From Myxococcota bacterium (GTDB lineage Bacteria > Myxococcota_A > UBA796 > CAJQPC01): a stretch of 64,000 nucleotides of DNA. Position numbers and translations under genes: made by a program. The first letter of the stretch is position 1, and each line of letters opens with the position of its first letter. Shown here in pieces: positions 1 through 64,000 of this stretch. The notes below the pieces were generated by a model. The model saw nothing but the letters and a program-made list of their open reading frames with translations. It was not told the origin of the DNA and searched no databases. Location of the stretch: positions 1 to 64,000 of the forward strand of contig DASCPX010000190.1 in NCBI GenBank assembly GCA_036012755.1, given 5' to 3'.

Positions 1-89
1 CGCTCTGCGAGCTCCGCGTACGTCCCCTCGCCGTCGTTGTACGCCTTCACCACGCGCTCTCGAAGCTCAACAGGTAGGGCTCTCGGCAC
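1..89 (-). CDS. IS630-family transposase, N-terminal part (truncated by window edge)
   Basis: Own translation VPRALPVELRERVVKAYNDGEGTYAELAE..., strong RBS; too short for the ORF track. Confidence 0.72.
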   Translation of the reverse strand, partial: MPRALPVELRERVVKAYNDGEGTYAELAE

Positions 90-154
90 ATCCACCTCCT
101 CCCTTCCGATCACACGCTCAGCCCACTCGATCAACTCTCGCGCGCGGCGCGATA
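1..154 (-). mobile_element. Left end of a putative IS630-family insertion sequence (continues beyond window start)
   Basis: Minus strand has AGGAGG then GTG at 89 reading VPRALPVELRERVVKAYNDGEGTYAELAE, typical of the N-terminal HTH of IS630 transposases; a TA at 153-154 is a candidate end/target site. Confidence 0.7.
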
Positions 155-206
155 TGCGGCGTGTGATTGAATGCTGGACCCATCGGGTCACAACAGGGGA
201 ATCGAC

Positions 207-2126
207 ATGCGCCGTTTCGAATTTCGTGATGGGTCTTCGGCCAAGTTCTGGGCCATCGAGGTCGACGGAACCACGATCACCACCCGCTGGGGTCGGATCG
301 GCACGGACGGCCAGACGAAATCGAAGGCGTTCGCCGACACGGCTGCCGCCGAGAAGGCCGCGGCAAAGCAGATCGCGGGAAAGGTGAAAAAGGGCTATGC
401 CGAGATCGCACAGGCCAAACCGACAGCGCCCTCTGCCGCCGCCGAACCCACGAAGCCATCGCCTCCCGAAGAGCCAAAGAAACCGTCTGACACGACCAAG
501 CAGATGCTCCGGATCTGTGACCTGCACATCAGCCAGTCTCCAGGGCGGGATCGATGTCAGGCGATCCGAGACCTGGTCGAGGCGGGCGCCGACATACAGG
601 GTCGCGGCTACCAGGACCACACCCCGCTGCTCTCGATCATGAAGCTGTCCTCGGAGCCGGCAGACCTGGCGTCCGCTCGCTTCCTCCTCGAGCGCGGCGC
701 CGATGTCCGTGCCGTCAACGAGTCTGGGGACGGGGTGCTGCAGCTGCTCGTGACCACGGCCAGGTCCACATTCGACGAGTCGCAAGCCGAGCTCTTCGAA
801 ACCCTGGTCGCGGCAGGCGCCGAGCGTGGCCCCTCGCACCGCCATCGCGGTCGTCCTCTGATCCTGTGTGCCGCCTTCCAGGCGGGGCCCAGGATGCTCC
901 AGGCCTTGATTGCGGCGGGCATCGATCCCATGGCCACCGATGAGAGAGGGTACACCGCACTCCACTGGGCAGCCATGAGCGACCACGTGGTGTCGGCCCA
1001 GTTCTTTCTGGACCTGGGCGTCGATCCGAACGCCCGGGACAACGAGGACAAGACCGCTCTCGACACCGCGAGAGCGAAGAAGAGCAAGAAGGTCCGCGAC
1101 CTGCTCAAACCCCTCACGGCGAAGAAAGCCAAAGTGAAGAAGGCGCCAGAACCGAGTGCCGCCCCCTCCGAATCGGCCCCAGCAGTCGCGGGTGCCACCC
1201 GTCGCTTCGAGTTCACCGATGGGGGCGCGTCGAAGTTTTGGGAGATCGGCGCGTCTGGCAGCGCGGTGACCACACACTGGGGTCGCATCGACACGGCCGG
1301 ACAGTCCAAGACCAAGGATCTTGGAAGTGCCGAAGCCGCCGAGAAGCACACAGCAAAGCAGATCGCCGGGAAGGTGAAGAAGGGCTACGCGGAGTGCAGA
1401 CCCGCAGAAGGCGAGGCGGCGGAGTCCGAGAGCACACCGGTCGACCCCGCTCGCCTGGCCGCCGCGCTCAAAGAGAACACCATCACCCCCGACTCGGCTG
1501 TCGGCGGTCTGCTGAACCCCGTCCCAGAGACCTGGAAGGAGGTGTTCCACTTCGTCGAGGGCAATCTCGACCCCTGGGGTGTCGAGAGCCTGGTGCAGGT
1601 CTGCATCGACAGCATCGACGCGGGCACACCCCGCCGGCTCGACGGGGACCAGGTCATCAAAGCCCCCTTCTTCCACCACGGCGACCTCGTGGTCAAGGGG
1701 CACCTCGACATCCACTCCACCTTCGTGGTGATCGGATCGGTCACGGTCGAGGGCTGTGTGGCCGACGCCGGTCCCGGAGACTCCCACGTCATCGTCACCG
1801 GCGACCTCGGTGCGCGCGCCGTGTGGACCTGTGGTGATTTCCACGTCCACGGCACCCTCACCGCCGAGGTGGTCTACGGGCACTACAACGACGGTACGCT
1901 GGGAGGCGGGACGATTCGGGCTCGGCTGGTCATCGAGGACGATCACCTGGTCGAAGCGTCCGTAGAGGCCGACCATCATTTCGAGAGCGACGAGTATGGA
2001 GCCGACGTCGCAGACGAGATCGCGGCGTTGCTGGTGCCCGAGGTCTGTGACCCGGATGAAGGGGTCGATTCTGGAGCGCTCTTCGCGCACTTGCGGGCCG
2101 GGAAGCCGGTCTTCCTCTATGGCTGA
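207..2126 (+). CDS. WGR-ankyrin repeat-WGR-beta-helix (bactofilin-like) multidomain protein
   Basis: Two WGR domains (RRFEF..G.S.KFW.I...WGRI...KVKKGY), ankyrin motifs (HTPLL, GYTALHWAA, DKTALD), C-terminal GDL.V.G repeats. Confidence 0.85.
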   Translation: MRRFEFRDGSSAKFWAIEVDGTTITTRWGRIGTDGQTKSKAFADTAAAEKAAAKQIAGKVKKGYAEIAQAKPTAPSAAAEPTKPSPPEEPKKPSDTTKQMLRICDLHISQSPGRDRCQAIRDLVEAGADIQGRGYQDHTPLLSIMKLSSEPADLASARFLLERGADVRAVNESGDGVLQLLVTTARSTFDESQAELFETLVAAGAERGPSHRHRGRPLILCAAFQAGPRMLQALIAAGIDPMATDERGYTALHWAAMSDHVVSAQFFLDLGVDPNARDNEDKTALDTARAKKSKKVRDLLKPLTAKKAKVKKAPEPSAAPSESAPAVAGATRRFEFTDGGASKFWEIGASGSAVTTHWGRIDTAGQSKTKDLGSAEAAEKHTAKQIAGKVKKGYAECRPAEGEAAESESTPVDPARLAAALKENTITPDSAVGGLLNPVPETWKEVFHFVEGNLDPWGVESLVQVCIDSIDAGTPRRLDGDQVIKAPFFHHGDLVVKGHLDIHSTFVVIGSVTVEGCVADAGPGDSHVIVTGDLGARAVWTCGDFHVHGTLTAEVVYGHYNDGTLGGGTIRARLVIEDDHLVEASVEADHHFESDEYGADVADEIAALLVPEVCDPDEGVDSGALFAHLRAGKPVFLYG

Positions 2127-2559
2127 GGAGGTGGCATGAGCATCGACCCATTCGCCGTGACCGCCCTCTTCGAGCGCTTCTCGGTGTTTCTCGACCTCGT
2201 ACGGCCACTGAGGGCGGGCTGCCTGTACACGCGGGACCCGCTTGTACGGCTCACGGGCTGTTAGTCCTTCCTATCCCCGGCGGGGGCTGCAGACCGACAA
2301 GTACAGCTTCTTCGAGTGCCTGGGGCGCAAAGCGAACGAAGTGTTGGAGGTGCGGCCGCGAGCGAGTGAGCGTGTGCTGATGGGGGCGATGTGGTGCGCA
2401 GCGGCGGACATCGTCAGCTTCTGTGGGTGGGAGCGGGGCGACGAATGAGCGAGCTCAATCAGAAAGTTTGGTAGTCAGGCGAAAACCCGTTTTACCAATG
2501 GGTTGCAGGGAGAGAAACCCCGCACGACCACGACGCCGCGCCTGCGGCGAGGAGGACCC

Positions 2560-2997
2560 ATGTGCCTGAACGACCAACGATACGAAGACCCCTACGACGA
2601 GGAAGGCGTGTACCGAGACCCCTTCGAGCCCTTCCCCTACGACCTCCGCTGGGAGGAAAAAGGCCGGAAGCCGATCCTCGGCTTGAAGGCCTTCGGCCCG
2701 GTGACCCGCGAGGATCTCACCCCACACAACGGCGAGCAGGGGATCGAGAAGGCCTTGTGGAAGCTCCTGTTCCGGGAACGCCGGCGGAAGCGGGGCTGGT
2801 CACTGCTGTGGCGGGGCCCAGAGGGCCGCGCCGGGCGCTGCACCGAGATCCGCCTCCGCTTCACCGACGACGAGGGCGGTGCCCGAGTGCAGGAGATCCT
2901 GACCGAATCCCTGAAGGGGCTGGGCTTCATGGTCACACCGCTGCGCCCCGCCCCCGTAGACCACGAGTGGTATCGCCCGGCCGAGCGGATCGCATGA
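2560..2997 (+). CDS. hypothetical protein
   Basis: GGAGGA RBS before ATG 2560; ATGA overlap with next ORF. Confidence 0.55.
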   Translation: MCLNDQRYEDPYDEEGVYRDPFEPFPYDLRWEEKGRKPILGLKAFGPVTREDLTPHNGEQGIEKALWKLLFRERRRKRGWSLLWRGPEGRAGRCTEIRLRFTDDEGGARVQEILTESLKGLGFMVTPLRPAPVDHEWYRPAERIA

Positions 2998-3257
2998 GCG
3001 GCGACACGTGGAAGACGCGACCGGGATTCCCACCCGCCGACCTGGATGAGGCCGAGAAGCGCCTCGAGGTGCTGCTACCGGCGCTCCAACGGAGGATCTG
3101 GCCTCCCATGACCTACATGCTCATCCCGAGCCTCCTGGGTTCGGCGGATCGGCTGCTGGCCTGGCTCGAGGGCTACGCGGGGCCCGAGCCGGAGCGTGCG
3201 GAGACGTTGGTGACGGTGCTGGCCGAGCAGCGACGGAGGTTCAAACGGAAGGTGTGA
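2994..3257 (+). CDS. hypothetical protein
   Basis: ATG 2994 coupled to upstream stop; MSGDTWKTRPGF..., helical-looking. Confidence 0.5.
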   Translation: MSGDTWKTRPGFPPADLDEAEKRLEVLLPALQRRIWPPMTYMLIPSLLGSADRLLAWLEGYAGPEPERAETLVTVLAEQRRRFKRKV

Positions 3258-3287
3258 CCAGAGTCCCTCCGACGCCACCCGAACGAC

Positions 3288-3304
3288 TGGTCAGAGACTG
3301 ACCA
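3288..3304. promoter_or_regulatory. perfect inverted repeat TGGTCAG-aga-CTGACCA, candidate operator
   Basis: 7-bp arms with 3-bp spacer in the gap upstream of ORF 3341. Confidence 0.3.
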
Positions 3305-3340
3305 ATCACCCCCATAGGATGGAAGCCTCGGAGGTGACCC

Positions 3341-3748
3341 ATGTCCAGCAGCAACATCGCCTGGCTTCAGGCCCTGGCCGCACTCACTGCCGAGGGTCTC
3401 GAGCCCGCTGGAGCACAGACACTTTGCGCCGAAATCGAGGGCCTGGAGCGCAGCCGCACACTCCGCCGCAGTCCCGGCTTCCGGCTGATGCGCCAAGCCT
3501 GTGACGGCAAGCCCGGCAGCCCCCAGGCCTGGCTGCTGCGCTACACCATGGGACGCGCTCTCACCGCCCTGGCCAATCCCGAGCACAAGCCCGTCTTCAC
3601 CCTCCATGCCGCCTGCACCCTGCTCGCTGAACGCACGGGGCCAGCCCTCGTGGTGCTCGCCGCAGCAGACTCCGCCCCCCCTCGCAGGTGGCCTGCTGAT
3701 GGCCGACGCCGATGGCGGGCTCGCGCCGTCGCGGAGTGTCTCGAGTGA
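3341..3748 (+). CDS. hypothetical protein
   Basis: GGAGGT RBS, ATG 3341, GTGA overlap with next gene. Confidence 0.45.
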   Translation: MSSSNIAWLQALAALTAEGLEPAGAQTLCAEIEGLERSRTLRRSPGFRLMRQACDGKPGSPQAWLLRYTMGRALTALANPEHKPVFTLHAACTLLAERTGPALVVLAAADSAPPRRWPADGRRRWRARAVAECLE

Positions 3749-5523
3749 GCCGCAGTCGCGCCATCCACCTGCTCGCGGTCGCGGTCTACGTCGTGATCGG
3801 CATCGTGACCGTCAGCGGAGGGCTGCTCGGAGGTCCCGACGTCATCGTCGGTGACCTCAAGCACCACGCCTTCGAGGCCGCCTGGTTCCACGCCGCGGTG
3901 CACGAGGCCCTCACCACCTGGCCTCCCTCGTACCAGACTCAGTTGATCCTCCAGCCGGAGCCCTTCGACGTGCTGGGGGCGATCCCGGACATCGGGAACC
4001 AGACCCTCGCTGTTCCGCTGGTGGCGCTCGTCGGGCCGCTTCAGGCCTTCGACATCGTCCAGGTCATCAAGGTAGCGGCGGCTGGGCTGGCAACCTACTC
4101 CCTGTCCTTCGTCCTGACACGACGCCACGTCCCGTCACTCGCCGCGGGGGCGCTCTTCGCGGCGGCCTCGCCGATCTGGTTCGCGCTCAACTGGGGCGAA
4201 GACGACGTCGTGGCGATGTGGCTCCTGCCCGCCTACCTGGCGGTGTTGTTCCACGCCCTGGGCGAGGACGGGCCGCCGCGCTCTGCGGTGGCACCGGCGC
4301 TGGCGATCGCCGCCGTCGGCTACTTCAACAGCTACTACCTGGTCTTCGCGGCTACCAGCACCCTGGTGGTCGGCCTGACCTGCCTCCGAAGAGCCCGCGC
4401 CGAGCCAAGGGCCTGGCTGCGCTTTGGCGGCGTCTACGGCCTGGTCGCGGCGTTGGCCTATCTCCCTCGTCTGCTCGTGGGGGTCCGTCCGACCCGCATG
4501 GGTACGGTGGAGACCACCGCCCAGGTCATCTTCAGCGTAGAGGACCTCCTCCACCAGAGCCCCCTCTACGAGCCGACCAGCTCGCTGGACCTCGGGGGCT
4601 TCTTCTGGCCACCGCACCGCCCGCCCGGCGGAGAGGCTCTCATCTACGAGGGCTACCTCTACGTGGGGCTCGCGGCTCTGGGGCTCGCCGCGCTGGGGCT
4701 CTTCGTACAGAAGGCCCGGAGAGGCGGCCTGCTCCTCGTCGGCGCCACCGGCTTCGTCCTGGCATGTGGCGCCTACGTGCTCTGGGACGGCCAGACCGTC
4801 GGGCTGGGCCCCCTGGAGGTGATCCCCCTTCCCGGCGGCGTGCTCACGGCCATCGGTCCCGTGATGGACCGCATGATGCACCCCTACCGCTTCGTCATCC
4901 TGGGCTTCATCACCATCGCCGTGCTCGGTGGATCGGGCGCCGCGAAGCTAGCGGAGCTGACCCGCACACCCGCCTGGGTCCAGGCTGGCCTGGTGTTCTT
5001 GCTGACCGCCGGGGCCCTGGCGGAGCGGGTCTGGGCGACGCCGGAGATCGCCCTCGTGAAGAGCGCCGAGGTGCTGTCGGGAGACTGGCCCGACCGGCTC
5101 CCCGAGACCGAGCGACCCGGCATCCTGCACCTGCCCCTCCCCATGAACCGCAAGTCGCGCCACACCCTGACGGAGGGCTCCCGCTATCACATCGCGCTTC
5201 AGCTCCTGACCCACGGGCGACCGCTGTACATCCCCGCGAAGCTGCCCCTCGTGCAGCGAAGACTCTGGCCCGGCGAGTTGGAAGCGCAGCTGATGACCCT
5301 GGTCGAGGACGGAGTGGGTCTGGTAGTGCTCGACGGGTTCGTCGTGAGCCAGTGCATGGGCCTGGGCATACCGATGCCACCCGAGACCTTCCGCCAGCTC
5401 CCGATGGCCTCCGCGAACCTCGAGACCTGTGACCTCGAGATGATCCAGCTCGACCCGGTGGTCAGCGCCTGGATCCTCCCGGACAGGCCCGCGTGCGAGG
5501 GGGCCGAGGCGCCGCCTCGCTGA
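3745..5523 (+). CDS. polytopic membrane protein, GT-C/YfhO-like
   Basis: Many TM segments, YLYVG and HPYRF motifs, C-terminal periplasmic domain (ILHLP...LTHGRP). Confidence 0.6.
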   Translation: MSRSRAIHLLAVAVYVVIGIVTVSGGLLGGPDVIVGDLKHHAFEAAWFHAAVHEALTTWPPSYQTQLILQPEPFDVLGAIPDIGNQTLAVPLVALVGPLQAFDIVQVIKVAAAGLATYSLSFVLTRRHVPSLAAGALFAAASPIWFALNWGEDDVVAMWLLPAYLAVLFHALGEDGPPRSAVAPALAIAAVGYFNSYYLVFAATSTLVVGLTCLRRARAEPRAWLRFGGVYGLVAALAYLPRLLVGVRPTRMGTVETTAQVIFSVEDLLHQSPLYEPTSSLDLGGFFWPPHRPPGGEALIYEGYLYVGLAALGLAALGLFVQKARRGGLLLVGATGFVLACGAYVLWDGQTVGLGPLEVIPLPGGVLTAIGPVMDRMMHPYRFVILGFITIAVLGGSGAAKLAELTRTPAWVQAGLVFLLTAGALAERVWATPEIALVKSAEVLSGDWPDRLPETERPGILHLPLPMNRKSRHTLTEGSRYHIALQLLTHGRPLYIPAKLPLVQRRLWPGELEAQLMTLVEDGVGLVVLDGFVVSQCMGLGIPMPPETFRQLPMASANLETCDLEMIQLDPVVSAWILPDRPACEGAEAPPR

Positions 5524-5595
5524 GACTGCACGCCCGTGAGAAGAAAGGCCGTGACAAGCACCGCGCCTGTCGCTCCTCCATGTCCGGAGGAACGA

Positions 5596-5919
5596 ATGCT
5601 CATCGTGCTCACGCTCACCACAGGCTGCCGATCGCTCAGATCCGAGACCGAGGTCTCCACCTTCGAGGAGAACGAGCCCTTCGATCGCGTCCAGATCGAG
5701 ATCGACCTCGAGCTCACCGGCGACCCCGAGCGGATCGAGCTCACCACGACCAAGGGCGACATCGAGCTGCGCGTGCCACCTGGCGCCTACAGCATCCACG
5801 CCGAAAGCGAGACGGGTGATGTGGACATCGACGCCGGAGATCTCACGGACGACTCCGCCTCCGACAAGGTGATCACGACCCGAACCGACTCCGGCGACAT
5901 CCGCCTCGAAGGGGGGTAG
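5596..5919 (+). CDS. short DUF4097/adhesin-like lipoprotein, possibly internally deleted
   Basis: MLIVLTLTTGC lipobox, TTKGDIELRVP / SETGDVDI / TDSGDIRL repeats; unusually short. Confidence 0.6.
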   Translation: MLIVLTLTTGCRSLRSETEVSTFEENEPFDRVQIEIDLELTGDPERIELTTTKGDIELRVPPGAYSIHAESETGDVDIDAGDLTDDSASDKVITTRTDSGDIRLEGG

Positions 5920-6006
5920 TGAATCGGTACCGTCCTTCGAAGCGGCGCGGCGTCGAGGAACCGGCTCGGTGCTGCGACCGCTCCGGCTCGCCGTGAGCGA
6001 CAGGAT

Positions 6007-6156
6007 GTTGCGTATCTGCCTGGGTTCTCAGGAACCCTCGGCGATGTGCAACAAGACGTTGCGTATCTGCCTGGGTTCTCAGGAACCCTCGACGATGTGC
6101 AACAAGACGTTGCGTATCTGCCTGGGTTCTCAGGAACCCTCGGCGATGTGCAACAA
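6007..6156. repeat. 3 x 51-bp tandem palindromic repeat (REP/BIME-like)
   Basis: Unit GTTGCGTATCTGCCTGGGTTCTCAGGAACCCTCGGCGATGTGCAACAAGAC at 6007, 6058, 6109; each unit folds as a hairpin. Confidence 0.95.
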
Positions 6157-6291
6157 ACCCGCCCAGAGACCGCGCTCATAGCGTGGGGTCGTTCGCCGCG
6201 GACGGTGATGCACGTCGAGGACGTGATGGTGTGGTCCTGGCCGGACAGGGCAGTGGTCGTGGGTCCGACCACGGTGGGGGGTCGGGCTCAT

Positions 6292-7134
6292 CTAGCGCCT
6301 CATCACCTCCGGGCACCCCGGCCGACGCAGCTGTCGCTCGAGGTACTCCTGGAGCCTGGGGAAGCCCTCCAGCAGGTCGTTCCAGGTCGACCAGAACAGG
6401 GTGTGGGCGATCACGATGTCTGCCACCGTGAAGGCCCCGCCGACTACGAACTCCCCCAGCCCGGCCTGGAGGATCCCAGCGGCCTCCCGGAAGTCGGCCA
6501 TCGCCCTGGGGATGTCCTCTTCGACGCGCTGCTCCTCCGGCAGCAGCAGCTTGTTCCTCCGGATCCGCCACAGGGGCGCGTCCAGCTCTGTGGCGCAGAA
6601 GAACATCCAGCGGTCGTGGACTCCTCGCTCGGGGCTGCCCGGGGCGGGGATCAGGCGGCGCTCGCGATCCGCCAGCCAGGTGCAGATGGCGAAGGACTCG
6701 GTGAGGACAACATCGCCGTGCACCAGCACCGGGACCCGACCCATGGGATTGAGCGGAAGGTCCGCCCACTCGAGGGTCGCCTCGTCTCCCCAGGGCTTCA
6801 CGCACCGCGCCGCCAGGAGCGTCGCCCCCGCCGCCTCGATCCGGGCGATGGCCCCGTCGAGGTCGCTGCAGTGGAGGTAGACCTCCGTGGCGGTTGTTGC
6901 CCCCGCCGTCGACTCCGCGGAAGGCCTACCGGTGTTCTTCGCGAAGCCCTCTCGCTGTTAGAGCCCCAGACCCCTGCCATCCGGGAGGCCGAGCTCGACG
7001 TAGACAGGAGTCTCCACCCGCGCAGGCCAGCCCAGACCGGCCCGGTAGAACTCGACGCTGCGAGCGAGGTCTCTCACCGCCAGGATGGTCAGGACGTGGC
7101 GAGGAAGGCTCGGCACGGGCAGCTTCACGGACAT
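6292..7134 (-). pseudogene. VOC/glyoxalase gene with premature TAA, fused in frame to an N-terminally truncated glutathione S-transferase
   Basis: ILAVRDLARSVEFY...GLGL*QREGF...KPWGDE (VOC; TAA 6958-6960) runs directly into LNPMGRVPVL..LTESFAI..FTVADI (GST). Confidence 0.8.
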
Positions 7135-7334
7135 ATCGTTCTCTCCGGCGCGAGTTCCGACACAGTCGGGGCTGCGTCGGGGTGAACGACGGCACGCGCA
7201 GCGGGCCGCCGGGGGGAGGGCCGTAGGCCCGGGGGGCAGGGCCCCCCTGGAGGGAAACGAGTGCCCCAGCACCGCGCCGCGGCGCGCGCCGAAGGCGCCG
7301 GTGGAAGGCGCGTCGCGACTTCTGCCGAGGGGCA

Positions 7335-7562
7335 CTAGCCGCAGCCGCAGCCGCCCCCAAGGCCGCCGACCCCTCCGAGCGAGCCCTCTCGGACATCCAT
7401 GACGTGGCCACGGAAGGCCTCGTCCATCGTGGGGGTCATGTCCATTGCCGGGTGGCTCAGGACTCCACGCTCCCAGGGCTTGACCGCAGCGCAGCCAGTG
7501 AGCCCGCCGAGGATGAGACCCAAGGCGAGCAGGCGGAGGACAGTGGCGCTCGACGTGCTCAT
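7335..7562 (-). CDS. DUF4266 family small lipoprotein
   Basis: LTGC lipobox, VKPWERG.L, C-terminal GGGCGC. Confidence 0.9.
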   Translation of the reverse strand: MSTSSATVLRLLALGLILGGLTGCAAVKPWERGVLSHPAMDMTPTMDEAFRGHVMDVREGSLGGVGGLGGGCGCG

Positions 7563-7595
7563 GAGGTCAGACTATCAGGACTCGGAGGTCCCGGC

Positions 7596-8096
7596 ATGAC
7601 AGCCCTGATCGCCCTCGCCTGCACCGCCGGGAGCCACGGCCCCGCCACGACAGAGGGGTCCCCCCAAGTGGCGCCGGGCGAGGTCCTGCCGACGCTCGAG
7701 CTGCACGATCTCGAGGGACGACCGCGCTCGCTGGCCGAGTTCGAGGGCGAGGTGCTCCTGGTCGACTTCTGGGCGACGTGGTGCGCACCCTGCGCGCTGT
7801 CCCTGCCGATCTACGACGGCTGGCAGCAACAGTACGGCGACGCCGGCCTGCAGATCCTGGCCGTGAGCGTGGACACCGCGAACGCGCCGGTGGCCCCCTT
7901 CGCCGAGGACCACGCCCCCAACCTCCTGGTCCTGCGCGACCCGGAGGGCACCGCGGCGACGAAGCTGGATCTCCCCGGCATGCCGACAGCCTTCCTGCTG
8001 GACCGCGAAGGCAAGCTGGCCGGCTACCACGTGGGCTTCGCAGAGGGAGAACAGCAGCAGGTCCTCGCCCAGCTCCTGCCGTTGTTGGAGGACTGA
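7596..8096 (+). CDS. TlpA/ResA-family thiol-disulfide oxidoreductase lipoprotein
   Basis: LVDFWATWCAPC, cis-Pro GMPT, GGAGG RBS. Confidence 0.92.
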   Translation: MTALIALACTAGSHGPATTEGSPQVAPGEVLPTLELHDLEGRPRSLAEFEGEVLLVDFWATWCAPCALSLPIYDGWQQQYGDAGLQILAVSVDTANAPVAPFAEDHAPNLLVLRDPEGTAATKLDLPGMPTAFLLDREGKLAGYHVGFAEGEQQQVLAQLLPLLED

Positions 8097-8794
8097 TGCT
8101 GGCTCTGCTGCTGTCTGGCTGCGTCGGCAGCGGTGAGATCCCTGCCCGGGTCAGCGGCCAGATCGTCGACGAGTACGAAGCCCCCCTCGGCCCTGGGCTC
8201 GTCATGATCGAGTTCGGACCGGTCCACGACGGTGCCTACCAGCTGGGAGCCCTGATCGACGATGACGGTCGCTTCACGGTGGATCTGCCCAGCGGCGGGA
8301 CCTGGGGCCTCCACCTCTTCACCGACGGCTACCAGTACCTGCCCGCCGAGATCACCATCGAGGACCACCAGCAGGTCATCCTCACGAGCATGATGATCTC
8401 CTGGGGGGTCTGGATGGACCTCACCGGCGAGCCCTCCTGGCCCACCCAGCCCACCGACGCGACGCTGGTCCGCATGCCGGTGGACGAGACCATCGACGAC
8501 AACCCGGTCATGGACGAGGTCTCGGTCGAGGACGCCGGCGACGGCTACCTGGAGCTCACGGCCGATGTCTGGGACCCGGACGAGGACCTCTCTCGCATGG
8601 TCCTCGCCTACGACAGCGCTACGGGGACCGGCTACGCGCTGAACCCGCCAGAGGCCCCGGACACCAAGGGCAACTACCCCGACGGCACCTACAGCACCCT
8701 CGCGATCGAGGACAGCGAGCTGGGGGACGGCCCCTGGTACTTCGTCGTGTCCGACAACATGTGCAACGACACGGACATCTGGATCCTGCCCTGA
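8096..8794 (+). CDS. lipoprotein with carboxypeptidase-regulatory-like (Ig/transthyretin-like) domain
   Basis: TGATG coupling; MLALLLSGC; VSGQIVD...DDDGRFTV. Confidence 0.65.
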   Translation: MLALLLSGCVGSGEIPARVSGQIVDEYEAPLGPGLVMIEFGPVHDGAYQLGALIDDDGRFTVDLPSGGTWGLHLFTDGYQYLPAEITIEDHQQVILTSMMISWGVWMDLTGEPSWPTQPTDATLVRMPVDETIDDNPVMDEVSVEDAGDGYLELTADVWDPDEDLSRMVLAYDSATGTGYALNPPEAPDTKGNYPDGTYSTLAIEDSELGDGPWYFVVSDNMCNDTDIWILP

Positions 8795-8795
8795 G

Positions 8796-9284
8796 CTACT
8801 CGACCAGGACCAGCTCCACAGAGGACTCCAGCTCGCGCCCGCAGCCGTCGACCACAACGCCGACGATCTCGATCGGCCGATCTGTCATCACTCCGATCTC
8901 GGCCGCGGTGATGATCGAGCGCAGGCCCAGGAACTCGACGTAGTCCTCTTCCTCGACCGAGGGGACCATCGTGACCACGGTGCCACCGAAGATCTCGCCG
9001 TCGTCCAGCATCGCGACGCTCAGATCGCTGCCGAAGCCGCCCGCGAGGGGCTCCTCCATGCCCCACACCTGGAGGCTGATGGTGACCATGTGCTGGCCCT
9101 GGGGGCCAAACGACACCAACAGATCGTCACCGTCAGTCAGCTCCTGGAACCCAGAGCCCAGGTTCCCCGAGCCGACCACCGCCTCTCCAGGCTCCGGATC
9201 GCGGCAGGGCAGCGGCTCCACATCCGGCGTCGGCCGACAGGAGCAGAGCACGGCCAGGCCGAGCGCAGCCAGGAGCAGCCTCAC
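8796..9284 (-). CDS. hypothetical lipoprotein
   Basis: GTGA-coupled start, VRLLLAALGLAVLCSC; GPQGQH motif. Confidence 0.65.
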   Translation of the reverse strand: MRLLLAALGLAVLCSCRPTPDVEPLPCRDPEPGEAVVGSGNLGSGFQELTDGDDLLVSFGPQGQHMVTISLQVWGMEEPLAGGFGSDLSVAMLDDGEIFGGTVVTMVPSVEEEDYVEFLGLRSIITAAEIGVMTDRPIEIVGVVVDGCGRELESSVELVLVE

Positions 9285-10432
9285 TCGGCGGCCTGGGAGG
9301 GGCAGTTGAAGAAGAGCGTGTTGTCGTTTCCGGGGATGGCGTTGCCCGCGAGCTCTTCCGAGAGCGACTCCGGCTCGCCCACCCACCCCAGCTCGACCAG
9401 CTCGTAGACGTCCGAGGGTGCCTTGGCGATGCTCTCGTCCTGGTCGACCGTGCTGTCGATGAGCACCACGTCGTCGTCGTGGGCGGGGTCGATGAGCACG
9501 CGCTGGACGCGCCACAGCGGGGAGTAGATGCGGTCGTCGGGGCTCTCGGACTCGGTCCGGGGGAAGCCGGAGATGATGTTGTTGTTGTCGGCCTTGTCGC
9601 CGTCGGCCGTCAGGTCGAGCTCCACTCCCCGCTCGCTGACCGCCCCCGCCTCTGCGCTGGTGCTGTTGCAGACGTCGTAGGTGGAGCCGCCTTCGCAGTC
9701 CCGGAAGAACACGAAGATGTCGGCGAAGGGCATCAGCGGGCGGGTCTCGCTGTCTTCGGCCGGAGGGAAGACGCCGTCGGTCTCGGTGAAGTCGAAGAAG
9801 GTGAGCTGGTACTGCTTGTGCCAGCCCTCCTGGAGCGGCACATCCAGCGCCGAGGTCCCCGGGTCCTCGACCGTGGGTTCGCCGTTGCCCTGGAGCTCCG
9901 TGCCGTCGAGCGCCAGGAGGCAGTGCATGATCGCGGCGTCCGGGCCGACCGAACCGCCGTGGTCGAAGACGACGAGCTCGACCCGGAGATCGCCCCCGGC
10001 CTCCGCCTGCTCGATGCCGTGGACGGACTTCAGGGCGTTGGGCTCGTAGTCGTGTGGCACGACCACCCGCCAGATCAGCCAGAAGGGTGAGTAGTCCATC
10101 TCCCCCGGGATGGTGGACAGCACGGGGTTCCCGACAGCCCGGTCGCGGTCGATGGCTCCGGTGGAGTCGAGGGGACAGGCGTCGTCGCCCTCGCGGCAGA
10201 ACCAGAAGATGTCCGCAGCGATGCGAGACGCGAAGCCGGCGAACCAGTAGGCCGAAGGATCCCCGGCGAAGAAACCGTTGAGGAGCCGGACGTGCCGGTC
10301 GCCGTTTTCCAGCACGTTCCCGGGCCACACGGTCTGGGCGACCTCGTCCACGGTCTGCTCGATGCGCCCGAGATCCTCCTCGACCGTCGGCTCGATGGGA
10401 GGACACCCGAGAAGCAGCAGAGCTGGGAGCAC
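9281..10432 (-). CDS. lipoprotein with duplicated YSP(F/L)W domains, function unknown
   Basis: MLPALLLLGC; DYSPFW and IYSPLW repeats, each followed by an (N/H)C motif. Confidence 0.7.
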   Translation of the reverse strand: MLPALLLLGCPPIEPTVEEDLGRIEQTVDEVAQTVWPGNVLENGDRHVRLLNGFFAGDPSAYWFAGFASRIAADIFWFCREGDDACPLDSTGAIDRDRAVGNPVLSTIPGEMDYSPFWLIWRVVVPHDYEPNALKSVHGIEQAEAGGDLRVELVVFDHGGSVGPDAAIMHCLLALDGTELQGNGEPTVEDPGTSALDVPLQEGWHKQYQLTFFDFTETDGVFPPAEDSETRPLMPFADIFVFFRDCEGGSTYDVCNSTSAEAGAVSERGVELDLTADGDKADNNNIISGFPRTESESPDDRIYSPLWRVQRVLIDPAHDDDVVLIDSTVDQDESIAKAPSDVYELVELGWVGEPESLSEELAGNAIPGNDNTLFFNCPSQAAE

Positions 10433-10501
10433 GCGGTCACCTCGCAGACCCCCATGTTATCACCGGCGGGCCCCGCCCGCGGAGACGGCATACTGCGGTC
10501 T

Positions 10502-10993
10502 ATGCCTGCGCCGAGGGTCCTGGCAATGCTGTTTTCGACCGGCTGCGTCGGCACTGGCCAGGGCCTGCCGAATGTGCTCGTCGACGAAGCGCAGGGTCCG
10601 ACGACCTTCCTGGAGATCCAGACGCAGATCTTCGACACGACCTGCGCCCCGCAGTGCCACAGCGGAGGGGCCGCCTCCAAGGGCCTGAACCTCGAGCAGG
10701 GCCGCTCGCTGGACAGCCTGGTCGAGGTGCCCTCGGTCGAGCTGCCCGAGACCATGCGCGTCGCCCGGGGAGACGCCTACAACAGCTACCTGATCATCAA
10801 GCTCGAGGCCTACGACAGCCGACGGGTAGGCTCCCGGATGCCCCGCACCGGCCCCCCCTACCTCTCCAACCCCCAGATCCGTGCTCTGGGTCAGTGGATC
10901 GACGCCGGCGCCGCAGAGGACTGGGTCGCCGGCGACGACGAGCCGGAAGACACGGACGAGCCGGAAGACACCGGCCCGGGAGACAGCGAATGA
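10502..10993 (+). CDS. cytochrome c-like lipoprotein (CX3CH; planctomycete cytochrome C-like)
   Basis: STGC lipobox, CAPQCH, SYLIIKL..GSRMP..WIDAGA; acidic DEPEDT repeat tail. Confidence 0.75.
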   Translation: MPAPRVLAMLFSTGCVGTGQGLPNVLVDEAQGPTTFLEIQTQIFDTTCAPQCHSGGAASKGLNLEQGRSLDSLVEVPSVELPETMRVARGDAYNSYLIIKLEAYDSRRVGSRMPRTGPPYLSNPQIRALGQWIDAGAAEDWVAGDDEPEDTDEPEDTGPGDSE

Positions 10994-12069
10994 GCTGGCT
11001 GCTCTTGCTCGGGACCGCAGAAGCCGAACCCCGCATGGCCGTCCGGCAGGGTGTGCAGTGCGGGACCTGCCACGTGAACAACACCGGCGGTGGGATGCGC
11101 ACGGACTACGGCAACTCCTTCTCCGCGACGAACCTGCCGACCTGGACCGTGGACGGCAGCTTCGATCCCTGGCTGGGAGAGCGCGTGCGGGTGGGGACCG
11201 ACATGCGCGTCGGCGCGATGACCAGCTTCGCCGCTGACACCGAGCTCGACGGCATCGAGCGCCACGTCGACGCCAGCAGCTCCTTCGAGATGCCCGTCGG
11301 CAACCTCTTCCTGCAGCTCGAGGCCATCCCAGATCGCCTGTACGTCTACTTCGACGAGACCGTCGCTCCAGAGGGGGCCTCTGCGAGAGAGGCCTGGATG
11401 ATGTTCGAGGACACCTCCGGCCTCTACGTAAAGGCCGGGCGCATGCTCCTTCCCTACGGCCTGCGCATCCCCGACGACCAGGCCTACATCCGCCAGCAGA
11501 CCGGCTTCACCTACGCCAACCAGGACATGGCCCTGGAGCTGGGACTGGACCGGCGCCACATCTTCGCCGCGGCGGCGCTCAGCAACGGCAGCGGTGGGGG
11601 CGGCGACTCGAACCTGCCCAAGCAGCTCACCGGAAGCGTGGCCGCCGTGAACAGCTGGGGACGGATCGGCATGTCGGCCGCCTGGAACAACACCTCCACA
11701 AAGGACATGGAGTTCAAGACCGCCACCGGGGGCGTCCACGGCGGGCTGAGGCTCGGCCGCTTCGTGCAGCTGGCCGAGGTGGACTGGATCCACGGCATCA
11801 GCACCACCGAGACCTACGACCAGTGGGCGATCTACACCGAGACCGACTTCGAGGTGCTCAAGGGCCTGTACCTGCGCTTCGCCTTCGGAGCCTTCGACCC
11901 CATGGTCGCCCTCGAGGAGAACGAGCGAGACCGCTTCGTGCTTGGAATGAGCTGGTTCCCGAGGCAGTACCGGGAGCTCCGCATCGACTACCGGATCAAC
12001 CGCGACATCCCCCAACGCGTCGACGAAAACGCCAACGAGCTCGTCATCGAGCTCCACGCATTCCTATGA
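10990..12069 (+). CDS. outer-membrane beta-barrel with N-terminal monoheme CxxCH (cytochrome-porin fusion)
   Basis: EPRMAVRQGVQCGTCH after a short signal; amphipathic beta strands, YVKAGRM..PYGLR, C-terminal strand ELVIELHAFL. Confidence 0.75.
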   Translation: MSWLLLLGTAEAEPRMAVRQGVQCGTCHVNNTGGGMRTDYGNSFSATNLPTWTVDGSFDPWLGERVRVGTDMRVGAMTSFAADTELDGIERHVDASSSFEMPVGNLFLQLEAIPDRLYVYFDETVAPEGASAREAWMMFEDTSGLYVKAGRMLLPYGLRIPDDQAYIRQQTGFTYANQDMALELGLDRRHIFAAAALSNGSGGGGDSNLPKQLTGSVAAVNSWGRIGMSAAWNNTSTKDMEFKTATGGVHGGLRLGRFVQLAEVDWIHGISTTETYDQWAIYTETDFEVLKGLYLRFAFGAFDPMVALEENERDRFVLGMSWFPRQYRELRIDYRINRDIPQRVDENANELVIELHAFL

Positions 12070-12926
12070 AGCACGCGAAGACCACGGCGGTGCTGCTCGG
12101 GGCGACCTCGGTCCTCGCCGCTGGAGCCTGGGCAGCAGAGGATCCCTTCTGGGGCCAGGCGACCGCCGAGCGTGGCCGCATCGTCTACCGAGCGAACTGC
12201 GTCGGCTGTCACGGGGACGAGGGCGACGGCCAGGGTCCAGCCGCCGACACGATGTTCCCAGCGCCGCGGGATCTCACCGCCGCCGAGTACCGCTTCCGCA
12301 GCACTCCGACCGGTGCCCTGCCCACCCGCGACGACCTGCTCCGCACCCTGGAGCTCGGGCTTCCAGGCACGGAGATGCCGGCCTGGGGACGCCTGCTGGA
12401 TCCCGTCGAGCTGCGCTCGGTGGTGCTCTACCTCGAGACCCTCTCGCCCCGCTTCGAGCAGGGACCACAGACAGCGACGATCGTGCCCGGAGTCCCCCCG
12501 GAGGTGACGCCGGAGCTGCTCGCCCGTGGCTCCGAGATCTACGTCGAGCTGAAGTGCGGGGTCTGCCACGGTCCAGAAGGGCGAGGCGACGGCAAGGCAG
12601 CCGCGGGCCTGGCCGACGAGGGCGAGCCGAGCCCGGTCTTCGACTTCACCTTCGGGGTCTACAAGGGCGGAAACACCCCAGAGGATGTCTACCGGACCTT
12701 CATGACCGGCCTCAACGGCACGCCGATGCCCTCCTACGCAGCCTCCATCCCCGACGAGACGGACCGGTGGGCGCTGGTGCACTACGTCCGCTCGCTCACC
12801 CGCCCGCGCGGGCTCGGCTTCTACCTCGGCAACCGCGTGACCTGGCGGGACCCGCTCGGGCCCTACGCCACCAGGGTCGGACTCGCCGTCGAGACGCCAG
12901 TCGAGGATGAGATCCCGGAGTGGTGA
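12066..12926 (+). CDS. diheme cytochrome c
   Basis: CVGCH..GTEMP and CGVCH..GTPMP, signal peptide. Confidence 0.9.
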   Translation: MKHAKTTAVLLGATSVLAAGAWAAEDPFWGQATAERGRIVYRANCVGCHGDEGDGQGPAADTMFPAPRDLTAAEYRFRSTPTGALPTRDDLLRTLELGLPGTEMPAWGRLLDPVELRSVVLYLETLSPRFEQGPQTATIVPGVPPEVTPELLARGSEIYVELKCGVCHGPEGRGDGKAAAGLADEGEPSPVFDFTFGVYKGGNTPEDVYRTFMTGLNGTPMPSYAASIPDETDRWALVHYVRSLTRPRGLGFYLGNRVTWRDPLGPYATRVGLAVETPVEDEIPEW

Positions 12927-13462
12927 TGGACAAGTGGGAGCGGCTGAGCCGCGAGACCATGTACCGAACTGGCTTCTTCGAGGTCCACCGCGACCGGGTC
13001 CTGCGACCGGACGGTCAACAGATCGACTACGGCGTCGTGGAGTGCGGCCACTGCGTCGGGGTGCTCCCGATCTTGCCCGACGGCTCGGTGGTGCTGGTCC
13101 GCCAGTACCGCTACATCGCCGGCCGAGCGACCTGGGAGATGCCCACGGGCGGAGTCGACCCGGGAGAGAACCCCGAGCAGGCAGCCCAGCGCGAGCTCGC
13201 CGAAGAGGCCGGATACCGGGCCGGCTCGCTCCGACATCTCAGCACCTTCCACACCTCGAAGAGCAGCATCGACGAGACCGCCCACCTCTACCTGGGCGAG
13301 GCCCTCGAGCCCGCAGTCGCCGAGGGGGACGACACGGAGTTCATCGACACCCGGGTCTTCGCCTTCGACGAGGTCCTCTCGATGGTCGAGGCCGGCGAGA
13401 TCGTCGACAGCATGACCATCATCGCCGTCCTCCAGGCAGCCCTGGATCGCACCCGAGGATGA
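12926..13462 (+). CDS. NUDIX hydrolase (ADP-ribose pyrophosphatase-like)
   Basis: LVRQYRY, Nudix box GGVDPGENPEQAAQRELAEEAG. Confidence 0.92.
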   Translation: MDKWERLSRETMYRTGFFEVHRDRVLRPDGQQIDYGVVECGHCVGVLPILPDGSVVLVRQYRYIAGRATWEMPTGGVDPGENPEQAAQRELAEEAGYRAGSLRHLSTFHTSKSSIDETAHLYLGEALEPAVAEGDDTEFIDTRVFAFDEVLSMVEAGEIVDSMTIIAVLQAALDRTRG

Positions 13463-13910
13463 CCTCGACCCGCTCCCGCTCCCGCTCCCGATCGTAGTCC
13501 CGCAGAGGCAGCCGACCCATCCTCACTGCGCGCTTGATGCAGATGTCCTCGCACTCGCCGCAGCTCACGCAGCGCTCGGGGGCATCCAGGATCGCGATGC
13601 CCTGGAAGCGCGGGCCGATGACGGCGATGCAGTCGAAGGGACAGATCTCCGAGCAGAGCGCGCAGCCGTTGCAGAGCACGGCGTCGATGCGTGGATGCGG
13701 GCGGTTCTTTCGTGGGAGCCGCTCCACGAGGGTCCCGTGGGGGTCGATCACGGTCTCGGTCGGACAGTTCCAGCCACAGACCCCACAGTCGATGCAGCGC
13801 CGCGGATCGATGACGTGCAGCTCGTCGCGCTCGCCGAAGATGGCCCCGGTCGGGCACTGGCGCTGGCAGGCGGTGCAGCCGCTGCAGGTGGGCAGGATGG
13901 TGTGGGCCAT
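13419..13910 (-). CDS. polyferredoxin, four [4Fe-4S] motifs
   Basis: Four CxxCxxCxxxC motifs. Confidence 0.9.
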   Translation of the reverse strand: MAHTILPTCSGCTACQRQCPTGAIFGERDELHVIDPRRCIDCGVCGWNCPTETVIDPHGTLVERLPRKNRPHPRIDAVLCNGCALCSEICPFDCIAVIGPRFQGIAILDAPERCVSCGECEDICIKRAVRMGRLPLRDYDRERERERVEVILGCDPGLPGGRR

Positions 13911-13923
13911 CAGGCGCCCGACA

Positions 13924-14658
13924 TCAGATGTTGAACCAGGGGGTCACCCAGACGTACTTCACGTCCAGCAACAGCCGCAGGGCGATCTTGACCGGAATCG
14001 CCGCCATGCTGAGGAAGAGGAAGGAGGCGACGGCGTAGCGCCAGCCGTCGATGGTCAGCTTGGCGCGGCGCCAGCGCCAGAAGGCCAGGGCCTGCCCGTA
14101 CCAGGCGAGGACGAAGAGGCCCCCGACCACCATGGCGACGGGGCCGGGCTCGATGCCGAGCAGGTCCGTGAGGTCGCGGGTGCTCAGATCGACGTGCTTG
14201 GGGGTGCTCCAGGACTCCCAGGGCCAGTACCAGTTCCAGCCCGGCCCTCTACAGAAGACCCCGACGAGGATGGGGAGCACCCACAGGCCCAGGAAGCCGA
14301 AGAGGAAGCCGCCGATGGCGAAGGGCCGCTCGCGGAGGGTGAAGAAGCCGTTGCCCCGCGGGTTGTCGTCCAAATACGGGATGGCGATGAGCCCCACGAT
14401 GATCAGCCCGGGGAGCATGACGCCGGCGATCCAGGGGTCGAAGTAGACCAGCAGCTCCTGCAGCCCGAGGAAGTACCACGGAGCCTTCGAAGGGTCGGGG
14501 GTGAGGTTGGGGTCTGCGGGGCCCTCCAGCGGGGCGTCGATGGTGATGGACCAGACGACCAGCACGATGGTCGCCACCAGCGCGACCAGCAGCTCCACCC
14601 GGACGAGGTTCGGCCAGACCGCCACACGATCCGGGAGGGTCGGGTCCTGCTGGCTCAT
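13924..14658 (-). CDS. cytochrome b subunit IV-like (C-terminal) protein
   Basis: ADPNLTPDPSKAPWYFLGLQELL (PEWY equivalent), IPYLD. Confidence 0.88.
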   Translation of the reverse strand: MSQQDPTLPDRVAVWPNLVRVELLVALVATIVLVVWSITIDAPLEGPADPNLTPDPSKAPWYFLGLQELLVYFDPWIAGVMLPGLIIVGLIAIPYLDDNPRGNGFFTLRERPFAIGGFLFGFLGLWVLPILVGVFCRGPGWNWYWPWESWSTPKHVDLSTRDLTDLLGIEPGPVAMVVGGLFVLAWYGQALAFWRWRRAKLTIDGWRYAVASFLFLSMAAIPVKIALRLLLDVKYVWVTPWFNI

Positions 14659-14822
14659 CGCCGCATCTCCTCGCCGACGGCGTCCTCGCCTCCCTCCTCG
14701 AGCAGGCGGTCGTGCTTCAGCGCCTGCTTCAGCCAGACCCCGAGGAGGAGGACCAGGGCCAGGACCATGCCCGCGATGGGGAGGTTGTCCGGCTGGGTCA
14801 GGATGTGGAGGAAGGTCTCCAT
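14655..14822 (-). CDS. small single-TM subunit of the Rieske/cytochrome b operon
   Basis: [21 protein letters not shown]...; coupled to neighbours on both sides. Confidence 0.75.
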   Translation of the reverse strand: METFLHILTQPDNLPIAGMVLALVLLLGVWLKQALKHDRLLEEGGEDAVGEEMRR

Positions 14823-15613
14823 CAGCGATCCACCACGGGCTCGGGGGGGCCCGAGATGCCCCCGTCCTTGCGGACACGCCAGAAGTGGACGGCCAGCAGG
14901 AGCGTCAGGAAGATGGGCAAGAGCACGCAGTGGAGGACGTAGAAGCGGAGGATCGCCGGATCGCCGACCTCGCGTCCCCCCAGCAGCAGAGCTCGGAGAT
15001 CGTTGTCGACCGTGACTCCGGTGAGCCCCGCTCCCGGACCCTCGTGACCGACGAGCGGCGCCGCCGCGGCCATGTTCGTTCCCACCGTGACAGCCCACAT
15101 CGAGAGCTGGTCCCAGGGCAGCAGGTAGCCCGTGAAGGACAGCAGCATCGTCAGCACGAGACAGACCACGCCCACACCCCAGTTGAACTCGCGCGGGGGC
15201 TTGTAGGAGCCGGAGAGGAAGACCCGCAGCATGTGGAACCACACCAGGATGACCATGGCGTGGGCCGCCCACCGGTGCATGTTCCGCTGGAACATGCCGA
15301 AGGGGATCTCGTGCTCCAGGTTGAGCATGTCGAGATAGGCCGCAGCGGCTGTGGGCCGGTAGTAGAACATCAGCACCACGCCGGTGACGATGGTCACGGC
15401 GAAGGTCAGCGCGGAGAGCCCGCCCATGCCCCAGGTGAAGCGCAACCGCAGGCCGTGACGGCGGACCTGGGCCGGGTGGATGTGCAGGAAGATGTTGCTC
15501 GTGACCTGCAGGATCCGGTTCCGCGGCGTGTCGAGGTCGTCGTGGCGGAAGATCGAGCGGTGGACCTGCTCTCCGATCGAGTCCGAGCGCTCCGGGGTCT
15601 GCTTGTCGCTCAC
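14822..15613 (-). CDS. cytochrome b6-like N-terminal subunit
   Basis: [29 protein letters not shown]-x14-H. Confidence 0.93.
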
Positions 15614-16125
15614 GCCTGGCCCTCGTCCAGGAGCACGCTGGCCCCTGAGAGGTGCCAGCTGTCCTCTGGGAACACCCGACCGACATCCACCCGGAGCTCC
15701 CCGTCCCGGTGGACCCAGACCTCCACTCGATCCAGGGGTCTGGGCGCGGGGCCCTCGACGTTGATGCCCTCTGTGGTGAAGCCGGAGCCGTGGCAGGGGC
15801 ACTTGAAGCGAAGCCGGTGGCGGTACCAGCGCGGCGTACAGCCGAGGTGGGAGCACTTGGCGTAGACCGCGTAGAGGCGCTCCTCGTCGCGGACGATGAA
15901 GACCCGCCAGCTCTTGACCCAGCGCTCGCTGACACCGACGGCGTAGTCCTCGATCCGGCCAGCCTTGAAGACGGTGGGAGGCTCGATGGGCGCGCGCCGG
16001 TAGAGCAACCTGAAGAAGCTGCCCGCGAAGCCCAGGCCGCTGGCACCAAGGGCCCACCAGCCGACGCGGGAGACGAAGTCACGCCGCCGCCAGAGGTCCT
16101 CGGGCTCGCGCGAGTCCTTGCTCAA
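15610..16125 (-). CDS. Rieske [2Fe-2S] subunit
   Basis: Tat-like RRRDFV + TM; CSHLGC and CPCHGS. Confidence 0.95.
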
Positions 16126-18335
16126 TGTGGACTCCCGCTCATGACGTGCTCGGTCAGGAGCTCGATCTGGGCGTCTGTGTCGCCCTCCAGGAGGTCCGGG
16201 AAGGGGGTCTGGCCGTCCGGGAAGAACTGGGGCATGCGGGTACCTGGGATGAGCCTATCCGGGTCGACGAGGAAGTGAGCGATCCAGGCCGGGTCCAGGC
16301 GCTGCGGCGCCAGCGCCAGGTCCGGGGCGCGATCGGCGCTTGCCCGCTCTCCGGCGCTGTACTGGTGGCAGGCGACGCACTTGAGATCGACGAACATCGC
16401 GGCGGCCATCTCCACGCGCTCGGGAGAGGGCTCGTGGGTCGGGAGGTCGCGGTAGGGGCTGGTGCTCCCCTGGCCGAACCAGGCGACGAGCGCCGCGGCC
16501 TCCTCCTCGGAGAGTCGGAAGTCGGGCATGCGCAGCTGCAGCCAGGCGCGCAGCGAAGAGGGCTCGCGCAGGAAGCCGAAGAGCCACTGGGGCTGGACAC
16601 GGGCCCCCTCCCCGACGAGCGTCGGGGGCGCCATCCAGTCCTCGTCGTAGTAGCGCGAGATGCGCCCGGGGGTCCCGTCGAGGTCGTGGCAGCCGCGGCA
16701 GTTCCGCTCCTCGATCAGGCCCTCGGCCAGCCGCAGCTGGGGGTCCACCACGTCGGTCTGGAGGTACTCGGCCGGCGGGGCCTGGCCTCGAAGACCGCGG
16801 AGGAACACGGCGAGCGCCAGGGCCGTGTCGTCATCGAGCTCGTAGTCCGGCATCACCGGGTGGATGTCGTCGTCGGAGAAGACCCGCGGAGAGGTGAGCT
16901 TGGTGTGGACGAAGGTCTCCCAGCTCCGCTCTTGCTGCGGAAGATCTCCGAAGAAGAGCTCGGCGACGCCCTTGTCGCCGAAGCCCCCCAGCTCCGGACC
17001 CGGCCTGCGGGCCTCTTCGAAGCCGGGGATGTCGTGGCAACCCTGACAGCCGTAGAGATCGATCAGCTCGCCGCCGCGCTGGACCAGCGTGTCCTCGGGG
17101 TCCACCAGCTCGGGCGGGGTCTCGGGCCGATGCTCGGCGCCCTCGGTGGACAGCCAGCTCGCCAGCGCCAGGACCTGCTCGTCATCGAGCCGCATGTCCG
17201 GCATGCGGGCCTCTGGCCAGTAGGCGGCAGGATCGCGCAGCCACACGGCCAGGAAGTCGAAGCGAGCCCGGGCCCCCTCCGCGCCGAGCACGGGTCCGAA
17301 ACCGAGGGGCTGGTCCACCGTCGTCCCGCGCTCGGGAGCCCAGGGCGCCGCCGGGTCGATCTCCTCGGCGAAGTCCAACCAGGGGTCGACGACCTCGTCT
17401 GAGCCAGGCTCGTCGAAGTCCGCCCAGGCGTCCTCGACCGGAGCGGCCTCTGGACCCTCCTCGTCGCCGAGCAGGTGGCAGCCGCGGCAGCCGACGGCCT
17501 CGAAGATCTCGCGTCCCTCTGCAGCCAGCACGGGATCCGGCTCGAGCCCAGGATCCGCCAGGGGCTCCGACACCTCGACGAGGTAGGCGGCGATGGCCAG
17601 GGACTCCTCGTCACGCAGGGCCGCCAGCGCCGGGTCCTCGTCTGCCCCGGGCCAGAACAGCGGCATGTGAGCGCCCGGGCGGTGGGGTCGGGGGTCCCGG
17701 ATCCAGGCCAGCAGGGAGCCCTCGTGCAGCTTGCTGCCGACGTGGCGGAGGGAGGGAGGCGCCGAGGGCTCGGGATCGTCGAGGCCCGTGAGGTGACAGC
17801 CGGAGCAGCCCAGCTCGCGGAAGCCCTGGCGGCCCAGGCTCAGCGTGGGAGCGCCGGCGAGGCTCTCCTCCTCCGGGTGGCAGGCCAGGCAGGAGGACTC
17901 GGCCATGGCCCCGGTCAACAGCGGCCAGGGCCACAGCTCGTCACCGTGGGCGCTCTCGGCTGTGAGCGCCGGTCCTTGACCCTGGTGGCATGAAGTGCAG
18001 CCGAAGCGCTCGGGCGGGTGGGGACCCAGGAGCTCCTCGTGCCGCGGATGGGTCCGGAGCACACCGGGGACCTCGTCGCCGACGAGCTCCGGGTCGTCGA
18101 TGCCCGCGTGGCAGGTGGTGCAACGGTCGATGTTGTCCAGACCCGGGATGACCAGCTGGCGAACCGCCGCTGGCGCCTCCTCCGGTCGCAGCTCGACATA
18201 GGCAGCCTGGTGCTCCTTCCAGGGCCTGCGGGTCCAGGTCTCGTCGACCAGCGCCCAGAGCGTGGCCGCCGCCAGAGCAAGGCTCAATCCGGTGAACAGC
18301 CGGCGATAGGAGCGCCGCTCGTCAGGGACGTACAA
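16122..18335 (-). CDS. membrane-anchored octaheme c-type cytochrome
   Basis: N-terminal TM; 8 CxxCH; repeated GP.L..W...P....MP class I domains. Confidence 0.9.
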   Translation of the reverse strand: MYVPDERRSYRRLFTGLSLALAAATLWALVDETWTRRPWKEHQAAYVELRPEEAPAAVRQLVIPGLDNIDRCTTCHAGIDDPELVGDEVPGVLRTHPRHEELLGPHPPERFGCTSCHQGQGPALTAESAHGDELWPWPLLTGAMAESSCLACHPEEESLAGAPTLSLGRQGFRELGCSGCHLTGLDDPEPSAPPSLRHVGSKLHEGSLLAWIRDPRPHRPGAHMPLFWPGADEDPALAALRDEESLAIAAYLVEVSEPLADPGLEPDPVLAAEGREIFEAVGCRGCHLLGDEEGPEAAPVEDAWADFDEPGSDEVVDPWLDFAEEIDPAAPWAPERGTTVDQPLGFGPVLGAEGARARFDFLAVWLRDPAAYWPEARMPDMRLDDEQVLALASWLSTEGAEHRPETPPELVDPEDTLVQRGGELIDLYGCQGCHDIPGFEEARRPGPELGGFGDKGVAELFFGDLPQQERSWETFVHTKLTSPRVFSDDDIHPVMPDYELDDDTALALAVFLRGLRGQAPPAEYLQTDVVDPQLRLAEGLIEERNCRGCHDLDGTPGRISRYYDEDWMAPPTLVGEGARVQPQWLFGFLREPSSLRAWLQLRMPDFRLSEEEAAALVAWFGQGSTSPYRDLPTHEPSPERVEMAAAMFVDLKCVACHQYSAGERASADRAPDLALAPQRLDPAWIAHFLVDPDRLIPGTRMPQFFPDGQTPFPDLLEGDTDAQIELLTEHVMSGSPH

Positions 18336-18338
18336 GGG

Positions 18339-19034
18339 CTACTCGAATCCGAGATCCAGGTCGAGAGCGGCGTCCGCGACGGTGATGGTGCGGGTGCGCT
18401 TGCCCAGCTTCTCGTGCCACCACACCAGCGTGTGCTCCCCGGCCGGGACATCGGAGATCGAGAAGCGACCGTCTGCGTCGGTGACCGCGAACCAGGGGTG
18501 GTCGAAGGCGGCGATCCAGCCGGACATCCAGCTGTGTCCTGCGTCGCAGCCCACCTTCATGATGCCCGCCTCGCTGATGGTGACGTCGATCACCTGGTCC
18601 TGCATCGGGAGCGCCAGGTTGAAGGCGTCCTGGCTGCGGTAGCGAGCGTGGGTGTTGTGGAGGATGGGATCGGCGTTGTCCACCTTCAGCGTCGAGCCGA
18701 CACCCACGGCGAGCACGTGGGGCTCGTAGCGGCAGCCGTCGTTGGACAGGGAGTAGGTCTTGGACTCCGGCGTCCCGCTGAGACCCTCGATGTAGACGAT
18801 GACGTTGCCGAGTCCGCCGCTGGATGAGACCTGGTACTGCTCGCTCAAGAGGCCCTTGTTCCCGCAGAAGTCGACGTCTTCGTCGACGACGAGGGGGGTC
18901 GGAGCAGGGGCGTCGGCGTGGACGACACCGCCGGCGACGGTCTGGCCCCCGGCCGAGTCCGCGTCCCCGCTGACGAGGAAGCCAAAGCCGATCACGATCC
19001 CCGCCGCGAGGGTGAGTGAGTGTCGTCGATGCAT
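18339..19034 (-). CDS. secreted carboxypeptidase-regulatory-like protein with cupredoxin-type motif
   Basis: LHNTH...CDAGHSWM (H,C,H,M); VTDADGRFSISDVPAG. Confidence 0.8.
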   Translation of the reverse strand: MHRRHSLTLAAGIVIGFGFLVSGDADSAGGQTVAGGVVHADAPAPTPLVVDEDVDFCGNKGLLSEQYQVSSSGGLGNVIVYIEGLSGTPESKTYSLSNDGCRYEPHVLAVGVGSTLKVDNADPILHNTHARYRSQDAFNLALPMQDQVIDVTISEAGIMKVGCDAGHSWMSGWIAAFDHPWFAVTDADGRFSISDVPAGEHTLVWWHEKLGKRTRTITVADAALDLDLGFE

Positions 19035-19061
19035 CGTGCCTCCGACAGGCTACAACAGGGC

Positions 19062-20033
19062 ATGCTCGTAGCCCTCTTCGCCTGCAACTGCCAAGGACCT
19101 GGTCCAGAGTCGCAACACAGCGACAGCGACGGCGCTTCCCCCTGGGAGGCCCAGCTCGAGGATCTCGACGGTGTCCTGCTGTCGGTGTGGGGGACCTCCT
19201 CCTCCAACATCTGGGTGACCGGCGCCGACGGTGGCGACGGACCAGAGGTCCACCACTTCGACGGCACGGACTGGATCCGCGAGGAGACCGGGGACACGGG
19301 ACACCTGTGGTGGGTCTTCGGGACGGGGGACCAGATCTGGTTCGTCGGCGAGGCGGGCAGGGTCCTGCGACGCGACTCCAGCGGGACCTACACGTCCCTG
19401 GTGAGCCCGAGTCAGGCCACGCTCTACGGCGCCTGGGGGGCCTCAGAGGACCTGATCTACTCCGTCGGCGGCTTCGTCGACGGCGACGGCGGCCCGGTCC
19501 TGCTCGCCATCGAGGGCGACACTGTCTCGGAGGTCGAGGGGCTGCCCTCGGGCATAGGAGACGACGAGGTCTTCTTCAAGGTCTGGGGCAGCGCGGAGGA
19601 CGACGTCTGGGTCATCAGCCAGAGCGGAACCGTGCTCCACTTCGACGGCAGCGAGTGGAGCCGCACCCTGCTCCCCGACGAGCCACGACTCGTCACGGTC
19701 CACGGCTCGAGCGAGGACGACCTCGTCATCGTCGGAGGCAGCTCCCAGGGGGTGATCTTCGAGCGCAGGGACGGGGCCGCCTGGGCTGAGGTCGAGCCCA
19801 CCGGCACCCAGCCGCTGATGGGGGTCTTCCTCGAGGACTCCCAGCGCGGCGTGGCCTCCGGCATGCGCGGGCAGGTGGTCGAGCGGCTCGACGGGACCTG
19901 GTCCGCCGTCCAGGGTCCAAGGCTCATCGCCGACTGGCACGGGGCCTGGATCGACGACACCGGACGTCTCTGGCTGGCCGGCGGCAACTTCATGCACCTC
20001 TCGGAGGGGACGCTCTACGTCCGAGAGGACTGA
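19062..20033 (+). CDS. beta-propeller lipoprotein (VWG-S repeats)
   Basis: Repeated L..VWG.S..D(V/I)W..G....LHFDG..W. Confidence 0.8.
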   Translation: MLVALFACNCQGPGPESQHSDSDGASPWEAQLEDLDGVLLSVWGTSSSNIWVTGADGGDGPEVHHFDGTDWIREETGDTGHLWWVFGTGDQIWFVGEAGRVLRRDSSGTYTSLVSPSQATLYGAWGASEDLIYSVGGFVDGDGGPVLLAIEGDTVSEVEGLPSGIGDDEVFFKVWGSAEDDVWVISQSGTVLHFDGSEWSRTLLPDEPRLVTVHGSSEDDLVIVGGSSQGVIFERRDGAAWAEVEPTGTQPLMGVFLEDSQRGVASGMRGQVVERLDGTWSAVQGPRLIADWHGAWIDDTGRLWLAGGNFMHLSEGTLYVRED

Positions 20034-20036
20034 GCC

Positions 20037-20921
20037 TTGAGCCGCCGAGACCTCGGCCTCGTCCTGGTCTTCGTGGCAGCGGCCGGCCTCTTGCTGCTGT
20101 GGATGGACAAGGACCCTCCACCACCGGAACCGACGGGCGTGCTGCTGCGCGACCAGGTCTTCTTCGCCAGTGACGACGGGTCGCTGGTCCTGACCCTGGT
20201 CGTCCAGCGTGAGAAACGAGATGCCAAGGCCCTGATCGAGGTCAAGACCTTCGCGGTCCTCGACCGCAGCTGGCAGTCTCCCCTCTACGAGACCGTCCAG
20301 CTGGAGCGCTGGCCCGGGTCCGGGGCTGGCGCCGCTCTGGAGGCATGGGCAGAGGAGCGCCCGGGTCCACCGCTGAGGCTGAGCTGGGAGGAGGGGGTCG
20401 GCCTGCGTGCCGAGCTCCGAAGCGCTGCCGGACTGCTCCGACTCGATCTCCCGGAGCTGGAGGCGGCGGGTGAAGGCGAGGACCCCCACGGGCCGCTTCG
20501 CTGGCGAGCAGGACGAGGCAGCGCGACACTGGACGATCGCTCCTTCGAGGGCGTCGCGATCCACGAGCTCCTCGATGGCCAGACGGCGATCCCGAGCTTC
20601 GGCCGCTTCGAGCTGTGGGTCCTCCGTCCACCAGGGGGCGGCCTGGTGCTCGGCAGAGCCTCCCTGCCGGAGCCCGGACGCGCCCTCGTCGTCGACCCCA
20701 GCGGCGACTCCAGCATGGCCGACTTCCAGGTCGAGCCTGGCGACACCGACCCCCTGAGCTGGTCCCTCCGCGTGGGCGAGGAGCTCGCCAGCCTCGCCTG
20801 GCTGGAGGGCAGCGAGAGCGAGGGGCTCGGACCAGATGGTCAGCCGGCCCGCTACGCCATCGGCCACGTCGAGGGCGATGGTCGCGGCCTTGTCTTCCAC
20901 CTCGAGGACGGCGCGCGCTGA
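20037..20921 (+). CDS. hypothetical membrane-anchored protein
   Basis: N-terminal TM, follows upstream gene at 3 bp. Confidence 0.6.
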   Translation: MSRRDLGLVLVFVAAAGLLLLWMDKDPPPPEPTGVLLRDQVFFASDDGSLVLTLVVQREKRDAKALIEVKTFAVLDRSWQSPLYETVQLERWPGSGAGAALEAWAEERPGPPLRLSWEEGVGLRAELRSAAGLLRLDLPELEAAGEGEDPHGPLRWRAGRGSATLDDRSFEGVAIHELLDGQTAIPSFGRFELWVLRPPGGGLVLGRASLPEPGRALVVDPSGDSSMADFQVEPGDTDPLSWSLRVGEELASLAWLEGSESEGLGPDGQPARYAIGHVEGDGRGLVFHLEDGAR

Positions 20922-20925
20922 TCAC

Positions 20926-22518
20926 TCAGAGGCTCCAATCCACCCCGCAGCCCGCGCAGAACTCCAGCGGCTCGCCGCTCAGGATCCCGGCCCGGAGCGC
21001 CTGGTAGGGCTCGGCGTTCCAGATCTCCGACCACCCCTGCCGCTCGAGGTCTCCACGCTCCAGCTCGGAGTAGGGGGCCGTGAAGCTGGAGATGCAGCAG
21101 GGCAGCACCTTCCGGCTGGCCGTGACGACCGCGCTCCTCCACGGGCGATAGCAGCCGAGCTGTGGTCGATCCCCAGCTTCGGGAGTGAGGCTCTCCTCGA
21201 GGGGGCGCCGACCAGAGGCGCGCAAGGCAATGCCGAGCTCCTCGGCCAGGGCACGGGCACGGGTGAAGACCGGCTCGATCTCTCCAGCGCGACCGTGGAG
21301 CGAGTTCTCCTCGACCGCGACGCCGTGGCCGTTCAACACGAGGCGCTGGAGGTAGACCTCTGAGACGCCCATCAAAGCGGCGAGCTCGACCAGCTCTGGC
21401 AGCTCGTCGATGTTCCAGCGGTTCGCGACCATCCACAAGCTGACCGCCAGGCGGTGCCCCTCTGGCCGCTCGCGCATCAGGGCAGAGACCCCCTCGACCA
21501 CGCGCTCGAGGATGTCCGCGCCAGCCATGCGAGCGACGGTCGAGGCTCGGGCTCCGTCCAGCGAGACCCGCAGCTCGTCCAGGCCGCAGCTCAACAAGCG
21601 CGCCCTCCGCTCGGCGGTCAGCAGCGTGCCGTTTGTGTTGAGCACGGTCGTGATGCCCCGAGAGGAGGCCTCTGAGAGGACGTCGAAGAGCCCTGGTGCG
21701 AGCATCGACTCACCGTTGAGCTGCAAGGACAGGCGCTGGAGATCCGGGAGGGGATCGATGATGGCCAACACCCCAGCCAGGTCGAGGTCCGCGTCTGGGG
21801 CCAACTCCTCGTGGCTCCGAAGGCAGGCCGAGCAGGCCAGGTTGCAGCGGCTGGTGAGCTCGATCTGCAGCTCGGTGGGGAGCCGCGGGGCGATGACGCC
21901 GCGCCCGAGGTCCCGGACCACCTCTCGGGTGTGCCTCGCGACCCCATCGGAGAGCCCCTCCAGGGCGAGCAGGTCCTGGGCCTCGTCGATGTCGACCAGG
22001 GAGCTCATCAGCGCTGTCGTCAACTCCAGCTCACGCGCCAGCGCGCAGGTGGCCGCGACCACGGTGCTCCGACCCATCTCGATCGGGGTGAAGACGTCGT
22101 GGGGGGCCTTCAGGCCGACGAGGTAGTAGCCACCGTCAGGACCCGGCCCGAGGACGAGGTCGTTGTCATCGAGCGCTGCCAGCGCTTCCGCGACGCGGTC
22201 CTGTGTGAGCTGGGGGACGTCGCCGCTGACGATCACGACGCGCTCGTGCTCTCGAAGCAGGATCTGGAAGGCCGCCAGGAGCTCCTCGGCGAGCCCGGAT
22301 GCTCCCGGGACGAGGCCCTGGACTCCCGCGTACTCCATCGAGCCAGCGTCGTGGACCAGGTGGAGCCGCCAGCGCCCGGGGGCACGGAGCTGCTCCAGCT
22401 CGTCGCGAAGGAAGGCCCGGTGGAGCGCCAGGGCAGCCTCCTGGCCCAGCACGCGAGCGAGGCGGGTCTTGCTGTGACCGAGGCGCGGCAGCTTGCTGAT
22501 GACGGCAACAGCGATCAA
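20926..22518 (-). CDS. DUF2064 (TIGR04282/CofC-like) - radical SAM/SPASM fusion protein
   Basis: SKTRL, SGDVP, LVLGPGPDGGYYLVG, DID; then CNLACSAC and CYRPW..VLPCC..CAGC. Confidence 0.88.
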   Translation of the reverse strand: MIAVAVISKLPRLGHSKTRLARVLGQEAALALHRAFLRDELEQLRAPGRWRLHLVHDAGSMEYAGVQGLVPGASGLAEELLAAFQILLREHERVVIVSGDVPQLTQDRVAEALAALDDNDLVLGPGPDGGYYLVGLKAPHDVFTPIEMGRSTVVAATCALARELELTTALMSSLVDIDEAQDLLALEGLSDGVARHTREVVRDLGRGVIAPRLPTELQIELTSRCNLACSACLRSHEELAPDADLDLAGVLAIIDPLPDLQRLSLQLNGESMLAPGLFDVLSEASSRGITTVLNTNGTLLTAERRARLLSCGLDELRVSLDGARASTVARMAGADILERVVEGVSALMRERPEGHRLAVSLWMVANRWNIDELPELVELAALMGVSEVYLQRLVLNGHGVAVEENSLHGRAGEIEPVFTRARALAEELGIALRASGRRPLEESLTPEAGDRPQLGCYRPWRSAVVTASRKVLPCCISSFTAPYSELERGDLERQGWSEIWNAEPYQALRAGILSGEPLEFCAGCGVDWSL

Positions 22519-23189
22519 GACAACACGACTCGAAGGATGGCGGCCCCCGCTCGGAGGGAGCCCCGCAGCGAGCTGGAGACCTTGGAGCTGCCCCCACGTC
22601 TCCGGCGGTAGCGGATCGGCAGCTCCTCGACGCGCAGGCCCTCTCGCAAAGCGGCGACCTGCATCTCGACCGGCCAGCCGTGCAGTCGCTCTCGCATCCG
22701 GAGGCGCTCGAGGGCCTCCAGGCGGATGGCCCTGAGCGAGCCCAGGTCGCTGTACCGGTGGCCGAAGCGCAGGGTGATCAGCGACGTCGCCAGCCAGTTC
22801 CCGGCGCGCTGCCGGCGGCGCAACGCTCCCTCCTCGCGCACCCCGAGGACCCGCGAGCCGAGGACCAGCTCCGCGCGCCCCTCGCGCAAGGGAGCCAGCA
22901 AGCCAGGCAGATCCGCGGGGTCCTCTGCGCCGGCCCCGTCGATGAAGGCGACCGCTTCGGCCCCGAGCCGCCTCGCCTCCTCCACCCCCGCCATGCAGGC
23001 CGCCCCGTAGCCCCTGGCCTCCTCCACCACGACCCGCCCGCCGGCTTCCTCGGCCCGCTCCGCCGTGCGGTCACGGGAGCCCCCGTCCACGACGACGACC
23101 TCGTCGAGGCCCTGCGCCCGGATCGCCCGGACGACCTCGCCGATGGTGGCCTCCTCCTCCAGGGCCGGGATGACGACGACGACCTTCAC
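22515..23189 (-). CDS. glycosyltransferase family 2 (DPM1-like)
   Basis: VVIPALEEE, VVVDGGSRD, RGYGAAC, VLGSR; GTGA-coupled. Confidence 0.92.
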   Translation of the reverse strand: MKVVVVIPALEEEATIGEVVRAIRAQGLDEVVVVDGGSRDRTAERAEEAGGRVVVEEARGYGAACMAGVEEARRLGAEAVAFIDGAGAEDPADLPGLLAPLREGRAELVLGSRVLGVREEGALRRRQRAGNWLATSLITLRFGHRYSDLGSLRAIRLEALERLRMRERLHGWPVEMQVAALREGLRVEELPIRYRRRRGGSSKVSSSLRGSLRAGAAILRVVLS

Positions 23190-24640
23190 GCGGCCAGCTC
23201 CTCGCGGCTCCGGCAGATCACCCAGCAGAGGCCCACGGCGTCGAGCAGCAGGAAGGGCGCGATCTCGTAGACGCCGGCGTAGACCAGCGCTCCGAAGGCC
23301 AGCAGGCAATACGCGAACAGCATCAGCTCGAGGTGCTGGACGCGGCCATCGCCAGAGAGCCGGTAGCGCCGCCTGGGGCGGTCTTCCGAGCCCACGACTC
23401 CCAGCTTCGGGGTGCGGACGAAGTCTCCCCGCGGACCCACCCACGCGGCGAGGACCGCGATCGAGTTGCTCACGGCGATGCCCACACCCAGGAGCGTCAT
23501 CATGCCGAGCTCACGCGGCCTGAGCAGGCGGCGATGCAGGACCCACTGGGAGTAGACGTGCAGCAGCACCGGTCCGGTCATCGCCAGGGCGAAGGGCACG
23601 GCGAGGGTCCACGGGCTGCGGGCCCCAGAGGCCATGCCGGGCAACAGCAGGCATGGAATCGAGAGCAGCGCGCTCAGCACGATGAGGGGGTGGATCGCGT
23701 AGTGGGTGAGGTGAAGCGTCGCCTGGATCCGAGCGACGAGGGACTTGTCCCCGGATCGCCAGATCGCCGGGAGCAGCTTCCGCGCGGTCTGCATGCTGCC
23801 GGTGGCCCAGCGCCGCTGCTGGACCTTGAAGGCGCCCAGCTGAGTGGGCAGCTCGGCGGGACAGACGATGTCGGGGTCGTAGGCGATGCGCCAGCCCTGG
23901 AGCTGGACCCGGTAGGAGAGATCGAGGTCCTCTGTCAGGGTGTCGCCGGACCAGCCGCCCGCGTCGAGAATGGCCTCCTTGCGCCAGATCCCCGCGCTGC
24001 CGTTGAAGTTGAGGAACCAGCCGGCGCCCATCCGAGCCCCCTGCTCGACGCCGAAGTGCCCGTCGATGCCCAGGGCCTGGGCCTCTGTCAGGCGAGACCA
24101 GCCCCTGTTGAGGTGGGTCCAGCGACCCTGGATGGCGGCGATCTCGGGGTCCGAGAAGTAGCCCATCGCCTGCTCCAGGAACTCGGGTGGCGGCACGAAG
24201 TCCGCGTCGAAGAGCGCCAGGAAGTCCCCACGGCAACTGGCGAGGCTCTCCTGCAGCGCCCCGGCCTTGAAGTCCACGCGGCGCTCACGGCGCAGGTGCG
24301 CGACCTGGAGGCCCCGCTGGCGCAACCGCGCGAGGACCTCGACGGCGATGGCGGTGGTGCCGTCGGTGGAGTCGTCGAGGAGCTGGATCTCGAGCCGGTC
24401 CCTCGGCCAGCGCAAGGCCCCGGCGGCCTCGAGCAGACGCTCGATGACGTTCTCCTCATCGTAGACGGGGAGCTGGACCGTCACGAAGGGGAGCTCCTCG
24501 GGCAGGGGGGGCGCAGGGGCTCGGCGGCGCCGGTGGACAGCGTCCGCGAGGACCAGCAGCAGCGTGTTGGTCCCATAGACCAGCATCAACGCGAGCAGGA
24601 AGGCGTAGAGCACCAGCGCGGCGGTGATCAGCGTCTCCAC
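23186..24640 (-). CDS. processive membrane glycosyltransferase family 2 (cellulose synthase-like)
   Basis: VTVQLPVYDE, LDDSTD, FKAG, FDADF, TEDLD, QQRRW. Confidence 0.93.
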   Translation of the reverse strand: METLITAALVLYAFLLALMLVYGTNTLLLVLADAVHRRRRAPAPPLPEELPFVTVQLPVYDEENVIERLLEAAGALRWPRDRLEIQLLDDSTDGTTAIAVEVLARLRQRGLQVAHLRRERRVDFKAGALQESLASCRGDFLALFDADFVPPPEFLEQAMGYFSDPEIAAIQGRWTHLNRGWSRLTEAQALGIDGHFGVEQGARMGAGWFLNFNGSAGIWRKEAILDAGGWSGDTLTEDLDLSYRVQLQGWRIAYDPDIVCPAELPTQLGAFKVQQRRWATGSMQTARKLLPAIWRSGDKSLVARIQATLHLTHYAIHPLIVLSALLSIPCLLLPGMASGARSPWTLAVPFALAMTGPVLLHVYSQWVLHRRLLRPRELGMMTLLGVGIAVSNSIAVLAAWVGPRGDFVRTPKLGVVGSEDRPRRRYRLSGDGRVQHLELMLFAYCLLAFGALVYAGVYEIAPFLLLDAVGLCWVICRSREELAA

Positions 24641-25890
24641 GGGCGCTCCTCTGCGAGGAAGAAGAGCCCCGCCGGGATGAACTCGATGAGCGGGACCCAG
24701 GTTGGCATCACCCCGTCGGGGCTCGCGTACTTCAGGTAGCTGAGAGGTAGCGTGGCGCTCAACCAGAGGGCACTCGCGCGGGGGCGGAAACAGATCCAGG
24801 GCAGCCACCACAGGGCGTACCAGGGGTGGAAGGCGGTGGGCAGCGTGAGGAGGTAGACACCGACGAGGGCGCCCAGCTGGTGGACCACCGGGCCGCCCCG
24901 CCGGCGGATCCACACGGTCGCGAAACCGAGCACTGCGAGACAGAGCAGGAAAGCGGGGGTGCGGGGCCGCTCGAACACGGGGCTCAGGGCCGACTCCAAC
25001 AGGCGCCGCAGGCCGACGTTGTGGTCCTCTGCCGTGCGCACGTAGTCCGGCAAGAAGCCCAGGACGTCGAGCCCGGCCTCGTAGCCATAGAGCCCGTAGA
25101 GCCCCACCACGACGAGGGCACAACAACCCAGCACCCGCCAGGGCTTGCCCCGCGCGAGCGCCGCGAGCGCCAGCGCCGGGTAGAGCTTCATCGCCACCGC
25201 CTGGCCGAGCAGCAAGCCGACGAGGCGATGTCGGCTCGCGTGGAGCGCCAGCACCGCCCCGACCAGAAGCGGCAGCATCGCCGCCTCCATGTGACCGCCG
25301 TTGCCTACCTCGAGGACCACCAGGGGTGACCAGGCGTAGAGCACGACCTTGGCCGGTTCCTTGCCCAACCGCCGCAGCAAGAGCGCGATCAGCCCCATGG
25401 TCAGCAAGTCGAACAGCACCATCACCAGCCGGAGCAGGTCGATGTCGTAGGGGATGAACCTGTAGAGGAGCTGCGCTCCCGGCGGGTAGATCGTCCGAGC
25501 CGAGGGGCGATTGATGCGCGGGTGGATGAGCTCGTCGCGGAGCGACTCCAGCGCCGGATCCTGTGGCGGGAAGGCGTAGGGGCTGTGTCCGGCTCGCTGG
25601 ACGAGGCCATCCCAGGCGTAGCGGTGGCAGTCGCTCGAGAGCAGAGGCGGCTCCCCGACGGAGACGACGCGGAAGACCACGGCCAGCGCCAGGACCGGAA
25701 CGAGCATGCCCCGCGGGCGGCGCCAGACGAGCAGGGCCGACAGCAGGTAGAGGGCGAACAGCGGCAGGCTCAGGAGCGGGAGCACCTGCGTCGCCGGTCC
25801 GGCCAGAGCGTCGGGGCCCAGGACGTAGAGCCACAGCGACAGCCCGCCCAACAGGGCCAGGGCAAGCAGCGAGACCACGACTCTTGCCAT
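24628..25890 (-). CDS. GT-C membrane glycosyltransferase (GT87/DUF2029-like)
   Basis: LSSD.HRY.WDG, TIYPP, YAWSP..GNGGH.E, FHPWY. Confidence 0.85.
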   Translation of the reverse strand: MARVVVSLLALALLGGLSLWLYVLGPDALAGPATQVLPLLSLPLFALYLLSALLVWRRPRGMLVPVLALAVVFRVVSVGEPPLLSSDCHRYAWDGLVQRAGHSPYAFPPQDPALESLRDELIHPRINRPSARTIYPPGAQLLYRFIPYDIDLLRLVMVLFDLLTMGLIALLLRRLGKEPAKVVLYAWSPLVVLEVGNGGHMEAAMLPLLVGAVLALHASRHRLVGLLLGQAVAMKLYPALALAALARGKPWRVLGCCALVVVGLYGLYGYEAGLDVLGFLPDYVRTAEDHNVGLRRLLESALSPVFERPRTPAFLLCLAVLGFATVWIRRRGGPVVHQLGALVGVYLLTLPTAFHPWYALWWLPWICFRPRASALWLSATLPLSYLKYASPDGVMPTWVPLIEFIPAGLFFLAEERPWRR

Positions 25891-25905
25891 CCGTTTCGTC
25901 CCGGA

Positions 25906-26724
25906 TCAGTAGTGCTCGATCGGCTCCAGGGAGACGCCGACGACGATGTCGGACTCGACCTCTACCTCTGTCCGCGACAGCAGCTGGAGCCGGCCACCGG
26001 ACTCCAGGCGGCCGAAGGTGTCCACCGTGACGATCCCCGCGGGCAGGTTCGGCACCACGAAGCGGCCCGAGCTGCCCGTGTAGGTGCGGCTGTCCACGGG
26101 CTCCCAGCCTTCGGTGTAGTAGACGCCGTCGGTGGAGCCGTCGATCCTCACGATGGCGTTGGAGACACCGAATGAGTCGCAGTCGTGCACGGAGCCGACC
26201 AACAGCCCGGTCCCAGGCTCGACGGTCAGGGACAGGGCGCTGGCCCAGGTCTCCTGCTCCTCGGGCGTGACGAGCCAGGCCCACCCGTTCACGGAGGCCG
26301 CGGTGACCCGGCGGCTCACCCACAGGGTGGTGTCCAGGTAGCCGTCGTAGGAGACGCGGGCGTGGCCCCGGAAGCCATCGCTGGTCACGGGCACGGTGAC
26401 CGCGACCCGGCCGGACTTTCCGGCGTCGGCAAACCCCGTTCCGATCTCGGTCCCGCCAGCGTCGAAGACCTGGACCTCGGCGGCCGGGGGCAGGTCAGAG
26501 GCCGTGGGATCGGCGAGGGTCCGCACGTAGCCGGTGAGCTCGACGCTGGATCCTGACGGGTCGTCCTGACGGTTGCTGCCGACACAGCTCAGGCGACCCT
26601 CCGCCGCGCCCGTCGGAGCCCCAGCGGGCTCGTCGTCGAGGTACTCCGGATCGGCGGGCTGGGAATCCCGGCTGTCGTCGGGGTTGGGGTTGCAGAGACC
26701 CCCAAGGAGCAGGATCAGGTTCAT
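25906..26724 (-). CDS. lipoprotein with carboxypeptidase-regulatory-like domains
   Basis: ATGA-coupled; MNLILLLGGLC; GSVHDCD..GRFVVPNLPAG. Confidence 0.65.
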   Translation of the reverse strand: MNLILLLGGLCNPNPDDSRDSQPADPEYLDDEPAGAPTGAAEGRLSCVGSNRQDDPSGSSVELTGYVRTLADPTASDLPPAAEVQVFDAGGTEIGTGFADAGKSGRVAVTVPVTSDGFRGHARVSYDGYLDTTLWVSRRVTAASVNGWAWLVTPEEQETWASALSLTVEPGTGLLVGSVHDCDSFGVSNAIVRIDGSTDGVYYTEGWEPVDSRTYTGSSGRFVVPNLPAGIVTVDTFGRLESGGRLQLLSRTEVEVESDIVVGVSLEPIEHY

Positions 26725-28973
26725 TCGGTCTCCTCTGCGCGCTGCGGCACCACCGGGCTGCCGAGGACGAGGTTGATGGCCTCGGCGTCCAGGGGTCCGG
26801 GAGTCTGGGATTCGTCGATGTGGGTCGTGCTCACCACGGGCCAGGCCTCGTAGACGAGGGTGGGCAGGTCGCCAAGGGTCGGATCATCCTCTTCGCCGTC
26901 GCCGTCCGTGTCCACCGCGACCAGGCGGTCGAGCTGGTGGATGTTGCCCTCACCGTCTTCGAAAGTGTAACGGCCAGAACCAAGCCCCGTGGCCGTCAGG
27001 ACGACCGAGTCCTCGTGGGTGTCGTCGACCGCCGGGTGACAGCCGTCGCAGTCCCGGGGCTCCTGGCGAATGGTGTGGTGGTGGACCGGGTTGTGCACGT
27101 TGCCCTCGCCCGTGACCCCGTCGCCGTCGGTCACAGGCGCAGCGTCGATGACCCGGTCACCAGCGTCGTCGATGTGGGTGAAGAAGATCGCCGTCCCGAC
27201 CATCGGCGAGATCTTGCCTCGCCCGTTGATGCCCATGGACAGCGAGTCCGCGACGACGCTCATGCCGTAGGTCGAGGCCTTGCCCTGCCGCGTCTCGCCG
27301 GAGAGCGGGCTGACGTAGCTCTCCCGGTCATCGCGCACCATGTGGCATCCATAGCAGTTCACCGTCCAGGCGTTGTGGCAGGTGAAGCACTCGACGCGGC
27401 CGGCGCTCTCCTCTTCCGGGATCGTGAAGGTGAAGCCTGGAGGGAGACCCGGGAAGGCCTCGGCCTCTGGATCGCTGGCGGCGAGGGCGTTGGCCTCTGC
27501 CTTCAGCTCGGCCCGGCGCTCGGCGGAGCCAGCGTGAAGCTCGCAGCCTGCTCGGGTCCGGGGGTTGTAGTCGTCGTCCTCGGCGTCGGTACGCTCGGTG
27601 ATCTGCGTGACCGGGTGGAGCGCGCCGGTGAAGCGGCCCAGCTGGAGCACCGAGCCGTCGTCCCTGGTCTCGAAGACCTGGGTGTTGGTCCCAAAGTCAC
27701 CAGGCGTCGTCTCGGAGATCGTGAAGGCCAGCTCGCTCTCCGAGCGCAGGGGTCCCTCGTCTCCCGGGCGGCCATGGCAGCTCTGGCAGCGGACGTCGAG
27801 CTCCAGGTCCATCCGGCCCGGCATGGCGTCGCTGCCGTGGGACTCGCGGATGTTGTGGCAGTCGATGCAGCCGAGCCCAGCCGCCGTGTGCACGTCCGGA
27901 GGGGTCTCGTCGACCTCGTTGGTGTCGTCCTCGTCCTCGATGAAGTAGGGGTAGGGCTTGCCGTAGATCTCGGACAGCCCCTGGAAGGGCACGTAGTTGT
28001 CCTCTGACCAGGGCAGCATGTGCTCCGGGTCCTCGACCCCACGGTTGGGCCCGCCAAGGGCCTCGTCCCCATCTGGCTCGGAGCGCTCCCGCACGCCCTG
28101 GGCGAGCAGCGAGCGCCCCAGGTGCGAGATGTGACAGCGGGCGCACTGGCTGTCGGGGACGCGGTTGGTGAAGCGGTGGGTCTGGACGTGGCCGAGCTCC
28201 TCCAGATCCTGGGTCTCGTCGGCGGTCTCGGCGCGAGAGGAGTCGCTGGTCGGGAGGTGGCAGGCGTTGCAGCCGGAGGAGTAGTAGAGCCCCGGCTGGC
28301 GGTGACCGTCCTGGCCGAGATGACAGCTCAAGCAGAGCTGCTCGACCACAGGATGGAAGGCGGCTGCCAGCGGATCCGCGTCATCTGCGGGGCTCTCCGG
28401 CCAGAGCTCGACCTCGCTGATGTAGCCCTCCGGCAGCTCCGCTGGCACGTAGTCGTCCTGGCGCTGGACCGAGCCGTAGTGGGCGTCCTTGTCCTGGAGG
28501 CCCACCAGGAAGGCCCCGCCTGCGAGCTGTCCGGCGAGGGTCGCGCGGGTCATCAACAGGCTGCTCTCGACGATCGGACCGTGGCAGCTCGCTCCGCCCA
28601 GCGGGCCCTCGCCACAGCTGGTCGCGGCGACCCGGTAGTCAGAGGGGTTCAAGAACTGGATGACATCGAGCGGCAGCTCGTCCAGCTCCTGGAGCGATGG
28701 TCGATCGAGGTAGGTCTCGCCCGGGGTGGAGGGGTTGAAGGAGATGTCCACCGTGACGTGGGCCTCCTCCTTGTCCAGGCTCGTGGCGTCACCCAGGTGG
28801 CAATCGACGCAGGTCAGGGCAGGCCCGCCGTAGTGGATCTGCTCGACGGCATCGTGGCACTCGGAGGTGACGCAGCCCCCGTTGAACTCGCTGACGTGTG
28901 CCCCTTCGGGTTCCCAACAGCCGAGACCGAGCATCACGACGAACAACGGAGACAATCGCCAAGACGTCATCAT
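26721..28973 (-). CDS. multiheme cytochrome c lipoprotein (resembles Geobacter Ext-type multihemes)
   Basis: LGLGC lipobox; 9 CxxCH plus CX4CH and CX9CH; PDVH...CIDCH and CFTCHNAW..CYGCH pattern. Confidence 0.85.
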   Translation of the reverse strand: MMTSWRLSPLFVVMLGLGCWEPEGAHVSEFNGGCVTSECHDAVEQIHYGGPALTCVDCHLGDATSLDKEEAHVTVDISFNPSTPGETYLDRPSLQELDELPLDVIQFLNPSDYRVAATSCGEGPLGGASCHGPIVESSLLMTRATLAGQLAGGAFLVGLQDKDAHYGSVQRQDDYVPAELPEGYISEVELWPESPADDADPLAAAFHPVVEQLCLSCHLGQDGHRQPGLYYSSGCNACHLPTSDSSRAETADETQDLEELGHVQTHRFTNRVPDSQCARCHISHLGRSLLAQGVRERSEPDGDEALGGPNRGVEDPEHMLPWSEDNYVPFQGLSEIYGKPYPYFIEDEDDTNEVDETPPDVHTAAGLGCIDCHNIRESHGSDAMPGRMDLELDVRCQSCHGRPGDEGPLRSESELAFTISETTPGDFGTNTQVFETRDDGSVLQLGRFTGALHPVTQITERTDAEDDDYNPRTRAGCELHAGSAERRAELKAEANALAASDPEAEAFPGLPPGFTFTIPEEESAGRVECFTCHNAWTVNCYGCHMVRDDRESYVSPLSGETRQGKASTYGMSVVADSLSMGINGRGKISPMVGTAIFFTHIDDAGDRVIDAAPVTDGDGVTGEGNVHNPVHHHTIRQEPRDCDGCHPAVDDTHEDSVVLTATGLGSGRYTFEDGEGNIHQLDRLVAVDTDGDGEEDDPTLGDLPTLVYEAWPVVSTTHIDESQTPGPLDAEAINLVLGSPVVPQRAEETE

Positions 28974-29038
28974 CTGGAGCTCACACGGCCTGCCTGTCGA
29001 CAAATCCAGGGTAACCCCGGTGACGTTAGAGTGGGCCG

Positions 29039-29506
29039 ATGTGGATGGGCCGCCAGCGCCACTGCAGCCTGCTCCTGGGAGCCGCGACAGTGTTCGTGTC
29101 GGGCTGCGAGCTCGACAACTCCTATCGCCCCTACCCGGAGCCTGGCTTCGACACCTACGTCGTTTCGGTGCAGCCCATCGTGTCCGAGAGCTGCGCTTCG
29201 CTGGGCTGCCACGGCACCTACGATCGCCGCCTGACCCTCTTCGCAGAGGACTACCTCCGGGGCGAGGCGGCCGTGACCGGGACTCCCCTCGAGGACCGCC
29301 TGACCGAGGCCGAGCTGGCCTGGAACTACGACGGGATGCGGATGCGGCTGGCTGACGAGGTCGACGCGGACACGAGCTTCCTGTTGCTCAAGTGCCTGGA
29401 TCCCGAGCTGGGGGGAATCCGCCACGCAGAGGACGAGGTGGTCTTCGACTCGGTCGACGACCCCGACTACCGCGCCCTGCGCGACTGGATCGAGGAGGGG
29501 CTCTGA
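29039..29506 (+). CDS. lipoprotein with CX4CH heme-like motif
   Basis: VSGC lipobox; VQPIV..SCASLGCHG; SFLLLK..GGIRH..Y..LRDWI. Confidence 0.7.
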   Translation: MWMGRQRHCSLLLGAATVFVSGCELDNSYRPYPEPGFDTYVVSVQPIVSESCASLGCHGTYDRRLTLFAEDYLRGEAAVTGTPLEDRLTEAELAWNYDGMRMRLADEVDADTSFLLLKCLDPELGGIRHAEDEVVFDSVDDPDYRALRDWIEEGL

Positions 29507-30603
29507 GTATCCGGGGCGGGTACGCGATCCTGCTGCTGTGTCTCTCCTGCGCCACCCGGCAGCAGGTCGAGCTGACGGAGCAGGTAGGCCTAGGCGTCTA
29601 CGTCAACGACGACGATCTCCGGGTGATCGCCCCCTCCGCGGGGGTGGACCTGGTGAGCGGACCGTGGAGCGGCGGAGTCGGTGGGGAGATGGACGCGATC
29701 AGCGGGGCGACCATCGACGCGATCAGCGGGGCGACGCCCGGCTTCCGCGAGAACCGGTACGAGCTGGACCTGGACGGGGGCTGGGAGGGCGAGTCCTCGC
29801 GCCTGAACGCGGGCATCTACGGCGCCACGGAGAGCGACACGCGCAGCATCACGGGCAGCCTCGGCGGAGAGCTGGATCTCTTCCAGGAGAACCTCACCCT
29901 CGGGCTGAGCTACGGCCACGCCGAGTACCGCCAGGGCGAGGTCGAGGAGCCCTCGGAGCTCTGGGACCGCAAGGGGATCGACCAGATCGATCTCAGCGCC
30001 TCCCAGCTCCTGAGCCCCTCGACCGTGGTGCTGGGCGGCTTCACCTTCCAGCGCCTCGCCGGAGAGCTCGACAGCCCCTACCTCGACGTCCCGATCTTCC
30101 CGGCCGACGAGACACTGTGGACCCGCCGCCACGCCCAGTGGGTCCACGAGCGCCACCCCGACACGCGCCTGCGCTATGCCCTGACCCTGGAGGGTCGCCA
30201 GGCCCTGACCGAGCGCATGTTCCTGCACGCCGTCTACGTCGGCTACCTGGACTCCTGGGCCATGCGCGCCAACACGGGCGAGCTCGGCGTCTCGGCGGAC
30301 CTGGGCAGGGACGTCATCCTGGAGGTGCACGAGCGCTTCTACTGGCAGTCCTCTGTCAGCTTCTACCGCTCCGTCTACACGGTGAACCGCGACTACATCA
30401 CCCGGGATCGGCGCCTGGGTGAGCAGTGGACGAGCACCAGTGGCCTGGTCCTGACCCACCATGGAGAGCGCCTCACTCCGCACCTGGCGCTGGACTTCCG
30501 CGTCACCCACTACGACGACTTCTACGGGATCATCGGAGAGGAGCTGGTGCCGGTCCAGCGGCACCTCGCAGGCATCGCCCAGGTGGGTGCCAGCTTCGAG
30601 TAG
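29503..30603 (+). CDS. DUF3570 family outer-membrane protein
   Basis: DAISGAT x2, ERHPDTR.R, Y.DSW...ANT, RFYWQS..FY, YITRDRRL; start probably CTG 29503. Confidence 0.82.
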   Translation: MSIRGGYAILLLCLSCATRQQVELTEQVGLGVYVNDDDLRVIAPSAGVDLVSGPWSGGVGGEMDAISGATIDAISGATPGFRENRYELDLDGGWEGESSRLNAGIYGATESDTRSITGSLGGELDLFQENLTLGLSYGHAEYRQGEVEEPSELWDRKGIDQIDLSASQLLSPSTVVLGGFTFQRLAGELDSPYLDVPIFPADETLWTRRHAQWVHERHPDTRLRYALTLEGRQALTERMFLHAVYVGYLDSWAMRANTGELGVSADLGRDVILEVHERFYWQSSVSFYRSVYTVNRDYITRDRRLGEQWTSTSGLVLTHHGERLTPHLALDFRVTHYDDFYGIIGEELVPVQRHLAGIAQVGASFE

Positions 30604-30631
30604 GCCGCCCGACCCGGGCGACAGCTCACGC

Positions 30632-31459
30632 TCAGCGGATCCCCTTGCGGGCGTCCTCCCCCGGAAGCCGCCCCTGGACCAGCTCCAAGAGCGCCTCCGC
30701 TGGCACCGACAGGGGCAGGATGGTCGGCGTGACCAGCAGATCCGTGGCCAGCTGCCCGCCGCTCACGGTCGGACCAAAGGGCCCCCAGAAGGCACCGTCC
30801 GCGGTGATGGTGAGCTCGGGTGGGACCTCGCCGCGGGTGACCTCGAGCCCAGCCTGGTGATCTCGCGCGCGACCCCGGCGGACCACTGGCCGGACGACGT
30901 GCTCGTCTGGGGGGACTCCGAGCTCGGACAGCAGGGCGCGGAGGCACTCGAGGTCCTGCTCGCCGATCGACGAAGAGGTGGTCGCGACGCGCACCGCGAG
31001 CCCGCGAGACCGCAGCCCCTCGATGGCTTCGACCGTGGCTCGAAAGGCCCCGGGACCTCTGAGGCGGTCGTTCTCGGCGGGCACCGCGGAGTCGATGGAG
31101 AGCTGCAGCCTCACAGGGCGTCCCCTCAGCACCTCGAGCTCGTCGAGGACCGCGCCGACCAGCAGGCTGCCGTTGCTCAGGACAACCAGCGGGAGCAGCT
31201 CGGAGAGCTCGGACAACAGCGCGGGCATGCCGTCGATGAGGAAGGGCTCGCCGCCGGTGACACCGAGGGCCTCGAAGCCGAGCTCCCTGGCCTGCCGGGC
31301 GAGCTCCAGCATGACCTCCCTGCCGAGCCGCCGGGGAGCCGCGGAGGGCGAGGAGCCCGTCAGGCAGTAGCCGCAGGCGAGGTTGCAGTCGAAGTTGGCG
31401 TAGAGCCAGAGCCGCCCGGGCAGCAGGCCGCTGGCGATGGCCTCGTTCACGCTCTCCAT
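30632..31459 (-). CDS. radical SAM protein (Rv1681/ArsS-like neighbourhood)
   Basis: CNLACGYC, TGGEPF, SNG, QLSIDS, PELTITADG. Confidence 0.85.
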   Translation of the reverse strand: MESVNEAIASGLLPGRLWLYANFDCNLACGYCLTGSSPSAAPRRLGREVMLELARQARELGFEALGVTGGEPFLIDGMPALLSELSELLPLVVLSNGSLLVGAVLDELEVLRGRPVRLQLSIDSAVPAENDRLRGPGAFRATVEAIEGLRSRGLAVRVATTSSSIGEQDLECLRALLSELGVPPDEHVVRPVVRRGRARDHQAGLEVTRGEVPPELTITADGAFWGPFGPTVSGGQLATDLLVTPTILPLSVPAEALLELVQGRLPGEDARKGIR

Positions 31460-31612
31460 CGGCGGACCGCTATCTCCCGGTGGGTGGTCTCACAAGCTCG
31501 GGCCAGGAGGGTGGCGTGGGGGCGAGCAGGAGCAACACCTCCAGGGTAGTTGCGCGGTTATCGCCAGACATGCTCGAGCTGCTCTTTCCGGACCGGGACT
31601 CGATGAGCCGCC

Positions 31613-33535
31613 ATGTGTGACACCGCCGTCGTCGTCCTCTCGGACCGGGTGCTCTTCGCGAAGAACTCGGACCGGGACGCAAACGAGGCCCAGCTGCTGC
31701 AGTGGCACCCGCGACGCTCCCACGAGCCGGGGGCTGTCTTGGCCTGCACACACATAGAGATCCCCCAGGTCGAGCAGACCAACGCCGTCCTGCTGAGTCG
31801 GCCCTTCTGGATCTGGGGGGCCGAGATCGGAGCCAACGAGCACGGCGTCGTGATCGGAAACGAGGCGGTCTGGACCACCCAACCCATGGAGAAGACCGGG
31901 CTTCTGGGCATGGACCTGCTGCGTTTGGCCCTGGAGCGAGCGGCCAGCGCACAGCAGGCCGTCGAGGTCATCGTGAGCCTGCTGGAGCGCCACGGGCAGG
32001 GGGGACGCTGCGGGCTGGAGCACGCCGGCTTCACCTACCACAACAGCTTCCTCGTCGCGGACCCGACCGGCGCCTTCGTCCTGGAGACAGCAGGCCGAAA
32101 GACCGCCGTCGAGCGAGTCGAGGGCGCCCGGAGCATCTCCAACGGGCTGACCATCGAGGGCTTCGCGGAGCAGCACTCCAAGAAGCTGGAGACCTGGGCC
32201 AGCGACTGCCGGACTCGACGGCACCGGACAGAGACGCTGGCCTCCGAGGCACGCACCGCCGGGGACATGATGGCCCTGCTCAGGGACCACGGAGAGCAGG
32301 GATCACGTCCCCGGTACTCCTGCTTCAACGGCACCCTGCATGCCCCCTGCATGCACGGCGGCGGCATCGTCGCCAACTCGGTGACGACCGCCTCCTGGGT
32401 GGCCGAGTTGAGCCCCGAAGGCATCCGCCACTGGGCGACCGGGACCTCCTCCCCCTGCCTCGGCCTGTTCAAGCCCGTCGAGGTCCTCTGTCCGGTCGAC
32501 ACCGGCCCCGACGCCACCGAAACAGACGACGGCCAGAGCTTGTGGTGGCGACACGAGCGCCTCCACCGGGCAGCACTCCGAGACCCTGGGGACCTCGCCT
32601 TCCTAGCCGAGCGAGACGAGGTCGAGGCGCGCTGGCTGGCCGAGCCACCGGAGACGGAGGCAGCCTTCGCAGAGGCCGAGGGCCTGTTGTCCAGGTGGCT
32701 CGAGGAGCTCGTCGCGCCCCCAGAGGTCAGGCCTCTCTGGGCGCGCTGGTACTGGAGTCGGCGCGAGGACACCGCGCGGCTACCCGAACAGCCCCACGAG
32801 CGCGTCCTCGCCGCCTCTGTCGCCTGCGTCTGGCTGGCCACGGCGCTGTTGGTGCTCCATCCCACCTACCGCGACATCGGCGAGAGCTGGCTGGAGCCCT
32901 TGTCCCTGCCGGGCTGGCTGATGTACCCGGTCTGCTTCGCCGAGCTGCTGCTCGGGCTGCGGCTCCTCATCGGCCGCATGCACACCTGGCTGGCCGGACT
33001 CCAGGTGGCGATGGTCGTCGCGTTCACCGTCATCCTGGGGGTGCTCGACCCGTGGCTCCTGGTCCACCCCTTCGGAGTGCTCACCAAGAACCTGCCCCTG
33101 CTCGCGGTGGTCGGCTGCGCCTGGTTCCTGTGGCAGGAGGGCTGGAGCCCCCGCGCCCACTGGCTGCTCCGGATCGGCGTCGCCGTCATCTGGCTGACAG
33201 AGGGGCTCTTCCCGAAGATCCTCTTCCAGCAGCCCCTGGAGCTGGAGATGGTGGCCGCCGCCGCCCCTGCGGTCGGTCTGCCCGTGGAACCCAGCCACTT
33301 CCTGGTCGCGATGGGCCTGGCACAGATCGCCTCCGGCCTCGGCGTGCTGCTGCTGAGGGGCCGGGCGCTGAAGCTCCTGCTCCTCCTCCAGGCAGCCGCC
33401 CTGGTCCTCCTCCCCTTGATGGTGACCTGGCAGGATCCCTCTGTCTGGCTCCATCCCTTCGGGCCGCTGACCAAGAACATCCCCATCCTGGTGGGGACCC
33501 TCGTCCTGGCGAGTCGTTGCTCTACCTCGCGCTGA
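31613..33535 (+). CDS. C69/secernin-family Ntn hydrolase fused to two DoxX-like membrane domains
   Basis: [46 protein letters not shown]-terminal HPFG.LTKN x2. Confidence 0.85.
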
Positions 33536-33984
33536 AGTCCCTGCACGTCCTCTCTGTCGTGGTCTTCCTCGGCACCGGGGCGGGCTCGGCCTGGTACAAG
33601 TTCCGCGCGGACCGCTCCGGTGACGTCGCCGTCGTCGTCTGGTGCCAGCGCGAGATCGTCCGGGCCGACTGGATCTTCACCGTGCCCTCGGGCGTCCTGC
33701 TTCCGCTGACCGGCATCGCCCTGGTGGAGATCGGACCCTGGACCTACGGGATGCCCTGGGTCAGCCTCGGCATCGTCCTCTTCGCCATCGCCGGGCTGAC
33801 CTGGCTGCCCGCGGCATTCCTCCAACTCCGCATGCGCCGCCTCGCAGAAGAGGCGCTGTCCGCCGGGACGGAGCTGCCAGCGGCCTTTCACCGCGACCGC
33901 CGGATCTGGATGGCCCTGGGCTTCCCCTCCTTCCTGGCAGCGATCGCCACCGTCTGGTTGATGACCGCCAAGTACATGGGCTGA
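33517..33984 (+). CDS. DUF2269 family membrane protein
   Basis: TTG start; LKSLHV..GTGAG.A, RADWIFT, WLPAA.LQ, WLMTAK. Confidence 0.88.
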
Positions 33985-33988
33985 GCCC

Positions 33989-34043
33989 TTGACCTTCTTC
34001 GACCTCTGTCATAAAACATGCCGGCCAGCCGGTTTCTTTTATG
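33989..34043 (+). promoter_or_regulatory. sigma70-like promoter overlapped by palindromic TetR operator
   Basis: TTGACC-17bp-TAAAAC; inverted repeat CATAAAA..CCGGC-ca-GCCGG..TTTTATG ending on the TetR ATG. Confidence 0.55.
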
Positions 34044-34640
34044 ACCCTCCCCCGCCGCACCCAGGCAGAGCGCAGCGCGACCACACGGTCGGCCCTGTTG
34101 AAGGCGACCGTGGAGACCCTCGTGCACAGCGGTCACCGGGGGGCCACCAACGCCGAGATCTGCAGGCGGGCCCGGGTCTCGAGGGGAGCCCTGCTCCACC
34201 ACTACGCGACCAAGGCAGAGCTCTTCACGGCGGCTGTCGAGCACCTCTTCGAGCTCCGCCACGCGGAGCTGAGGCGGCTCGATGAAGAGGTCCCCCCGAG
34301 CCAGCGGGTCGACGAGGCCTTTCGTCGTCTCTGGGCGATCTACGCAGGCCCCACCAGCGTCGCCTGGATGGAGTTGGTCATCGCCGCCCGCTCGGATCCG
34401 GAGCTCCGGGCCCGGCTCCAGGAGGTCAGCCTTCGCCTCGAAGAGCGCGCCGAAGACACCCTGAGCCGGCTCTTCGGCCTGTCGAGCAGCGTGCCCGCCC
34501 GACCCGGCATCCGCATGGTCCTGGCCCAGCTCGACGGGCTGGCCTTTCACCACCTGCTCCACGGTGACGAGCAGGCGGCGACCGAAGCCCTGGCGCTCTT
34601 CAAGGCGCTGGTCGAGCCCTTCGTCCAGGAGGCCCGGTGA
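34041..34640 (+). CDS. TetR/AcrR family regulator
   Basis: RRTQAERS..TR..LL, VSRGALLHHY.TK.ELF. Confidence 0.93.
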   Translation: MTLPRRTQAERSATTRSALLKATVETLVHSGHRGATNAEICRRARVSRGALLHHYATKAELFTAAVEHLFELRHAELRRLDEEVPPSQRVDEAFRRLWAIYAGPTSVAWMELVIAARSDPELRARLQEVSLRLEERAEDTLSRLFGLSSSVPARPGIRMVLAQLDGLAFHHLLHGDEQAATEALALFKALVEPFVQEAR

Positions 34641-35815
34641 TCCTGCTGTTGTCCTGTACGAACACACAGTGGGCCCCCGACGCGGTGCTCCCCCTGCTGG
34701 CACTGCCCGGCTGCAATGCGGTCAGCGTGGTCGAGGGCGCCTTCGTCCCGCAGGGGAGCGAGCTCACGGCCAGCCCGGAGCCCTGCACCGCCCCCTTCCA
34801 CGCCACCGCGGGGGCCCGGGACAGCACGCTGCTCATCGAGTCCGACGCCGAGCTCCGCATCGAGGATCTCGCCGGCGGGTCCCTGTCCAACCCCGTCGTC
34901 CTGCAGCGCAGCGGCGAGGTCCTCGTCCACGTCGACGCCACGGACACCTACTGGCTGAGCGTCACCTGCCTGGAGGGCTGCGAGGCCGAGTACACGCGCT
35001 ACCCCGTGGTCCTCATGCACGGCATGGGCGGCTCGGACGCCTTCGGCGGCGTGCCCTACTTCTTCCGGGTCGAGGAGACCCTGGAAGAGCTCGGCTTCGA
35101 GATCCAGGCACCTCCAGTCACGCCCTTCGCCACCGCCGCCCAGCGCGCTCCAGAGTGGGAAGTGCACCTCGAGCTGCTCCGAGCAGAGGGAGTCGGCCGC
35201 AAGTTCAACCTGCTCGGCCACTCACAGGGCGGGCTGGACGCTCGCTACCTCGTCGGCGGCCTCGGTCGCGCCGATCTCGTCGCCTCGATCACCACGGTCG
35301 GCTCCCCACACCAGGGAACCCGCACCGCGGACTTGATCTACGGCGTGGTCGAGGACGGCACGGTCGATGCCGCCTGGGTGGACGTCGGGGCAGAGGTCTT
35401 TGCGGCCTTGTTCGGCCTCGAGGGCGACGACAACAGCCTCGTCGAGGCCATGGAAGGGCTCACGACCGAGGCGATGGCCGAATTCAACGAGACCGTGCCC
35501 GACGACCCCGAGATCCCGCTGTGGTCCTGGGCCGGCGGGACCTGCGGCGCCCTCGAGTTCGACTGCCAGCAAGCTCGCGACGGAGAGATCGTCGATCCCC
35601 TCCTAGCTCCCACCTGGCTGATCCTCTGGCTCGACGGCCAGGACAGCGACGGCATGGTGCCCATCGACTCGGCGACCTGGGGCACCTTCCTGGGAGAGCT
35701 GAACGCGGATCACGCTGATTTGGCCGGCATCTTCGAGGACGAGGCCACCGACGCCTTCGACCACCTCGCCTTCTACACCGACGAGACCCGGCGCCTCCAC
35801 GCCCAGGGACTGTGA
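34637..35815 (+). CDS. triacylglycerol lipase-like alpha/beta hydrolase lipoprotein
   Basis: YPVVLMHG, GHSQGG, SPHQG, SDGMVP, ADH. Confidence 0.9.
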   Translation: MILLLSCTNTQWAPDAVLPLLALPGCNAVSVVEGAFVPQGSELTASPEPCTAPFHATAGARDSTLLIESDAELRIEDLAGGSLSNPVVLQRSGEVLVHVDATDTYWLSVTCLEGCEAEYTRYPVVLMHGMGGSDAFGGVPYFFRVEETLEELGFEIQAPPVTPFATAAQRAPEWEVHLELLRAEGVGRKFNLLGHSQGGLDARYLVGGLGRADLVASITTVGSPHQGTRTADLIYGVVEDGTVDAAWVDVGAEVFAALFGLEGDDNSLVEAMEGLTTEAMAEFNETVPDDPEIPLWSWAGGTCGALEFDCQQARDGEIVDPLLAPTWLILWLDGQDSDGMVPIDSATWGTFLGELNADHADLAGIFEDEATDAFDHLAFYTDETRRLHAQGL

Positions 35816-36222
35816 TGAACACGGACGACGTCCTCCAGCAGACCTTCCAGGCCTGCCCCTTCCACCGCTACCTCCGCGCCGAACTCCGCGTCCTCGAGCC
35901 GGGTCTCGTCGAGGTCGAGATCCCCTGGTTCGAGGATCTGGACCAGGCCATGGGCAGGCTGCATGGCGGCGTCTACGCGGCCTTGCTCCACGCCTCCAGC
36001 TACTACGCGGCCCTGAGCGCCTAGGCGTCGCTGAGCCAGCTGCCCCTGACCCAGGAGTACAAGATCAACCTCTTGCGCTCCGTGGAGAAGGAGCCGCTGG
36101 TGGGCCGAAGCCGCGTACTCCAGGCCGGACGCCGGGTCGCGGTGGTGGAGACCCGCATCTCCAGCCCCAGCGTGGAGCTCGCCGCGATCGGCCTCAGCAG
36201 CCTGGTGATCCGCACACGCTGA
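35812..36222 (+). pseudogene. PaaI/hotdog thioesterase interrupted by in-frame TAG
   Basis: LHGGVYAALL..YAALSA*ASL..TQEYKINLLR..GRRVAVVE continues in frame past TAG 36022-36024. Confidence 0.8.
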
Positions 36223-36226
36223 GGGC

Positions 36227-37023
36227 CTACAGGGGGCCCGAGCCGGGACCCTTGCCGCAGTCCGCGCCGCCCTCGTAGGGCTCCGTGTTCACCTGTCCCC
36301 CGCCCAGGAGACTGCCGACGACGAGCGCGCCGGTGACCAGGCCAGGGGTGAAGGTGGTGTCGGCAAAGGGGGCCAGGATGGAGACGTGGTGGTTGCCGCC
36401 CGAGAGCTCGAGGGTCTCTGCGGCGTGGAGGTTCAAGAGCGTCGTCTTCGCCGAGGTGCCGCCGGAATAGGTCCAGACCAGCGAGTCGGACTCCACGTAC
36501 GTATCGGCGACGTTGATGATCAGCTCGGCGTCGGCCGGGCCGTCGATGTGAAGGCCCCAGGAGTCCCGAAGGTCGTCACCGGAGAGCTCGACGACGTTTT
36601 CCCCCGAGGAGAGCTCGATCTGGATCTCGCCGTAGACGATGTTCGAAGACGCCGTGGGCGCCAGGGCGGCAGCAGTGGCCGAGACGAGCTCGAAGTGAAC
36701 GCCCAGGTCCTCGAGATCCAAGGTGGGCTCGAAGGCCGCGCCCTCGGACAGGCTGCCGATGATCGAGAGCATCGAGTTGTCGACGCCGACGAGGGCGACG
36801 TCGCCGTCCACCGTGCCGTAGGTGCCCTCGAGGGAGCTGCCGCTGTCGATGTCCCCGCCGACGTAGCCCGAGCTGATGGACACGTGCCCGCCGGACTCGA
36901 CGCCGCCGTTGTCGATCGAGCCGCTGGTCAGGACCGCGTCACCACCGGTGTAGAGGCTCTTCGGCAGCTTGGCTTCGGCGATGGCGTTGAGGCTGAAGGC
37001 CTCGACATAGAAGGAGCCCAGCG
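36227..37023 (-). pseudogene. choice-of-anchor A/ice-binding-like domain fragment lacking its N-terminus
   Basis: LYTGGD, LIINV, TLLN..A.TL.L, SILAPFA...G...G.LVV; no credible start or signal peptide. Confidence 0.6.
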
Positions 37024-37167
37024 AGGCTCCTCGGACAACAGCGCCGCCGCCAGCTCCTCCGCGTCGAGCTTCCAGTCCTCTTGCTGATCCTCCGTGTAGC
37101 CGTCGCCGACGAGCACGATGTCCAGCCGCTGTGCGGAGGGACCCGTCGAGTGCAGCGTCTCCCAGAC
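37024..37167 (-). pseudogene. fragment of an M64-family peptidase N-terminus
   Basis: GPSAQRLDIVLVGDGYT..QQEDW..DA...LLSEEP, then homology ends. Confidence 0.65.
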
Positions 37168-37209
37168 GCTCCAGGCCCGGCGAGCGGCCGCTGCGGTTAT
37201 CGGCGGACA

Positions 37210-38208
37210 ATGCTGACCATCCTCCTGGCCTGTACACCGAGCGCGACCCCGGACTCGGACCCGGCGACCGACGACTCTGTCGCCTCGATCCCGGACAACT
37301 GCGACCTGCAGCCCACGGGCGAGGTCAGCCTGCCCGCGGACGAGGCCCCTCACGGCGAGGACGTCGAGTGGTGGTACTGGACCGCCCACGTCCAGGACGA
37401 AGAGGGCCGCTGGTACGGCATCGAGGAGACCTTCTTCCTCATGCAGATGGGCACCTACACCGCCACCAGCGCGCACGTGGCCGTGGCGGACATCTCGGCG
37501 GGCACCTTCACCTACGACGTGAACTTCGTCATGGAGGGCCAGGAGAGCACCACCGATGGCTTCGACCTCGTCTCGGAGCAGCAGACCGCCACCGGCAGCG
37601 ACGGCCAGGAGACCCTCCACGGCGAGATCGATGGCTACACCCTGGACCTCGAGCTGAGCGCTTCGAAGCCCCCCGTCTTCCAGCACGGCGACGGCTACCA
37701 CGACTACGAAGTCGGCGGCTACACCTGGTACTACAGCCGCGAGCGCATCGACACGACCGGCACGCTGCTGGTGGGGGAAGAGAGCCGCGCCGTGGAGGGG
37801 CTGGCCTGGATGGACCACCAGTGGGGGGACCTCGGGGACATCTCCACGTCGGGCTGGGACTGGTTCGCGCTGCAGCTCGACGATGGCAGCGAGGTGATGC
37901 TCTTCCTCACGCGGGGCTCGGACACCCTGGTCGGCGGGTCCTTCACGGACTCTGGCTGCAACACCACCGAGCTGGGGCCAGAGGACTTCCAGGTAGAGGC
38001 CCTCGGCGAGTGGACCAGCCCAGCCACGGACTGCACCTACCCACAGGGATGGAGGCTCGAGGTCCTCGGCAAGGATCTGACCGTCACCCCCGAGCTGGCC
38101 GACCAGGAGGTGGACAACGTCATGAACACCTACTGGGAGGGGGCCTCGGTGGTGAGCGGCGATCTCTCAGGTCGCGCCTACGTCGAGCTCGCTGGCTACT
38201 GTCTCTGA
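37210..38208 (+). CDS. AttH/CrtC lipocalin-like lipoprotein
   Basis: H..EWWYW, WYYSR, G.AWMDHQWG, GWDWFALQLDDG, YWEG, GRAYVEL.GY. Confidence 0.9.
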   Translation: MLTILLACTPSATPDSDPATDDSVASIPDNCDLQPTGEVSLPADEAPHGEDVEWWYWTAHVQDEEGRWYGIEETFFLMQMGTYTATSAHVAVADISAGTFTYDVNFVMEGQESTTDGFDLVSEQQTATGSDGQETLHGEIDGYTLDLELSASKPPVFQHGDGYHDYEVGGYTWYYSRERIDTTGTLLVGEESRAVEGLAWMDHQWGDLGDISTSGWDWFALQLDDGSEVMLFLTRGSDTLVGGSFTDSGCNTTELGPEDFQVEALGEWTSPATDCTYPQGWRLEVLGKDLTVTPELADQEVDNVMNTYWEGASVVSGDLSGRAYVELAGYCL

Positions 38209-38940
38209 GAGGGAAAAGGGCGCCATCACCGTGAGCACGCCCACGGGGACCAGGGCGTCCCGGCCTCTGGCCACCTCCTCGCGGCGAGAGCGCTGAGCGA
38301 ACTGGGAGACCACGTCGCGCAGAGCCTGCTTGAACTCCCGCACGGTCTCCGGCGCCAGGTCCATCTGGCCGAAGCCACACTCGGTGGCACCGGGCAGGTC
38401 GTGGTCATCCTTGCGGCGGATCCGGTCGCGGGCGTGCTCGAGCAGGGCGTCCTGAAGGGGGGCGACCACCGCATCACCCATGGCCGGACCGGTCTGCCAG
38501 GACCTCCCCGAGGCGGCCAGGGGCTGGACCCTGCCTCCGGGCGTGCGGCGGATGACCTCGCGCCTCTCGAGCTTCACCAGCCAGGTCTCGACCTGCTCCT
38601 CGGACAAGGGGTGCCTGCGCATCACCGCGGCCGGATCCCAGCGCTCCTTTGCGAGCACCCTCAGGAACCACCAGCACCTGGGCTCGCCCACGAACAGGGC
38701 CTCTTGCGCCTCGGTCAGTCTCCAAGGTGGGCTGGCGTCCACCAGCGCCAGCACGTCCTCGAGATCGAGTCCGAGCACCTCGCAGATCCGGACCACGCGG
38801 TCGAAGGAGCCGTCAGGACCCCGGAAGACCTTCTTGACCCCGGACTCGGACATGCCGAGCTCCTCGGCGAGCCGTGAGTATGTCCACCCGCGGGACTTGA
38901 GCACTCCCTTGAGCACCAGGATGATGTCTTCGTACCTCAT
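38167..38940 (-). CDS. XRE-family HTH transcriptional regulator
   Basis: LK.RGWTY..LAEELGMSESGVKK.F; C-terminal ligand/dimer domain. Confidence 0.85.
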   Translation of the reverse strand: MRYEDIILVLKGVLKSRGWTYSRLAEELGMSESGVKKVFRGPDGSFDRVVRICEVLGLDLEDVLALVDASPPWRLTEAQEALFVGEPRCWWFLRVLAKERWDPAAVMRRHPLSEEQVETWLVKLERREVIRRTPGGRVQPLAASGRSWQTGPAMGDAVVAPLQDALLEHARDRIRRKDDHDLPGATECGFGQMDLAPETVREFKQALRDVVSQFAQRSRREEVARGRDALVPVGVLTVMAPFSLSETVASELDVGAT

Positions 38941-39068
38941 CGATACCTCCTGCCCACAAGGTGCCCACATCCGGGCCCTGCATCGCTACGAAACCGAATA
39001 AGTACCCGATTCCGGTCCTCCTTCGTGGCCTCAGGACCTAAACGACTACAGATTGCCCGGAGGAAGGC

Positions 39069-40133
39069 ATGCCCGACGTCGATCACCGAGGAGCCGCGCC
39101 AGCTGCAGACAACCGGGTCGGTCCAGACCTGTCGGAGTACGAGAGCGCAGCCTTCGCCGGGGCGCTCCGGTCTGCTCGCAGCTGGTTCGGCGCCCCCAGG
39201 CTGGACTCGACGATGGGCGCCTGGCTGCCCTTCTTGACCCTTGGGCTCGCCGCGACGATCGGGTCGGTGGTGGGCGCGGTGATGCTGGGGGGCTGGTACG
39301 CCCTCGGCCTGGGACTCCTGGCGGCATTCGTTGCCTTCATCACCGGAGCCCAGCTCGTTCTCGCGGCCGCGGTCAGCGCGACCCGACCGCCTCCGCCGTG
39401 CCCCGGGTGTCAGGCGGAGGACTCACCCTTTTCGCCCTATGACCGCACCACCGGCCTGCTCCAGCACAGCCTAGAGCTGTGGGTGGCCCAGGAGCCGCTG
39501 CAGTTCATGGGCCTGCCCTTCGGCGCCCGCATGGCCCTGGTCCGCATGGGGGACGACCTCTTCGTCTACTCGCCGATCGGCCTGTCGGACTCGCTCCGAG
39601 AAGCGGTCGAGGAGCTCGGCACGGTTCGCTGGATCCTGGCCCCGAACATGCTCCATCACCTCTACGTGGCCGAGTGGACAGAGGCCTTCCCGGAGGCCGA
39701 GGTGTGGGCCGCGCCGAAGCTGGCCGAGCGCCGCCCGGACATCGCCTGGACCGGGACCCTGAGCGAACCCGAGCAGGCCACCTGGGACCGCGGAGAGCTC
39801 GACGTCGCGGTTGCCCACGGCCACGCGATGCACGTCGAGGTGGCGCTCTTCCACCAGACCTCCAAGACCCTGTTGTTGTGCGATCTGCTGGAGAACCTCG
39901 GCCACGCGCCGGAGACCTCGCTGGCGTTGCGCACGATGCTCGGCCTGGGCGGAATGGCTGGTCGGCCGACCCCGCCCACGGACTGGAAGTGGACCATCGA
40001 GGACCCCGCGGTCATGCGCGCAGCGATCGACCGAGTCCTGGCCTGGCCCTTCGATCGCATCGTCCTGGCCCACGGGAGGCTCGTGGACCAGGACGCGAAG
40101 GAGGCGCTGCGGAGGGCCTTCGCCTTCCTCTGA
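39069..40133 (+). CDS. DUF4336 family protein with N-terminal membrane extension
   Basis: RM..VR, YSP, APN.LHH, EV.LFH..SKTL...DL, DRI.LAHG. Confidence 0.85.
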   Translation: MPDVDHRGAAPAADNRVGPDLSEYESAAFAGALRSARSWFGAPRLDSTMGAWLPFLTLGLAATIGSVVGAVMLGGWYALGLGLLAAFVAFITGAQLVLAAAVSATRPPPPCPGCQAEDSPFSPYDRTTGLLQHSLELWVAQEPLQFMGLPFGARMALVRMGDDLFVYSPIGLSDSLREAVEELGTVRWILAPNMLHHLYVAEWTEAFPEAEVWAAPKLAERRPDIAWTGTLSEPEQATWDRGELDVAVAHGHAMHVEVALFHQTSKTLLLCDLLENLGHAPETSLALRTMLGLGGMAGRPTPPTDWKWTIEDPAVMRAAIDRVLAWPFDRIVLAHGRLVDQDAKEALRRAFAFL

Positions 40134-40308
40134 GATCAGCGACCGCGCGCCTTCGTGGTCATCGCAGAGGTCCGAGCCGACGAGACCTACACGAGCACCT
40201 TCGTCTGGACCTGCGGCGACGGAAGCTCCTGAACCAGGTGCCGCACATCGGAGGCAGCGACGACCTCGCCGCATGGCTGGATCGACGGGGCTGAGCCTCC
40301 TCGCGGGG

Positions 40309-41568
40309 TCAGTCCGCGGGCCGACGGGACAGCACCGCGATCAGCCACAGCCCGATCCACGCTCCCGTCAGGACCAGCAGGCCGCCGGCGACGCGAGCGA
40401 GCAGGCCGCTCCCGGTCCCGATCGCCGCGGCCCCGACCACGACTGCACCCGCGTGGAGGGCCAGTCCGATCAGCACCCGGCGGTCCGGCAGGAGGTCCTT
40501 CATCGAGGGCACCGGAGCCAGCCCTGCCAGCGCCGAGAAGCGGTGGAACCAGACCAGGAAAGGCACGACCCGCGAGAGCATGCCGTGCACGATGAGACCG
40601 CCCCAGCCGGCGATTGAGAGCCAGCCCAGCAGCAGGGCCCAGCGAGGATCCGCCAGGGCGTGGGCGGGCCAGCACAAGGCCGCGCAGACCAAGGCCACGA
40701 CGAGCCCACCCTGCCAGGCTCTCAGGCTGGCGTCCGAGCGGCGACGGCGACGCCGATGGATCGAGCGCAGAGCCAGGACCGGGTGAAGGACGAAGACGGC
40801 GAGGGCCGCCGGAGCAGCGCCCAGGGCGACGTGGTGCACGGAGCCGCTCCAGAGGCCAACCCACGGAGCCAGGACCCCAGCGATCACCCCAGCGAGCACC
40901 AGGCGCTGGCCGAGCTTCGGGACCGGCTCGGCGAGGTAGAACATCGGCACCACCTGCCAGGACACGGCGGTGAGCAGGCCGCCGACCCAGCCCAGGAGCC
41001 CGAGGGCGACGTGGATGCGCAAGGTGACCGGGCGCTCTCCCACCCAGCCGAGGCCCGCGTGTCCGGCGGCCATCACGAGTCCCAGCCCGGCCACGCCGAG
41101 CAGGGCCAACAGCGCCACGCGCATGCCCTGGACGGTCGGGCCGGTCCCCGGCGCTCGGAGGAGTGCCAGGCCCACCGGCGGGACGAACAGCGCCAGCGCC
41201 GCCCCCAAGAGCCCCATGCCGACCCGGGTCGCCAGCGGCGAGCCCATGAGACCGAAGACCAGGGCCGCGACACCAAGGGCCCAGGAGATCTGGACCACGT
41301 GAGCGAGCCGCGCCCGTGGGACCGGAGCGCCAGCCACCACAGGGATCATCTGGTAGAGGGCCCCGAGCATGGCCGCACCCAGCACTCCGAGGGTGCCGAG
41401 ATGGGCCAGTCCGAGGGTCTGGGTCGACCAGCCGGTAGCGAGAGCGGCCTCTCCCAGGGCGAGGAGCACGATCCCAGCCGCGGCGAAGCCAGCAGGGACG
41501 AGGGCGAAGAACCCCGCCGGCACCGTGATCGGCGGCGCCTGGTCGAGGGACAGACCCCGGGTGTTCAC
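40309..41568 (-). CDS. polytopic membrane protein typically adjacent to DUF2249/hemerythrin genes
   Basis: LSLDQAPP..VP, HL.TLG, GALYQM.PV, QVVPMFY, VPFLVWFH. Confidence 0.75.
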   Translation of the reverse strand: MNTRGLSLDQAPPITVPAGFFALVPAGFAAAGIVLLALGEAALATGWSTQTLGLAHLGTLGVLGAAMLGALYQMIPVVAGAPVPRARLAHVVQISWALGVAALVFGLMGSPLATRVGMGLLGAALALFVPPVGLALLRAPGTGPTVQGMRVALLALLGVAGLGLVMAAGHAGLGWVGERPVTLRIHVALGLLGWVGGLLTAVSWQVVPMFYLAEPVPKLGQRLVLAGVIAGVLAPWVGLWSGSVHHVALGAAPAALAVFVLHPVLALRSIHRRRRRRSDASLRAWQGGLVVALVCAALCWPAHALADPRWALLLGWLSIAGWGGLIVHGMLSRVVPFLVWFHRFSALAGLAPVPSMKDLLPDRRVLIGLALHAGAVVVGAAAIGTGSGLLARVAGGLLVLTGAWIGLWLIAVLSRRPAD

Positions 41569-42626
41569 GCGGGCCTGCGTAGGTGCAACAGGGCGCCGTC
41601 GTCAGCCTCGACGTGCACGGCGAAGGCCAGACCGCGTTCCCGAAGGTGGGGAATGAGCACGACCGGCATGCGAGGCACCCGCGCGAGCAGCGCCTCACCC
41701 GGCGCGAGCCCAGCCGACAGCTCGAGGACCCGCTCCATCGGCTCGGGCGCCTCGAGGTCCCGGAGGTCCAGGATCTCGGGCGCTTCCGGCCCGCGGATCT
41801 CCACCTCCCACCGTCTCCCCTGGCCCTCGCAGCGCAGCTGGTAGCCACGGCCGCCCAGCAGCACCAACAAGGGCCTGGGCTCGAAGGGGGCGGTGAGCCG
41901 CAGGAGCCCGTCCGGATCGAGCGTCCCGAGCGCTCGAAGGATGGCCTCCAGCGGGTCCCTGCCCGCGGCCAGGATGGGCCGAACGTCCAGGGCCACCAGC
42001 GGCCGCTTCGGGTCCGAGCCCCCCCGCCCAGAGTCAGCGCCCTCGGGCTGCCCGGCTCGAACCCCGGCGAGCCAGAGCGCGATCGCCGGGTCCAGGTCCG
42101 GAGGCTCGGAGCGGCCCCCCATCTGCCACTGCAGCAGGCTGCCCTGTACCAGCGCCACGAAGGCCCGGCCCGCCGCTCGGGGATCGACGGTCGGGGGCAC
42201 GTCGCCAGCCGCCTGTGCCTCTCGCACGAGCTCACCGACGAGCGCGAGTTGGCTGGCGACCATGGCTGAGACGCCGGCGTGGTAGCGCTCATCGGGGCGG
42301 TGCATTGCGTAGAGAAGCAGGCGGAGCAGGCCCGGCGTGTCCTCGACCTGCCGGCAGAGGGCCTGGGCGAGGACGAGCACCCGCTCCAGCCCGCAGCCCT
42401 CGAGGAGCTCCGCGGCGGAGGTGGCCAGGGCTGTGCGGAGGTGCTCGACGACCGCCAGGAGGATGGCGTCCCTGCTCCGGAAGTGGCGGAAGAGACCGGG
42501 CTGCGAGATGCCCACCCGCTTCGCGATCAGCCGGGTCGTGAGCTCCTCGACGGGGACGTCCGCCAGGAGCTCCAGGGCTGCGAGGACGATCTGCTCTCGC
42601 CGCTCTGCGTGGGGAAGACGGGCCAG
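41565..42626 (-). CDS. TetR regulator fused to two DUF2249 domains (probable CTG start)
   Basis: RREQI..ALEL..TTR.IA.RVGISQPGLFRHF; LDVRP...DP..PFEP.PL and LDLRDLEAPEPM..P..L.P.L. Confidence 0.85.
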   Translation of the reverse strand: MARLPHAERREQIVLAALELLADVPVEELTTRLIAKRVGISQPGLFRHFRSRDAILLAVVEHLRTALATSAAELLEGCGLERVLVLAQALCRQVEDTPGLLRLLLYAMHRPDERYHAGVSAMVASQLALVGELVREAQAAGDVPPTVDPRAAGRAFVALVQGSLLQWQMGGRSEPPDLDPAIALWLAGVRAGQPEGADSGRGGSDPKRPLVALDVRPILAAGRDPLEAILRALGTLDPDGLLRLTAPFEPRPLLVLLGGRGYQLRCEGQGRRWEVEIRGPEAPEILDLRDLEAPEPMERVLELSAGLAPGEALLARVPRMPVVLIPHLRERGLAFAVHVEADDGALLHLRRPA

Positions 42627-42639
42627 GTCGCGCTCCTCT

Positions 42640-42657
42640 TGTTATCAGTTGATAACA
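42640..42657. promoter_or_regulatory. palindromic operator TGTTATCA-gt-TGATAACA
   Basis: Perfect 8-bp arms, AT-rich, in the 51-bp gap between divergent TetR-DUF2249 and hemerythrin genes. Confidence 0.8.
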
Positions 42658-42677
42658 TCCTTCGACGCGGAGATCCC

Positions 42678-43109
42678 ATGGCTGATCTGTTCGACTACTT
42701 CAAGCGGGACCACGAGCGCTGCGACGCGCTCTGGGTGGCGGTCGAGTCGGCAGAGGACGCAGACGTGGCCAGCACCTTCGAGGCCTTCAGCGGGACGATG
42801 CTCCGGCACCTCGCCATGGAGGAGGAGGTGATGTTCCCGGCCTTCGAGCAGGCCACGGGCATGGTGGGGGGGGGACCGACAGCGGTGATGCGCATGGAGC
42901 ACGAGCAGATGCGCGGCCTGCTCGGGGGCATGAAGGAGGCGGCCGCCCAGGGGGACACCGAAGCGGTGCTGAACCTCGGCGACACGCTGCTGATGCTCAT
43001 CCAGCAGCACAACATGAAGGAGGAGCAGATCCTCTACCCGATGGCTGACCGGGTCCTGAGCGGTCACTGGCCGGCGCTGGCCGCGGAGCTGGAGGGCTTC
43101 GGTCGGTGA
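42678..43109 (+). CDS. hemerythrin (HHE) domain protein
   Basis: DH..CD, HLAMEEEV.FP, GPT.VM..EH, QQHNMKEE.ILYP. Confidence 0.92.
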   Translation: MADLFDYFKRDHERCDALWVAVESAEDADVASTFEAFSGTMLRHLAMEEEVMFPAFEQATGMVGGGPTAVMRMEHEQMRGLLGGMKEAAAQGDTEAVLNLGDTLLMLIQQHNMKEEQILYPMADRVLSGHWPALAAELEGFGR

Positions 43110-43151
43110 CATCTGTGGGCGCGGTCGCTCCTGTCTGCAAAAGGAGCACCG

Positions 43152-43763
43152 ATGTCTACCCTCATGGCCCTCGCCCCCCTCGTCCTGCCCTACCACCGAG
43201 TCACCCCCGTCCCAGATGCGGCGGCGGAGGTGTTGCTGGCGGCGGACCCGGGCCCCCACGACTGCATCGTCAGCGTGCTCGTGGACCCCTACGGCAGCAT
43301 CCTGGATGCGGAGCCCATCGACTGCCCTGTGGAGCTGCGGTCCTCTGCGGCAGAGGCCGCCTGGCGCTGGGGCTTCCACCCGCCGATCGTCGAGGACCGG
43401 GCGACCACCGGGCGCATGGACCTGCACTTCGTCTACGCCTCGCAGGTCGGGGTCGTCGAGACCATCTCCCCCGAGGTCGACGTCTTCGTCGCTCCGGTGG
43501 CCATGCCGGGCTGGCCGAGGGAACCCCAGCTCCGCGGGATGCTGCGCGATGAGCTCCTGGCGACGGATCGCTCGGGGGTGCGCTGCACGCTGGAGCTGGA
43601 GGTCGACTCACGCTCCCGACCAGCCGCCATCGAGGTCATCGACTGCCCAGCCGAGGCGGCCCTCGTCGTCACGCGCTCCCTGAAGCGCTACGGCCTCGAC
43701 GTGGTGGGAGCGGAGCCGGGAGACGGCACGCGCTACGGCATGGAGATCTGGCTCACTCCCTGA
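43152..43763 (+). CDS. hypothetical protein, two TonB C-terminal-like repeats
   Basis: Two C.V...VD..G..DCP units; AAWRWGFHP. Confidence 0.5.
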   Translation: MSTLMALAPLVLPYHRVTPVPDAAAEVLLAADPGPHDCIVSVLVDPYGSILDAEPIDCPVELRSSAAEAAWRWGFHPPIVEDRATTGRMDLHFVYASQVGVVETISPEVDVFVAPVAMPGWPREPQLRGMLRDELLATDRSGVRCTLELEVDSRSRPAAIEVIDCPAEAALVVTRSLKRYGLDVVGAEPGDGTRYGMEIWLTP

Positions 43764-43765
43764 GC

Positions 43766-45061
43766 TCAGTCCGCGGGTACGGCCAGCACGACGTTCAGGT
43801 TGGCGGTGCTGGTCGTGCCCGTCGGGAGCTTGCCGTCCTGGTGGGTGCCACCGCTGGAGACGTGCTCCTCCGACTCGTTGACGACGCCGTCGCCGTCCTC
43901 GTCGGCGTAGGCCCACAGGTACGCGATGCTGTTCCCTGGCACCCGCAGGCTGTAGCTCACCGAGGACTGACCGCTGAGATCCGCCCAGGAGAAGGTCTGC
44001 ACGTCGTAGGAGTTGTCCTCCAGGGTAGAGATCGCCACGTCACCGCTGGGCCGGTACTTCAGGGCCATGACGTAGACCTCGGAGCCGGTGGGGAGGTCGT
44101 CGAAGACACCGTCGTAGACGCTCACCTCGCCACTCCAGCTGACGAAGGGCACGATGTTGATGCCGGACTCGTCGCCCAGCGGGACCTGGATGTCCATGCC
44201 CGTGAGATCCGCATCACCGACGGTGATGGGGTTGCCGTCCACGTCAGGCTCGGAGACGTAGGCCCCCCACCTGTCGAGGGGGTCGGCCATCTCGTTGCCG
44301 TTGCTGTCCCACGCGGCGATGAGCGCCATCGGGCCCCAGTCCACGCAGCTGGACAGCGTGTAAGCCGCCTCTGCGCCCCCGCCGGTGGAGACGGGATCGA
44401 TCCAGACCTCGTGGTAGGGGCCCAGCCCTTCCTGGTCGCGCAGCATCGCCATCGCCTCGCCCCCGGCGTAGCTGGCGGTGATGATCACGTCCCCCGAGAT
44501 GGTCATGACGTCGCCGGGGCAGCCCCCGGGCGTGTAGCACTCCGGTACGAAGATCGTGATGTCGGCGCCCTCGTGCTCGCCGTCCGCTACGACCTCGATG
44601 GTCTGAGGGTATGCCCCCACGTAGTCGTCGGTCCCGATGACCCGGTCTCCCCAGTAGTCCACGACCGCGTAGACCTGCACCGGCCCCGCGTGCTCCATGG
44701 AGAGCGCGAGGGAGAAGTCGTTCTCGCCGGTGGTGGGCTCGCGGATGACCTGCTCGGCCAGGTGGTGCTTGCCATCAGGGCTCTCGTCCTCTTCGTAGGC
44801 GGTGACGAAGATCCAGCCGAAGGGGTACTCGTCCCCGCAGGTCGAGTCCGCCCACTCCACGCTCTCCCTGGTGCCGTCGGCGCCCGTGCGGGTGACCACC
44901 ACCGACACCGTTCCCTCCACGGTGGCTTCGATGGGACCCGACTCGGAGTCGTCGCCGCCCTGCTCGGAGTCGGGCTCGGAGTCCGGGCTCGCCTCGCTGT
45001 CGTCAGCGGGTGGGGTCCAGCCGCAGCCAACGACCAACAAGGACAACAAGAAACCGGGCAT
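43766..45061 (-). CDS. hypothetical lipoprotein with repeated Ig-like/acidic Ca-binding motifs
   Basis: LVVGC lipobox; three repeats ending in D.(N/D)G(N/D)-like motifs. Confidence 0.65.
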   Translation of the reverse strand: MPGFLLSLLVVGCGWTPPADDSEASPDSEPDSEQGGDDSESGPIEATVEGTVSVVVTRTGADGTRESVEWADSTCGDEYPFGWIFVTAYEEDESPDGKHHLAEQVIREPTTGENDFSLALSMEHAGPVQVYAVVDYWGDRVIGTDDYVGAYPQTIEVVADGEHEGADITIFVPECYTPGGCPGDVMTISGDVIITASYAGGEAMAMLRDQEGLGPYHEVWIDPVSTGGGAEAAYTLSSCVDWGPMALIAAWDSNGNEMADPLDRWGAYVSEPDVDGNPITVGDADLTGMDIQVPLGDESGINIVPFVSWSGEVSVYDGVFDDLPTGSEVYVMALKYRPSGDVAISTLEDNSYDVQTFSWADLSGQSSVSYSLRVPGNSIAYLWAYADEDGDGVVNESEEHVSSGGTHQDGKLPTGTTSTANLNVVLAVPAD

Positions 45062-45127
45062 GCTCCCTCCAAGGAAGAGAGCAGTATAGCGCCTGAGAGG
45101 CGCATTCTGCGGGCGTTGTCACCCCCT

Positions 45128-48100
45128 TCAGTCCACAACCACCCTGTCGGTCCCGCTGCGGCCGAAGGTCTCCGGGTGGTACATCTCCTCCGCCTTCGCG
45201 GGAGGCACGACGAACTCGCCCGGCGTGGTGGCGACGGCCACGTAGCTGTAGTCGTAGACCCCGGCGTACAAGAGCGTCGTGAAGGCCTCGGCCCGCTCGT
45301 CCCGAAGGTTCTGGTGCTGGTACCAGGTGCCCCACCACCACCAGTTGCCGCTCTCGGCGCTGGGGTCCTCTGGCAGCGTGCCGGTCACGGCCAGCTCCGG
45401 GTTCTGAGCCTCGAGGCCTGCAGGGAGCGGATCCACCAAGGCCACGTAGGTCCGTCGGCCCTCGCTGACCATGCTCACCCGGACCCTCACACGCGCACCA
45501 GCGGCGATGTGCCAGACACCGTCGTCGTCCAGGGTCACGTCACCCTCGTCGTCGATGGGCTCGTACACCCGGGTCACGACGAAGCCACGGTCAGCGGGCT
45601 CGAGGTCGAGGTCCTTTGGCGCGTAGCGCATGCCGATGCGGTAGTAGAGCCGCCCCTCGCCGTCCTTCTGCAGGACGAGGTCGTCGTCGCGGAGCTCGGA
45701 CATGGGGATGTCGATCCGCGCTCGATCGGGGCTGTAGCCCTCGAACTGGCGTGATCCGGCGTAGTCCTCGCCCAGCCAGGCCCGAGCCACGAAGTCCGGC
45801 TCGGTGGACTCGTAGGTGCGGAAGTAGCGGTTCATCGCCAAGAGCACGAAGGAGTTCTCCTGCGTGGTGGACCAGCGCCCGGCTACGCGGTGCCCGAGCA
45901 GGCTGCGAACCACCTTCGGCACCAGATCGTGCTCGGGTCGCACCTCGATGAGGGACTCCAGCACCACCGCGTCGGTGCGGCGGCTGGAGTGCAGGAGCAC
46001 GTAGTCGTTGGTGTCGCCGTAGGAGGTGACGAAGTGGGCCGCCCCAGCGGTCTCGGAGACCTTGTTCTCCAGGTTGCGGATGATGAGCGCGACGGACTCG
46101 GTCTGGCCCTTGGCCTCTAGCGTCGGGAGGATCCAGGCCTGGGCCTCCAGGCTGAGCTCGGACAGCGGGACCTTCGCCAGCTTCCTGGCGCGGCCTGCGT
46201 CGTCGTCGCCATCGAGGTGCCGGACATAGACGCTGTAGGCGATGATGTTCCGCCTGGCGCGCTCGCTGTAGTAGTGCGGGATGTGGCTCTCGATCTTGCG
46301 GAGGTAGCCCATCGCCGCATCGAGGGTGCTGTCGCTGACCGGGTACCCGGCCTCCTTCGCCCTCACCAGGCTGTGGGTGACGTGCACGGTCAGGTAGGGC
46401 TCGTCTGACATGTCGGACCAGAAGGACCAGCCGCCGTTGCCCTTCTGACGCTTCTCCAGACGCTGGAGGTCCCGGCTCACGGCCGACTCCAGCTCCGCCT
46501 GCGAGGGCAGCTCTTCTGCCTCGAAGGCCTCGAGGACATCGCGCAGGGCTGCCACCGCCATGACCCTCGAGCCGATCTGCTCGCTGCAGTCGTAGGGGTA
46601 GTTGGCCAGGTAGATCACAGCGTCGGTGAGCGCCGACAGAGCGGTGCTCGAGGTCGTGATCTCCAGCCCGCCGAACTGCTCCCAGACGTCATCCGGACGT
46701 GCCACCGGCTGAAGGATGGCCCCCTCGTCGATCTCGCCGTAGGTGGCGAAGGCCTCGCTGGTCGCTGGGGTCCAGACCGGGAGGGTGAAGCGCGCGGCGT
46801 CGCTCATCCCACCGCTCTGTGCGACCACCTGGAAGCGAGCGGTGCCCGCGGCGTCTGCGTCGAGGGGAAGGCGGACCTCGCGACGGTCGTTTGCAGGCAC
46901 CGTGAAGCGGCGTCCGCGGTTGTCGGCCGAGATCACGATGTTCGTGGTCTCCACGGCGAGCTCCACCACCATGTCCTCGTCCGTCTGGTTCTGGACGACC
47001 AGCGGCAGCTCGACGTGGTCGCCGAAGTTGAGGAAGCGCGGGGGCGAGGGCCGCAGCATCAGCGGCTTGCGTGCCACGACAGTGGCCTCTCCGTGGCCGA
47101 AGGAGATGTCGTCGGCAGCCACCGCCATGATGCGGTAGCGGGTGAGGCTGTCGGGCAGCTCCAGGGTGAGGGTGGCCGTTCCGTCGGCTTCGGTCTGCTC
47201 CCGCGGGGCGAACAGCGCGATCGCGCTGAAGTCCTCTCGCACGGTGATGGGCGAGGCCTGGCTGTGGCCCGAGGCCTTGTCCTTGCTTCGCGACTTCTTC
47301 TCGGGCTTGGCCGCCGACATGGGTTCCATCGGTGGCGAGGCGATCTTCGAGCTCGTCCTGATCTCCTCCTCCTCCATGGCGTACCCGATCCCATCGAGCA
47401 TGTCGAAGTCGTCGCTCTCTCCGGCGCTCCCGGTCGGTTGGGCGACCACGGCGTTCGGATCACCCAACACGACCAGTCCGCGGAGGTGGGTCTCGGCCAC
47501 TCCCGCCGCGCGGCTCATGTAGAAGATCTCGAGGGGATCGGGCAGCTGGTAGGCGCTCAGCGCGAGCACTGCCTCGTCCACGGCGATCAGGGCGACCTCG
47601 GCGCCTTCAACGGGCTTGCCTTCGCTGTCGTTGACCTGGACGGTCACGGTGGTCGACCCCCCTGGGCCGAGGTGGGTCTCGGCGGGGACCGGCTCGACGG
47701 ACAGAGCGCGGGAAAGCGGCGGCACCTTCAAGTCCAGCATGCCGCTGGCATAGGCGACCCGGTTCGACCGGTCGGGCATGGGGTTGCCCTCGTCGTCGGT
47801 TCGTTCCCGCGAGCCGACGAGGTCGACCTCGACCACGATGTTCGGCACAGAGGCCTCTGTGATCGGGACCTCCAGCACCTTCGAGGCAGAGTCCATGGAG
47901 AAGGCCCGGGTCTCGACCAGGCCATCCCGCCGCAGGGTCAACAGCCCATGTGCGGGGGCGAAGGGCGAGAGCACGAGGACCTCGGCCACGTCGCCAGGGG
48001 CGTAGATCTCGGCGTTCGGGACCAGGGTCACCTCTTCCATGGCGACGGACCGGTCGGGGGCCTGCTCACCACCGGTGATCCACACGGTGAAGCTGGTTGT

Positions 48101-51073
48101 GTTCGGCCTCCCCTCCTCGTCCACGACCGTCGCGCTGATGCGGTGGTTTCCACCCTGCTCCGGCTCGAAGACGCAGGTGTCCGCCTTGTCCTTCAGCTCG
48201 AGGGTGCAGTCGACCGGGTCCTCCTCGATCTCGGCCCAGGCTCCGTCGAGATTGCCCCACCTCAGGCGGGACAGCGTCAGGGTCGCCTCGGCGGCGACCG
48301 GCTCACCGTCGATGTCGACGACGATGACCTCTGCCCGGATGGGCTCGTCCTTCTCATAGAAGGGCTTGTCGGGCTTCACTCCGACATAGAGGCTGGAGGG
48401 GTGGACCAGGAAGGTCTCCTGGCGGCTCCAGCGCTGGCGGTTGACGTCCACGACCGTGGCCTGTGCGCTGACGGTCATCGGACGAGCCGGGTTCACCGCG
48501 AGGAAGTCGATCTGCAGGTAGTGGTTGCCCGCGGCGTCCGTGCTCCCCTCGAGGGACTCCACGCTGGACTGCCCCCAGCTCCCGCCCCAGTGGTACCAGC
48601 TCCACCAGGGAGTCCAGCTCCCGAAGCGCCAGTCGCTCCAACCCTGGGGCTGGAAGCTGCCCTCGCTGGCAGAGACCGTCCAGGTGACCGGTGCGTCCGG
48701 GAGCGCGCCGCCGGAGTAGTAGGCGGCGTTGACCGAGACCACGGCGCTCTCGCCCAGCACGTAGCTCTGGGGGTCCAGGCTGGTCGTGACCTCGAACTCG
48801 GGGCGGCGGAACTCCTGCACCTGGAAGGAGTGGTAGTGACTGCCTCGGCTGGAGTTCAGCTCCAGGCTCGCGTAGCCCAGCGCGGGGGTGTCGGGCAGCT
48901 CCAGCTCGAGGTCGAAGCCACCGTGCTCGCTGAGGTCGGTCTTGCCCTTGCTCATCTCGTTGCCGTAGGCATCCCGCGCGACCCAGGTCACCTCCTCGGG
49001 TGCTCCTGCGAAGGACTGCAAGGCGCTGCCAGGCTCGATGACGAAGGGGCGCACCCAGCCCTTGACGTAGACGGTCTCGCCGGGCCGATACATCTTGCGG
49101 TCGTCGATGACGTACCAGACCAGGCTGTCGATCGGTCCGCTGTGGGTCCAGCCGCCGTACTCGTTCCACCAGTGGGGGTACTCGGGCAACAGGGCCACGT
49201 CGTCGCCGAGCTCGGCGACCAGGGCGTGGGGGCCAGTCGAGCTGTCGTAGCCCTTCAGCACCGCCACTCCGTCGGCGTCGGTCTCGCCGCTGGAGTCGCC
49301 GCCGAGGAGGCTCAGCTTCACACCGGCGAGGGGCTCGCCGCTGCCGAGGTCCGTGGCCCAGCCCATCACAGACGGCTGGTCGGCGAAGGCGGTCAGGCCG
49401 ATGTCGGTCGCCTGGACCCATGCCATGACCCGAGTGGGGTACTCCTCGCGCACGGTCGGCTCGACCCACACGAAGAGGTGGCCCTTGCCGCCCTCGAGGT
49501 AGGGGCCCAGGTCGATGGAGGTCTCGACGAGTTCGTTCTCGACGTAGTCCTCTACCTCGACGCTGCCGTCGAAGACCTTCTCCCCCGGGGGCATGCCGCG
49601 GAGGTAGCCGTCGTAGACGACGTCCCGCATCCAGTCGCTCACCGCCTCGTAGTCGGAGACCTCGACCCTGGTGACGCGCACGCGGAGCCTCTCGTAGTTC
49701 GTGCTCCAGACAGAGAACGCGGGCGGCGCCGCGGGGTCCAGCGCGAGCACGGCGGTGTTCGGGCCCTGGAGCTTCGGCCATGCGGGGCCGACCTTGAACT
49801 TGCGGGTCTGCTCCTTGGCCAGCCTCTGGCCGAAGGCGTCCGGGAGCCCCGCCTCGACCGTCACGGTGTAGGTCGTGTCCGAGACCGTCTCACCGTAGAT
49901 GGTCAGGGTGCTCCAGCTGGCCGTGACCTGCATGTGCTCGATGGCGGGCTCGACGCTGACCATGGAAGGGTCCAGCGGCTGATCGAGCTCATTGTTGAAG
50001 TACAGCCAGAAGGGGGAGTCGGGGGAGCAGTGCTTGGGTCCCTCGCTGCAGTCCTGGCTCTCGAGCTTCAGCGGGTCATAGGTGCGGAAGCCGCTGACCT
50101 GGCGCTCGGTGGTGGTGCGCGGCCCCTCCGCCGAGGGGGCCCCCTTGTCCAGGACCCAGCTGTAGTCGGTGGCTGCCTTCAGCGGCGTCATCGGGCGCAG
50201 GAGGAAGGCTCGGCCCTCCTCGAACTGGCGGTTCTCCAGGTAGGGATCTGCTGCGATCTCCTCTTGTCTGGCCTTTCGCAGGGGCACGACGGCGCCGTCA
50301 CCCTCGAGGGTGAGGTGCGAAAGCACGCCGTCGTCCACCCGCTGATCGAAGGCGACCAGGAGGACGGGGGTGAGGCCCACCTGGGAGTACTGCTGGGGGT
50401 ACCACTCGGTGACGCTCACCGGGGGCGTGGAGAAGCTGAAGGAGTCTCCGGTCTCCGGAATGGTGACCTCGTAGTCCGTGGCCATCGGGAAGCGAGGATC
50501 GGGATCGAAGACGATGGTGCGCGTACCCAGCCAGCGCCACTGGCCGTCCGGCTCGGGGCTCAGCGTCACGGGGATGGTCTGGGCGGCTTCGTCCTGGGTG
50601 GTCACGGCCACCATCGGCTGGTTGAAGGTGACGCTCATCGACGGCGCCAGGCCCACGTCACCCTCTGGCGAGGTTCGAACCACCTTCACCGGGCCGGGAT
50701 CGACCTCGACGGCTTCGAGGTCCGTGGGCGGTGGCGGCCAGCCCAACAGCTCGGTGGCGCCCGTGCGCGGAGGAGGGACCGTCTCCTCTCGTCGAGCGAA
50801 GGCGCGCCGATCGCCCTCTGGCTCTTCGAGCCGCTCGGCGCGGGCCAGCAGGGCCTCGACCTCGGCAGCTGTGAGGGCCTCCACCTCTGGTTCGGGGCCG
50901 CTCTCCATGGCTCGCGGAGCCGTCGGGCGTTCCGCCTCGGACAGCCGCATCTCCAGGCCGACGAGATCCTCTGCCGCGGGGTGGAAGTCGATCTGCGGCA
51001 CCGGCTCGGGCGTGACGATCGGGCTGTCGGGCTCGACCCTGTTCTGGCAGGAGAGAGCAACGAGAAGGAGCAT
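45128..51073 (-). CDS. bacterial alpha-2-macroglobulin family lipoprotein
   Basis: Big_5-like FNQPM, DR.MYRPGE, VQEFRRPEF, LPDSLTRYR, thioester YPYDCSEQ, AEEMYHPE.FGRS. Confidence 0.95.
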   Translation of the reverse strand: MLLLVALSCQNRVEPDSPIVTPEPVPQIDFHPAAEDLVGLEMRLSEAERPTAPRAMESGPEPEVEALTAAEVEALLARAERLEEPEGDRRAFARREETVPPPRTGATELLGWPPPPTDLEAVEVDPGPVKVVRTSPEGDVGLAPSMSVTFNQPMVAVTTQDEAAQTIPVTLSPEPDGQWRWLGTRTIVFDPDPRFPMATDYEVTIPETGDSFSFSTPPVSVTEWYPQQYSQVGLTPVLLVAFDQRVDDGVLSHLTLEGDGAVVPLRKARQEEIAADPYLENRQFEEGRAFLLRPMTPLKAATDYSWVLDKGAPSAEGPRTTTERQVSGFRTYDPLKLESQDCSEGPKHCSPDSPFWLYFNNELDQPLDPSMVSVEPAIEHMQVTASWSTLTIYGETVSDTTYTVTVEAGLPDAFGQRLAKEQTRKFKVGPAWPKLQGPNTAVLALDPAAPPAFSVWSTNYERLRVRVTRVEVSDYEAVSDWMRDVVYDGYLRGMPPGEKVFDGSVEVEDYVENELVETSIDLGPYLEGGKGHLFVWVEPTVREEYPTRVMAWVQATDIGLTAFADQPSVMGWATDLGSGEPLAGVKLSLLGGDSSGETDADGVAVLKGYDSSTGPHALVAELGDDVALLPEYPHWWNEYGGWTHSGPIDSLVWYVIDDRKMYRPGETVYVKGWVRPFVIEPGSALQSFAGAPEEVTWVARDAYGNEMSKGKTDLSEHGGFDLELELPDTPALGYASLELNSSRGSHYHSFQVQEFRRPEFEVTTSLDPQSYVLGESAVVSVNAAYYSGGALPDAPVTWTVSASEGSFQPQGWSDWRFGSWTPWWSWYHWGGSWGQSSVESLEGSTDAAGNHYLQIDFLAVNPARPMTVSAQATVVDVNRQRWSRQETFLVHPSSLYVGVKPDKPFYEKDEPIRAEVIVVDIDGEPVAAEATLTLSRLRWGNLDGAWAEIEEDPVDCTLELKDKADTCVFEPEQGGNHRISATVVDEEGRPNTTSFTVWITGGEQAPDRSVAMEEVTLVPNAEIYAPGDVAEVLVLSPFAPAHGLLTLRRDGLVETRAFSMDSASKVLEVPITEASVPNIVVEVDLVGSRERTDDEGNPMPDRSNRVAYASGMLDLKVPPLSRALSVEPVPAETHLGPGGSTTVTVQVNDSEGKPVEGAEVALIAVDEAVLALSAYQLPDPLEIFYMSRAAGVAETHLRGLVVLGDPNAVVAQPTGSAGESDDFDMLDGIGYAMEEEEIRTSSKIASPPMEPMSAAKPEKKSRSKDKASGHSQASPITVREDFSAIALFAPREQTEADGTATLTLELPDSLTRYRIMAVAADDISFGHGEATVVARKPLMLRPSPPRFLNFGDHVELPLVVQNQTDEDMVVELAVETTNIVISADNRGRRFTVPANDRREVRLPLDADAAGTARFQVVAQSGGMSDAARFTLPVWTPATSEAFATYGEIDEGAILQPVARPDDVWEQFGGLEITTSSTALSALTDAVIYLANYPYDCSEQIGSRVMAVAALRDVLEAFEAEELPSQAELESAVSRDLQRLEKRQKGNGGWSFWSDMSDEPYLTVHVTHSLVRAKEAGYPVSDSTLDAAMGYLRKIESHIPHYYSERARRNIIAYSVYVRHLDGDDDAGRARKLAKVPLSELSLEAQAWILPTLEAKGQTESVALIIRNLENKVSETAGAAHFVTSYGDTNDYVLLHSSRRTDAVVLESLIEVRPEHDLVPKVVRSLLGHRVAGRWSTTQENSFVLLAMNRYFRTYESTEPDFVARAWLGEDYAGSRQFEGYSPDRARIDIPMSELRDDDLVLQKDGEGRLYYRIGMRYAPKDLDLEPADRGFVVTRVYEPIDDEGDVTLDDDGVWHIAAGARVRVRVSMVSEGRRTYVALVDPLPAGLEAQNPELAVTGTLPEDPSAESGNWWWWGTWYQHQNLRDERAEAFTTLLYAGVYDYSYVAVATTPGEFVVPPAKAEEMYHPETFGRSGTDRVVVD

Positions 51074-51148
51074 GTCGGTGATCCTGGAGACTGGGTGCCA
51101 CGACGCGTCCGCCCCCGTTCGAAACGGGCGGCGAAGGCGGAGCTTACG

Positions 51149-52279
51149 TCAGCGCGTCAGGCGGCCGAGGATCTCCAGTGCGCGTCGAAGGTCTTCGTCC
51201 TTCGCGGCGAAGCTCAGGCGGAAGTGGGTCGTGTGCTGGGAGAAGGCACGCCCGGGGACGACCAGCAGATCCCGCTCGAGGGCGGCCCTCGTGAAGGAGA
51301 GATCGTCGCCGAAGGGGACCTCTGGAAAGATGTAGAAGGAACCCGTGGGCTTCGAGACGCGGTAGCCGGCGTCGATCAGGCCTTCGTAGAGCAGGTCTCG
51401 CTTGCGGCGATAGCGCTCCACCTGGTGGCTCATGTCCACGCCGAAGGCCTGCAGCGCTCCGTGCTGAGCGGGGGTCGAAGCGCAGGTGAAGGTGAACTGC
51501 TGAAGCACGAGCAGCTTCTCGATGAGCGCTGGGTCGCCGGCCACCCAGCCCAGGCGCCAGCCCGCCATGCCGTAGGTCTTGGACACGCCTCCGACCAGAA
51601 GAGCGTGGGCTCCCATGTGGCGCTTGATGCCGGCGTGCTCGCCCTCGTAGAGGAAGAGTCCGTAGAGCTCGTCGCTGACCACGACGATGCCTCGCTCTCT
51701 GCAGATCTCGGCCACCGCGGCGACCTCGTCGTCCCGAAAACAGACACCGGTGGGGTTGGCCGGGGAGTTCAGGATCAGGACGCGGGTGCGATCGGTGATG
51801 GCCGCCTCGATGCGCTCCGGGTGCAGCCTGAAGTCCGGGTAGAGGTCGTAGAAGGTGGGCGTCGCGCCGGTGATGTGGGCCAGGTTTCGGTAGATGACGA
51901 AGAAGGGGTCCGGCATGAGGACCTCGTCTCCGGGGCCCGTCAGCGCCAGCAGCGCCAGGGTGAGAGCGCCGCTGGCGCCGCTGGTGAGCATCACCCGATC
52001 GCCCTCGGGGAGGTCGAAGTGCTCCACGAGGTGGCGGTGGGTGGCCTCGACGAGCTCCGGGTAGCCCTGAGAGGAGCTGTAGCGCCCGCAGCCTTCGCGG
52101 ATCCCGCGGATGCTGGCTTCCCTGATGGGCTCCGGCACCTCGAAGTCGGCCTGGCCGATGGACAGGTCCACGCAGTGGGGGCGCCGGCGCCCTTCATCGA
52201 AGAGCTCACGGATGGCAGATGCCCGCAGGTTCTGCATGCGGTCAGCGAAGCGGAACTCGGGCAACTCGGAGGGGGCCAT
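51149..52279 (-). CDS. PLP-dependent class I/II aminotransferase (aspartate aminotransferase-like)
   Basis: NSPANPTG, SDELY, SKTYGMAGWRLG, FRLSFA. Confidence 0.93.
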   Translation of the reverse strand: MAPSELPEFRFADRMQNLRASAIRELFDEGRRRPHCVDLSIGQADFEVPEPIREASIRGIREGCGRYSSSQGYPELVEATHRHLVEHFDLPEGDRVMLTSGASGALTLALLALTGPGDEVLMPDPFFVIYRNLAHITGATPTFYDLYPDFRLHPERIEAAITDRTRVLILNSPANPTGVCFRDDEVAAVAEICRERGIVVVSDELYGLFLYEGEHAGIKRHMGAHALLVGGVSKTYGMAGWRLGWVAGDPALIEKLLVLQQFTFTCASTPAQHGALQAFGVDMSHQVERYRRKRDLLYEGLIDAGYRVSKPTGSFYIFPEVPFGDDLSFTRAALERDLLVVPGRAFSQHTTHFRLSFAAKDEDLRRALEILGRLTR

Positions 52280-52301
52280 GGGACGTGCTATCGAGTGAGC
52301 C

Positions 52302-52784
52302 ATGGCCGATCTACAACATCGCTTCCGGATCCTCTGCCAGATCACCCGAGCGCAGCACTTTGCGTGGCGCCAGGCGGTGGTCCGCTGCTGCCCGGACGCC
52401 GACCCCGCCAAGGTCACGGACGTCATGTGGGAGATCACCGGCGAGAGCACCGGCGCCGCCTATGCGCGGAGGCTGGATGTGGCGGAGCCCCTGTCCGCGC
52501 AGATCGCCCAGAGCATCGTGTGGTCGTCCAAGTGCATGGGCGAGGACGCCGAGGTCGAGCCCGGCGAGGGCGACGAGGCCTTCGTCCGCCACGCCGCCTG
52601 CCCATGGTTCGACTGGCACAAGCGCCTGGGCGTGCTCGAAGAGGATCGCCCCGGCTGCGACGCCTGGTTCCAGTCCACGGTCGCCGTGGTCAACCGCGAG
52701 CTGGGCACAAAGCTCCGCTGCGAGACCCTCGAGGCCCTCCCAGACGGCGACTCCTGCTGCCTGCGACGCTTCTGGGTGGAGTAG
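52302..52784 (+). CDS. ATC-hydrolase/V4R-like small protein
   Basis: CPW...CD..F...L..GDSCC pattern. Confidence 0.6.
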   Translation: MADLQHRFRILCQITRAQHFAWRQAVVRCCPDADPAKVTDVMWEITGESTGAAYARRLDVAEPLSAQIAQSIVWSSKCMGEDAEVEPGEGDEAFVRHAACPWFDWHKRLGVLEEDRPGCDAWFQSTVAVVNRELGTKLRCETLEALPDGDSCCLRRFWVE

Positions 52785-53034
52785 TGAATCGGTGAATCGG
52801 TGAATCACCGCCGGAGCCCCGAGCGGCTGCAGAAACCGGGACCCTGCCGCGCACCCTCGACCAGATGGCACACAAGCGTGCAGATTCCCCGACCCTGACG
52901 CGCACCCTCGACCAGAATGCACGGGTACCACCAACCTGCTGGTGTCACTCGAGCTCGCTCGCTTGCCGTGAGCGACGGGATGTTGCGTATCGGCCTCGGT
53001 TCTCCGGAACCCTCGGAGATGTGCAACAAGACGT
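52782..53034. repeat. intergenic repeat cluster: (TGAATCGG)x3, 2 x 51-bp unit, and one copy of the 6-kb palindromic unit
   Basis: GACCCTG(C/A)CGCGCACCCTCGACCAGA at 52840 and 52891; 52961-53034 nearly identical to 5986-6059. Confidence 0.9.
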
Positions 53035-53070
53035 GCTTCCAAGGGGTGCCCCCCTCGGAGACACCGCCCC

Positions 53071-55425
53071 CTACGAGGAGCGCAGCGCCGCGAGCACCTT
53101 CTCGGGGGTGATCGGCAGGTCGCGGATGCGCACTCCGATGGCGTCGTAGATGGCGTTGGCGATGGCCGGGGCCGTGGGGGTCAGGCCGGGCTCGCCGACA
53201 CCCTTCACGCCGTAGGGGCCGGTGGGCTCGTCGGTCTCGATGAACTCGAGCTCGATGGGGAAGTCCATCTCCACCGCGGTGGGGATCTTGTAGTCGGTGA
53301 AGTTGGGGTTCAGGATGCGGCCGCCTCGGGTCTGCACCTGCTCGTAGAGGGCGTAGCCGACCCCCTGGGCGAGGGCGCCGTAGGTCTGGCCGCGCAGGGT
53401 CTGCTGGTTGATGACCTTGCCCACGTCGGTGACCGCCACCAGCTTCAAGATGCGCACGTCGCCGGTCTCGGTGTCGACCTCGACCTCGGCGCCCTGGGTG
53501 GCGTAGGAGTAGCAGGCCGACATGTTGCCGATGCCGCGGGTCCAGTCGGGGAGCTCGCTGGGCGGGTCGTAGAAGGCCTCGACCGTGAACATCTCGCCGC
53601 CGCCGTCCCGGAAGTGGGCCGCGCGCACCAGCCGCCCGAGGTCCACCCGCAGCCAAGGCTCGGTGCGGTCCTTCAGGAACACGAAGCCGTCCCGGAGCTC
53701 GAAGGCCCCTGGCCCGATGGCTCCCCTCCAGTCGCTGGGCTCGGTGAGCTCGGTCTTGCGCAGGTTGCGCTCGACCTGGCCGGCGTAGAGCTGCTCGGCG
53801 GCCTCGAAGATCCGGGCGCGCAGCTTGTCCGCGGCCATCAGCATGGCGTTGCAGGCGGTGAAGGCCCCCCGGCTCGCGTGGGTGCCCACATCCCAGGGGC
53901 AGGTGGCCGTGTCGGTCTGGTTGATGAAGATGCGCTCCGGCGGGATGCCGACGGCGTCAGAGCCGACGATCTGCAAGCTGGAGTGCAGGCCCTGGCCCAT
54001 CTCGACCCCGCCCGAGTAGACGTAGAGGTTCCCGAAGTCGTCCAGCCGCAAGATGATGCCGCTGGCGTCGCTCTTGTAGATGCGCCCCGAGCCGCCGACG
54101 TGGATCAGCGAGGCCATGCCCACTCCACGGGCCACGCCCTGACCGCGCTTGTCCTTCCAGTCCAGCCGGCGCCTGGTCGACTCGAGACACTCCCGCAGGC
54201 CGCAGGTCGTGATCTTCAGGGCCATGGGCGTGGTCTCGCCAGGCTCGTTGCAGTTCAACAGCCGCAGCTCGGCAGCGTCGATGCCGGCGGCCTCTGCGAG
54301 CTCGTCCAGGTTGCTCTCGAGCGCCCAGGTGAGCTCCGGGTTGCCGTAGCCACGCATGGCCTGGCAGTAGGTGTTGTTCGTGTAGACCAGGTCGCAGTCG
54401 AAGTGAACGGCGGGGACGCGGTAGAGCGAGGTGGCCGGCAGCAGCATCACGCTCGGGTAGGTCGCGCCCCAGGAGGCGTAGGCCCCGTTGTCCTGCACGA
54501 CGTGCAGCTTTCGGAAGGTCAGGCGACCGTCCCCGTCACAGCCCTGCTCGATGTGCACCCGAGACGACTGCCGAGGCGAGAGGTAGGCGAACTCCTGGTC
54601 CCGGTCGTAGAGCACCTTCACCGGGCGCCCGGTCTTCCAGGCCAGCAGGATGGCGATGTACTCGTAGCAGTGGGTGTCGAGCCCGGTCCCGAAACCGCCG
54701 CCAAGGGCCGGAACGGTCACCCGCGCGTTGCGGCCGGCGAGCCCCATCTGTGCGAGCGCCGAGTTGAAGTCCTTCTGGGCCAAGAAAGGGATCTGAGTCT
54801 TCGCCCAGATCCTCAGGTTCATGGAGTCGTCGAACTCGGCGATGGCGCCCGCGGTGCCCATGCAGCTCTGCTGGATGAGCGGGGTCGAGAAGTCGCCGGA
54901 CACGGTGAACGCCGAGGCCGCCCGCGCAGCGTCGAGGTCGCCAGAGATGTGGCGGAAGGTCAGGGGCAGGCGGTTGCCGCTCAGGGGCCGGCCGCGGGGG
55001 TCGACCTCGTGGACCAGGGGGGCGTCCTCGCGCAGGGCCTCGATGGGATCGAAGACACCCGGCAGGGGCTCGTACTCGACGACGACGGCGGCGGCGGCTC
55101 GGGCGGCGATGTCGGGGTCGATGGCGGCCACCGCGGCGACCTCGTCCCGGAACTGCCGCACCTTCCCGCCCTTGAGCGCGAAGTTGTCGCGCAAGAAGCC
55201 GATGCGCACCTCTGGCGTGTTGTCTGCAGTGATGACGGCGCGGACCCCCGGGATGCGCTCGGCCGCGGAGGTGTCGATGCTCAGGATGCGCGCGTGGGCG
55301 TGCTCGCTGTGGACGACAGCCCCATAGAGCATGCCCGGACGGGACAGGTCGTGGATGTAGCGGGTCTTCCCGGTGGCCTTTGCTGCCACGTCGGGGCGAA
55401 CGCTGTCCTTGCCGAGCAGGCTCAT
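53071..55425 (-). CDS. xanthine dehydrogenase-family molybdopterin-binding subunit
   Basis: KATG..RY, LGGGFG, AMRGYG, EMGQG, GT.ASR, KGVGE. Confidence 0.93.
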   Translation of the reverse strand: MSLLGKDSVRPDVAAKATGKTRYIHDLSRPGMLYGAVVHSEHAHARILSIDTSAAERIPGVRAVITADNTPEVRIGFLRDNFALKGGKVRQFRDEVAAVAAIDPDIAARAAAAVVVEYEPLPGVFDPIEALREDAPLVHEVDPRGRPLSGNRLPLTFRHISGDLDAARAASAFTVSGDFSTPLIQQSCMGTAGAIAEFDDSMNLRIWAKTQIPFLAQKDFNSALAQMGLAGRNARVTVPALGGGFGTGLDTHCYEYIAILLAWKTGRPVKVLYDRDQEFAYLSPRQSSRVHIEQGCDGDGRLTFRKLHVVQDNGAYASWGATYPSVMLLPATSLYRVPAVHFDCDLVYTNNTYCQAMRGYGNPELTWALESNLDELAEAAGIDAAELRLLNCNEPGETTPMALKITTCGLRECLESTRRRLDWKDKRGQGVARGVGMASLIHVGGSGRIYKSDASGIILRLDDFGNLYVYSGGVEMGQGLHSSLQIVGSDAVGIPPERIFINQTDTATCPWDVGTHASRGAFTACNAMLMAADKLRARIFEAAEQLYAGQVERNLRKTELTEPSDWRGAIGPGAFELRDGFVFLKDRTEPWLRVDLGRLVRAAHFRDGGGEMFTVEAFYDPPSELPDWTRGIGNMSACYSYATQGAEVEVDTETGDVRILKLVAVTDVGKVINQQTLRGQTYGALAQGVGYALYEQVQTRGGRILNPNFTDYKIPTAVEMDFPIELEFIETDEPTGPYGVKGVGEPGLTPTAPAIANAIYDAIGVRIRDLPITPEKVLAALRSS

Positions 55426-55892
55426 GACCCACCTCGAAGCTCAGAGGCTCGCCGCACGCTCTCGACGATCTGGGCGTAGCCGGTGCAGCGGCAGAGGTTG
55501 CCCACCAGCGCCCGACGGATCTGGCGGTCTGTCGGCTCGGGCTCTCGGTCCAAGAGCGCCGTGCTCGCCATGATCATGCCCGGCGTGCAGAAGCCGCACT
55601 GGATGCCCCCCTTGTCCACGAAGGCCTGCTGCACGGCCGAGAGCTCCCCCTGGGAAGAGGCGAGCCCCTCGATGGTCGTGACCTTGCAGCCGGCCACCTC
55701 GGCGGCGGGGGTGAGACAGGCGTTCACAGCTCGGCCATCAACCAGCACGGTGCAGGCGCCGCACTCGCCCTTGCCGCAGCCTTCCTTGGTCCCGAGCTCC
55801 TGGAGCGGTCCCCTCAGCACGTCCAGCAGGAGCTCGGAGCCCCGCAGGGTGCAGGCGACCTCGAAGCCGTTGAGTTCGAAGGACAGCTCCAT
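55422..55892 (-). CDS. xanthine dehydrogenase-family [2Fe-2S] subunit
   Basis: GCGKGECGAC, QCGFCTPG, NLCRCTGY. Confidence 0.95.
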   Translation of the reverse strand: MELSFELNGFEVACTLRGSELLLDVLRGPLQELGTKEGCGKGECGACTVLVDGRAVNACLTPAAEVAGCKVTTIEGLASSQGELSAVQQAFVDKGGIQCGFCTPGMIMASTALLDREPEPTDRQIRRALVGNLCRCTGYAQIVESVRRASELRGGS

Positions 55893-56740
55893 CAGGCCTC
55901 CCGAACGAGCGAGGCCAGAGCTCGCTTCACGAAGACGCCCACGATGGCCCGCCGGTACTCGGCGCTGCCCCTGACGTCGCTGATCGGTCTCACCTCTGCC
56001 TGGGCCGCGGCGGCCGCTCGGGCGATGAGCTCTGGGCTCGCACCCTGGCCGAGCAGCAAGGCCTCCGCCTCCCGAAGGCGCATGGCGCGAGGGCCCACCG
56101 AGCCAGCCGCCAGCCGCACCTCTGCGATGACGCCCGCCTCCATCCGAAGGGTGGCGCCGAGGTTGACGATGGCCAGGTCCATCGCCACCCGGGTCTTCTT
56201 GAAAAAGACGCTGCGCTCGCCAGGTCCTGGCTCGTCCAGCTCGATGGCGACGAGGATCTCGCCCTCTGTGAGCGCGGTCCGACCTGGTCCGACGAGGAAG
56301 GCGTCGAGATCCATCGTGCGCCTTCCGCCAGGTCCGGCCAGCCGCACCCGCGCTCCCAGGCTCAGCAGGATGGGCGTCGAGTCCGCGGCTGGGGAGGCGT
56401 TGCAGAGGTTGCCTCCGAGCGTGGCGCTGTTCTGGATCTGCACCGAGCCGATCTCTCGGAGGGCATCGGCCAGCGCAGGCCAGCGGCCGACCAGCTCGGG
56501 GCTCTCCAGGAGCTCCGAGACAGGCACCGCGGCGCCGATGCGAGCGCCCTGATCCAGCTCCAGGACCCGGAGCTCGGGGACCGCGCGCAAGGAGATGAGC
56601 GCATCTGGCTCGTGGCGGTGGTCCTTCATCTGCACGAGCAGATCCGTGCCGCCAGCGATGTAGCGAGCACCGCCGAGCCGCTGGACCAGCCGCAGCGCGC
56701 CCTCGAGGCTGGAGGGGCGGTGGTAGGGGATCGGGGTCAC
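55892..56740 (-). CDS. xanthine dehydrogenase-family FAD-binding subunit
   Basis: AGGTDL, IQNSATLGGN..NASPAAD, PISDVRGSAEYR. Confidence 0.93.
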   Translation of the reverse strand: MTPIPYHRPSSLEGALRLVQRLGGARYIAGGTDLLVQMKDHRHEPDALISLRAVPELRVLELDQGARIGAAVPVSELLESPELVGRWPALADALREIGSVQIQNSATLGGNLCNASPAADSTPILLSLGARVRLAGPGGRRTMDLDAFLVGPGRTALTEGEILVAIELDEPGPGERSVFFKKTRVAMDLAIVNLGATLRMEAGVIAEVRLAAGSVGPRAMRLREAEALLLGQGASPELIARAAAAAQAEVRPISDVRGSAEYRRAIVGVFVKRALASLVREA

Positions 56741-56747
56741 GGAGGCC

Positions 56748-57953
56748 TCATGCGACGACGCCCGAGCTGCGCAGGGCTGCGGTCTCTTCGGGCCCGAGGC
56801 CGGCCTCTGCGAGGAGCGCGTCGCTGTGCTCCCCGTATGCCGGACAGAAGGGCAGGTTGCCCGAGATCGAGCTGAGGTGCTCGGTGTCGACCGCGGCTGG
56901 AGGAAGGCGCACGACGCGGCCGTCGGGGGCGACGGTGCGGAGACCGTCCCGAGCGACGAAGGGCAGGTCCATGACCCGGTCCACCGGAGTGATCGGGGCA
57001 TGGGGGACCGCCGCCCGGCGCAAGGACTCGGCGACGCGCCCGGCGGGGTGGGACCGGGTCAGCCCGCCGATGAGGGCGTGGAGCTCGGCCTTGTCCGCCC
57101 GACGGCCCTCGTTGCTGGAGAAGCGTCCCTGGTCCAGCGAAGAGAACAGCGGCTCCGCCACCAGGCGAGCCCACTGGGCGTCGCTGCCGATGGCCATGTA
57201 GATGTGGCCGTCAGCGGTCGGGTAGGCGTTCACCGGGATGAACTGGCGGTGCTCGTTGCCCGAGCGACGCAGCTCCTCGGGCGGGCTGTCCATGTCGAGC
57301 ATGGGCAGGAAGGTGTGGAGCCAGGACACGGCCGCCCGGCCCATGGACACGTCGATGCAGGCCCCCTCGCCGGTGCGCTCACGCTGCCAGAGGGCCAGCG
57401 CCACCTGGGTGAAGGCCTCGTCCCCGGCCTTCAGGTCGATCAGCGGCGGCCCGCACTGAGTCGGCGGCCCGTCCGCGGGCCCCGTGAGGTCCATGTAGCC
57501 GCAGAGGGCCTGGAGCACGGGGTCGTAGCCAGGCGTGTCGGGCTCCGCGAGCCCCATCGCAGAGATGCAGCACCAGACGAGGTCCTCGCGCGCCTGGCGC
57601 AGGGTCGCGTAGTCGATGCCCAGCTTCTGGTGGCGCGAGGGCATCGTGTTGGTGCAGAAGACGTCGACGCCGAGCTCGGTGATCAGCCGCTGCAGCACAG
57701 CCTGGCCCTCTGCGCTCTTGAGATCGATGGCGATGGCCTCCTTCCCGGCGTTGGGGGCGACGAAGTAGCTGTGGCGGTCAGCCCCGGCGACCGGCCGGCC
57801 GATGGAGCGGTTGGGGTCGCCCATCGAGCGACGTCCTGGGACCGGGGTGGGCTCGACCCGGATGACCCGCCAGCCCATGTGCACCATGCGCAGGGTGGCG
57901 TAGGACATCGACAGGGCCTGCTCGAGGCTCAGGACGACGGGGCGCTCGCTCAT
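56748..57953 (-). CDS. class III (CaiB/BaiF) CoA transferase
   Basis: G..VIRVE, GDP.R, NAGK..I.IDLK, GYDP.LQA..G.M..TG, catalytic D in PLIDLKAG. Confidence 0.92.
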   Translation of the reverse strand: MSERPVVLSLEQALSMSYATLRMVHMGWRVIRVEPTPVPGRRSMGDPNRSIGRPVAGADRHSYFVAPNAGKEAIAIDLKSAEGQAVLQRLITELGVDVFCTNTMPSRHQKLGIDYATLRQAREDLVWCCISAMGLAEPDTPGYDPVLQALCGYMDLTGPADGPPTQCGPPLIDLKAGDEAFTQVALALWQRERTGEGACIDVSMGRAAVSWLHTFLPMLDMDSPPEELRRSGNEHRQFIPVNAYPTADGHIYMAIGSDAQWARLVAEPLFSSLDQGRFSSNEGRRADKAELHALIGGLTRSHPAGRVAESLRRAAVPHAPITPVDRVMDLPFVARDGLRTVAPDGRVVRLPPAAVDTEHLSSISGNLPFCPAYGEHSDALLAEAGLGPEETAALRSSGVVA

Positions 57954-59551
57954 CAAAACCTGACCGGTTCTCGGTACTTGCCGAAGACCGACTGGAGCGC
58001 TCCGCAGACCTCGCCCACGGTGGCGTAGGCCTCGACCGCGTCGATGATGGCGGGCATGGTGTTGGCTCCGGAGGAGGCGGCCTCTTCCACGGCGGCGAGC
58101 CTGCGCGCCACGGCCTCGTCGTCTCGCTCGCTGCGGACCTTGGCCAGCCGGGACCGCTGCTTGTCGGCCTCTTCCTCGCGGTAGGGGTGGAACTCGACCT
58201 CTGGCTCGTCCTCGACCTCCTGGTGGCAGTTGACGCCGACCTTCTTGAGCTCGCCGGTGCCGAACTGGAGCTCGCGCTGGTAGGCGCTGGCGTTGACGGC
58301 GGCCTGGACCTCGCCGCTGGCCACGCCGGCGACGATGCCGCCAGCGGCCTCGAGCTCGTCGATGTGGCGCAGGATCAGCGCCTCCATCTGGTTCGTGGTG
58401 GTCTCGACGAACCAGGATCCAGCGAGGGGATCGACCGTGTCGCAGAGGCCGATCTCGTTGATCAGGATCTGCTGGGTGCGCAGGGACAGCCGGGCGGCCT
58501 GTTCGGAGGGGATGGTGTAGGCCTCGTCGTAGCTGCACAGGGCCATGGTCTGGGTGCCGGACAGGGCGCTGGTCATGGCGTAGTAGGCGCCGCGGACGAT
58601 GTTGTTGTGAGGCTGCTGGATGGTCAGGCCACCGCCGCCACCGCCAGCGATCATGCGCAGCCGCATGGCCTTCGGATCCGTGACGCCGTAGCGCTCGCGC
58701 AAGAGCCGGGCCCAGAGGCGACGACCCGCGCGGAACTTCGCCACCTGCTCCCAGAGGTTGCCGAAGATGTCGAAGTTGAAGGTCAGGCCGCCAGCGCAGC
58801 GGTTCGCGTCCAGCCCCCGGTCGAGCGCTCGCTGGAGGTAGGCGCAAGCGATCGACAGGCCGTAGGCCATCTCCTGGGCGGCGTTCGCCCCGGACTCACG
58901 GATGTGGTAGCCGCAGACGCTGACCGGGCTGTACTTGGGGGCGTTGTCCGCGCAGAACTCCATGGTGTCGACCACCAGCCGGACCGAGTCCTCGACAGGG
59001 AAGATCCAGGTCCCGCGGCCGATGAACTCCTTGAGGATGTCGTTCTGGGCGGTGCCGCGCAGCCTGGCGAGGTCGTAGCCGCGCTTGCGGGCCATCGCGA
59101 AGTACATCGCCATGATGGCGCTGGCCGAGCCGTTGATGGTCAACGACACCGTGATCGCGTCCAGATCGATGCCGGCGAAGGCCTCTTCCATGTCGGCGAG
59201 GGTGTCCACCGCCATGCCTACGCGGCCGACCTCGCCCCGAGCCATGGGGTGATCCGAGTCCAACCCGCACTGGGTGGGCAGGTCGAAGGCGACGTTGAGG
59301 CCCGTGTTGCCGTGCTCGAGCAGGTAGAGGAAGCGCTCGTGGGTCTCTGCGGCGGTGCCGAAGCCGGAGTACTGGCGGATGGTCCAGGGACGGGCCCGGT
59401 ACATGTGGCGGTGGATGCCGCGGGTGAAGGGGTACTCGCCAGGTTCGCCGACACCCTCGAAGCCGCCGCTGTCCTCGACATCCGAGGCGTCGTAGATGGG
59501 CTGGATCTCCAGGCCGCACTCCCACTTCAGGGGCTCGATCTTCTTGCTCAC
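57953..59551 (-). CDS. B12-dependent acyl-CoA mutase, substrate-binding subunit
   Basis: [48 protein letters not shown]. Confidence 0.95.
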
Positions 59552-59946
59552 GAGGCCACCTCCTCGAGGATGAAGGCCACTATCTGCTCGAAGTCGGAGC
59601 CGGTCGGGAAGACCCCTGCGACACCCAGCGCCTCCAGCGCCGCGAAGTCCCGGCGGGGCACGTTGCCGCCGACGATCCAGACCAGCTCGCCCAACAGTCC
59701 CCTGGCCTGGAGCTCCTGGCGCACCCCCTCGCAGAGCGGCAGGTGAGCCCCCGACAGCACCGACAGCCCGAGCACGTGCACCCTCTGCTGTGCGGCCGCA
59801 GCCGCGATGTCCTGGGGGGACTGGCGGAGACCGCTGTAGGTGACCTCCATGCCGGCGTCCATCAGGGCCCGGCAGAGCACCTTCGCGCCAACGTCGTGGC
59901 CGTCGAGGCCAGGCTTGGCGATGAGGACGCGGATGGACTCGCTCAT
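59548..59946 (-). CDS. cobalamin-binding small subunit of the mutase
   Basis: KPGLDGHDVGAK (DxHxxG), GLSVLSGAH. Confidence 0.95.
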   Translation of the reverse strand: MSESIRVLIAKPGLDGHDVGAKVLCRALMDAGMEVTYSGLRQSPQDIAAAAAQQRVHVLGLSVLSGAHLPLCEGVRQELQARGLLGELVWIVGGNVPRRDFAALEALGVAGVFPTGSDFEQIVAFILEEVAS

Positions 59947-61061
59947 TTTCCCAGTCCCTTGGCGATGTTGACCCGAAGGATCTCGGAGGTGCCGCCCCCG
60001 ATGAGGGTGAAGCGGATGTCCCGCAGGTAGCGCTCAACCGGGTATTCCGTCGCGTAGCCGTAGGAGGCCATGACCCGCGCGGCCTTGTCGCAGACCCGCA
60101 GGGCGGCCTCGGAGACGAAGAGCTTGGCCATGGAGGCCTCCTGGGCGTTTTGCAGGCCCTGGTCGCTGCGCCACGCGGCCCAGCGCACCATCTGGCGAGC
60201 GGCCGCGAGGTCGACGGCCATGTCCGCGAGGTGAGCCTGCACCGCCTGGAAGCGGTTGATTGGGCGCCCGAACTGCTGGCGCTCGGAGGCATAGCGGCGC
60301 GCCGCGTCGAAGGCGGCCTGCCCACAGCCCAGGGCCAGAGCAGCGGTCATCACGCGGACCTCGGCGAGCAGATCCCGCAGGTAGGTCGTGCCCTTGTCCT
60401 GCTCTCCGAGCATGCAGGTGGCGGGGGTCTCGGAGAAGCAGACCTCTGAGGTGACCGACGCGCGCACACCCATCTTGTCGATGCTGCGCCCGACCTGGAG
60501 TCCGGGGGCCCCCTTCTCGACGAGGAAGATGCTCAGCGAGCGCTCCCCAGTGCGCGCGAAGACGGTGAAGAGGTCAGCGACCGGGGCCGAGGTGATCCAC
60601 GTCTTCTGACCGTCGAGCACCCAGGTGTCGCCTCGCAGCTCGGCCGAGGTCTTCATCGAGAAGAGATCGCTGCCCGAGTCCGGCTCGGTCATGCAGACGG
60701 TGCCGAGGAGATCCCCCGCCACGCAGCCCGGAACGAGCCGCTCGCGCAGCTCGCCGGTGGTGAAGCGATGGACGAAGGTGGTGCCCATCAGCGACTGCAT
60801 CGCGCATGCAGCGGCCACGGCCAGGCTGCCCCGAGCGAGCTCCTCGGTCGCCAGGGCATAGGACAGCACGTCCATGCCGGTGCCATCCGGCTCCGGGTAG
60901 CGCATGCCGAAGTAGCCCAGCTCGCCGACCTCGCGCATCAGATCCCGGGGGAAGTCGGCCTTCTTGTCCAGCTCCTCGGCGATGGGGGCGATGCGGGCAT
61001 CAGAGAACCCGGCGAAGGTCTCCTGGACGGCCTGCTGGATCTCGCTCAGCTCGAAGTTCAT
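59943..61061 (-). CDS. acyl-CoA dehydrogenase
   Basis: MTEPDSGSD, GQKTWIT, RQQFGRPI, IGGGTSEI. Confidence 0.95.
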   Translation of the reverse strand: MNFELSEIQQAVQETFAGFSDARIAPIAEELDKKADFPRDLMREVGELGYFGMRYPEPDGTGMDVLSYALATEELARGSLAVAAACAMQSLMGTTFVHRFTTGELRERLVPGCVAGDLLGTVCMTEPDSGSDLFSMKTSAELRGDTWVLDGQKTWITSAPVADLFTVFARTGERSLSIFLVEKGAPGLQVGRSIDKMGVRASVTSEVCFSETPATCMLGEQDKGTTYLRDLLAEVRVMTAALALGCGQAAFDAARRYASERQQFGRPINRFQAVQAHLADMAVDLAAARQMVRWAAWRSDQGLQNAQEASMAKLFVSEAALRVCDKAARVMASYGYATEYPVERYLRDIRFTLIGGGTSEILRVNIAKGLGK

Positions 61062-62794
61062 CGCGACCTCAGCTCATGAGTCTCGGCGTCGTCGAGCGAC
61101 AGCGACTCCGGGTCGATGACCACGCCGTAGTGCTCGCGGGCAGCCTCCACCGAGATGATGCCGTCGAGCACCTCCTGGTGGACACGGGCAGCGGGCCGCA
61201 GTCGCGGGTCCCCGTAGCCGCCTCCGCCTCCGGCCTCCTGCACGTACAGCGTGTCCTTCGGGATGCCGGTCAGCAGATCCTTGCTGGTGGGCACGAGCAG
61301 GCTGCCGTCGGGCAGGTGGAGCTCGATCGAATTCAGCGTGCCCTCCCCACCCCCGTAGAGCCCGAAGGCCGGCTCGACGTCCCCGTCTCCGAAGGTGACG
61401 ATCTGGGTGTCGTCGCTGCCCACGAGGTAGCGGGTCTTGACCCCGAGGCCGCCCCGGAACTGGCCCGGGCCCGCCGAGTCCTGCAGGTACTCGTGCTCGA
61501 GCAGCCGGTGGGGCGTCATCTGCTCGAACATCTCGTAGTCCTGGTCCAAGATGCCGCCGGAGGCGTCGATCATGCCGATGTGGTCGTAGCCGTCGGTGTC
61601 GTCGGTGGCGCCGCTGCCACCCTTGAGCCCCATGAAGAGGATGTCGACGTAGGCGTCGTCTCGGTGGGGGTGGTGACCCGTGGAGAGCGAGCAGAGCAGG
61701 TTGTTCCACCCGGCGGTGACCCGGTGGGGGATGACCGGCGCCAGCGCTCGGATGATGGCGTCGGCGTTGGGCGGACAGAGGTGGTTCCCGAAGGTCGTCG
61801 CGGCCGGGTAGGCGGCGTTGAGGATGGTGCCCTCCGGGATGATCATCTCGATGGGCTGGACCATGCCGTCGTTGTGGGGGATGTCCGGGTTCACCATCTG
61901 GAGAAAGGTCAGGATCGTCGCGGAGGCCGACGAGGTGAAGGTGCCGTTGACGAAGCCGTTGGTCTGGCCGTCCGTGTCGCTGTAGTCGAAGGTGATGCGC
62001 TCGTCCTCGACCCGCACCTCGACCCGGATCGTGTACTCGGAGCCAGGGTTCTTGCCGTCGAAGTAGACCTTGCCCTCGCCCCGGTAGCTGCCGTTGGGGA
62101 TGCTCCGGATCTCGGCCTGCATCATCTTGCGAGCCGCAGTGAACAGCGCCAGCTTGTGGGACTCGAAGACCTCGAGCCCGTACTTGTCGATCAGCGAGAT
62201 CAGGCGTCGCTCGCCGACCGTGCAGGCACCGATCTCGGCCCGCATGTCCTCTTGCACGATGTCCAGGCGGATGTTGGCGAAGATGAGGTCCCAGACGTCC
62301 TCGCGCAGCTCTCCGCGCTCGTAGACCTTCACCGCGGGGATGCGCAGAGCCTCCTGCCAGACCTCTGTGGCGTTGGGGTTGTAGCCCCCACGCACGTTGC
62401 CGCCGATGTCGGCCATGTGGCCCTTCGCCGCCGACCAGCCCACCAGGGTGTCGCCGCGGAATATGGGCTTGAAGCAGGCGACGTCGTTGTTCTGGTTGCC
62501 CAGCGTGAAGACGTCGTTGTGGAAGAAGACGTCTCCCGGGTAGATGCGGCCGGCGAACTTCTTCGCGATGAACTGGCAGACCGGGGACAGGGAGAAGCTC
62601 AGGATGGGCAGGTTCTCGGTCTGCTCCAGCATGCGGCCTTCGGCGTCGTAGAGCCCGGTCACGAAGTCCTTTGCTTCGCAGAGGATCGGCGAGCGGGTCG
62701 TCTTCTGCATCGTCAGGCTCATCTCGTCGGTGATGGCCTTCAGGGCTCGACCCAGGATGGCGACGAGGATCTTGTCGATGACGGGCTCAGGCAT
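61058..62794 (-). CDS. hydantoinase B/oxoprolinase family subunit
   Basis: EM...T.RSP...E..DF, PGDVF..ND, H.ADIGG, DSAGPGQFRGGLG, GGGGGYGDP. Confidence 0.93.
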   Translation of the reverse strand: MPEPVIDKILVAILGRALKAITDEMSLTMQKTTRSPILCEAKDFVTGLYDAEGRMLEQTENLPILSFSLSPVCQFIAKKFAGRIYPGDVFFHNDVFTLGNQNNDVACFKPIFRGDTLVGWSAAKGHMADIGGNVRGGYNPNATEVWQEALRIPAVKVYERGELREDVWDLIFANIRLDIVQEDMRAEIGACTVGERRLISLIDKYGLEVFESHKLALFTAARKMMQAEIRSIPNGSYRGEGKVYFDGKNPGSEYTIRVEVRVEDERITFDYSDTDGQTNGFVNGTFTSSASATILTFLQMVNPDIPHNDGMVQPIEMIIPEGTILNAAYPAATTFGNHLCPPNADAIIRALAPVIPHRVTAGWNNLLCSLSTGHHPHRDDAYVDILFMGLKGGSGATDDTDGYDHIGMIDASGGILDQDYEMFEQMTPHRLLEHEYLQDSAGPGQFRGGLGVKTRYLVGSDDTQIVTFGDGDVEPAFGLYGGGEGTLNSIELHLPDGSLLVPTSKDLLTGIPKDTLYVQEAGGGGGYGDPRLRPAARVHQEVLDGIISVEAAREHYGVVIDPESLSLDDAETHELRSR

Positions 62795-64000
62795 GGTCCG
62801 CCTCCCGGAGTGTGAGCACCACGCTGCCGAGGGTATCGACCCGGGCGTCGTAGGCGGCGCTGACGAAGATGGTGGTGTCGACCCGCTCGATGAGAGCCGG
62901 CCCTTCCAGGGCGTTGCCTGCCTTCAGGGCGTGACCGTCGTAGACCGGCACTGGCTCGAAGGCAGAGCGCTCGGGCACCCAGGCTCGGCGGCGGGTCTTC
63001 AGGGCCGAGCTGGCGTCCGGGCCCCCTCGTGACAGCCGAGGCAGGTCGATTCGCTGGGTGCGACCGATGCAGCGCACGCGCAGGTTGATGAGCTCCAGCG
63101 GCGTGCCGGCGTCGGCGAGGTCGTAGCCGTAGAGGCGGTCGTGGGCGGCATGGAAGGCCCCGGCCATCGCCGCAGTGTCCCCCGCCGCGAGCGCCTGCCG
63201 AGCGATGCCGACGGAGACCTCGTGGTACTGCTTGAGGTAGCGCACGTCCAGGCTCACCTGGTGCTCGATCTGCTCGGCGCCTTCGAGCCGGAGCTGGGCC
63301 TCTCCTTCTGCGGCGAGCTCCTCGACCATGCCGGCGAGCACGCCCGGCTCGAAGCCCTCGAGGGGGCCCACGCAGGAGCGCACGAAGTCGTGCTGCAGGT
63401 CGGACAGCAACATGCCGGTGGCGCACAACGTCGAGGCCGTGCGCGGCACGATGAGGGTGGGGATCTCGAGCTCGGCGGCGATGGCGCAGGCGTGGAGCGC
63501 GCCGGCCCCGCCAGCCACGACCATCGGGAACTCCCGGGGGTCGAGGCCGCGCTTGATGGTGATCTCGCGCACGCCGTGGGCCATGTTCGAGTTGATGACG
63601 GCGTACATGCCGGCGGCGGCCTGCTCGACGTCGAGGCCGAGGGGGTCGGCCACGTGCTCGGCGATGGCGGCGCGGGCTTTGTCCACGTCCAGGGGCAGCT
63701 TGCCGCCGGCGAACCAGGCGGGGTCGAGGTAGCCGAGCACGAGGTCGGCGTCGGTGCAGGCGGGGCGCGTGCCACCGCGGCCGTAGCAGGCCGGTCCTGG
63801 CAGGGCTCCGGCAGACTCCGGGCCCATGCGCATGAGGCCGCCGGCGTCGATCCAGCCGACAGAGCCTCCACCAGCGCCGATGGTGGCGATCTCGAGCATC
63901 GGCAGGGCGATGCGCAGGCGGTCGATCTGACCTTCGCTGCTCAGGGAGGCGGCGCCGTCGCGCACCAGCGAGGCGTCGAAGCTCGTGCCGCCCATGTCCA
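62787..64000 (-). CDS. hydantoinase A/oxoprolinase family ATP-binding subunit (5' end outside window)
   Basis: DMGGTSFD, IGAGGGS, GPESAGA.PGPACY, TDAD.VLG, GGAG.LH. Confidence 0.93.
   Translation of the reverse strand, partial: DMGGTSFDASLVRDGAASLSSEGQIDRLRIALPMLEIATIGAGGGSVGWIDAGGLMRMGPESAGALPGPACYGRGGTRPACTDADLVLGYLDPAWFAGGKLPLDVDKARAAIAEHVADPLGLDVEQAAAGMYAVINSNMAHGVREITIKRGLDPREFPMVVAGGAGALHACAIAAELEIPTLIVPRTASTLCATGMLLSDLQHDFVRSCVGPLEGFEPGVLAGMVEELAAEGEAQLRLEGAEQIEHQVSLDVRYLKQYHEVSVGIARQALAAGDTAAMAGAFHAAHDRLYGYDLADAGTPLELINLRVRCIGRTQRIDLPRLSRGGPDASSALKTRRRAWVPERSAFEPVPVYDGHALKAGNALEGPALIERVDTTIFVSAAYDARVDTLGSVVLTLREADHA

Follow-up and report, generated by a model that had tools for sequence, protein, structure and literature searches.

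Short uncharged leaders, probably minimal Sec signal peptides, across the genome of a Myxococcota bacterium

In textbooks, a bacterial signal peptide opens with a basic n-region and runs to 15-30 residues. The window analysed here, a 64,000-nucleotide stretch of contig DASCPX010000190.1 from an uncultured Myxococcota bacterium (assembly GCA_036012755.1), encodes eleven proteins with short leaders, each of which lies where, and on the strand on which, the sequence-only reading had placed it. Seven of the starts had been regarded as pinned by their upstream context (8096, 10432, 10990, 26724, 34637, 45061 and 51073), and this holds; two more (5596 and 7596) are likely and two (19062 and 37210) have possible starts upstream. 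The stop codon of the upstream gene is overlapped by the starts of MLALLLSGC (8096..8122, + strand, Cys at residue 9; gene 8096-8794, without a Pfam family), of the 12-residue SPase I-type leader MSWLLLLGTAEA (10990..11025, +; gene 10990-12069), of MNLILLLGGLC (26692..26724, -, Cys 11; gene 25906-26724) and of the GTG-initiated (M)ILLLSC (34637..34657, +, Cys 7; gene 34637-35815, an alpha/beta hydrolase), the last being also the first start after an in-frame stop. Not a single ATG, GTG or TTG separates the in-frame stop from the start at 26724 and 34637, and the same is true of (M)LPALLLLGC, again from GTG (10403..10432, -, Cys 10; gene 9281-10432), which has a GAGG box and an in-frame stop 8 codons upstream, of MPGFLLSLLVVGC (45023..45061, -, Cys 13; gene 43766-45061), which has a GGAG box and is the first start after a stop 19 codons upstream, and of MLLLVALSC (51047..51073, -, Cys 9), the first canonical start after a stop and the beginning of a bacterial alpha-2-macroglobulin recognised by its A2M domains (gene 45128-51073). 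At 26724 near-cognate codons are absent as well within 25 codons, and the residue at -1 is an atypical Leu in place of the usual Gly, Ala or Ser.

The two likely starts both have a GGAG box and non-coding sequence upstream: MLIVLTLTTGC (5596..5628, +, Cys 11; gene 5596-5919, a DUF4097 protein), where GTG codons lie 15 and 20 codons upstream, and MTALIALAC (7596..7622, +, Cys 9; gene 7596-8096), which heads a TlpA/ResA-like thioredoxin whose closest homologue has a 16-residue leader containing Arg. Of the two that are not pinned, MLVALFAC (19062..19085, +, Cys 8; gene 19062-20033) has an ATG 11 codons upstream, from which the leader would be 19 residues long and contain Arg, as well as a GTG 14 codons upstream, while MLTILLAC (37210..37233, +, Cys 8; gene 37210-38208, CrtC/lipocalin-like) has a GTG 20 codons upstream, the upstream sequence being non-coding. 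A further leader, MLFSTGC at 10526, was dropped, as a start at the ATG 8 codons upstream lengthens it to 15 residues and brings in an Arg, and 28946 is ambiguous in the same way. A motif-blind gene caller guided by coding potential alone chose ten of the eleven window starts and placed that at 45061 7 codons downstream, and public gene calls give equal lengths for the alpha-2-macroglobulin (1981 aa) and the TlpA-like protein (166 aa). The product of gene 10990-12069 bears CxxCH and is porin-like; its earlier assignment as a porin survives as a lead only, since it has no Pfam porin match and its nearest named Atlas cluster is porin O/P, a name carried by 12% of the members. None of 12 window proteins matched an NCBIfam model for such leaders, and a promoter scan of 44900-45300 found nothing. 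Normal leaders also occur in the window, on a dihaem cytochrome c (12066..12926, +; Lys-bearing) and on a lipoprotein-type gene (29039..29506, +; long, Arg-bearing, Cys 23), which makes the short form the prevailing but not the universal one.

The pattern extends to the whole genome. Under a lipobox rule, 793 of the 5588 called genes have a Cys at residue 6-13, as against 16.7 expected, and a rule for short SPase I-type leaders (8-15 residues, without Lys or Arg before the core) selects 225, as against 20.5; the first-Cys position peaks at residue 8 (315 genes, 65.6 expected), and short leaders are present on all 46 contigs with at least 40 genes. When no start model is used at all, a Cys that follows an in-frame stop by at most 13 codons is found in 152 of 5514 gene frames as compared to 34 of 28914 non-gene frames. 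A chance origin of the pattern is excluded. It is also highly improbable that translation of these proteins really starts farther upstream, from canonical or near-cognate codons, and yields ordinary signal peptides, even though high G+C makes for long open frames and the window cases at 19062, 37210 and 10526 are ambiguous. For 145 of the 793 lipobox leaders a canonical upstream start could give a normal leader of 14-35 residues with Lys or Arg, so that some of the short calls are probably truncated; for 386 of them no canonical or near-cognate upstream codon could do so. The count obtained free of a start model speaks against upstream starts, as do the 170 short leaders whose start overlaps an upstream stop, a frequency of in-frame upstream Lys and Arg equal to that of other genes, and the near absence of short leaders from class relatives under the same script. 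In addition, 140 of the 793 have their Cys equally close to an in-frame stop, 347 have a Shine-Dalgarno box and 149 have TANNNT 5-8 nt upstream of the start. Our own gene caller uses the coding score in choosing starts, which renders the upstream coding profile partly circular. Mis-called starts can account for a minority of the short leaders but not for the class.

The short leaders are rich in Leu, which makes up 46-62% per leader position, and their core, though shorter than is usual for an h-region, has a mean Kyte-Doolittle hydrophobicity of 2.92 as compared to 2.43 for the normal leaders of the same genome. Lys or Arg precedes the Cys in just 15 of the 793 lipobox leaders, a low count that the selection rule partly forces. 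Like the substrates of the Sec/SPase II route (Lgt-LspA-Lnt, as for E. coli Lpp), they have a hydrophobic core ending in Gly, Ala or Ser and Cys, in a genome that encodes Lgt, LspA, Lnt and LolA; unlike them, they are missing the basic n-region, their Cys is mostly residue 7-10 whereas that of the genome's normal leaders is residue 15-22, and about 14% of all genes use them. Leu occupies -3 in 62% and -2 in 62% of the 793, and as the standard lipobox is given as [LV][ASTVI][GAS]C in PMC8048626, the residue at -2 mostly falls outside the ASTVI list. The SPase I-type leaders resemble LepB-cleaved signals in having a hydrophobic core and, on BamA, LolA and OmpA-domain proteins, Ala-X-Ala, with three S26 peptidases encoded; they differ in their 8-15 residues and in the absence of Lys and Arg before the core, signals for SPase I being described in PMC5427057 as generally 20-30 residues long with a positive n-region. 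A Tat reading was rejected: the Tat signal has a long n-region that contains a twin-arginine motif (PMC9360617), Arg is absent from all eleven window leaders, and the genome has just 25 Tat-like starts.

The families identified behind the short leaders are of an exported kind. Pfam families were matched in 69 of 139 sampled carriers, with no ribosomal, NTPase or transcription family among them, and carriers include BamA, two more Omp85 proteins, ZnuA, imelysin, multihaem c cytochromes, amidases, LolA-like proteins and the alpha-2-macroglobulin. Of 1018 short-leader proteins, 4 contain a Walker A motif, as against 190 of 4213 others, and 12 contain CxxCH pairs, as against 12 of the 4213. BamA begins MIHLLLAFWIALA, with its start in a GTGA overlap, and one LolA starts three codons past a stop. 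Homologues of the carriers (BamA, LolA, ZnuA, multihaem cytochromes, alpha-2-macroglobulin) mostly have normal signals. Among 120 alpha-2-macroglobulin homologues 62 leaders are long with Lys or Arg, 9 short and uncharged, and 5 short with Lys or Arg; a homologue of the window protein with 55% identity begins MLLLAALSC. Both leader forms of BamA and of BamD are found across the order; BamD was set aside as a test lipoprotein, as in this taxonomic class it has mostly an SPase I-type leader and is informative for leaders of that type only.

Taken from sequence, this makes it probable that Met, 4-10 strongly hydrophobic residues free of charge and either a lipobox Cys or Ala-X-Ala constitute minimal Sec signals that have lost the basic n-region, and in some 800 genes the short start is likely to direct export and lipid anchoring with about half the textbook length. 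Such leaders would take the ordinary Lgt-LspA-Lnt route to lipidation and cleavage, or have LepB as their peptidase. The Leu-rich core, being more hydrophobic than that of normal leaders, would engage SecA or SRP, and SecY; orientation may be set by the free N-terminal amine and an acidic early mature region in place of Lys and Arg. This region does not differ in acidity from that of the genome's normal lipoproteins (p 0.14-0.57), and more acidic mature N-termini were rejected as a compensation for that reason; loss of deformylase, which would leave a neutral formyl-Met N-terminus, was rejected likewise, as two deformylase copies are present. Lgt and LspA work in the membrane's outer half and would need only a lipobox held at that face, so that a membrane-spanning helix would be unnecessary. 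In an unlikely alternative the leaders direct export but escape cleavage, or the Cys goes without lipid, the short N-terminus remaining as a membrane anchor or a divergent Lgt paralogue adding the lipid with no cut by LspA. The leaders are indeed too short to span a bilayer; of the five Lgt copies all keep R143 and R239 but just one has His103; and in the rule-free set, in which 736 of the 870 genes with a first Cys at residue 7-10 lack Lys, Arg, Asp and Glu before it (background 25%), 28 of the 736 have Leu at -1. The -1 residue is, however, Ala, Gly or Ser in 676 of those 736 (92%), the catalytic Asp pair D123/D141 is kept in both LspA copies, Lnt is intact, homologues with normal leaders retain the same lipobox, and BamA-type barrels with Ala-X-Ala leaders require release into the periplasm.

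The sequence-only reading had taken the window's leaders for a minimal signal code of the lineage, and this is supported: the trait is genome-wide, it is carried by proteins that must be exported, and it is nearly absent outside the order. With the same script, short leaders head 36 of 210 genes here but only 1 of 223 in five genomes of the class that lie outside the order, and the strict pattern, with 48 matches here, never exceeds 7 in any of 257 genomes from beyond the order. A variable-gap DNA pattern is noisy and gives a trend only, with a median ratio to control of 2.25 in class outgroups and of 3.0-12.0 in families of the order. Within the order the trait is patchy, some members having few short leaders. 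In the literature searched on short or uncharged signals, on the lineage and on Lpp deletions, most of it outside subscription journals, the trait is not described, and we found no published description of a short uncharged form of Sec signal peptides.

The genome encodes SecY, SecA, SecDF, YidC, Ffh, FtsY and Lnt, together with three S26 peptidases (LepB among them), five Lgt, two LspA and two LolA proteins. It had been proposed that Sec/SRP, Lgt or LspA are adapted to the short leaders; for LspA, SRP and Lgt copy number this did not stand, as the catalytic and motif residues of LspA are unchanged, Ffh and FtsY are present here and the Ffh M domain was found in 60 of 61 class genomes and in 37 of 37 of the order, and class members that lack the trait have 4 and 7 Lgt copies. 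What remains, as partial support, is a pair of order-wide changes in the translocase. Ile187 of SecY is Ala or Ser in 49 of 50 genomes of the order and Ile or Met in 28 of 28 outgroups, the sole column without a shared residue between 49 order and 28 outgroup sequences, and Leu372 in the Stem of SecA is Tyr in 23 of 23 order sequences and Leu or Val in 11 of 11 outgroups, one of 8 order-specific columns in a comparison against only those 11. I187 is a member of the pore ring (PMC2171872), ring substitutions are often super-active (PMC13537251), and bulky residues at SecA A373, which adjoins Leu372, give a Prl phenotype (bioRxiv 10.1101/2021.08.31.458331). A second SecY-like gene was rejected, since a SecY profile search of the genome finds one copy. 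This single copy also counts against a distinct and undescribed export route for the short leaders (YidC alone, for example, or an accessory SecY-like component) with SecYEG serving normal ones, which the coexistence of two leader classes in one genome might suggest; as leader lengths form a continuum with single-Arg intermediates and orthologues change class freely, we consider such a route most unlikely.

It may be, as we tentatively propose, that SecY Ile187Ala/Ser and SecA Leu372Tyr relax signal proofreading in the manner of E. coli prl alleles (prlA in SecY, prlD in SecA), which would let n-regions erode in some families. The changes resemble those alleles in affecting a pore-ring Ile and the neighbour of SecA A373, and differ in being natural and fixed across the order. 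Among the tested alleles that the analysis covered, I187A/S and L372Y do not appear, only I187M being listed (log2 fold change 0.47), and the tested E. coli allele that comes nearest to the order's second change in SecY, F192S, was near wild type; the classic prl positions I191, I278, I408, Y134 and A373 are unchanged in the order, as is H484 in 22 of 23. Members of the order that have few short leaders share both changes, and as these are order-wide and the trait patchy, the causal link is only a candidate. This uniformity fits an alternative to which we give somewhat less than an even chance, namely that an ordinary Sec translocase suffices, perhaps less efficiently, that the lineage drifted to Leu-rich leaders of 6-12 residues, and that the SecY and SecA changes are unrelated markers. 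In E. coli a lack of charge can be made good by hydrophobicity (Hikita and Mizushima 1992, as cited in PMC5427057), although by a longer stretch there, not a shorter one; short uncharged leaders turn up sporadically elsewhere, as in the 9 alpha-2-macroglobulin homologues; and codon use is slightly more ribosomal-like in normal-leader lipoproteins (p 0.003, small effect), as though the better signal were retained on abundant proteins. The scarcity of the strict pattern outside the order and the singular position of the SecY pore-ring column argue the other way. On export itself this alternative coincides with the minimal-signal reading, and it differs only in the proposed relaxation of proofreading.

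About one gene in six, that of the essential BamA included, appears to dispense with both the basic n-region and the length of a signal peptide, which would provide a natural library of some 1000 minimal signals, along with two translocase alleles as candidates. If true, the lower bound for substrates of SecA/SecY, Lgt and LspA would be reset, and it could be seen whether prl-type relaxation can become fixed in nature; predictors that assume the tripartite rule for signals may then miss part of the envelope proteins in these bacteria. The broader proposal, that a signal-permissive Sec throughout the order has made the n-region dispensable, so that in several families around 1000 envelope proteins, with BamA among them, would be exported and lipidated by uncharged signals of 6-12 residues, often translated from leaderless mRNAs with a -10 box 6 nt before the start, is put forward with the same reserve as the relaxation on which it depends.

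All eleven ultra-short, uncharged N-termini picked out by the sequence-only reading are encoded in the window where it had placed them (5596, 7596, 8096, 10432, 10990, 19062, 26724, 34637, 37210, 45061 and 51073), two of them from GTG start codons, and a codon-model gene caller written without any leader motif chose ten of the eleven starts, putting that of 45061 seven codons downstream. The claim that several of these starts are fixed by their surroundings was upheld by a start-by-start check: at 8096, 10990, 26724 and 34637 the start codon overlaps with the preceding gene's stop, and at 10432, 26724, 34637, 45061 and 51073 no canonical start lies between the in-frame stop and the chosen start. 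A GGAG box precedes the starts at 5596 and 7596, and the sequence upstream of both is non-coding, while for 19062 and 37210 canonical start codons are present upstream and the choice of start is ambiguous. The cargo of these leaders includes a TlpA-like thioredoxin, an alpha/beta hydrolase, a CrtC/lipocalin protein, a DUF4097 protein and an alpha-2-macroglobulin (A2M), with a possible porin-like protein at 10990 as a lead; normal leaders occur in the window too, at 12066 and 29039.

The source genome (250 contigs totalling 6.73 Mb; completeness 95.95%) carries such leaders throughout. Among its 5588 called genes cysteine peaks at residues 7-10 (189, 315, 248 and 183, as compared to 65.6 expected at each), and a lipobox cysteine is found at residue 6-13 in 793 genes (16.7 expected) and, by the same rule, at residue 14-30 in 192 (28.2 expected), the expected lipobox counts being taken from internal start codons. 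The rule is conservative, recovering just eight short leaders, 10990 apart, in the 55 window genes, and as it excludes charges near the cysteine a rule-free count was added: no charged residue precedes the cysteine in 736 of the 870 genes with a first cysteine at 7-10 (background 25%), and 676 of these 736 have A, G or S at -1. It is unlikely that the short leaders are uncleaved membrane anchors. Short leaders of the SPase I type number 225 as compared to 20.5 expected, and normal ones 143 as compared to 21.6. As short leaders occur on all 46 contigs having at least 40 genes, the trait is not that of an island or a contaminant.

Mis-called starts, which would turn normal signals into apparently short ones, account for a minority of the short leaders. 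A canonical upstream codon yielding a 14-35-residue leader with K/R exists for 145 of the 793 lipobox genes, and these 145 starts may be mis-called; for 386, no canonical or near-cognate upstream codon yields such a leader. No more than 13 codons separate the cysteine from an in-frame stop in 140 of the 793, the start is coupled to an upstream stop in 170, a Shine-Dalgarno box precedes 347 and a TANNNT box stands 5-8 nt upstream in 149 (0.1% at internal starts), with at least one of stop coupling, Shine-Dalgarno box or TANNNT present in 564. When no start model was used, a lipobox cysteine fell within 13 codons after the preceding stop in 152 of 5514 gene frames as compared to 34 of 28914 non-gene frames, or 146 and 10 frames, respectively, when a start codon was required. 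The same script returned 36 short leaders from 210 source-genome genes, yet 1 short and 16 longer leaders from 223 genes of five class genomes outside the order (80 kb per genome, two of the five poorly covered by the model), indicating that the script is not merely truncating normal signals.

A -10-like box precedes 89 of 382 operon-first short-leader genes, 3 of 53 normal lipoprotein genes and 200 of 2172 others and, judged by this motif alone, many short-leader genes are likely leaderless. TANNNT stands exactly 6 nt before 12% of short-leader starts and 5% of all other starts in the source genome, which suggests that leaderless mRNA may be widespread there; TAG or TAA within TANNNT makes an in-frame stop four codons upstream of the start.

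A Pfam scan of 139 of the 816 supported short-leader genes, from the 20 densest regions and mostly over the first 400 residues, gave a match in 69, among them BamA (above the TIGR03303 cut-off), two further Omp85 proteins, ZnuA, imelysin, multihaem and dihaem proteins, amidases, sulfatases, CotH, MopE, FG-GAP repeats and a LolA-like protein. No ribosomal, NTPase or transcription-factor family was found among the 139, although several of the hydrolase families matched are neutral as to location. In agreement with this, the Walker A motif is present in 4 of 1018 short-leader proteins as compared to 190 of 4213 others, and the protein-kinase motif in none as compared to 48. The N-terminus of BamA is MIHLLLAFWIALA, its start lying in a GTGA overlap with an upstream ABC-ATPase gene, and its orthologues comprise short uncharged forms, one straight after a stop, as well as normal forms. 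Similarly, among 120 A2M homologues the leader is of the long lipoprotein type with K/R in 62, short and uncharged in 9, short but with K/R in 5 and long without K/R in 2 (42 unclassified), the nearest beginning MLLLAALSC. The same proteins can thus carry either a short or a normal leader; a separate export route serving the short leaders is unlikely. By eye, 10 of the 18 OmpA-domain proteins among the gene calls show a 9-13-residue leader lacking K/R before the core, and two small, putatively Pal-sized lipoproteins retain normal leaders. In this class most BamD leaders are of the SPase I type and lack a lipobox, so that BamD may there be a soluble periplasmic protein.

The short leaders are most probably working Sec signals reduced to h- and c-regions, a case which is entirely sequence-based, would surprise specialists and is directly testable. 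Their mode of action would be that of Sec/SPase II and SPase I signals, yet they fall outside the n-region and length definitions in the available parts of PMC9360617, PMC8048626, PMC5427057 and PMC5963308, and are therefore filed as a variant outside the canonical class; no description of ultra-short uncharged signals was found in the literature searched. Their core is more hydrophobic than that of normal leaders (2.92 versus 2.43), which may compensate for the loss of charge. That a permissive translocase was the enabling step is plausible, if tentative; drift to short leaders with an ordinary machinery has much the same likelihood.

The source genome encodes one SecY, SecA, SecD/F, YidC, Ffh and FtsY, three S26 peptidases, five Lgt, two LspA, one Lnt over the cut-off, two LolA and two deformylases. 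LspA retains D123 and D141, and Lgt has R143 and R239 in all copies and H103 in one (residue roles as excerpted from PMC8048626, where the Lsp dyad is numbered for P. aeruginosa). The residue at the position of His103 differs among the five Lgt copies (Tyr, Met, His, Thr/Ser or Asn), and a tandem lspA-lspA-lgt-lgt cluster lies at G000:C59:99943-102591 in the source genome. At SecY position 187, 49 of 50 sequences of the order have Ala (28) or Ser (21), as compared to Ile (27) or Met (1) among the 28 outgroups; the lone exception comes from a genome that is 8% contaminated and has a second copy and, this omitted, 187 is the sole SecY column without a residue common to order and outgroups. I187 is a pore-ring member (PMC2171872, in part), and pore-ring substitutions were often super-active in a cell-free screen, for which the data sheet of PMC13537251 lists I187M at a log2 fold change of 0.47, F192S at 0.28 and I191S at 2.45. 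All 23 order sequences have Tyr at SecA 372, where the 11 outgroups all have Leu or Val, and at the neighbouring A373 of E. coli SecA bulky residues give Prl phenotypes (bioRxiv 10.1101/2021.08.31.458331, in part); as 372 is one of eight order-specific SecA columns, Leu372Tyr may be a plain lineage marker. Members of the order in which short leaders are few also carry both the SecY-187 and the SecA-372 change. SecA Val514Lys and Tyr784Arg (E. coli numbering) are also order-wide (23 of 23 genomes, 0 of 11 outgroups), and most order members have two more residues in the loop region of the Ffh M domain (source locus G000:C27:286758-287063) than class outgroups do. Another class genome, G037, scored as 100% complete, has no Ffh, FtsY or full SecY match, probably through assembly gaps; its congeners have Ffh.

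Class UBA796 has been placed in Myxococcota_A (10.64898/2026.07.10.737566, in part); the order compared here is presumably UBA796. A strict pattern of ATG followed by five hydrophobic codons, A/G and Cys has 48 matches in the source genome, 41 of them at called starts, 59-91 in a sister genus and 14-41 in family f7. Of 34 other genomes of the order 10 have no match, and none of 257 genomes from outside it has more than 7. Both a looser pattern and sampled DNA reveal a gradient inside the order, 12-15-residue intermediates with a single Arg occur in the sampled DNA, and ten sampled order genomes gave 20 short and 43 longer leaders in 543 genes.

Elsewhere in the window, cytochrome c genes, a CxxCH porin-like gene, a ferredoxin and, by sequence look, Rieske/cytochrome b-like genes are clustered at 10502-19034 and 25906-30603, possibly as an electron-transfer module, with a multihaem cytochrome c3 and a DUF3570 gene farther along. 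On the minus strand, 53071-64000 is one run of molybdenum-hydroxylase-like, methylmalonyl-CoA-mutase-like, acyl-CoA dehydrogenase and hydantoinase-like genes, as judged from their N-termini.

Follow-up and report, generated by a model that had tools for sequence, protein, structure and literature searches.

Twenty-six genes in the window, a 64,000-nucleotide stretch of a myxobacterial genome, are co-inherited in shuffled order as one system in uncultured myxobacteria, a conclusion supported by comparison of 24 other genomes, selected by their 11-haem lipoprotein gene, with 38 control relatives in which that gene is absent. In total, 27 genes were examined at positions 7335–31459, and all parts listed beforehand in a sequence-only reading were found. 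The core probably comprises the 26 genes at 7335–30603; the last gene, encoding an Rv1681-like radical SAM protein (30632–31459, − strand), is peripheral and probably not core, with occurrences in 3/24 system genomes (on other contigs), in 2/38 controls, and inside one other cluster (L100). Pfam matches covered DUF4266, AhpC/Redoxin, Nudix, Fer4, the N- and C-terminal parts of cytochrome b, Rieske, DUF2064 with Radical_SAM and SPASM, two GT2, GT87, DUF3570, and a second Radical_SAM. No prior description of such a system was found in the literature searched.

The best marker was lp383 (9281–10432, −), an often duplicated lipoprotein with DUF7482-type repeats, present in 22/24 system genomes and 0/38 controls. 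The system-type GT87 followed closely (21/24 versus 0/38; 20 at E<1e-70 and one interrupted by a contig end), as did the haem barrel (22/24 versus 4/38), the octahaem cytochrome (20/24), and the DUF2064-radical SAM protein (19/24). Conversely, lp383 was recovered from 10 of 400 genomes sampled from the phylum, all ten within the 24. Pairwise distances of GT87, GT2, lp383, the barrel, and DUF3570 correlated with those of the 11-haem protein (Spearman 0.80–0.89) versus 0.09–0.60 with RpoB, whereas the Rieske block tracked the 11-haem protein only about as closely as it did RpoB (cytochrome b6, 0.57 versus 0.56; octahaem, 0.64 versus 0.50). Because the genomes are kin, these counts are not independent. 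In many assemblies the Rieske block sat on a separate contig, and it went undetected in 4/24; G054 carried the 11-haem gene and lp383 with no match to the system GT87, octahaem, or DUF2064-radical SAM protein, so a reduced form of the system may exist. The source genome also contains separate housekeeping GT2-, GT87-, and DUF2064-like genes, an ACIII-like complex, and an A-type oxidase, and the locus set is thus an extra.

Five blocks were internally fixed, and the junctions between blocks in the window were mostly unique. In one genome (G043), 26 of these 27 genes lie together as one block of 32 kb, in a different order. The DUF4266 and DUF3570 genes, read earlier as a bracket around the locus, adjoin in 13/15 genomes, and their separation here is a rearrangement without special meaning. 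The tight packing remarked upon earlier was seen, but it is ordinary for this genome (median gap 10 bp; 70% <50 bp) and thus carries no weight as evidence. Strand changes were likewise similar to the genome average (8 in 26 junctions versus 1837/5574), and with nine strand runs the locus is not one operon. These runs, the stand-alone relatives of several modules (the barrel and dihaem genes occur alone in G008), and the failure to find a shared regulatory motif across modules or an FNR-like box in any of the seven upstream regions of the window would fit unrelated modules collected in a low-oxygen gene island with no common function. That reading is very improbable: the same gene set recurs in many orders in no fewer than five families, which belong to more than one class, with cross-module adjacencies and fusions, and lp383 never occurred without the 11-haem gene across 438 genome slots (38 + 400, overlapping). 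The earlier proposal of one system is supported, the modules being linked in relatives.

From the observed gene content, co-inheritance, block structure, and cofactor motifs, we infer a mechanism to which we give about an even chance: the 26-gene system would draw electrons from the quinol pool, deliver them through the envelope to an acceptor outside the cell, and decorate its surface proteins with a sugar modified by radical SAM chemistry. Quinol would be oxidized by a complex of a Rieske 2Fe-2S protein (15610–16125, −), a cytochrome b6-type subunit (14822–15613, −), a 55-aa membrane subunit (14655–14822, −) that some genomes encode as a fusion with subunit IV, and subunit IV itself (13924–14658, −), with five hydrophobic segments. 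Split cytochrome b6, five-helix subunit IV (helices by hydropathy count), and multihaem cytochrome c together give the anammox-type arrangement. A cysteine was present in 0/15 alignment rows at the presumed haem cN site. The second quinol electron may pass to ferredoxin or NAD(P) via a polyferredoxin with four 4Fe-4S motifs and no signal peptide seen (13419–13910, −), joined in some relatives by NuoE/NuoF/GltD-like subunits. Candidates for crossing the periplasm are a membrane-anchored octahaem cytochrome c (16122–18335, −; ligation read as 3 His/His and 5 His/Met), a secreted protein with conserved His...Cys...His...Met, a putative type-1 copper motif (18339–19034, −), and a dihaem cytochrome c with His/Met ligation (12066–12926, +). 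The earlier tally of haem motifs was reproduced on recounting, with 20 CxxCH (1+2+8+9) and four non-canonical motifs (Cx3CH, two Cx4CH, and Cx9CH).

A first outer-membrane unit would consist of a Cx3CH monohaem lipoprotein with a conserved Met (10502–10993, +), whose gene adjoins the barrel gene in 17/17 cases, and a protein that joins a monohaem cytochrome to a predicted porin barrel in a Cyc2-like layout (10990–12069, +). The Atlas model of this porin had a pTM of 0.89, and its nearest named cluster, at 0.97, was porin O/P, with the family assigned on 12% of members. Of the two beta-barrels claimed earlier, this one is backed by predicted structure, and the other, DUF3570, is presumably a barrel. 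The protein follows Cyc2 in carrying one N-terminal CxxCH ahead of a porin barrel and in the register of its N-terminal motif, which opens an alternative in which electrons flow in reverse. A donor outside the cell (a partner cell, Fe(II), or reduced humics) would feed the porin, from which electrons would pass by way of the dihaem and copper protein to the Rieske complex and then uphill to reach quinone and NAD(P). Such a flow would be consistent with the near-textbook Cyc2-motif proteins (AxPxFARR, then PxL) encoded next to related Rieske operons of G033 and G046, and with the NuoE-, NuoF-, and GltD-like genes adjoining the Rieske block in the fetched stretches of 8, 8, and 6 of 24 genomes. 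However, the window contains none of these NAD(P) subunits, the source genome's best matches to them are only 33–40%, and the Cyc2 motif AXPXFAR[Q/K][T/Y] plus PXL is incomplete in 14/14 rows, which keep A-x-P-x-F/M-A and lack the rest; distant Cyc2 homologs are functionally uncertain according to PMC8406198. We consider reverse flow unlikely.

The second outer-membrane unit would combine DUF3570, flavinylated by an ApbE encoded elsewhere, with a Cx4CH monohaem lipoprotein and DUF4266. The DUF3570 gene (29503–30603, +; putative CTG start) encodes two tandem [S/T]GA[S/T]-like flavinylation motifs, kept in 22/23 orthologs with an incomplete sequence as the exception, and adjoins the Cx4CH gene (29039–29506, +; second conserved His) in 21/21 cases. 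DUF4266 (7335–7562, −; Pfam 60.6 bits) is a small lipoprotein with a C-terminal CxC invariant in 15 rows, and a TlpA/ResA-like thioredoxin lipoprotein (7596–8096, +; Pfam match) is a variable member found in the fetched stretches of 5/24 genomes. As read earlier, no ApbE gene lies between DUF4266 and DUF3570, nor on the whole contig; three ApbE genes and one DsbD/CcdA gene are on other contigs of the source genome, and ApbE occurs in 23/24 system genomes, the nearest ∼14 kb from a block. Among the barrel–lipoprotein complexes whose modeling had been suggested, that of the Cx4CH cytochrome with DUF3570 and DUF4266 was weakly supported, scoring 0.54 versus 0.00 for the best control, where 116/157 solved pairs and 2/215 mismatched ones reach the mark, those doing so at ≤0.60 being only 18 of the solved pairs and both mismatches. 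Contacts agreed by at least 89% between runs, with partner pLDDT of at least 82. The locus suggests a haem partner for DUF3570.

The 11-haem lipoprotein (26721–28973, −; nine CxxCH, one Cx4CH, and one Cx9CH), a distant ExtM relative, would serve as an outer wire or terminal reductase. Its structure was modeled with low confidence (pLDDT 65.8), and no clear match came from fold searches. Its unpaired Cys477, invariant in 36/36 sequences, could instead sit in the active site of an enzyme that reduces or oxidizes sulfur species or a metalloid, on the pattern of the Geobacter Ext cluster. Matches to ExtM, ExtP, ExtQ, and ExtS models, thiol chemistry available from the DUF4266 CxC and TlpA, and the Cys/haem catalytic sites of TsdA and MccSep (10.1101/2025.11.18.688581) point that way. 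Against it, every Ext match was below cut-off (ExtM 126/800, ExtP 258/290, ExtQ 51/150, ExtS 42/100), the 27 genes include neither the rhodanese ExtH nor an ExtKL/MccSep pentahaem selenoprotein, and Cys477 was not kept at its position in the 18 distant relatives checked. In the same model scan of the locus, one SoxX match passed, via summed haem domains. No in-frame stop at a cysteine occurred in 504 ortholog alignments, and a selenocysteine reading found no support. A true ArsS lies on another contig, and the arsenosugar reading was likewise unsupported (ArsS, TIGR04167, 39/300 bits; TIGR04283, 43/182 bits). The As/Se/Te chemistry floated earlier gained no support, and a catalytic role on sulfur species or a metalloid seems rather unlikely.

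The 11-haem gene normally heads a glycosylation block with successive adjacencies of 16/20, 19/20, 16/18, 12/12, and 12/12. Between it and the GT87 gene lies lp272 (25906–26724, −; 16/20 and 19/20), encoding a lipoprotein without assignment, followed by a system-specific GT87 (GT-C) membrane glycosyltransferase (24628–25890, −), a membrane GT2 with a QxxRW motif (23186–24640, −; 18/18), a polyprenyl-phosphate sugar synthase-like GT2 (22515–23189, −), and a DUF2064 (NDP-sugar transferase-like) domain fused to a BtrN-like radical SAM/SPASM enzyme (20926–22518, −). DUF2064 is fused to the radical SAM domain or to Nudix depending on the genome; the window's Nudix hydrolase (12920–13462, +) has DUF2064-fused counterparts in three other loci. 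The closest solved relatives of the DUF2064-radical SAM protein were BtrN and an NDP-sugar transferase, which fits the modified sugar proposed earlier on sequence grounds, the BtrN match (1e-19) being not far above that to PqqE (1e-15). TIGR04282 scored 124.7/134 in the window and 157.5/134 in locus L034. An altered nucleotide sugar would be made and policed by DUF2064, the radical SAM domain, and Nudix; of the two GT2 enzymes, one would load this sugar onto lipid phosphate and the second may extend it. Beyond the inner membrane, GT87 would transfer the sugar to either the 11-haem protein or neighboring lipoproteins. Surface exposure of the lipoproteins and a protein acceptor are proposals, and the acceptor could be a lipid. 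The product might instead be a small sugar-bearing redox cofactor or shuttle, for which mycofactocin-like logic is the model, or a special envelope lipid. DUF2064 also matches CofC, and 5/24 fetched loci have another SPASM enzyme, whose closest model is that of the mycofactocin maturase (96 bits against a cut-off of 265); this enzyme is, however, missing from the source genome, the loci contain no conserved precursor peptide or PqqD-like gene, and GT87 enzymes require a lipid-linked sugar and an acceptor outside. This alternative is quite improbable, although a new ligand could be bound by lp383, which is confidently modeled (pLDDT 95.6) and matches no solved fold.

The remaining exported proteins are lipoproteins lp232 (8096–8794, +; 19/24 genomes, usually 3′ of the DUF2064-radical SAM gene, adjacent in 9, with no PDB match), lp160 (8796–9284, −; adjoining lp383 in 14/14, start placed from upstream-stop overlap), and lp323 (19062–20033, +; internal repeats, putative beta-propeller), and the exported protein u294 (20037–20921, +). 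The locus gives context to six exported proteins of no known function, one with a confident model and no solved-fold match. This ancient, conserved system of about 26–30 genes would escape searches based on gene order. Myxobacteria are usually regarded as aerobic, and the system points to a route of extracellular respiration in them; it also connects a multihaem cytochrome directly with a glycosylation pathway that is small and fixed, so that the role of cytochrome glycosylation could be tested with five enzymes. That it is a new class of envelope-spanning respiratory machine is doubtful but worth entertaining. In that case a bifurcating b6-type complex would feed twin outer-membrane conduits, one haem-plugged and the other using flavin as well as haem, which would supply a first mechanism for DUF3570. 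The chain would end in an 11-haem enzyme whose cysteine is catalytic, and it would need a novel radical-SAM-made sugar or sugar-bearing cofactor handled by a new-fold lipoprotein.

On the models and motifs compared, the locus falls outside the Ext, Cyc2, and arsenosugar families; it shares features with several known systems. As in the arsenosugar cluster (ArsS, TIGR04282/04283), DUF2064 and GT2 lie beside a radical SAM enzyme, whose domain here is not ArsS. With Cyc2 (PMC8406198), the porin shares a single N-terminal haem, a porin O/P-like barrel, and A-x-P-x-F-A spacing; it differs in lacking R[QK][TY] and PXL and, at 359 aa, falls under the 365-aa filter. The anammox complex Kustd1480-1485 (PMC12954380) shares the b6-like cytochrome b, five-helix subunit IV, and hexa-/octahaem cytochrome c, and the likeness extends to NAD(P) oxidoreductase genes in relatives; that NuoE/F and GltD-like module is optional in relatives and missing in the window. 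DUF3570, DUF4266, thioredoxin, and ApbE(-DsbD) form a flavinylation module in which DUF3570 function is open (PMC8238504); the two-motif DUF3570, the CxC of DUF4266, and a thioredoxin-like protein recur here, whereas the locus has no ApbE/DsbD, and the partners of its DUF3570 are a multihaem chain and a Cx4CH cytochrome. Geobacter ExtHIJKLMNOPQS (PMC5877670) has in common a porin-like protein, ExtM-like multihaem, Rieske, split cytochrome b, and lipoprotein cytochrome; the locus differs in its sub-cut-off scores and absent rhodanese and ExtKL selenoprotein, and adds DUF3570/DUF4266, the octahaem, the glycosylation block, and the six exported proteins. Finally, Geobacter OmcE clusters (PMC13712944) bring together multihaems, propeller lipoproteins, a barrel, and GT2/4/39 genes, with OmcE density likely arising from glycosylation. 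Glycosylation of surface parts here is likely analogous: multihaems, a propeller lipoprotein, a barrel, glycosyltransferases, and sugar-modifying enzymes stand side by side in both, but the locus has no detected OmcE homolog by sequence, its glycosylation set is small and fixed, and it includes the Rieske complex.

Among 7,997 scored candidates, the 11-haem lipoprotein of the locus had 86 other relatives at 43–66% identity, nearly all full-length, and those with names came from Myxococcota or Deltaproteobacteria. A scan of species-representative genomes confirmed 327 matches; of the best 80, which were kept, 26 loci in 24 genomes were close (47–66%) and the others reached at most 31%. Partner genes were searched in the whole genomes of the 24 carriers, and 38 relatives of the source genome, each lacking a full-length 11-haem gene, served as controls. 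Because all these genomes are drafts and come from related organisms, the counts are incomplete and not independent of one another: the lipoprotein lp383 was present in 22/24 carriers vs. 0/38 controls, the haem barrel (a monohaem cytochrome fused to a predicted porin) in 22/24 vs. 4/38, the system-type GT87 in 21/24 vs. 0/38 (a paralogue at ≤38% identity occurred in 26 controls), the octahaem cytochrome in 20/24, with octahaem-like partial matches in 2/38 controls, and the DUF2064-radical SAM protein in 19/24. When four candidates were scored per genome, lp383 was found in 10 of 400 genomes drawn from the phylum, all 10 belonging to the 24 carriers and representing four further families; plasmids gave no match to it. 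This recurrence of partners supports the proposal of the sequence-only reading that the locus genes form one system, of which we are highly confident.

The codon model trained on the genome called 27 genes at 7335–31459, in which the gene families named from sequence were present by Pfam, and a recount returned the same 20 CxxCH and 4 non-canonical haem motifs. The locus comprises nine strand runs, and its tight packing, noted earlier, is normal for the genome; thus, the layout by itself is uninformative on unity. GC content was similar to that of the remainder of the window, and no flanking repeats or mobile-element ends were found around the locus. Outside the locus, a 51-nt unit is repeated three times in tandem at 5994–6156 (92–93% alike, no confident gene call), and 3745–5523 encodes a 592-aa membrane protein, GT-C-like by eye, with no Pfam match, with paralogues elsewhere in the genome, and missing from related loci.

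In relatives the genes fell into five fixed blocks. The Cx4CH cytochrome and DUF3570 were adjacent in 21/21 cases, joined by DUF4266 in 13/15; the 11-haem gene, lp272 (a lipoprotein), GT87, two GT2, and DUF2064-radical SAM genes followed one another (16/20, 19/20, 16/18, 12/12, and 12/12), as did the Cx3CH cytochrome, barrel, and dihaem genes (17/17 and 18/19) and those for the copper protein, octahaem cytochrome, Rieske protein, b6, small subunit, and subunit IV (12/15 to 15/15), and lp383 adjoined the lipoprotein lp160 in 14/14. The inter-block junctions of the window were mostly unique, except that from the 11-haem to the Cx4CH gene (16/21), and the supposed bracketing by DUF4266 and DUF3570 is therefore a rearrangement. 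One relative (G043) held 26 of the 27 genes, differently ordered, within a single 32-kb block, G062 held most in a single block, and G041 in two; TlpA was a variable member, and the last radical SAM gene of the locus was peripheral. Pairwise distances for GT87, GT2, lp383, barrel, and DUF3570 correlated with those of the 11-haem protein at Spearman 0.80–0.89 vs. 0.09–0.60 for RpoB, and those of the Rieske block tracked both about equally. The main clades common to the trees suggest old inheritance with frequent loss.

For function, the most likely reading, to which we give about even odds, is one in which quinol would be oxidised, electrons would be relayed over the periplasm and leave through two barrels to the 11-haem outer component, and GT87 would move a lipid-linked modified sugar onto surface proteins; each step of electron flow and glycosylation we infer. 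The Rieske complex, the sole one found in the genome, comes on top of an A-type oxidase and an ACIII-like operon. The haem cN cysteine, at the position we take it to occupy, was absent from the locus type (0/15), unlike in the anammox design. Otherwise the locus complex resembles that design (Kustd1480–1485; PMC12954380). NuoE-, NuoF-, and GltD-like genes adjoin the complex in some relatives, with none in the window. Three distal His and five Met were conserved in the octahaem protein. The 11-haem protein kept all eleven motifs, an unpaired Cys that is invariant, and more than 11 His besides; its predicted model was weak (pLDDT 65.8), and fold searches with it gave nothing clear and were uninformative. 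Its distant kin, for which 18 of 116 loci were read, are ExtM-like and adjoin similar Rieske operons. Three loci titled Desulfobulbia (L088, L094, L096) carry Rieske, b6, subunit IV, octahaem, and two ExtM-like multihaem genes, with the glycosylation block and lp383 absent; three others (L051, L055, L118) carry Rokubacteria-type distant multihaems, followed in two by 2,000-aa proteins. The source genome has a second large multihaem cluster at G000:C27:346842–355273, where sets of 5, 8, 2, 7, 9, and 8 haem motifs surround a probable barrel gene.

The locus barrel has the Cyc2 layout without the full Cyc2 motif; near-textbook Cyc2 motifs occur at L018:14002–15324 and L190:13263–14420, adjoining Rieske/b6/octahaem/copper-protein operons. 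A reading in which the same parts run inward, as electron uptake, seems unlikely. Alignments of the barrel, DUF3570, the exported protein u294, and the lipoprotein lp232, when searched against PDB sequences, had no significant match. The Cx4CH cytochrome with DUF3570 and DUF4266 was predicted as a complex at 0.54, compared with 0.00 for the best control, which weakly suggests binding. Of the 157 solved complexes, 18 fell in this range, as did the two mismatched pairs that passed. The lp383 family is small (24 representatives at E ≤ 1e-30), and its fold was confidently predicted (pLDDT 95.6). Foldseek returned nothing for it at E ≤ 0.001, none of 48,161 chains reached Z ≥ 2, and the Atlas yielded no usable match, which does not thereby prove a new fold.

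On the glycosylation side, the DUF2064 part matches 3CGX (4e-26), a putative NDP-sugar transferase, and for the radical SAM domain the best match is BtrN (1e-19), an aminocyclitol dehydrogenase. In three loci DUF2064 is fused to Nudix, which links the latter with the glycosylation block. Housekeeping GT2, GT87, and DUF2064-like genes lie elsewhere in the genome; we read a GT2/GT87 pair beside rimP-nusA-like genes at G000:C211:25148–28763 and in L255, from a relative without the system. Radical SAM relatives at 30% identity in genomes without the system had no glycosyltransferase neighbours, and in Desulfobulbia those near distant multihaems sit among haem-synthesis-like genes and seem, on our reading, unrelated. 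OmcE clusters with glycosylation genes offer a precedent (PMC13712944); a sugar-bearing cofactor or lipid as the product, from the same enzymes, is improbable.

Three observations count against export with glycosylation: one relative (G054) has only part of the gene set, barrel-dihaem pairs also occur alone, and no regulatory motif shared across the system was found. The standalone pairs and the missing motif would also suit a gathering of genes without function in common, which we consider very improbable beside the recurrence of partners in carriers. FNR-like boxes, scored with the standard consensus, turned up ahead of the 11-haem gene in 4 of 27 distinct regions vs. a shuffle mean of 1.0 (2/100), with ten gene sets tried and a coding control scoring equally well; with none in the window, they were set aside as support. 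Half-palindromes of this kind lie upstream of the gene in L034, L109, L112, and L101.

The arsenic and selenium chemistry raised as a possibility from sequence gained no support. Four stops appeared in 504 alignments, none at Cys, and selenocysteine recoding was rejected, selD nonetheless being in the genome; the locus lacks arsenosugar cluster membership, and that reading was rejected too. At G000:C189:6026–8004, ArsS scores above its cut-off beside what we read as an ArsM-like gene. In a relative, ∼6 kb away from the 11-haem gene, a gene run (L013–L014, G021:C30:17764–33449) looks from its N-termini like a sulfur cluster with heterodisulfide-reductase-like, TusA, DsrE, and lipoate-protein genes.

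We regard the locus as a genuine envelope redox system, inherited together and so far undescribed; as the sequence-only reading anticipated, no published account of the whole was found in the literature searched, subscription papers and bioRxiv supplements lying outside it. One preprint mentions DUF4266, DUF3570, and TlpA solely as neighbours (10.1101/2023.06.07.544157). By membership, the locus falls outside the Ext cluster (PMC5877670), and Ext-like catalysis on sulfur or metalloid is rather unlikely; the barrel likewise falls outside Cyc2 (PMC8406198). The locus matches the DUF3570 flavinylation module in sequence, keeping both motifs, which were shown to carry flavin in Chlorobium (PMC8238504). 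It has no ApbE of its own, as previously noted for the interval and now for the whole contig; of three genomic copies, two lie in compact DUF4266/DUF3570/TlpA-like clusters (G000:C137:139674–146720 and G000:C117:9154–12157, the latter with a Cx4CH cytochrome paralogue). Overall, the system would work like a porin-cytochrome respiratory conduit.
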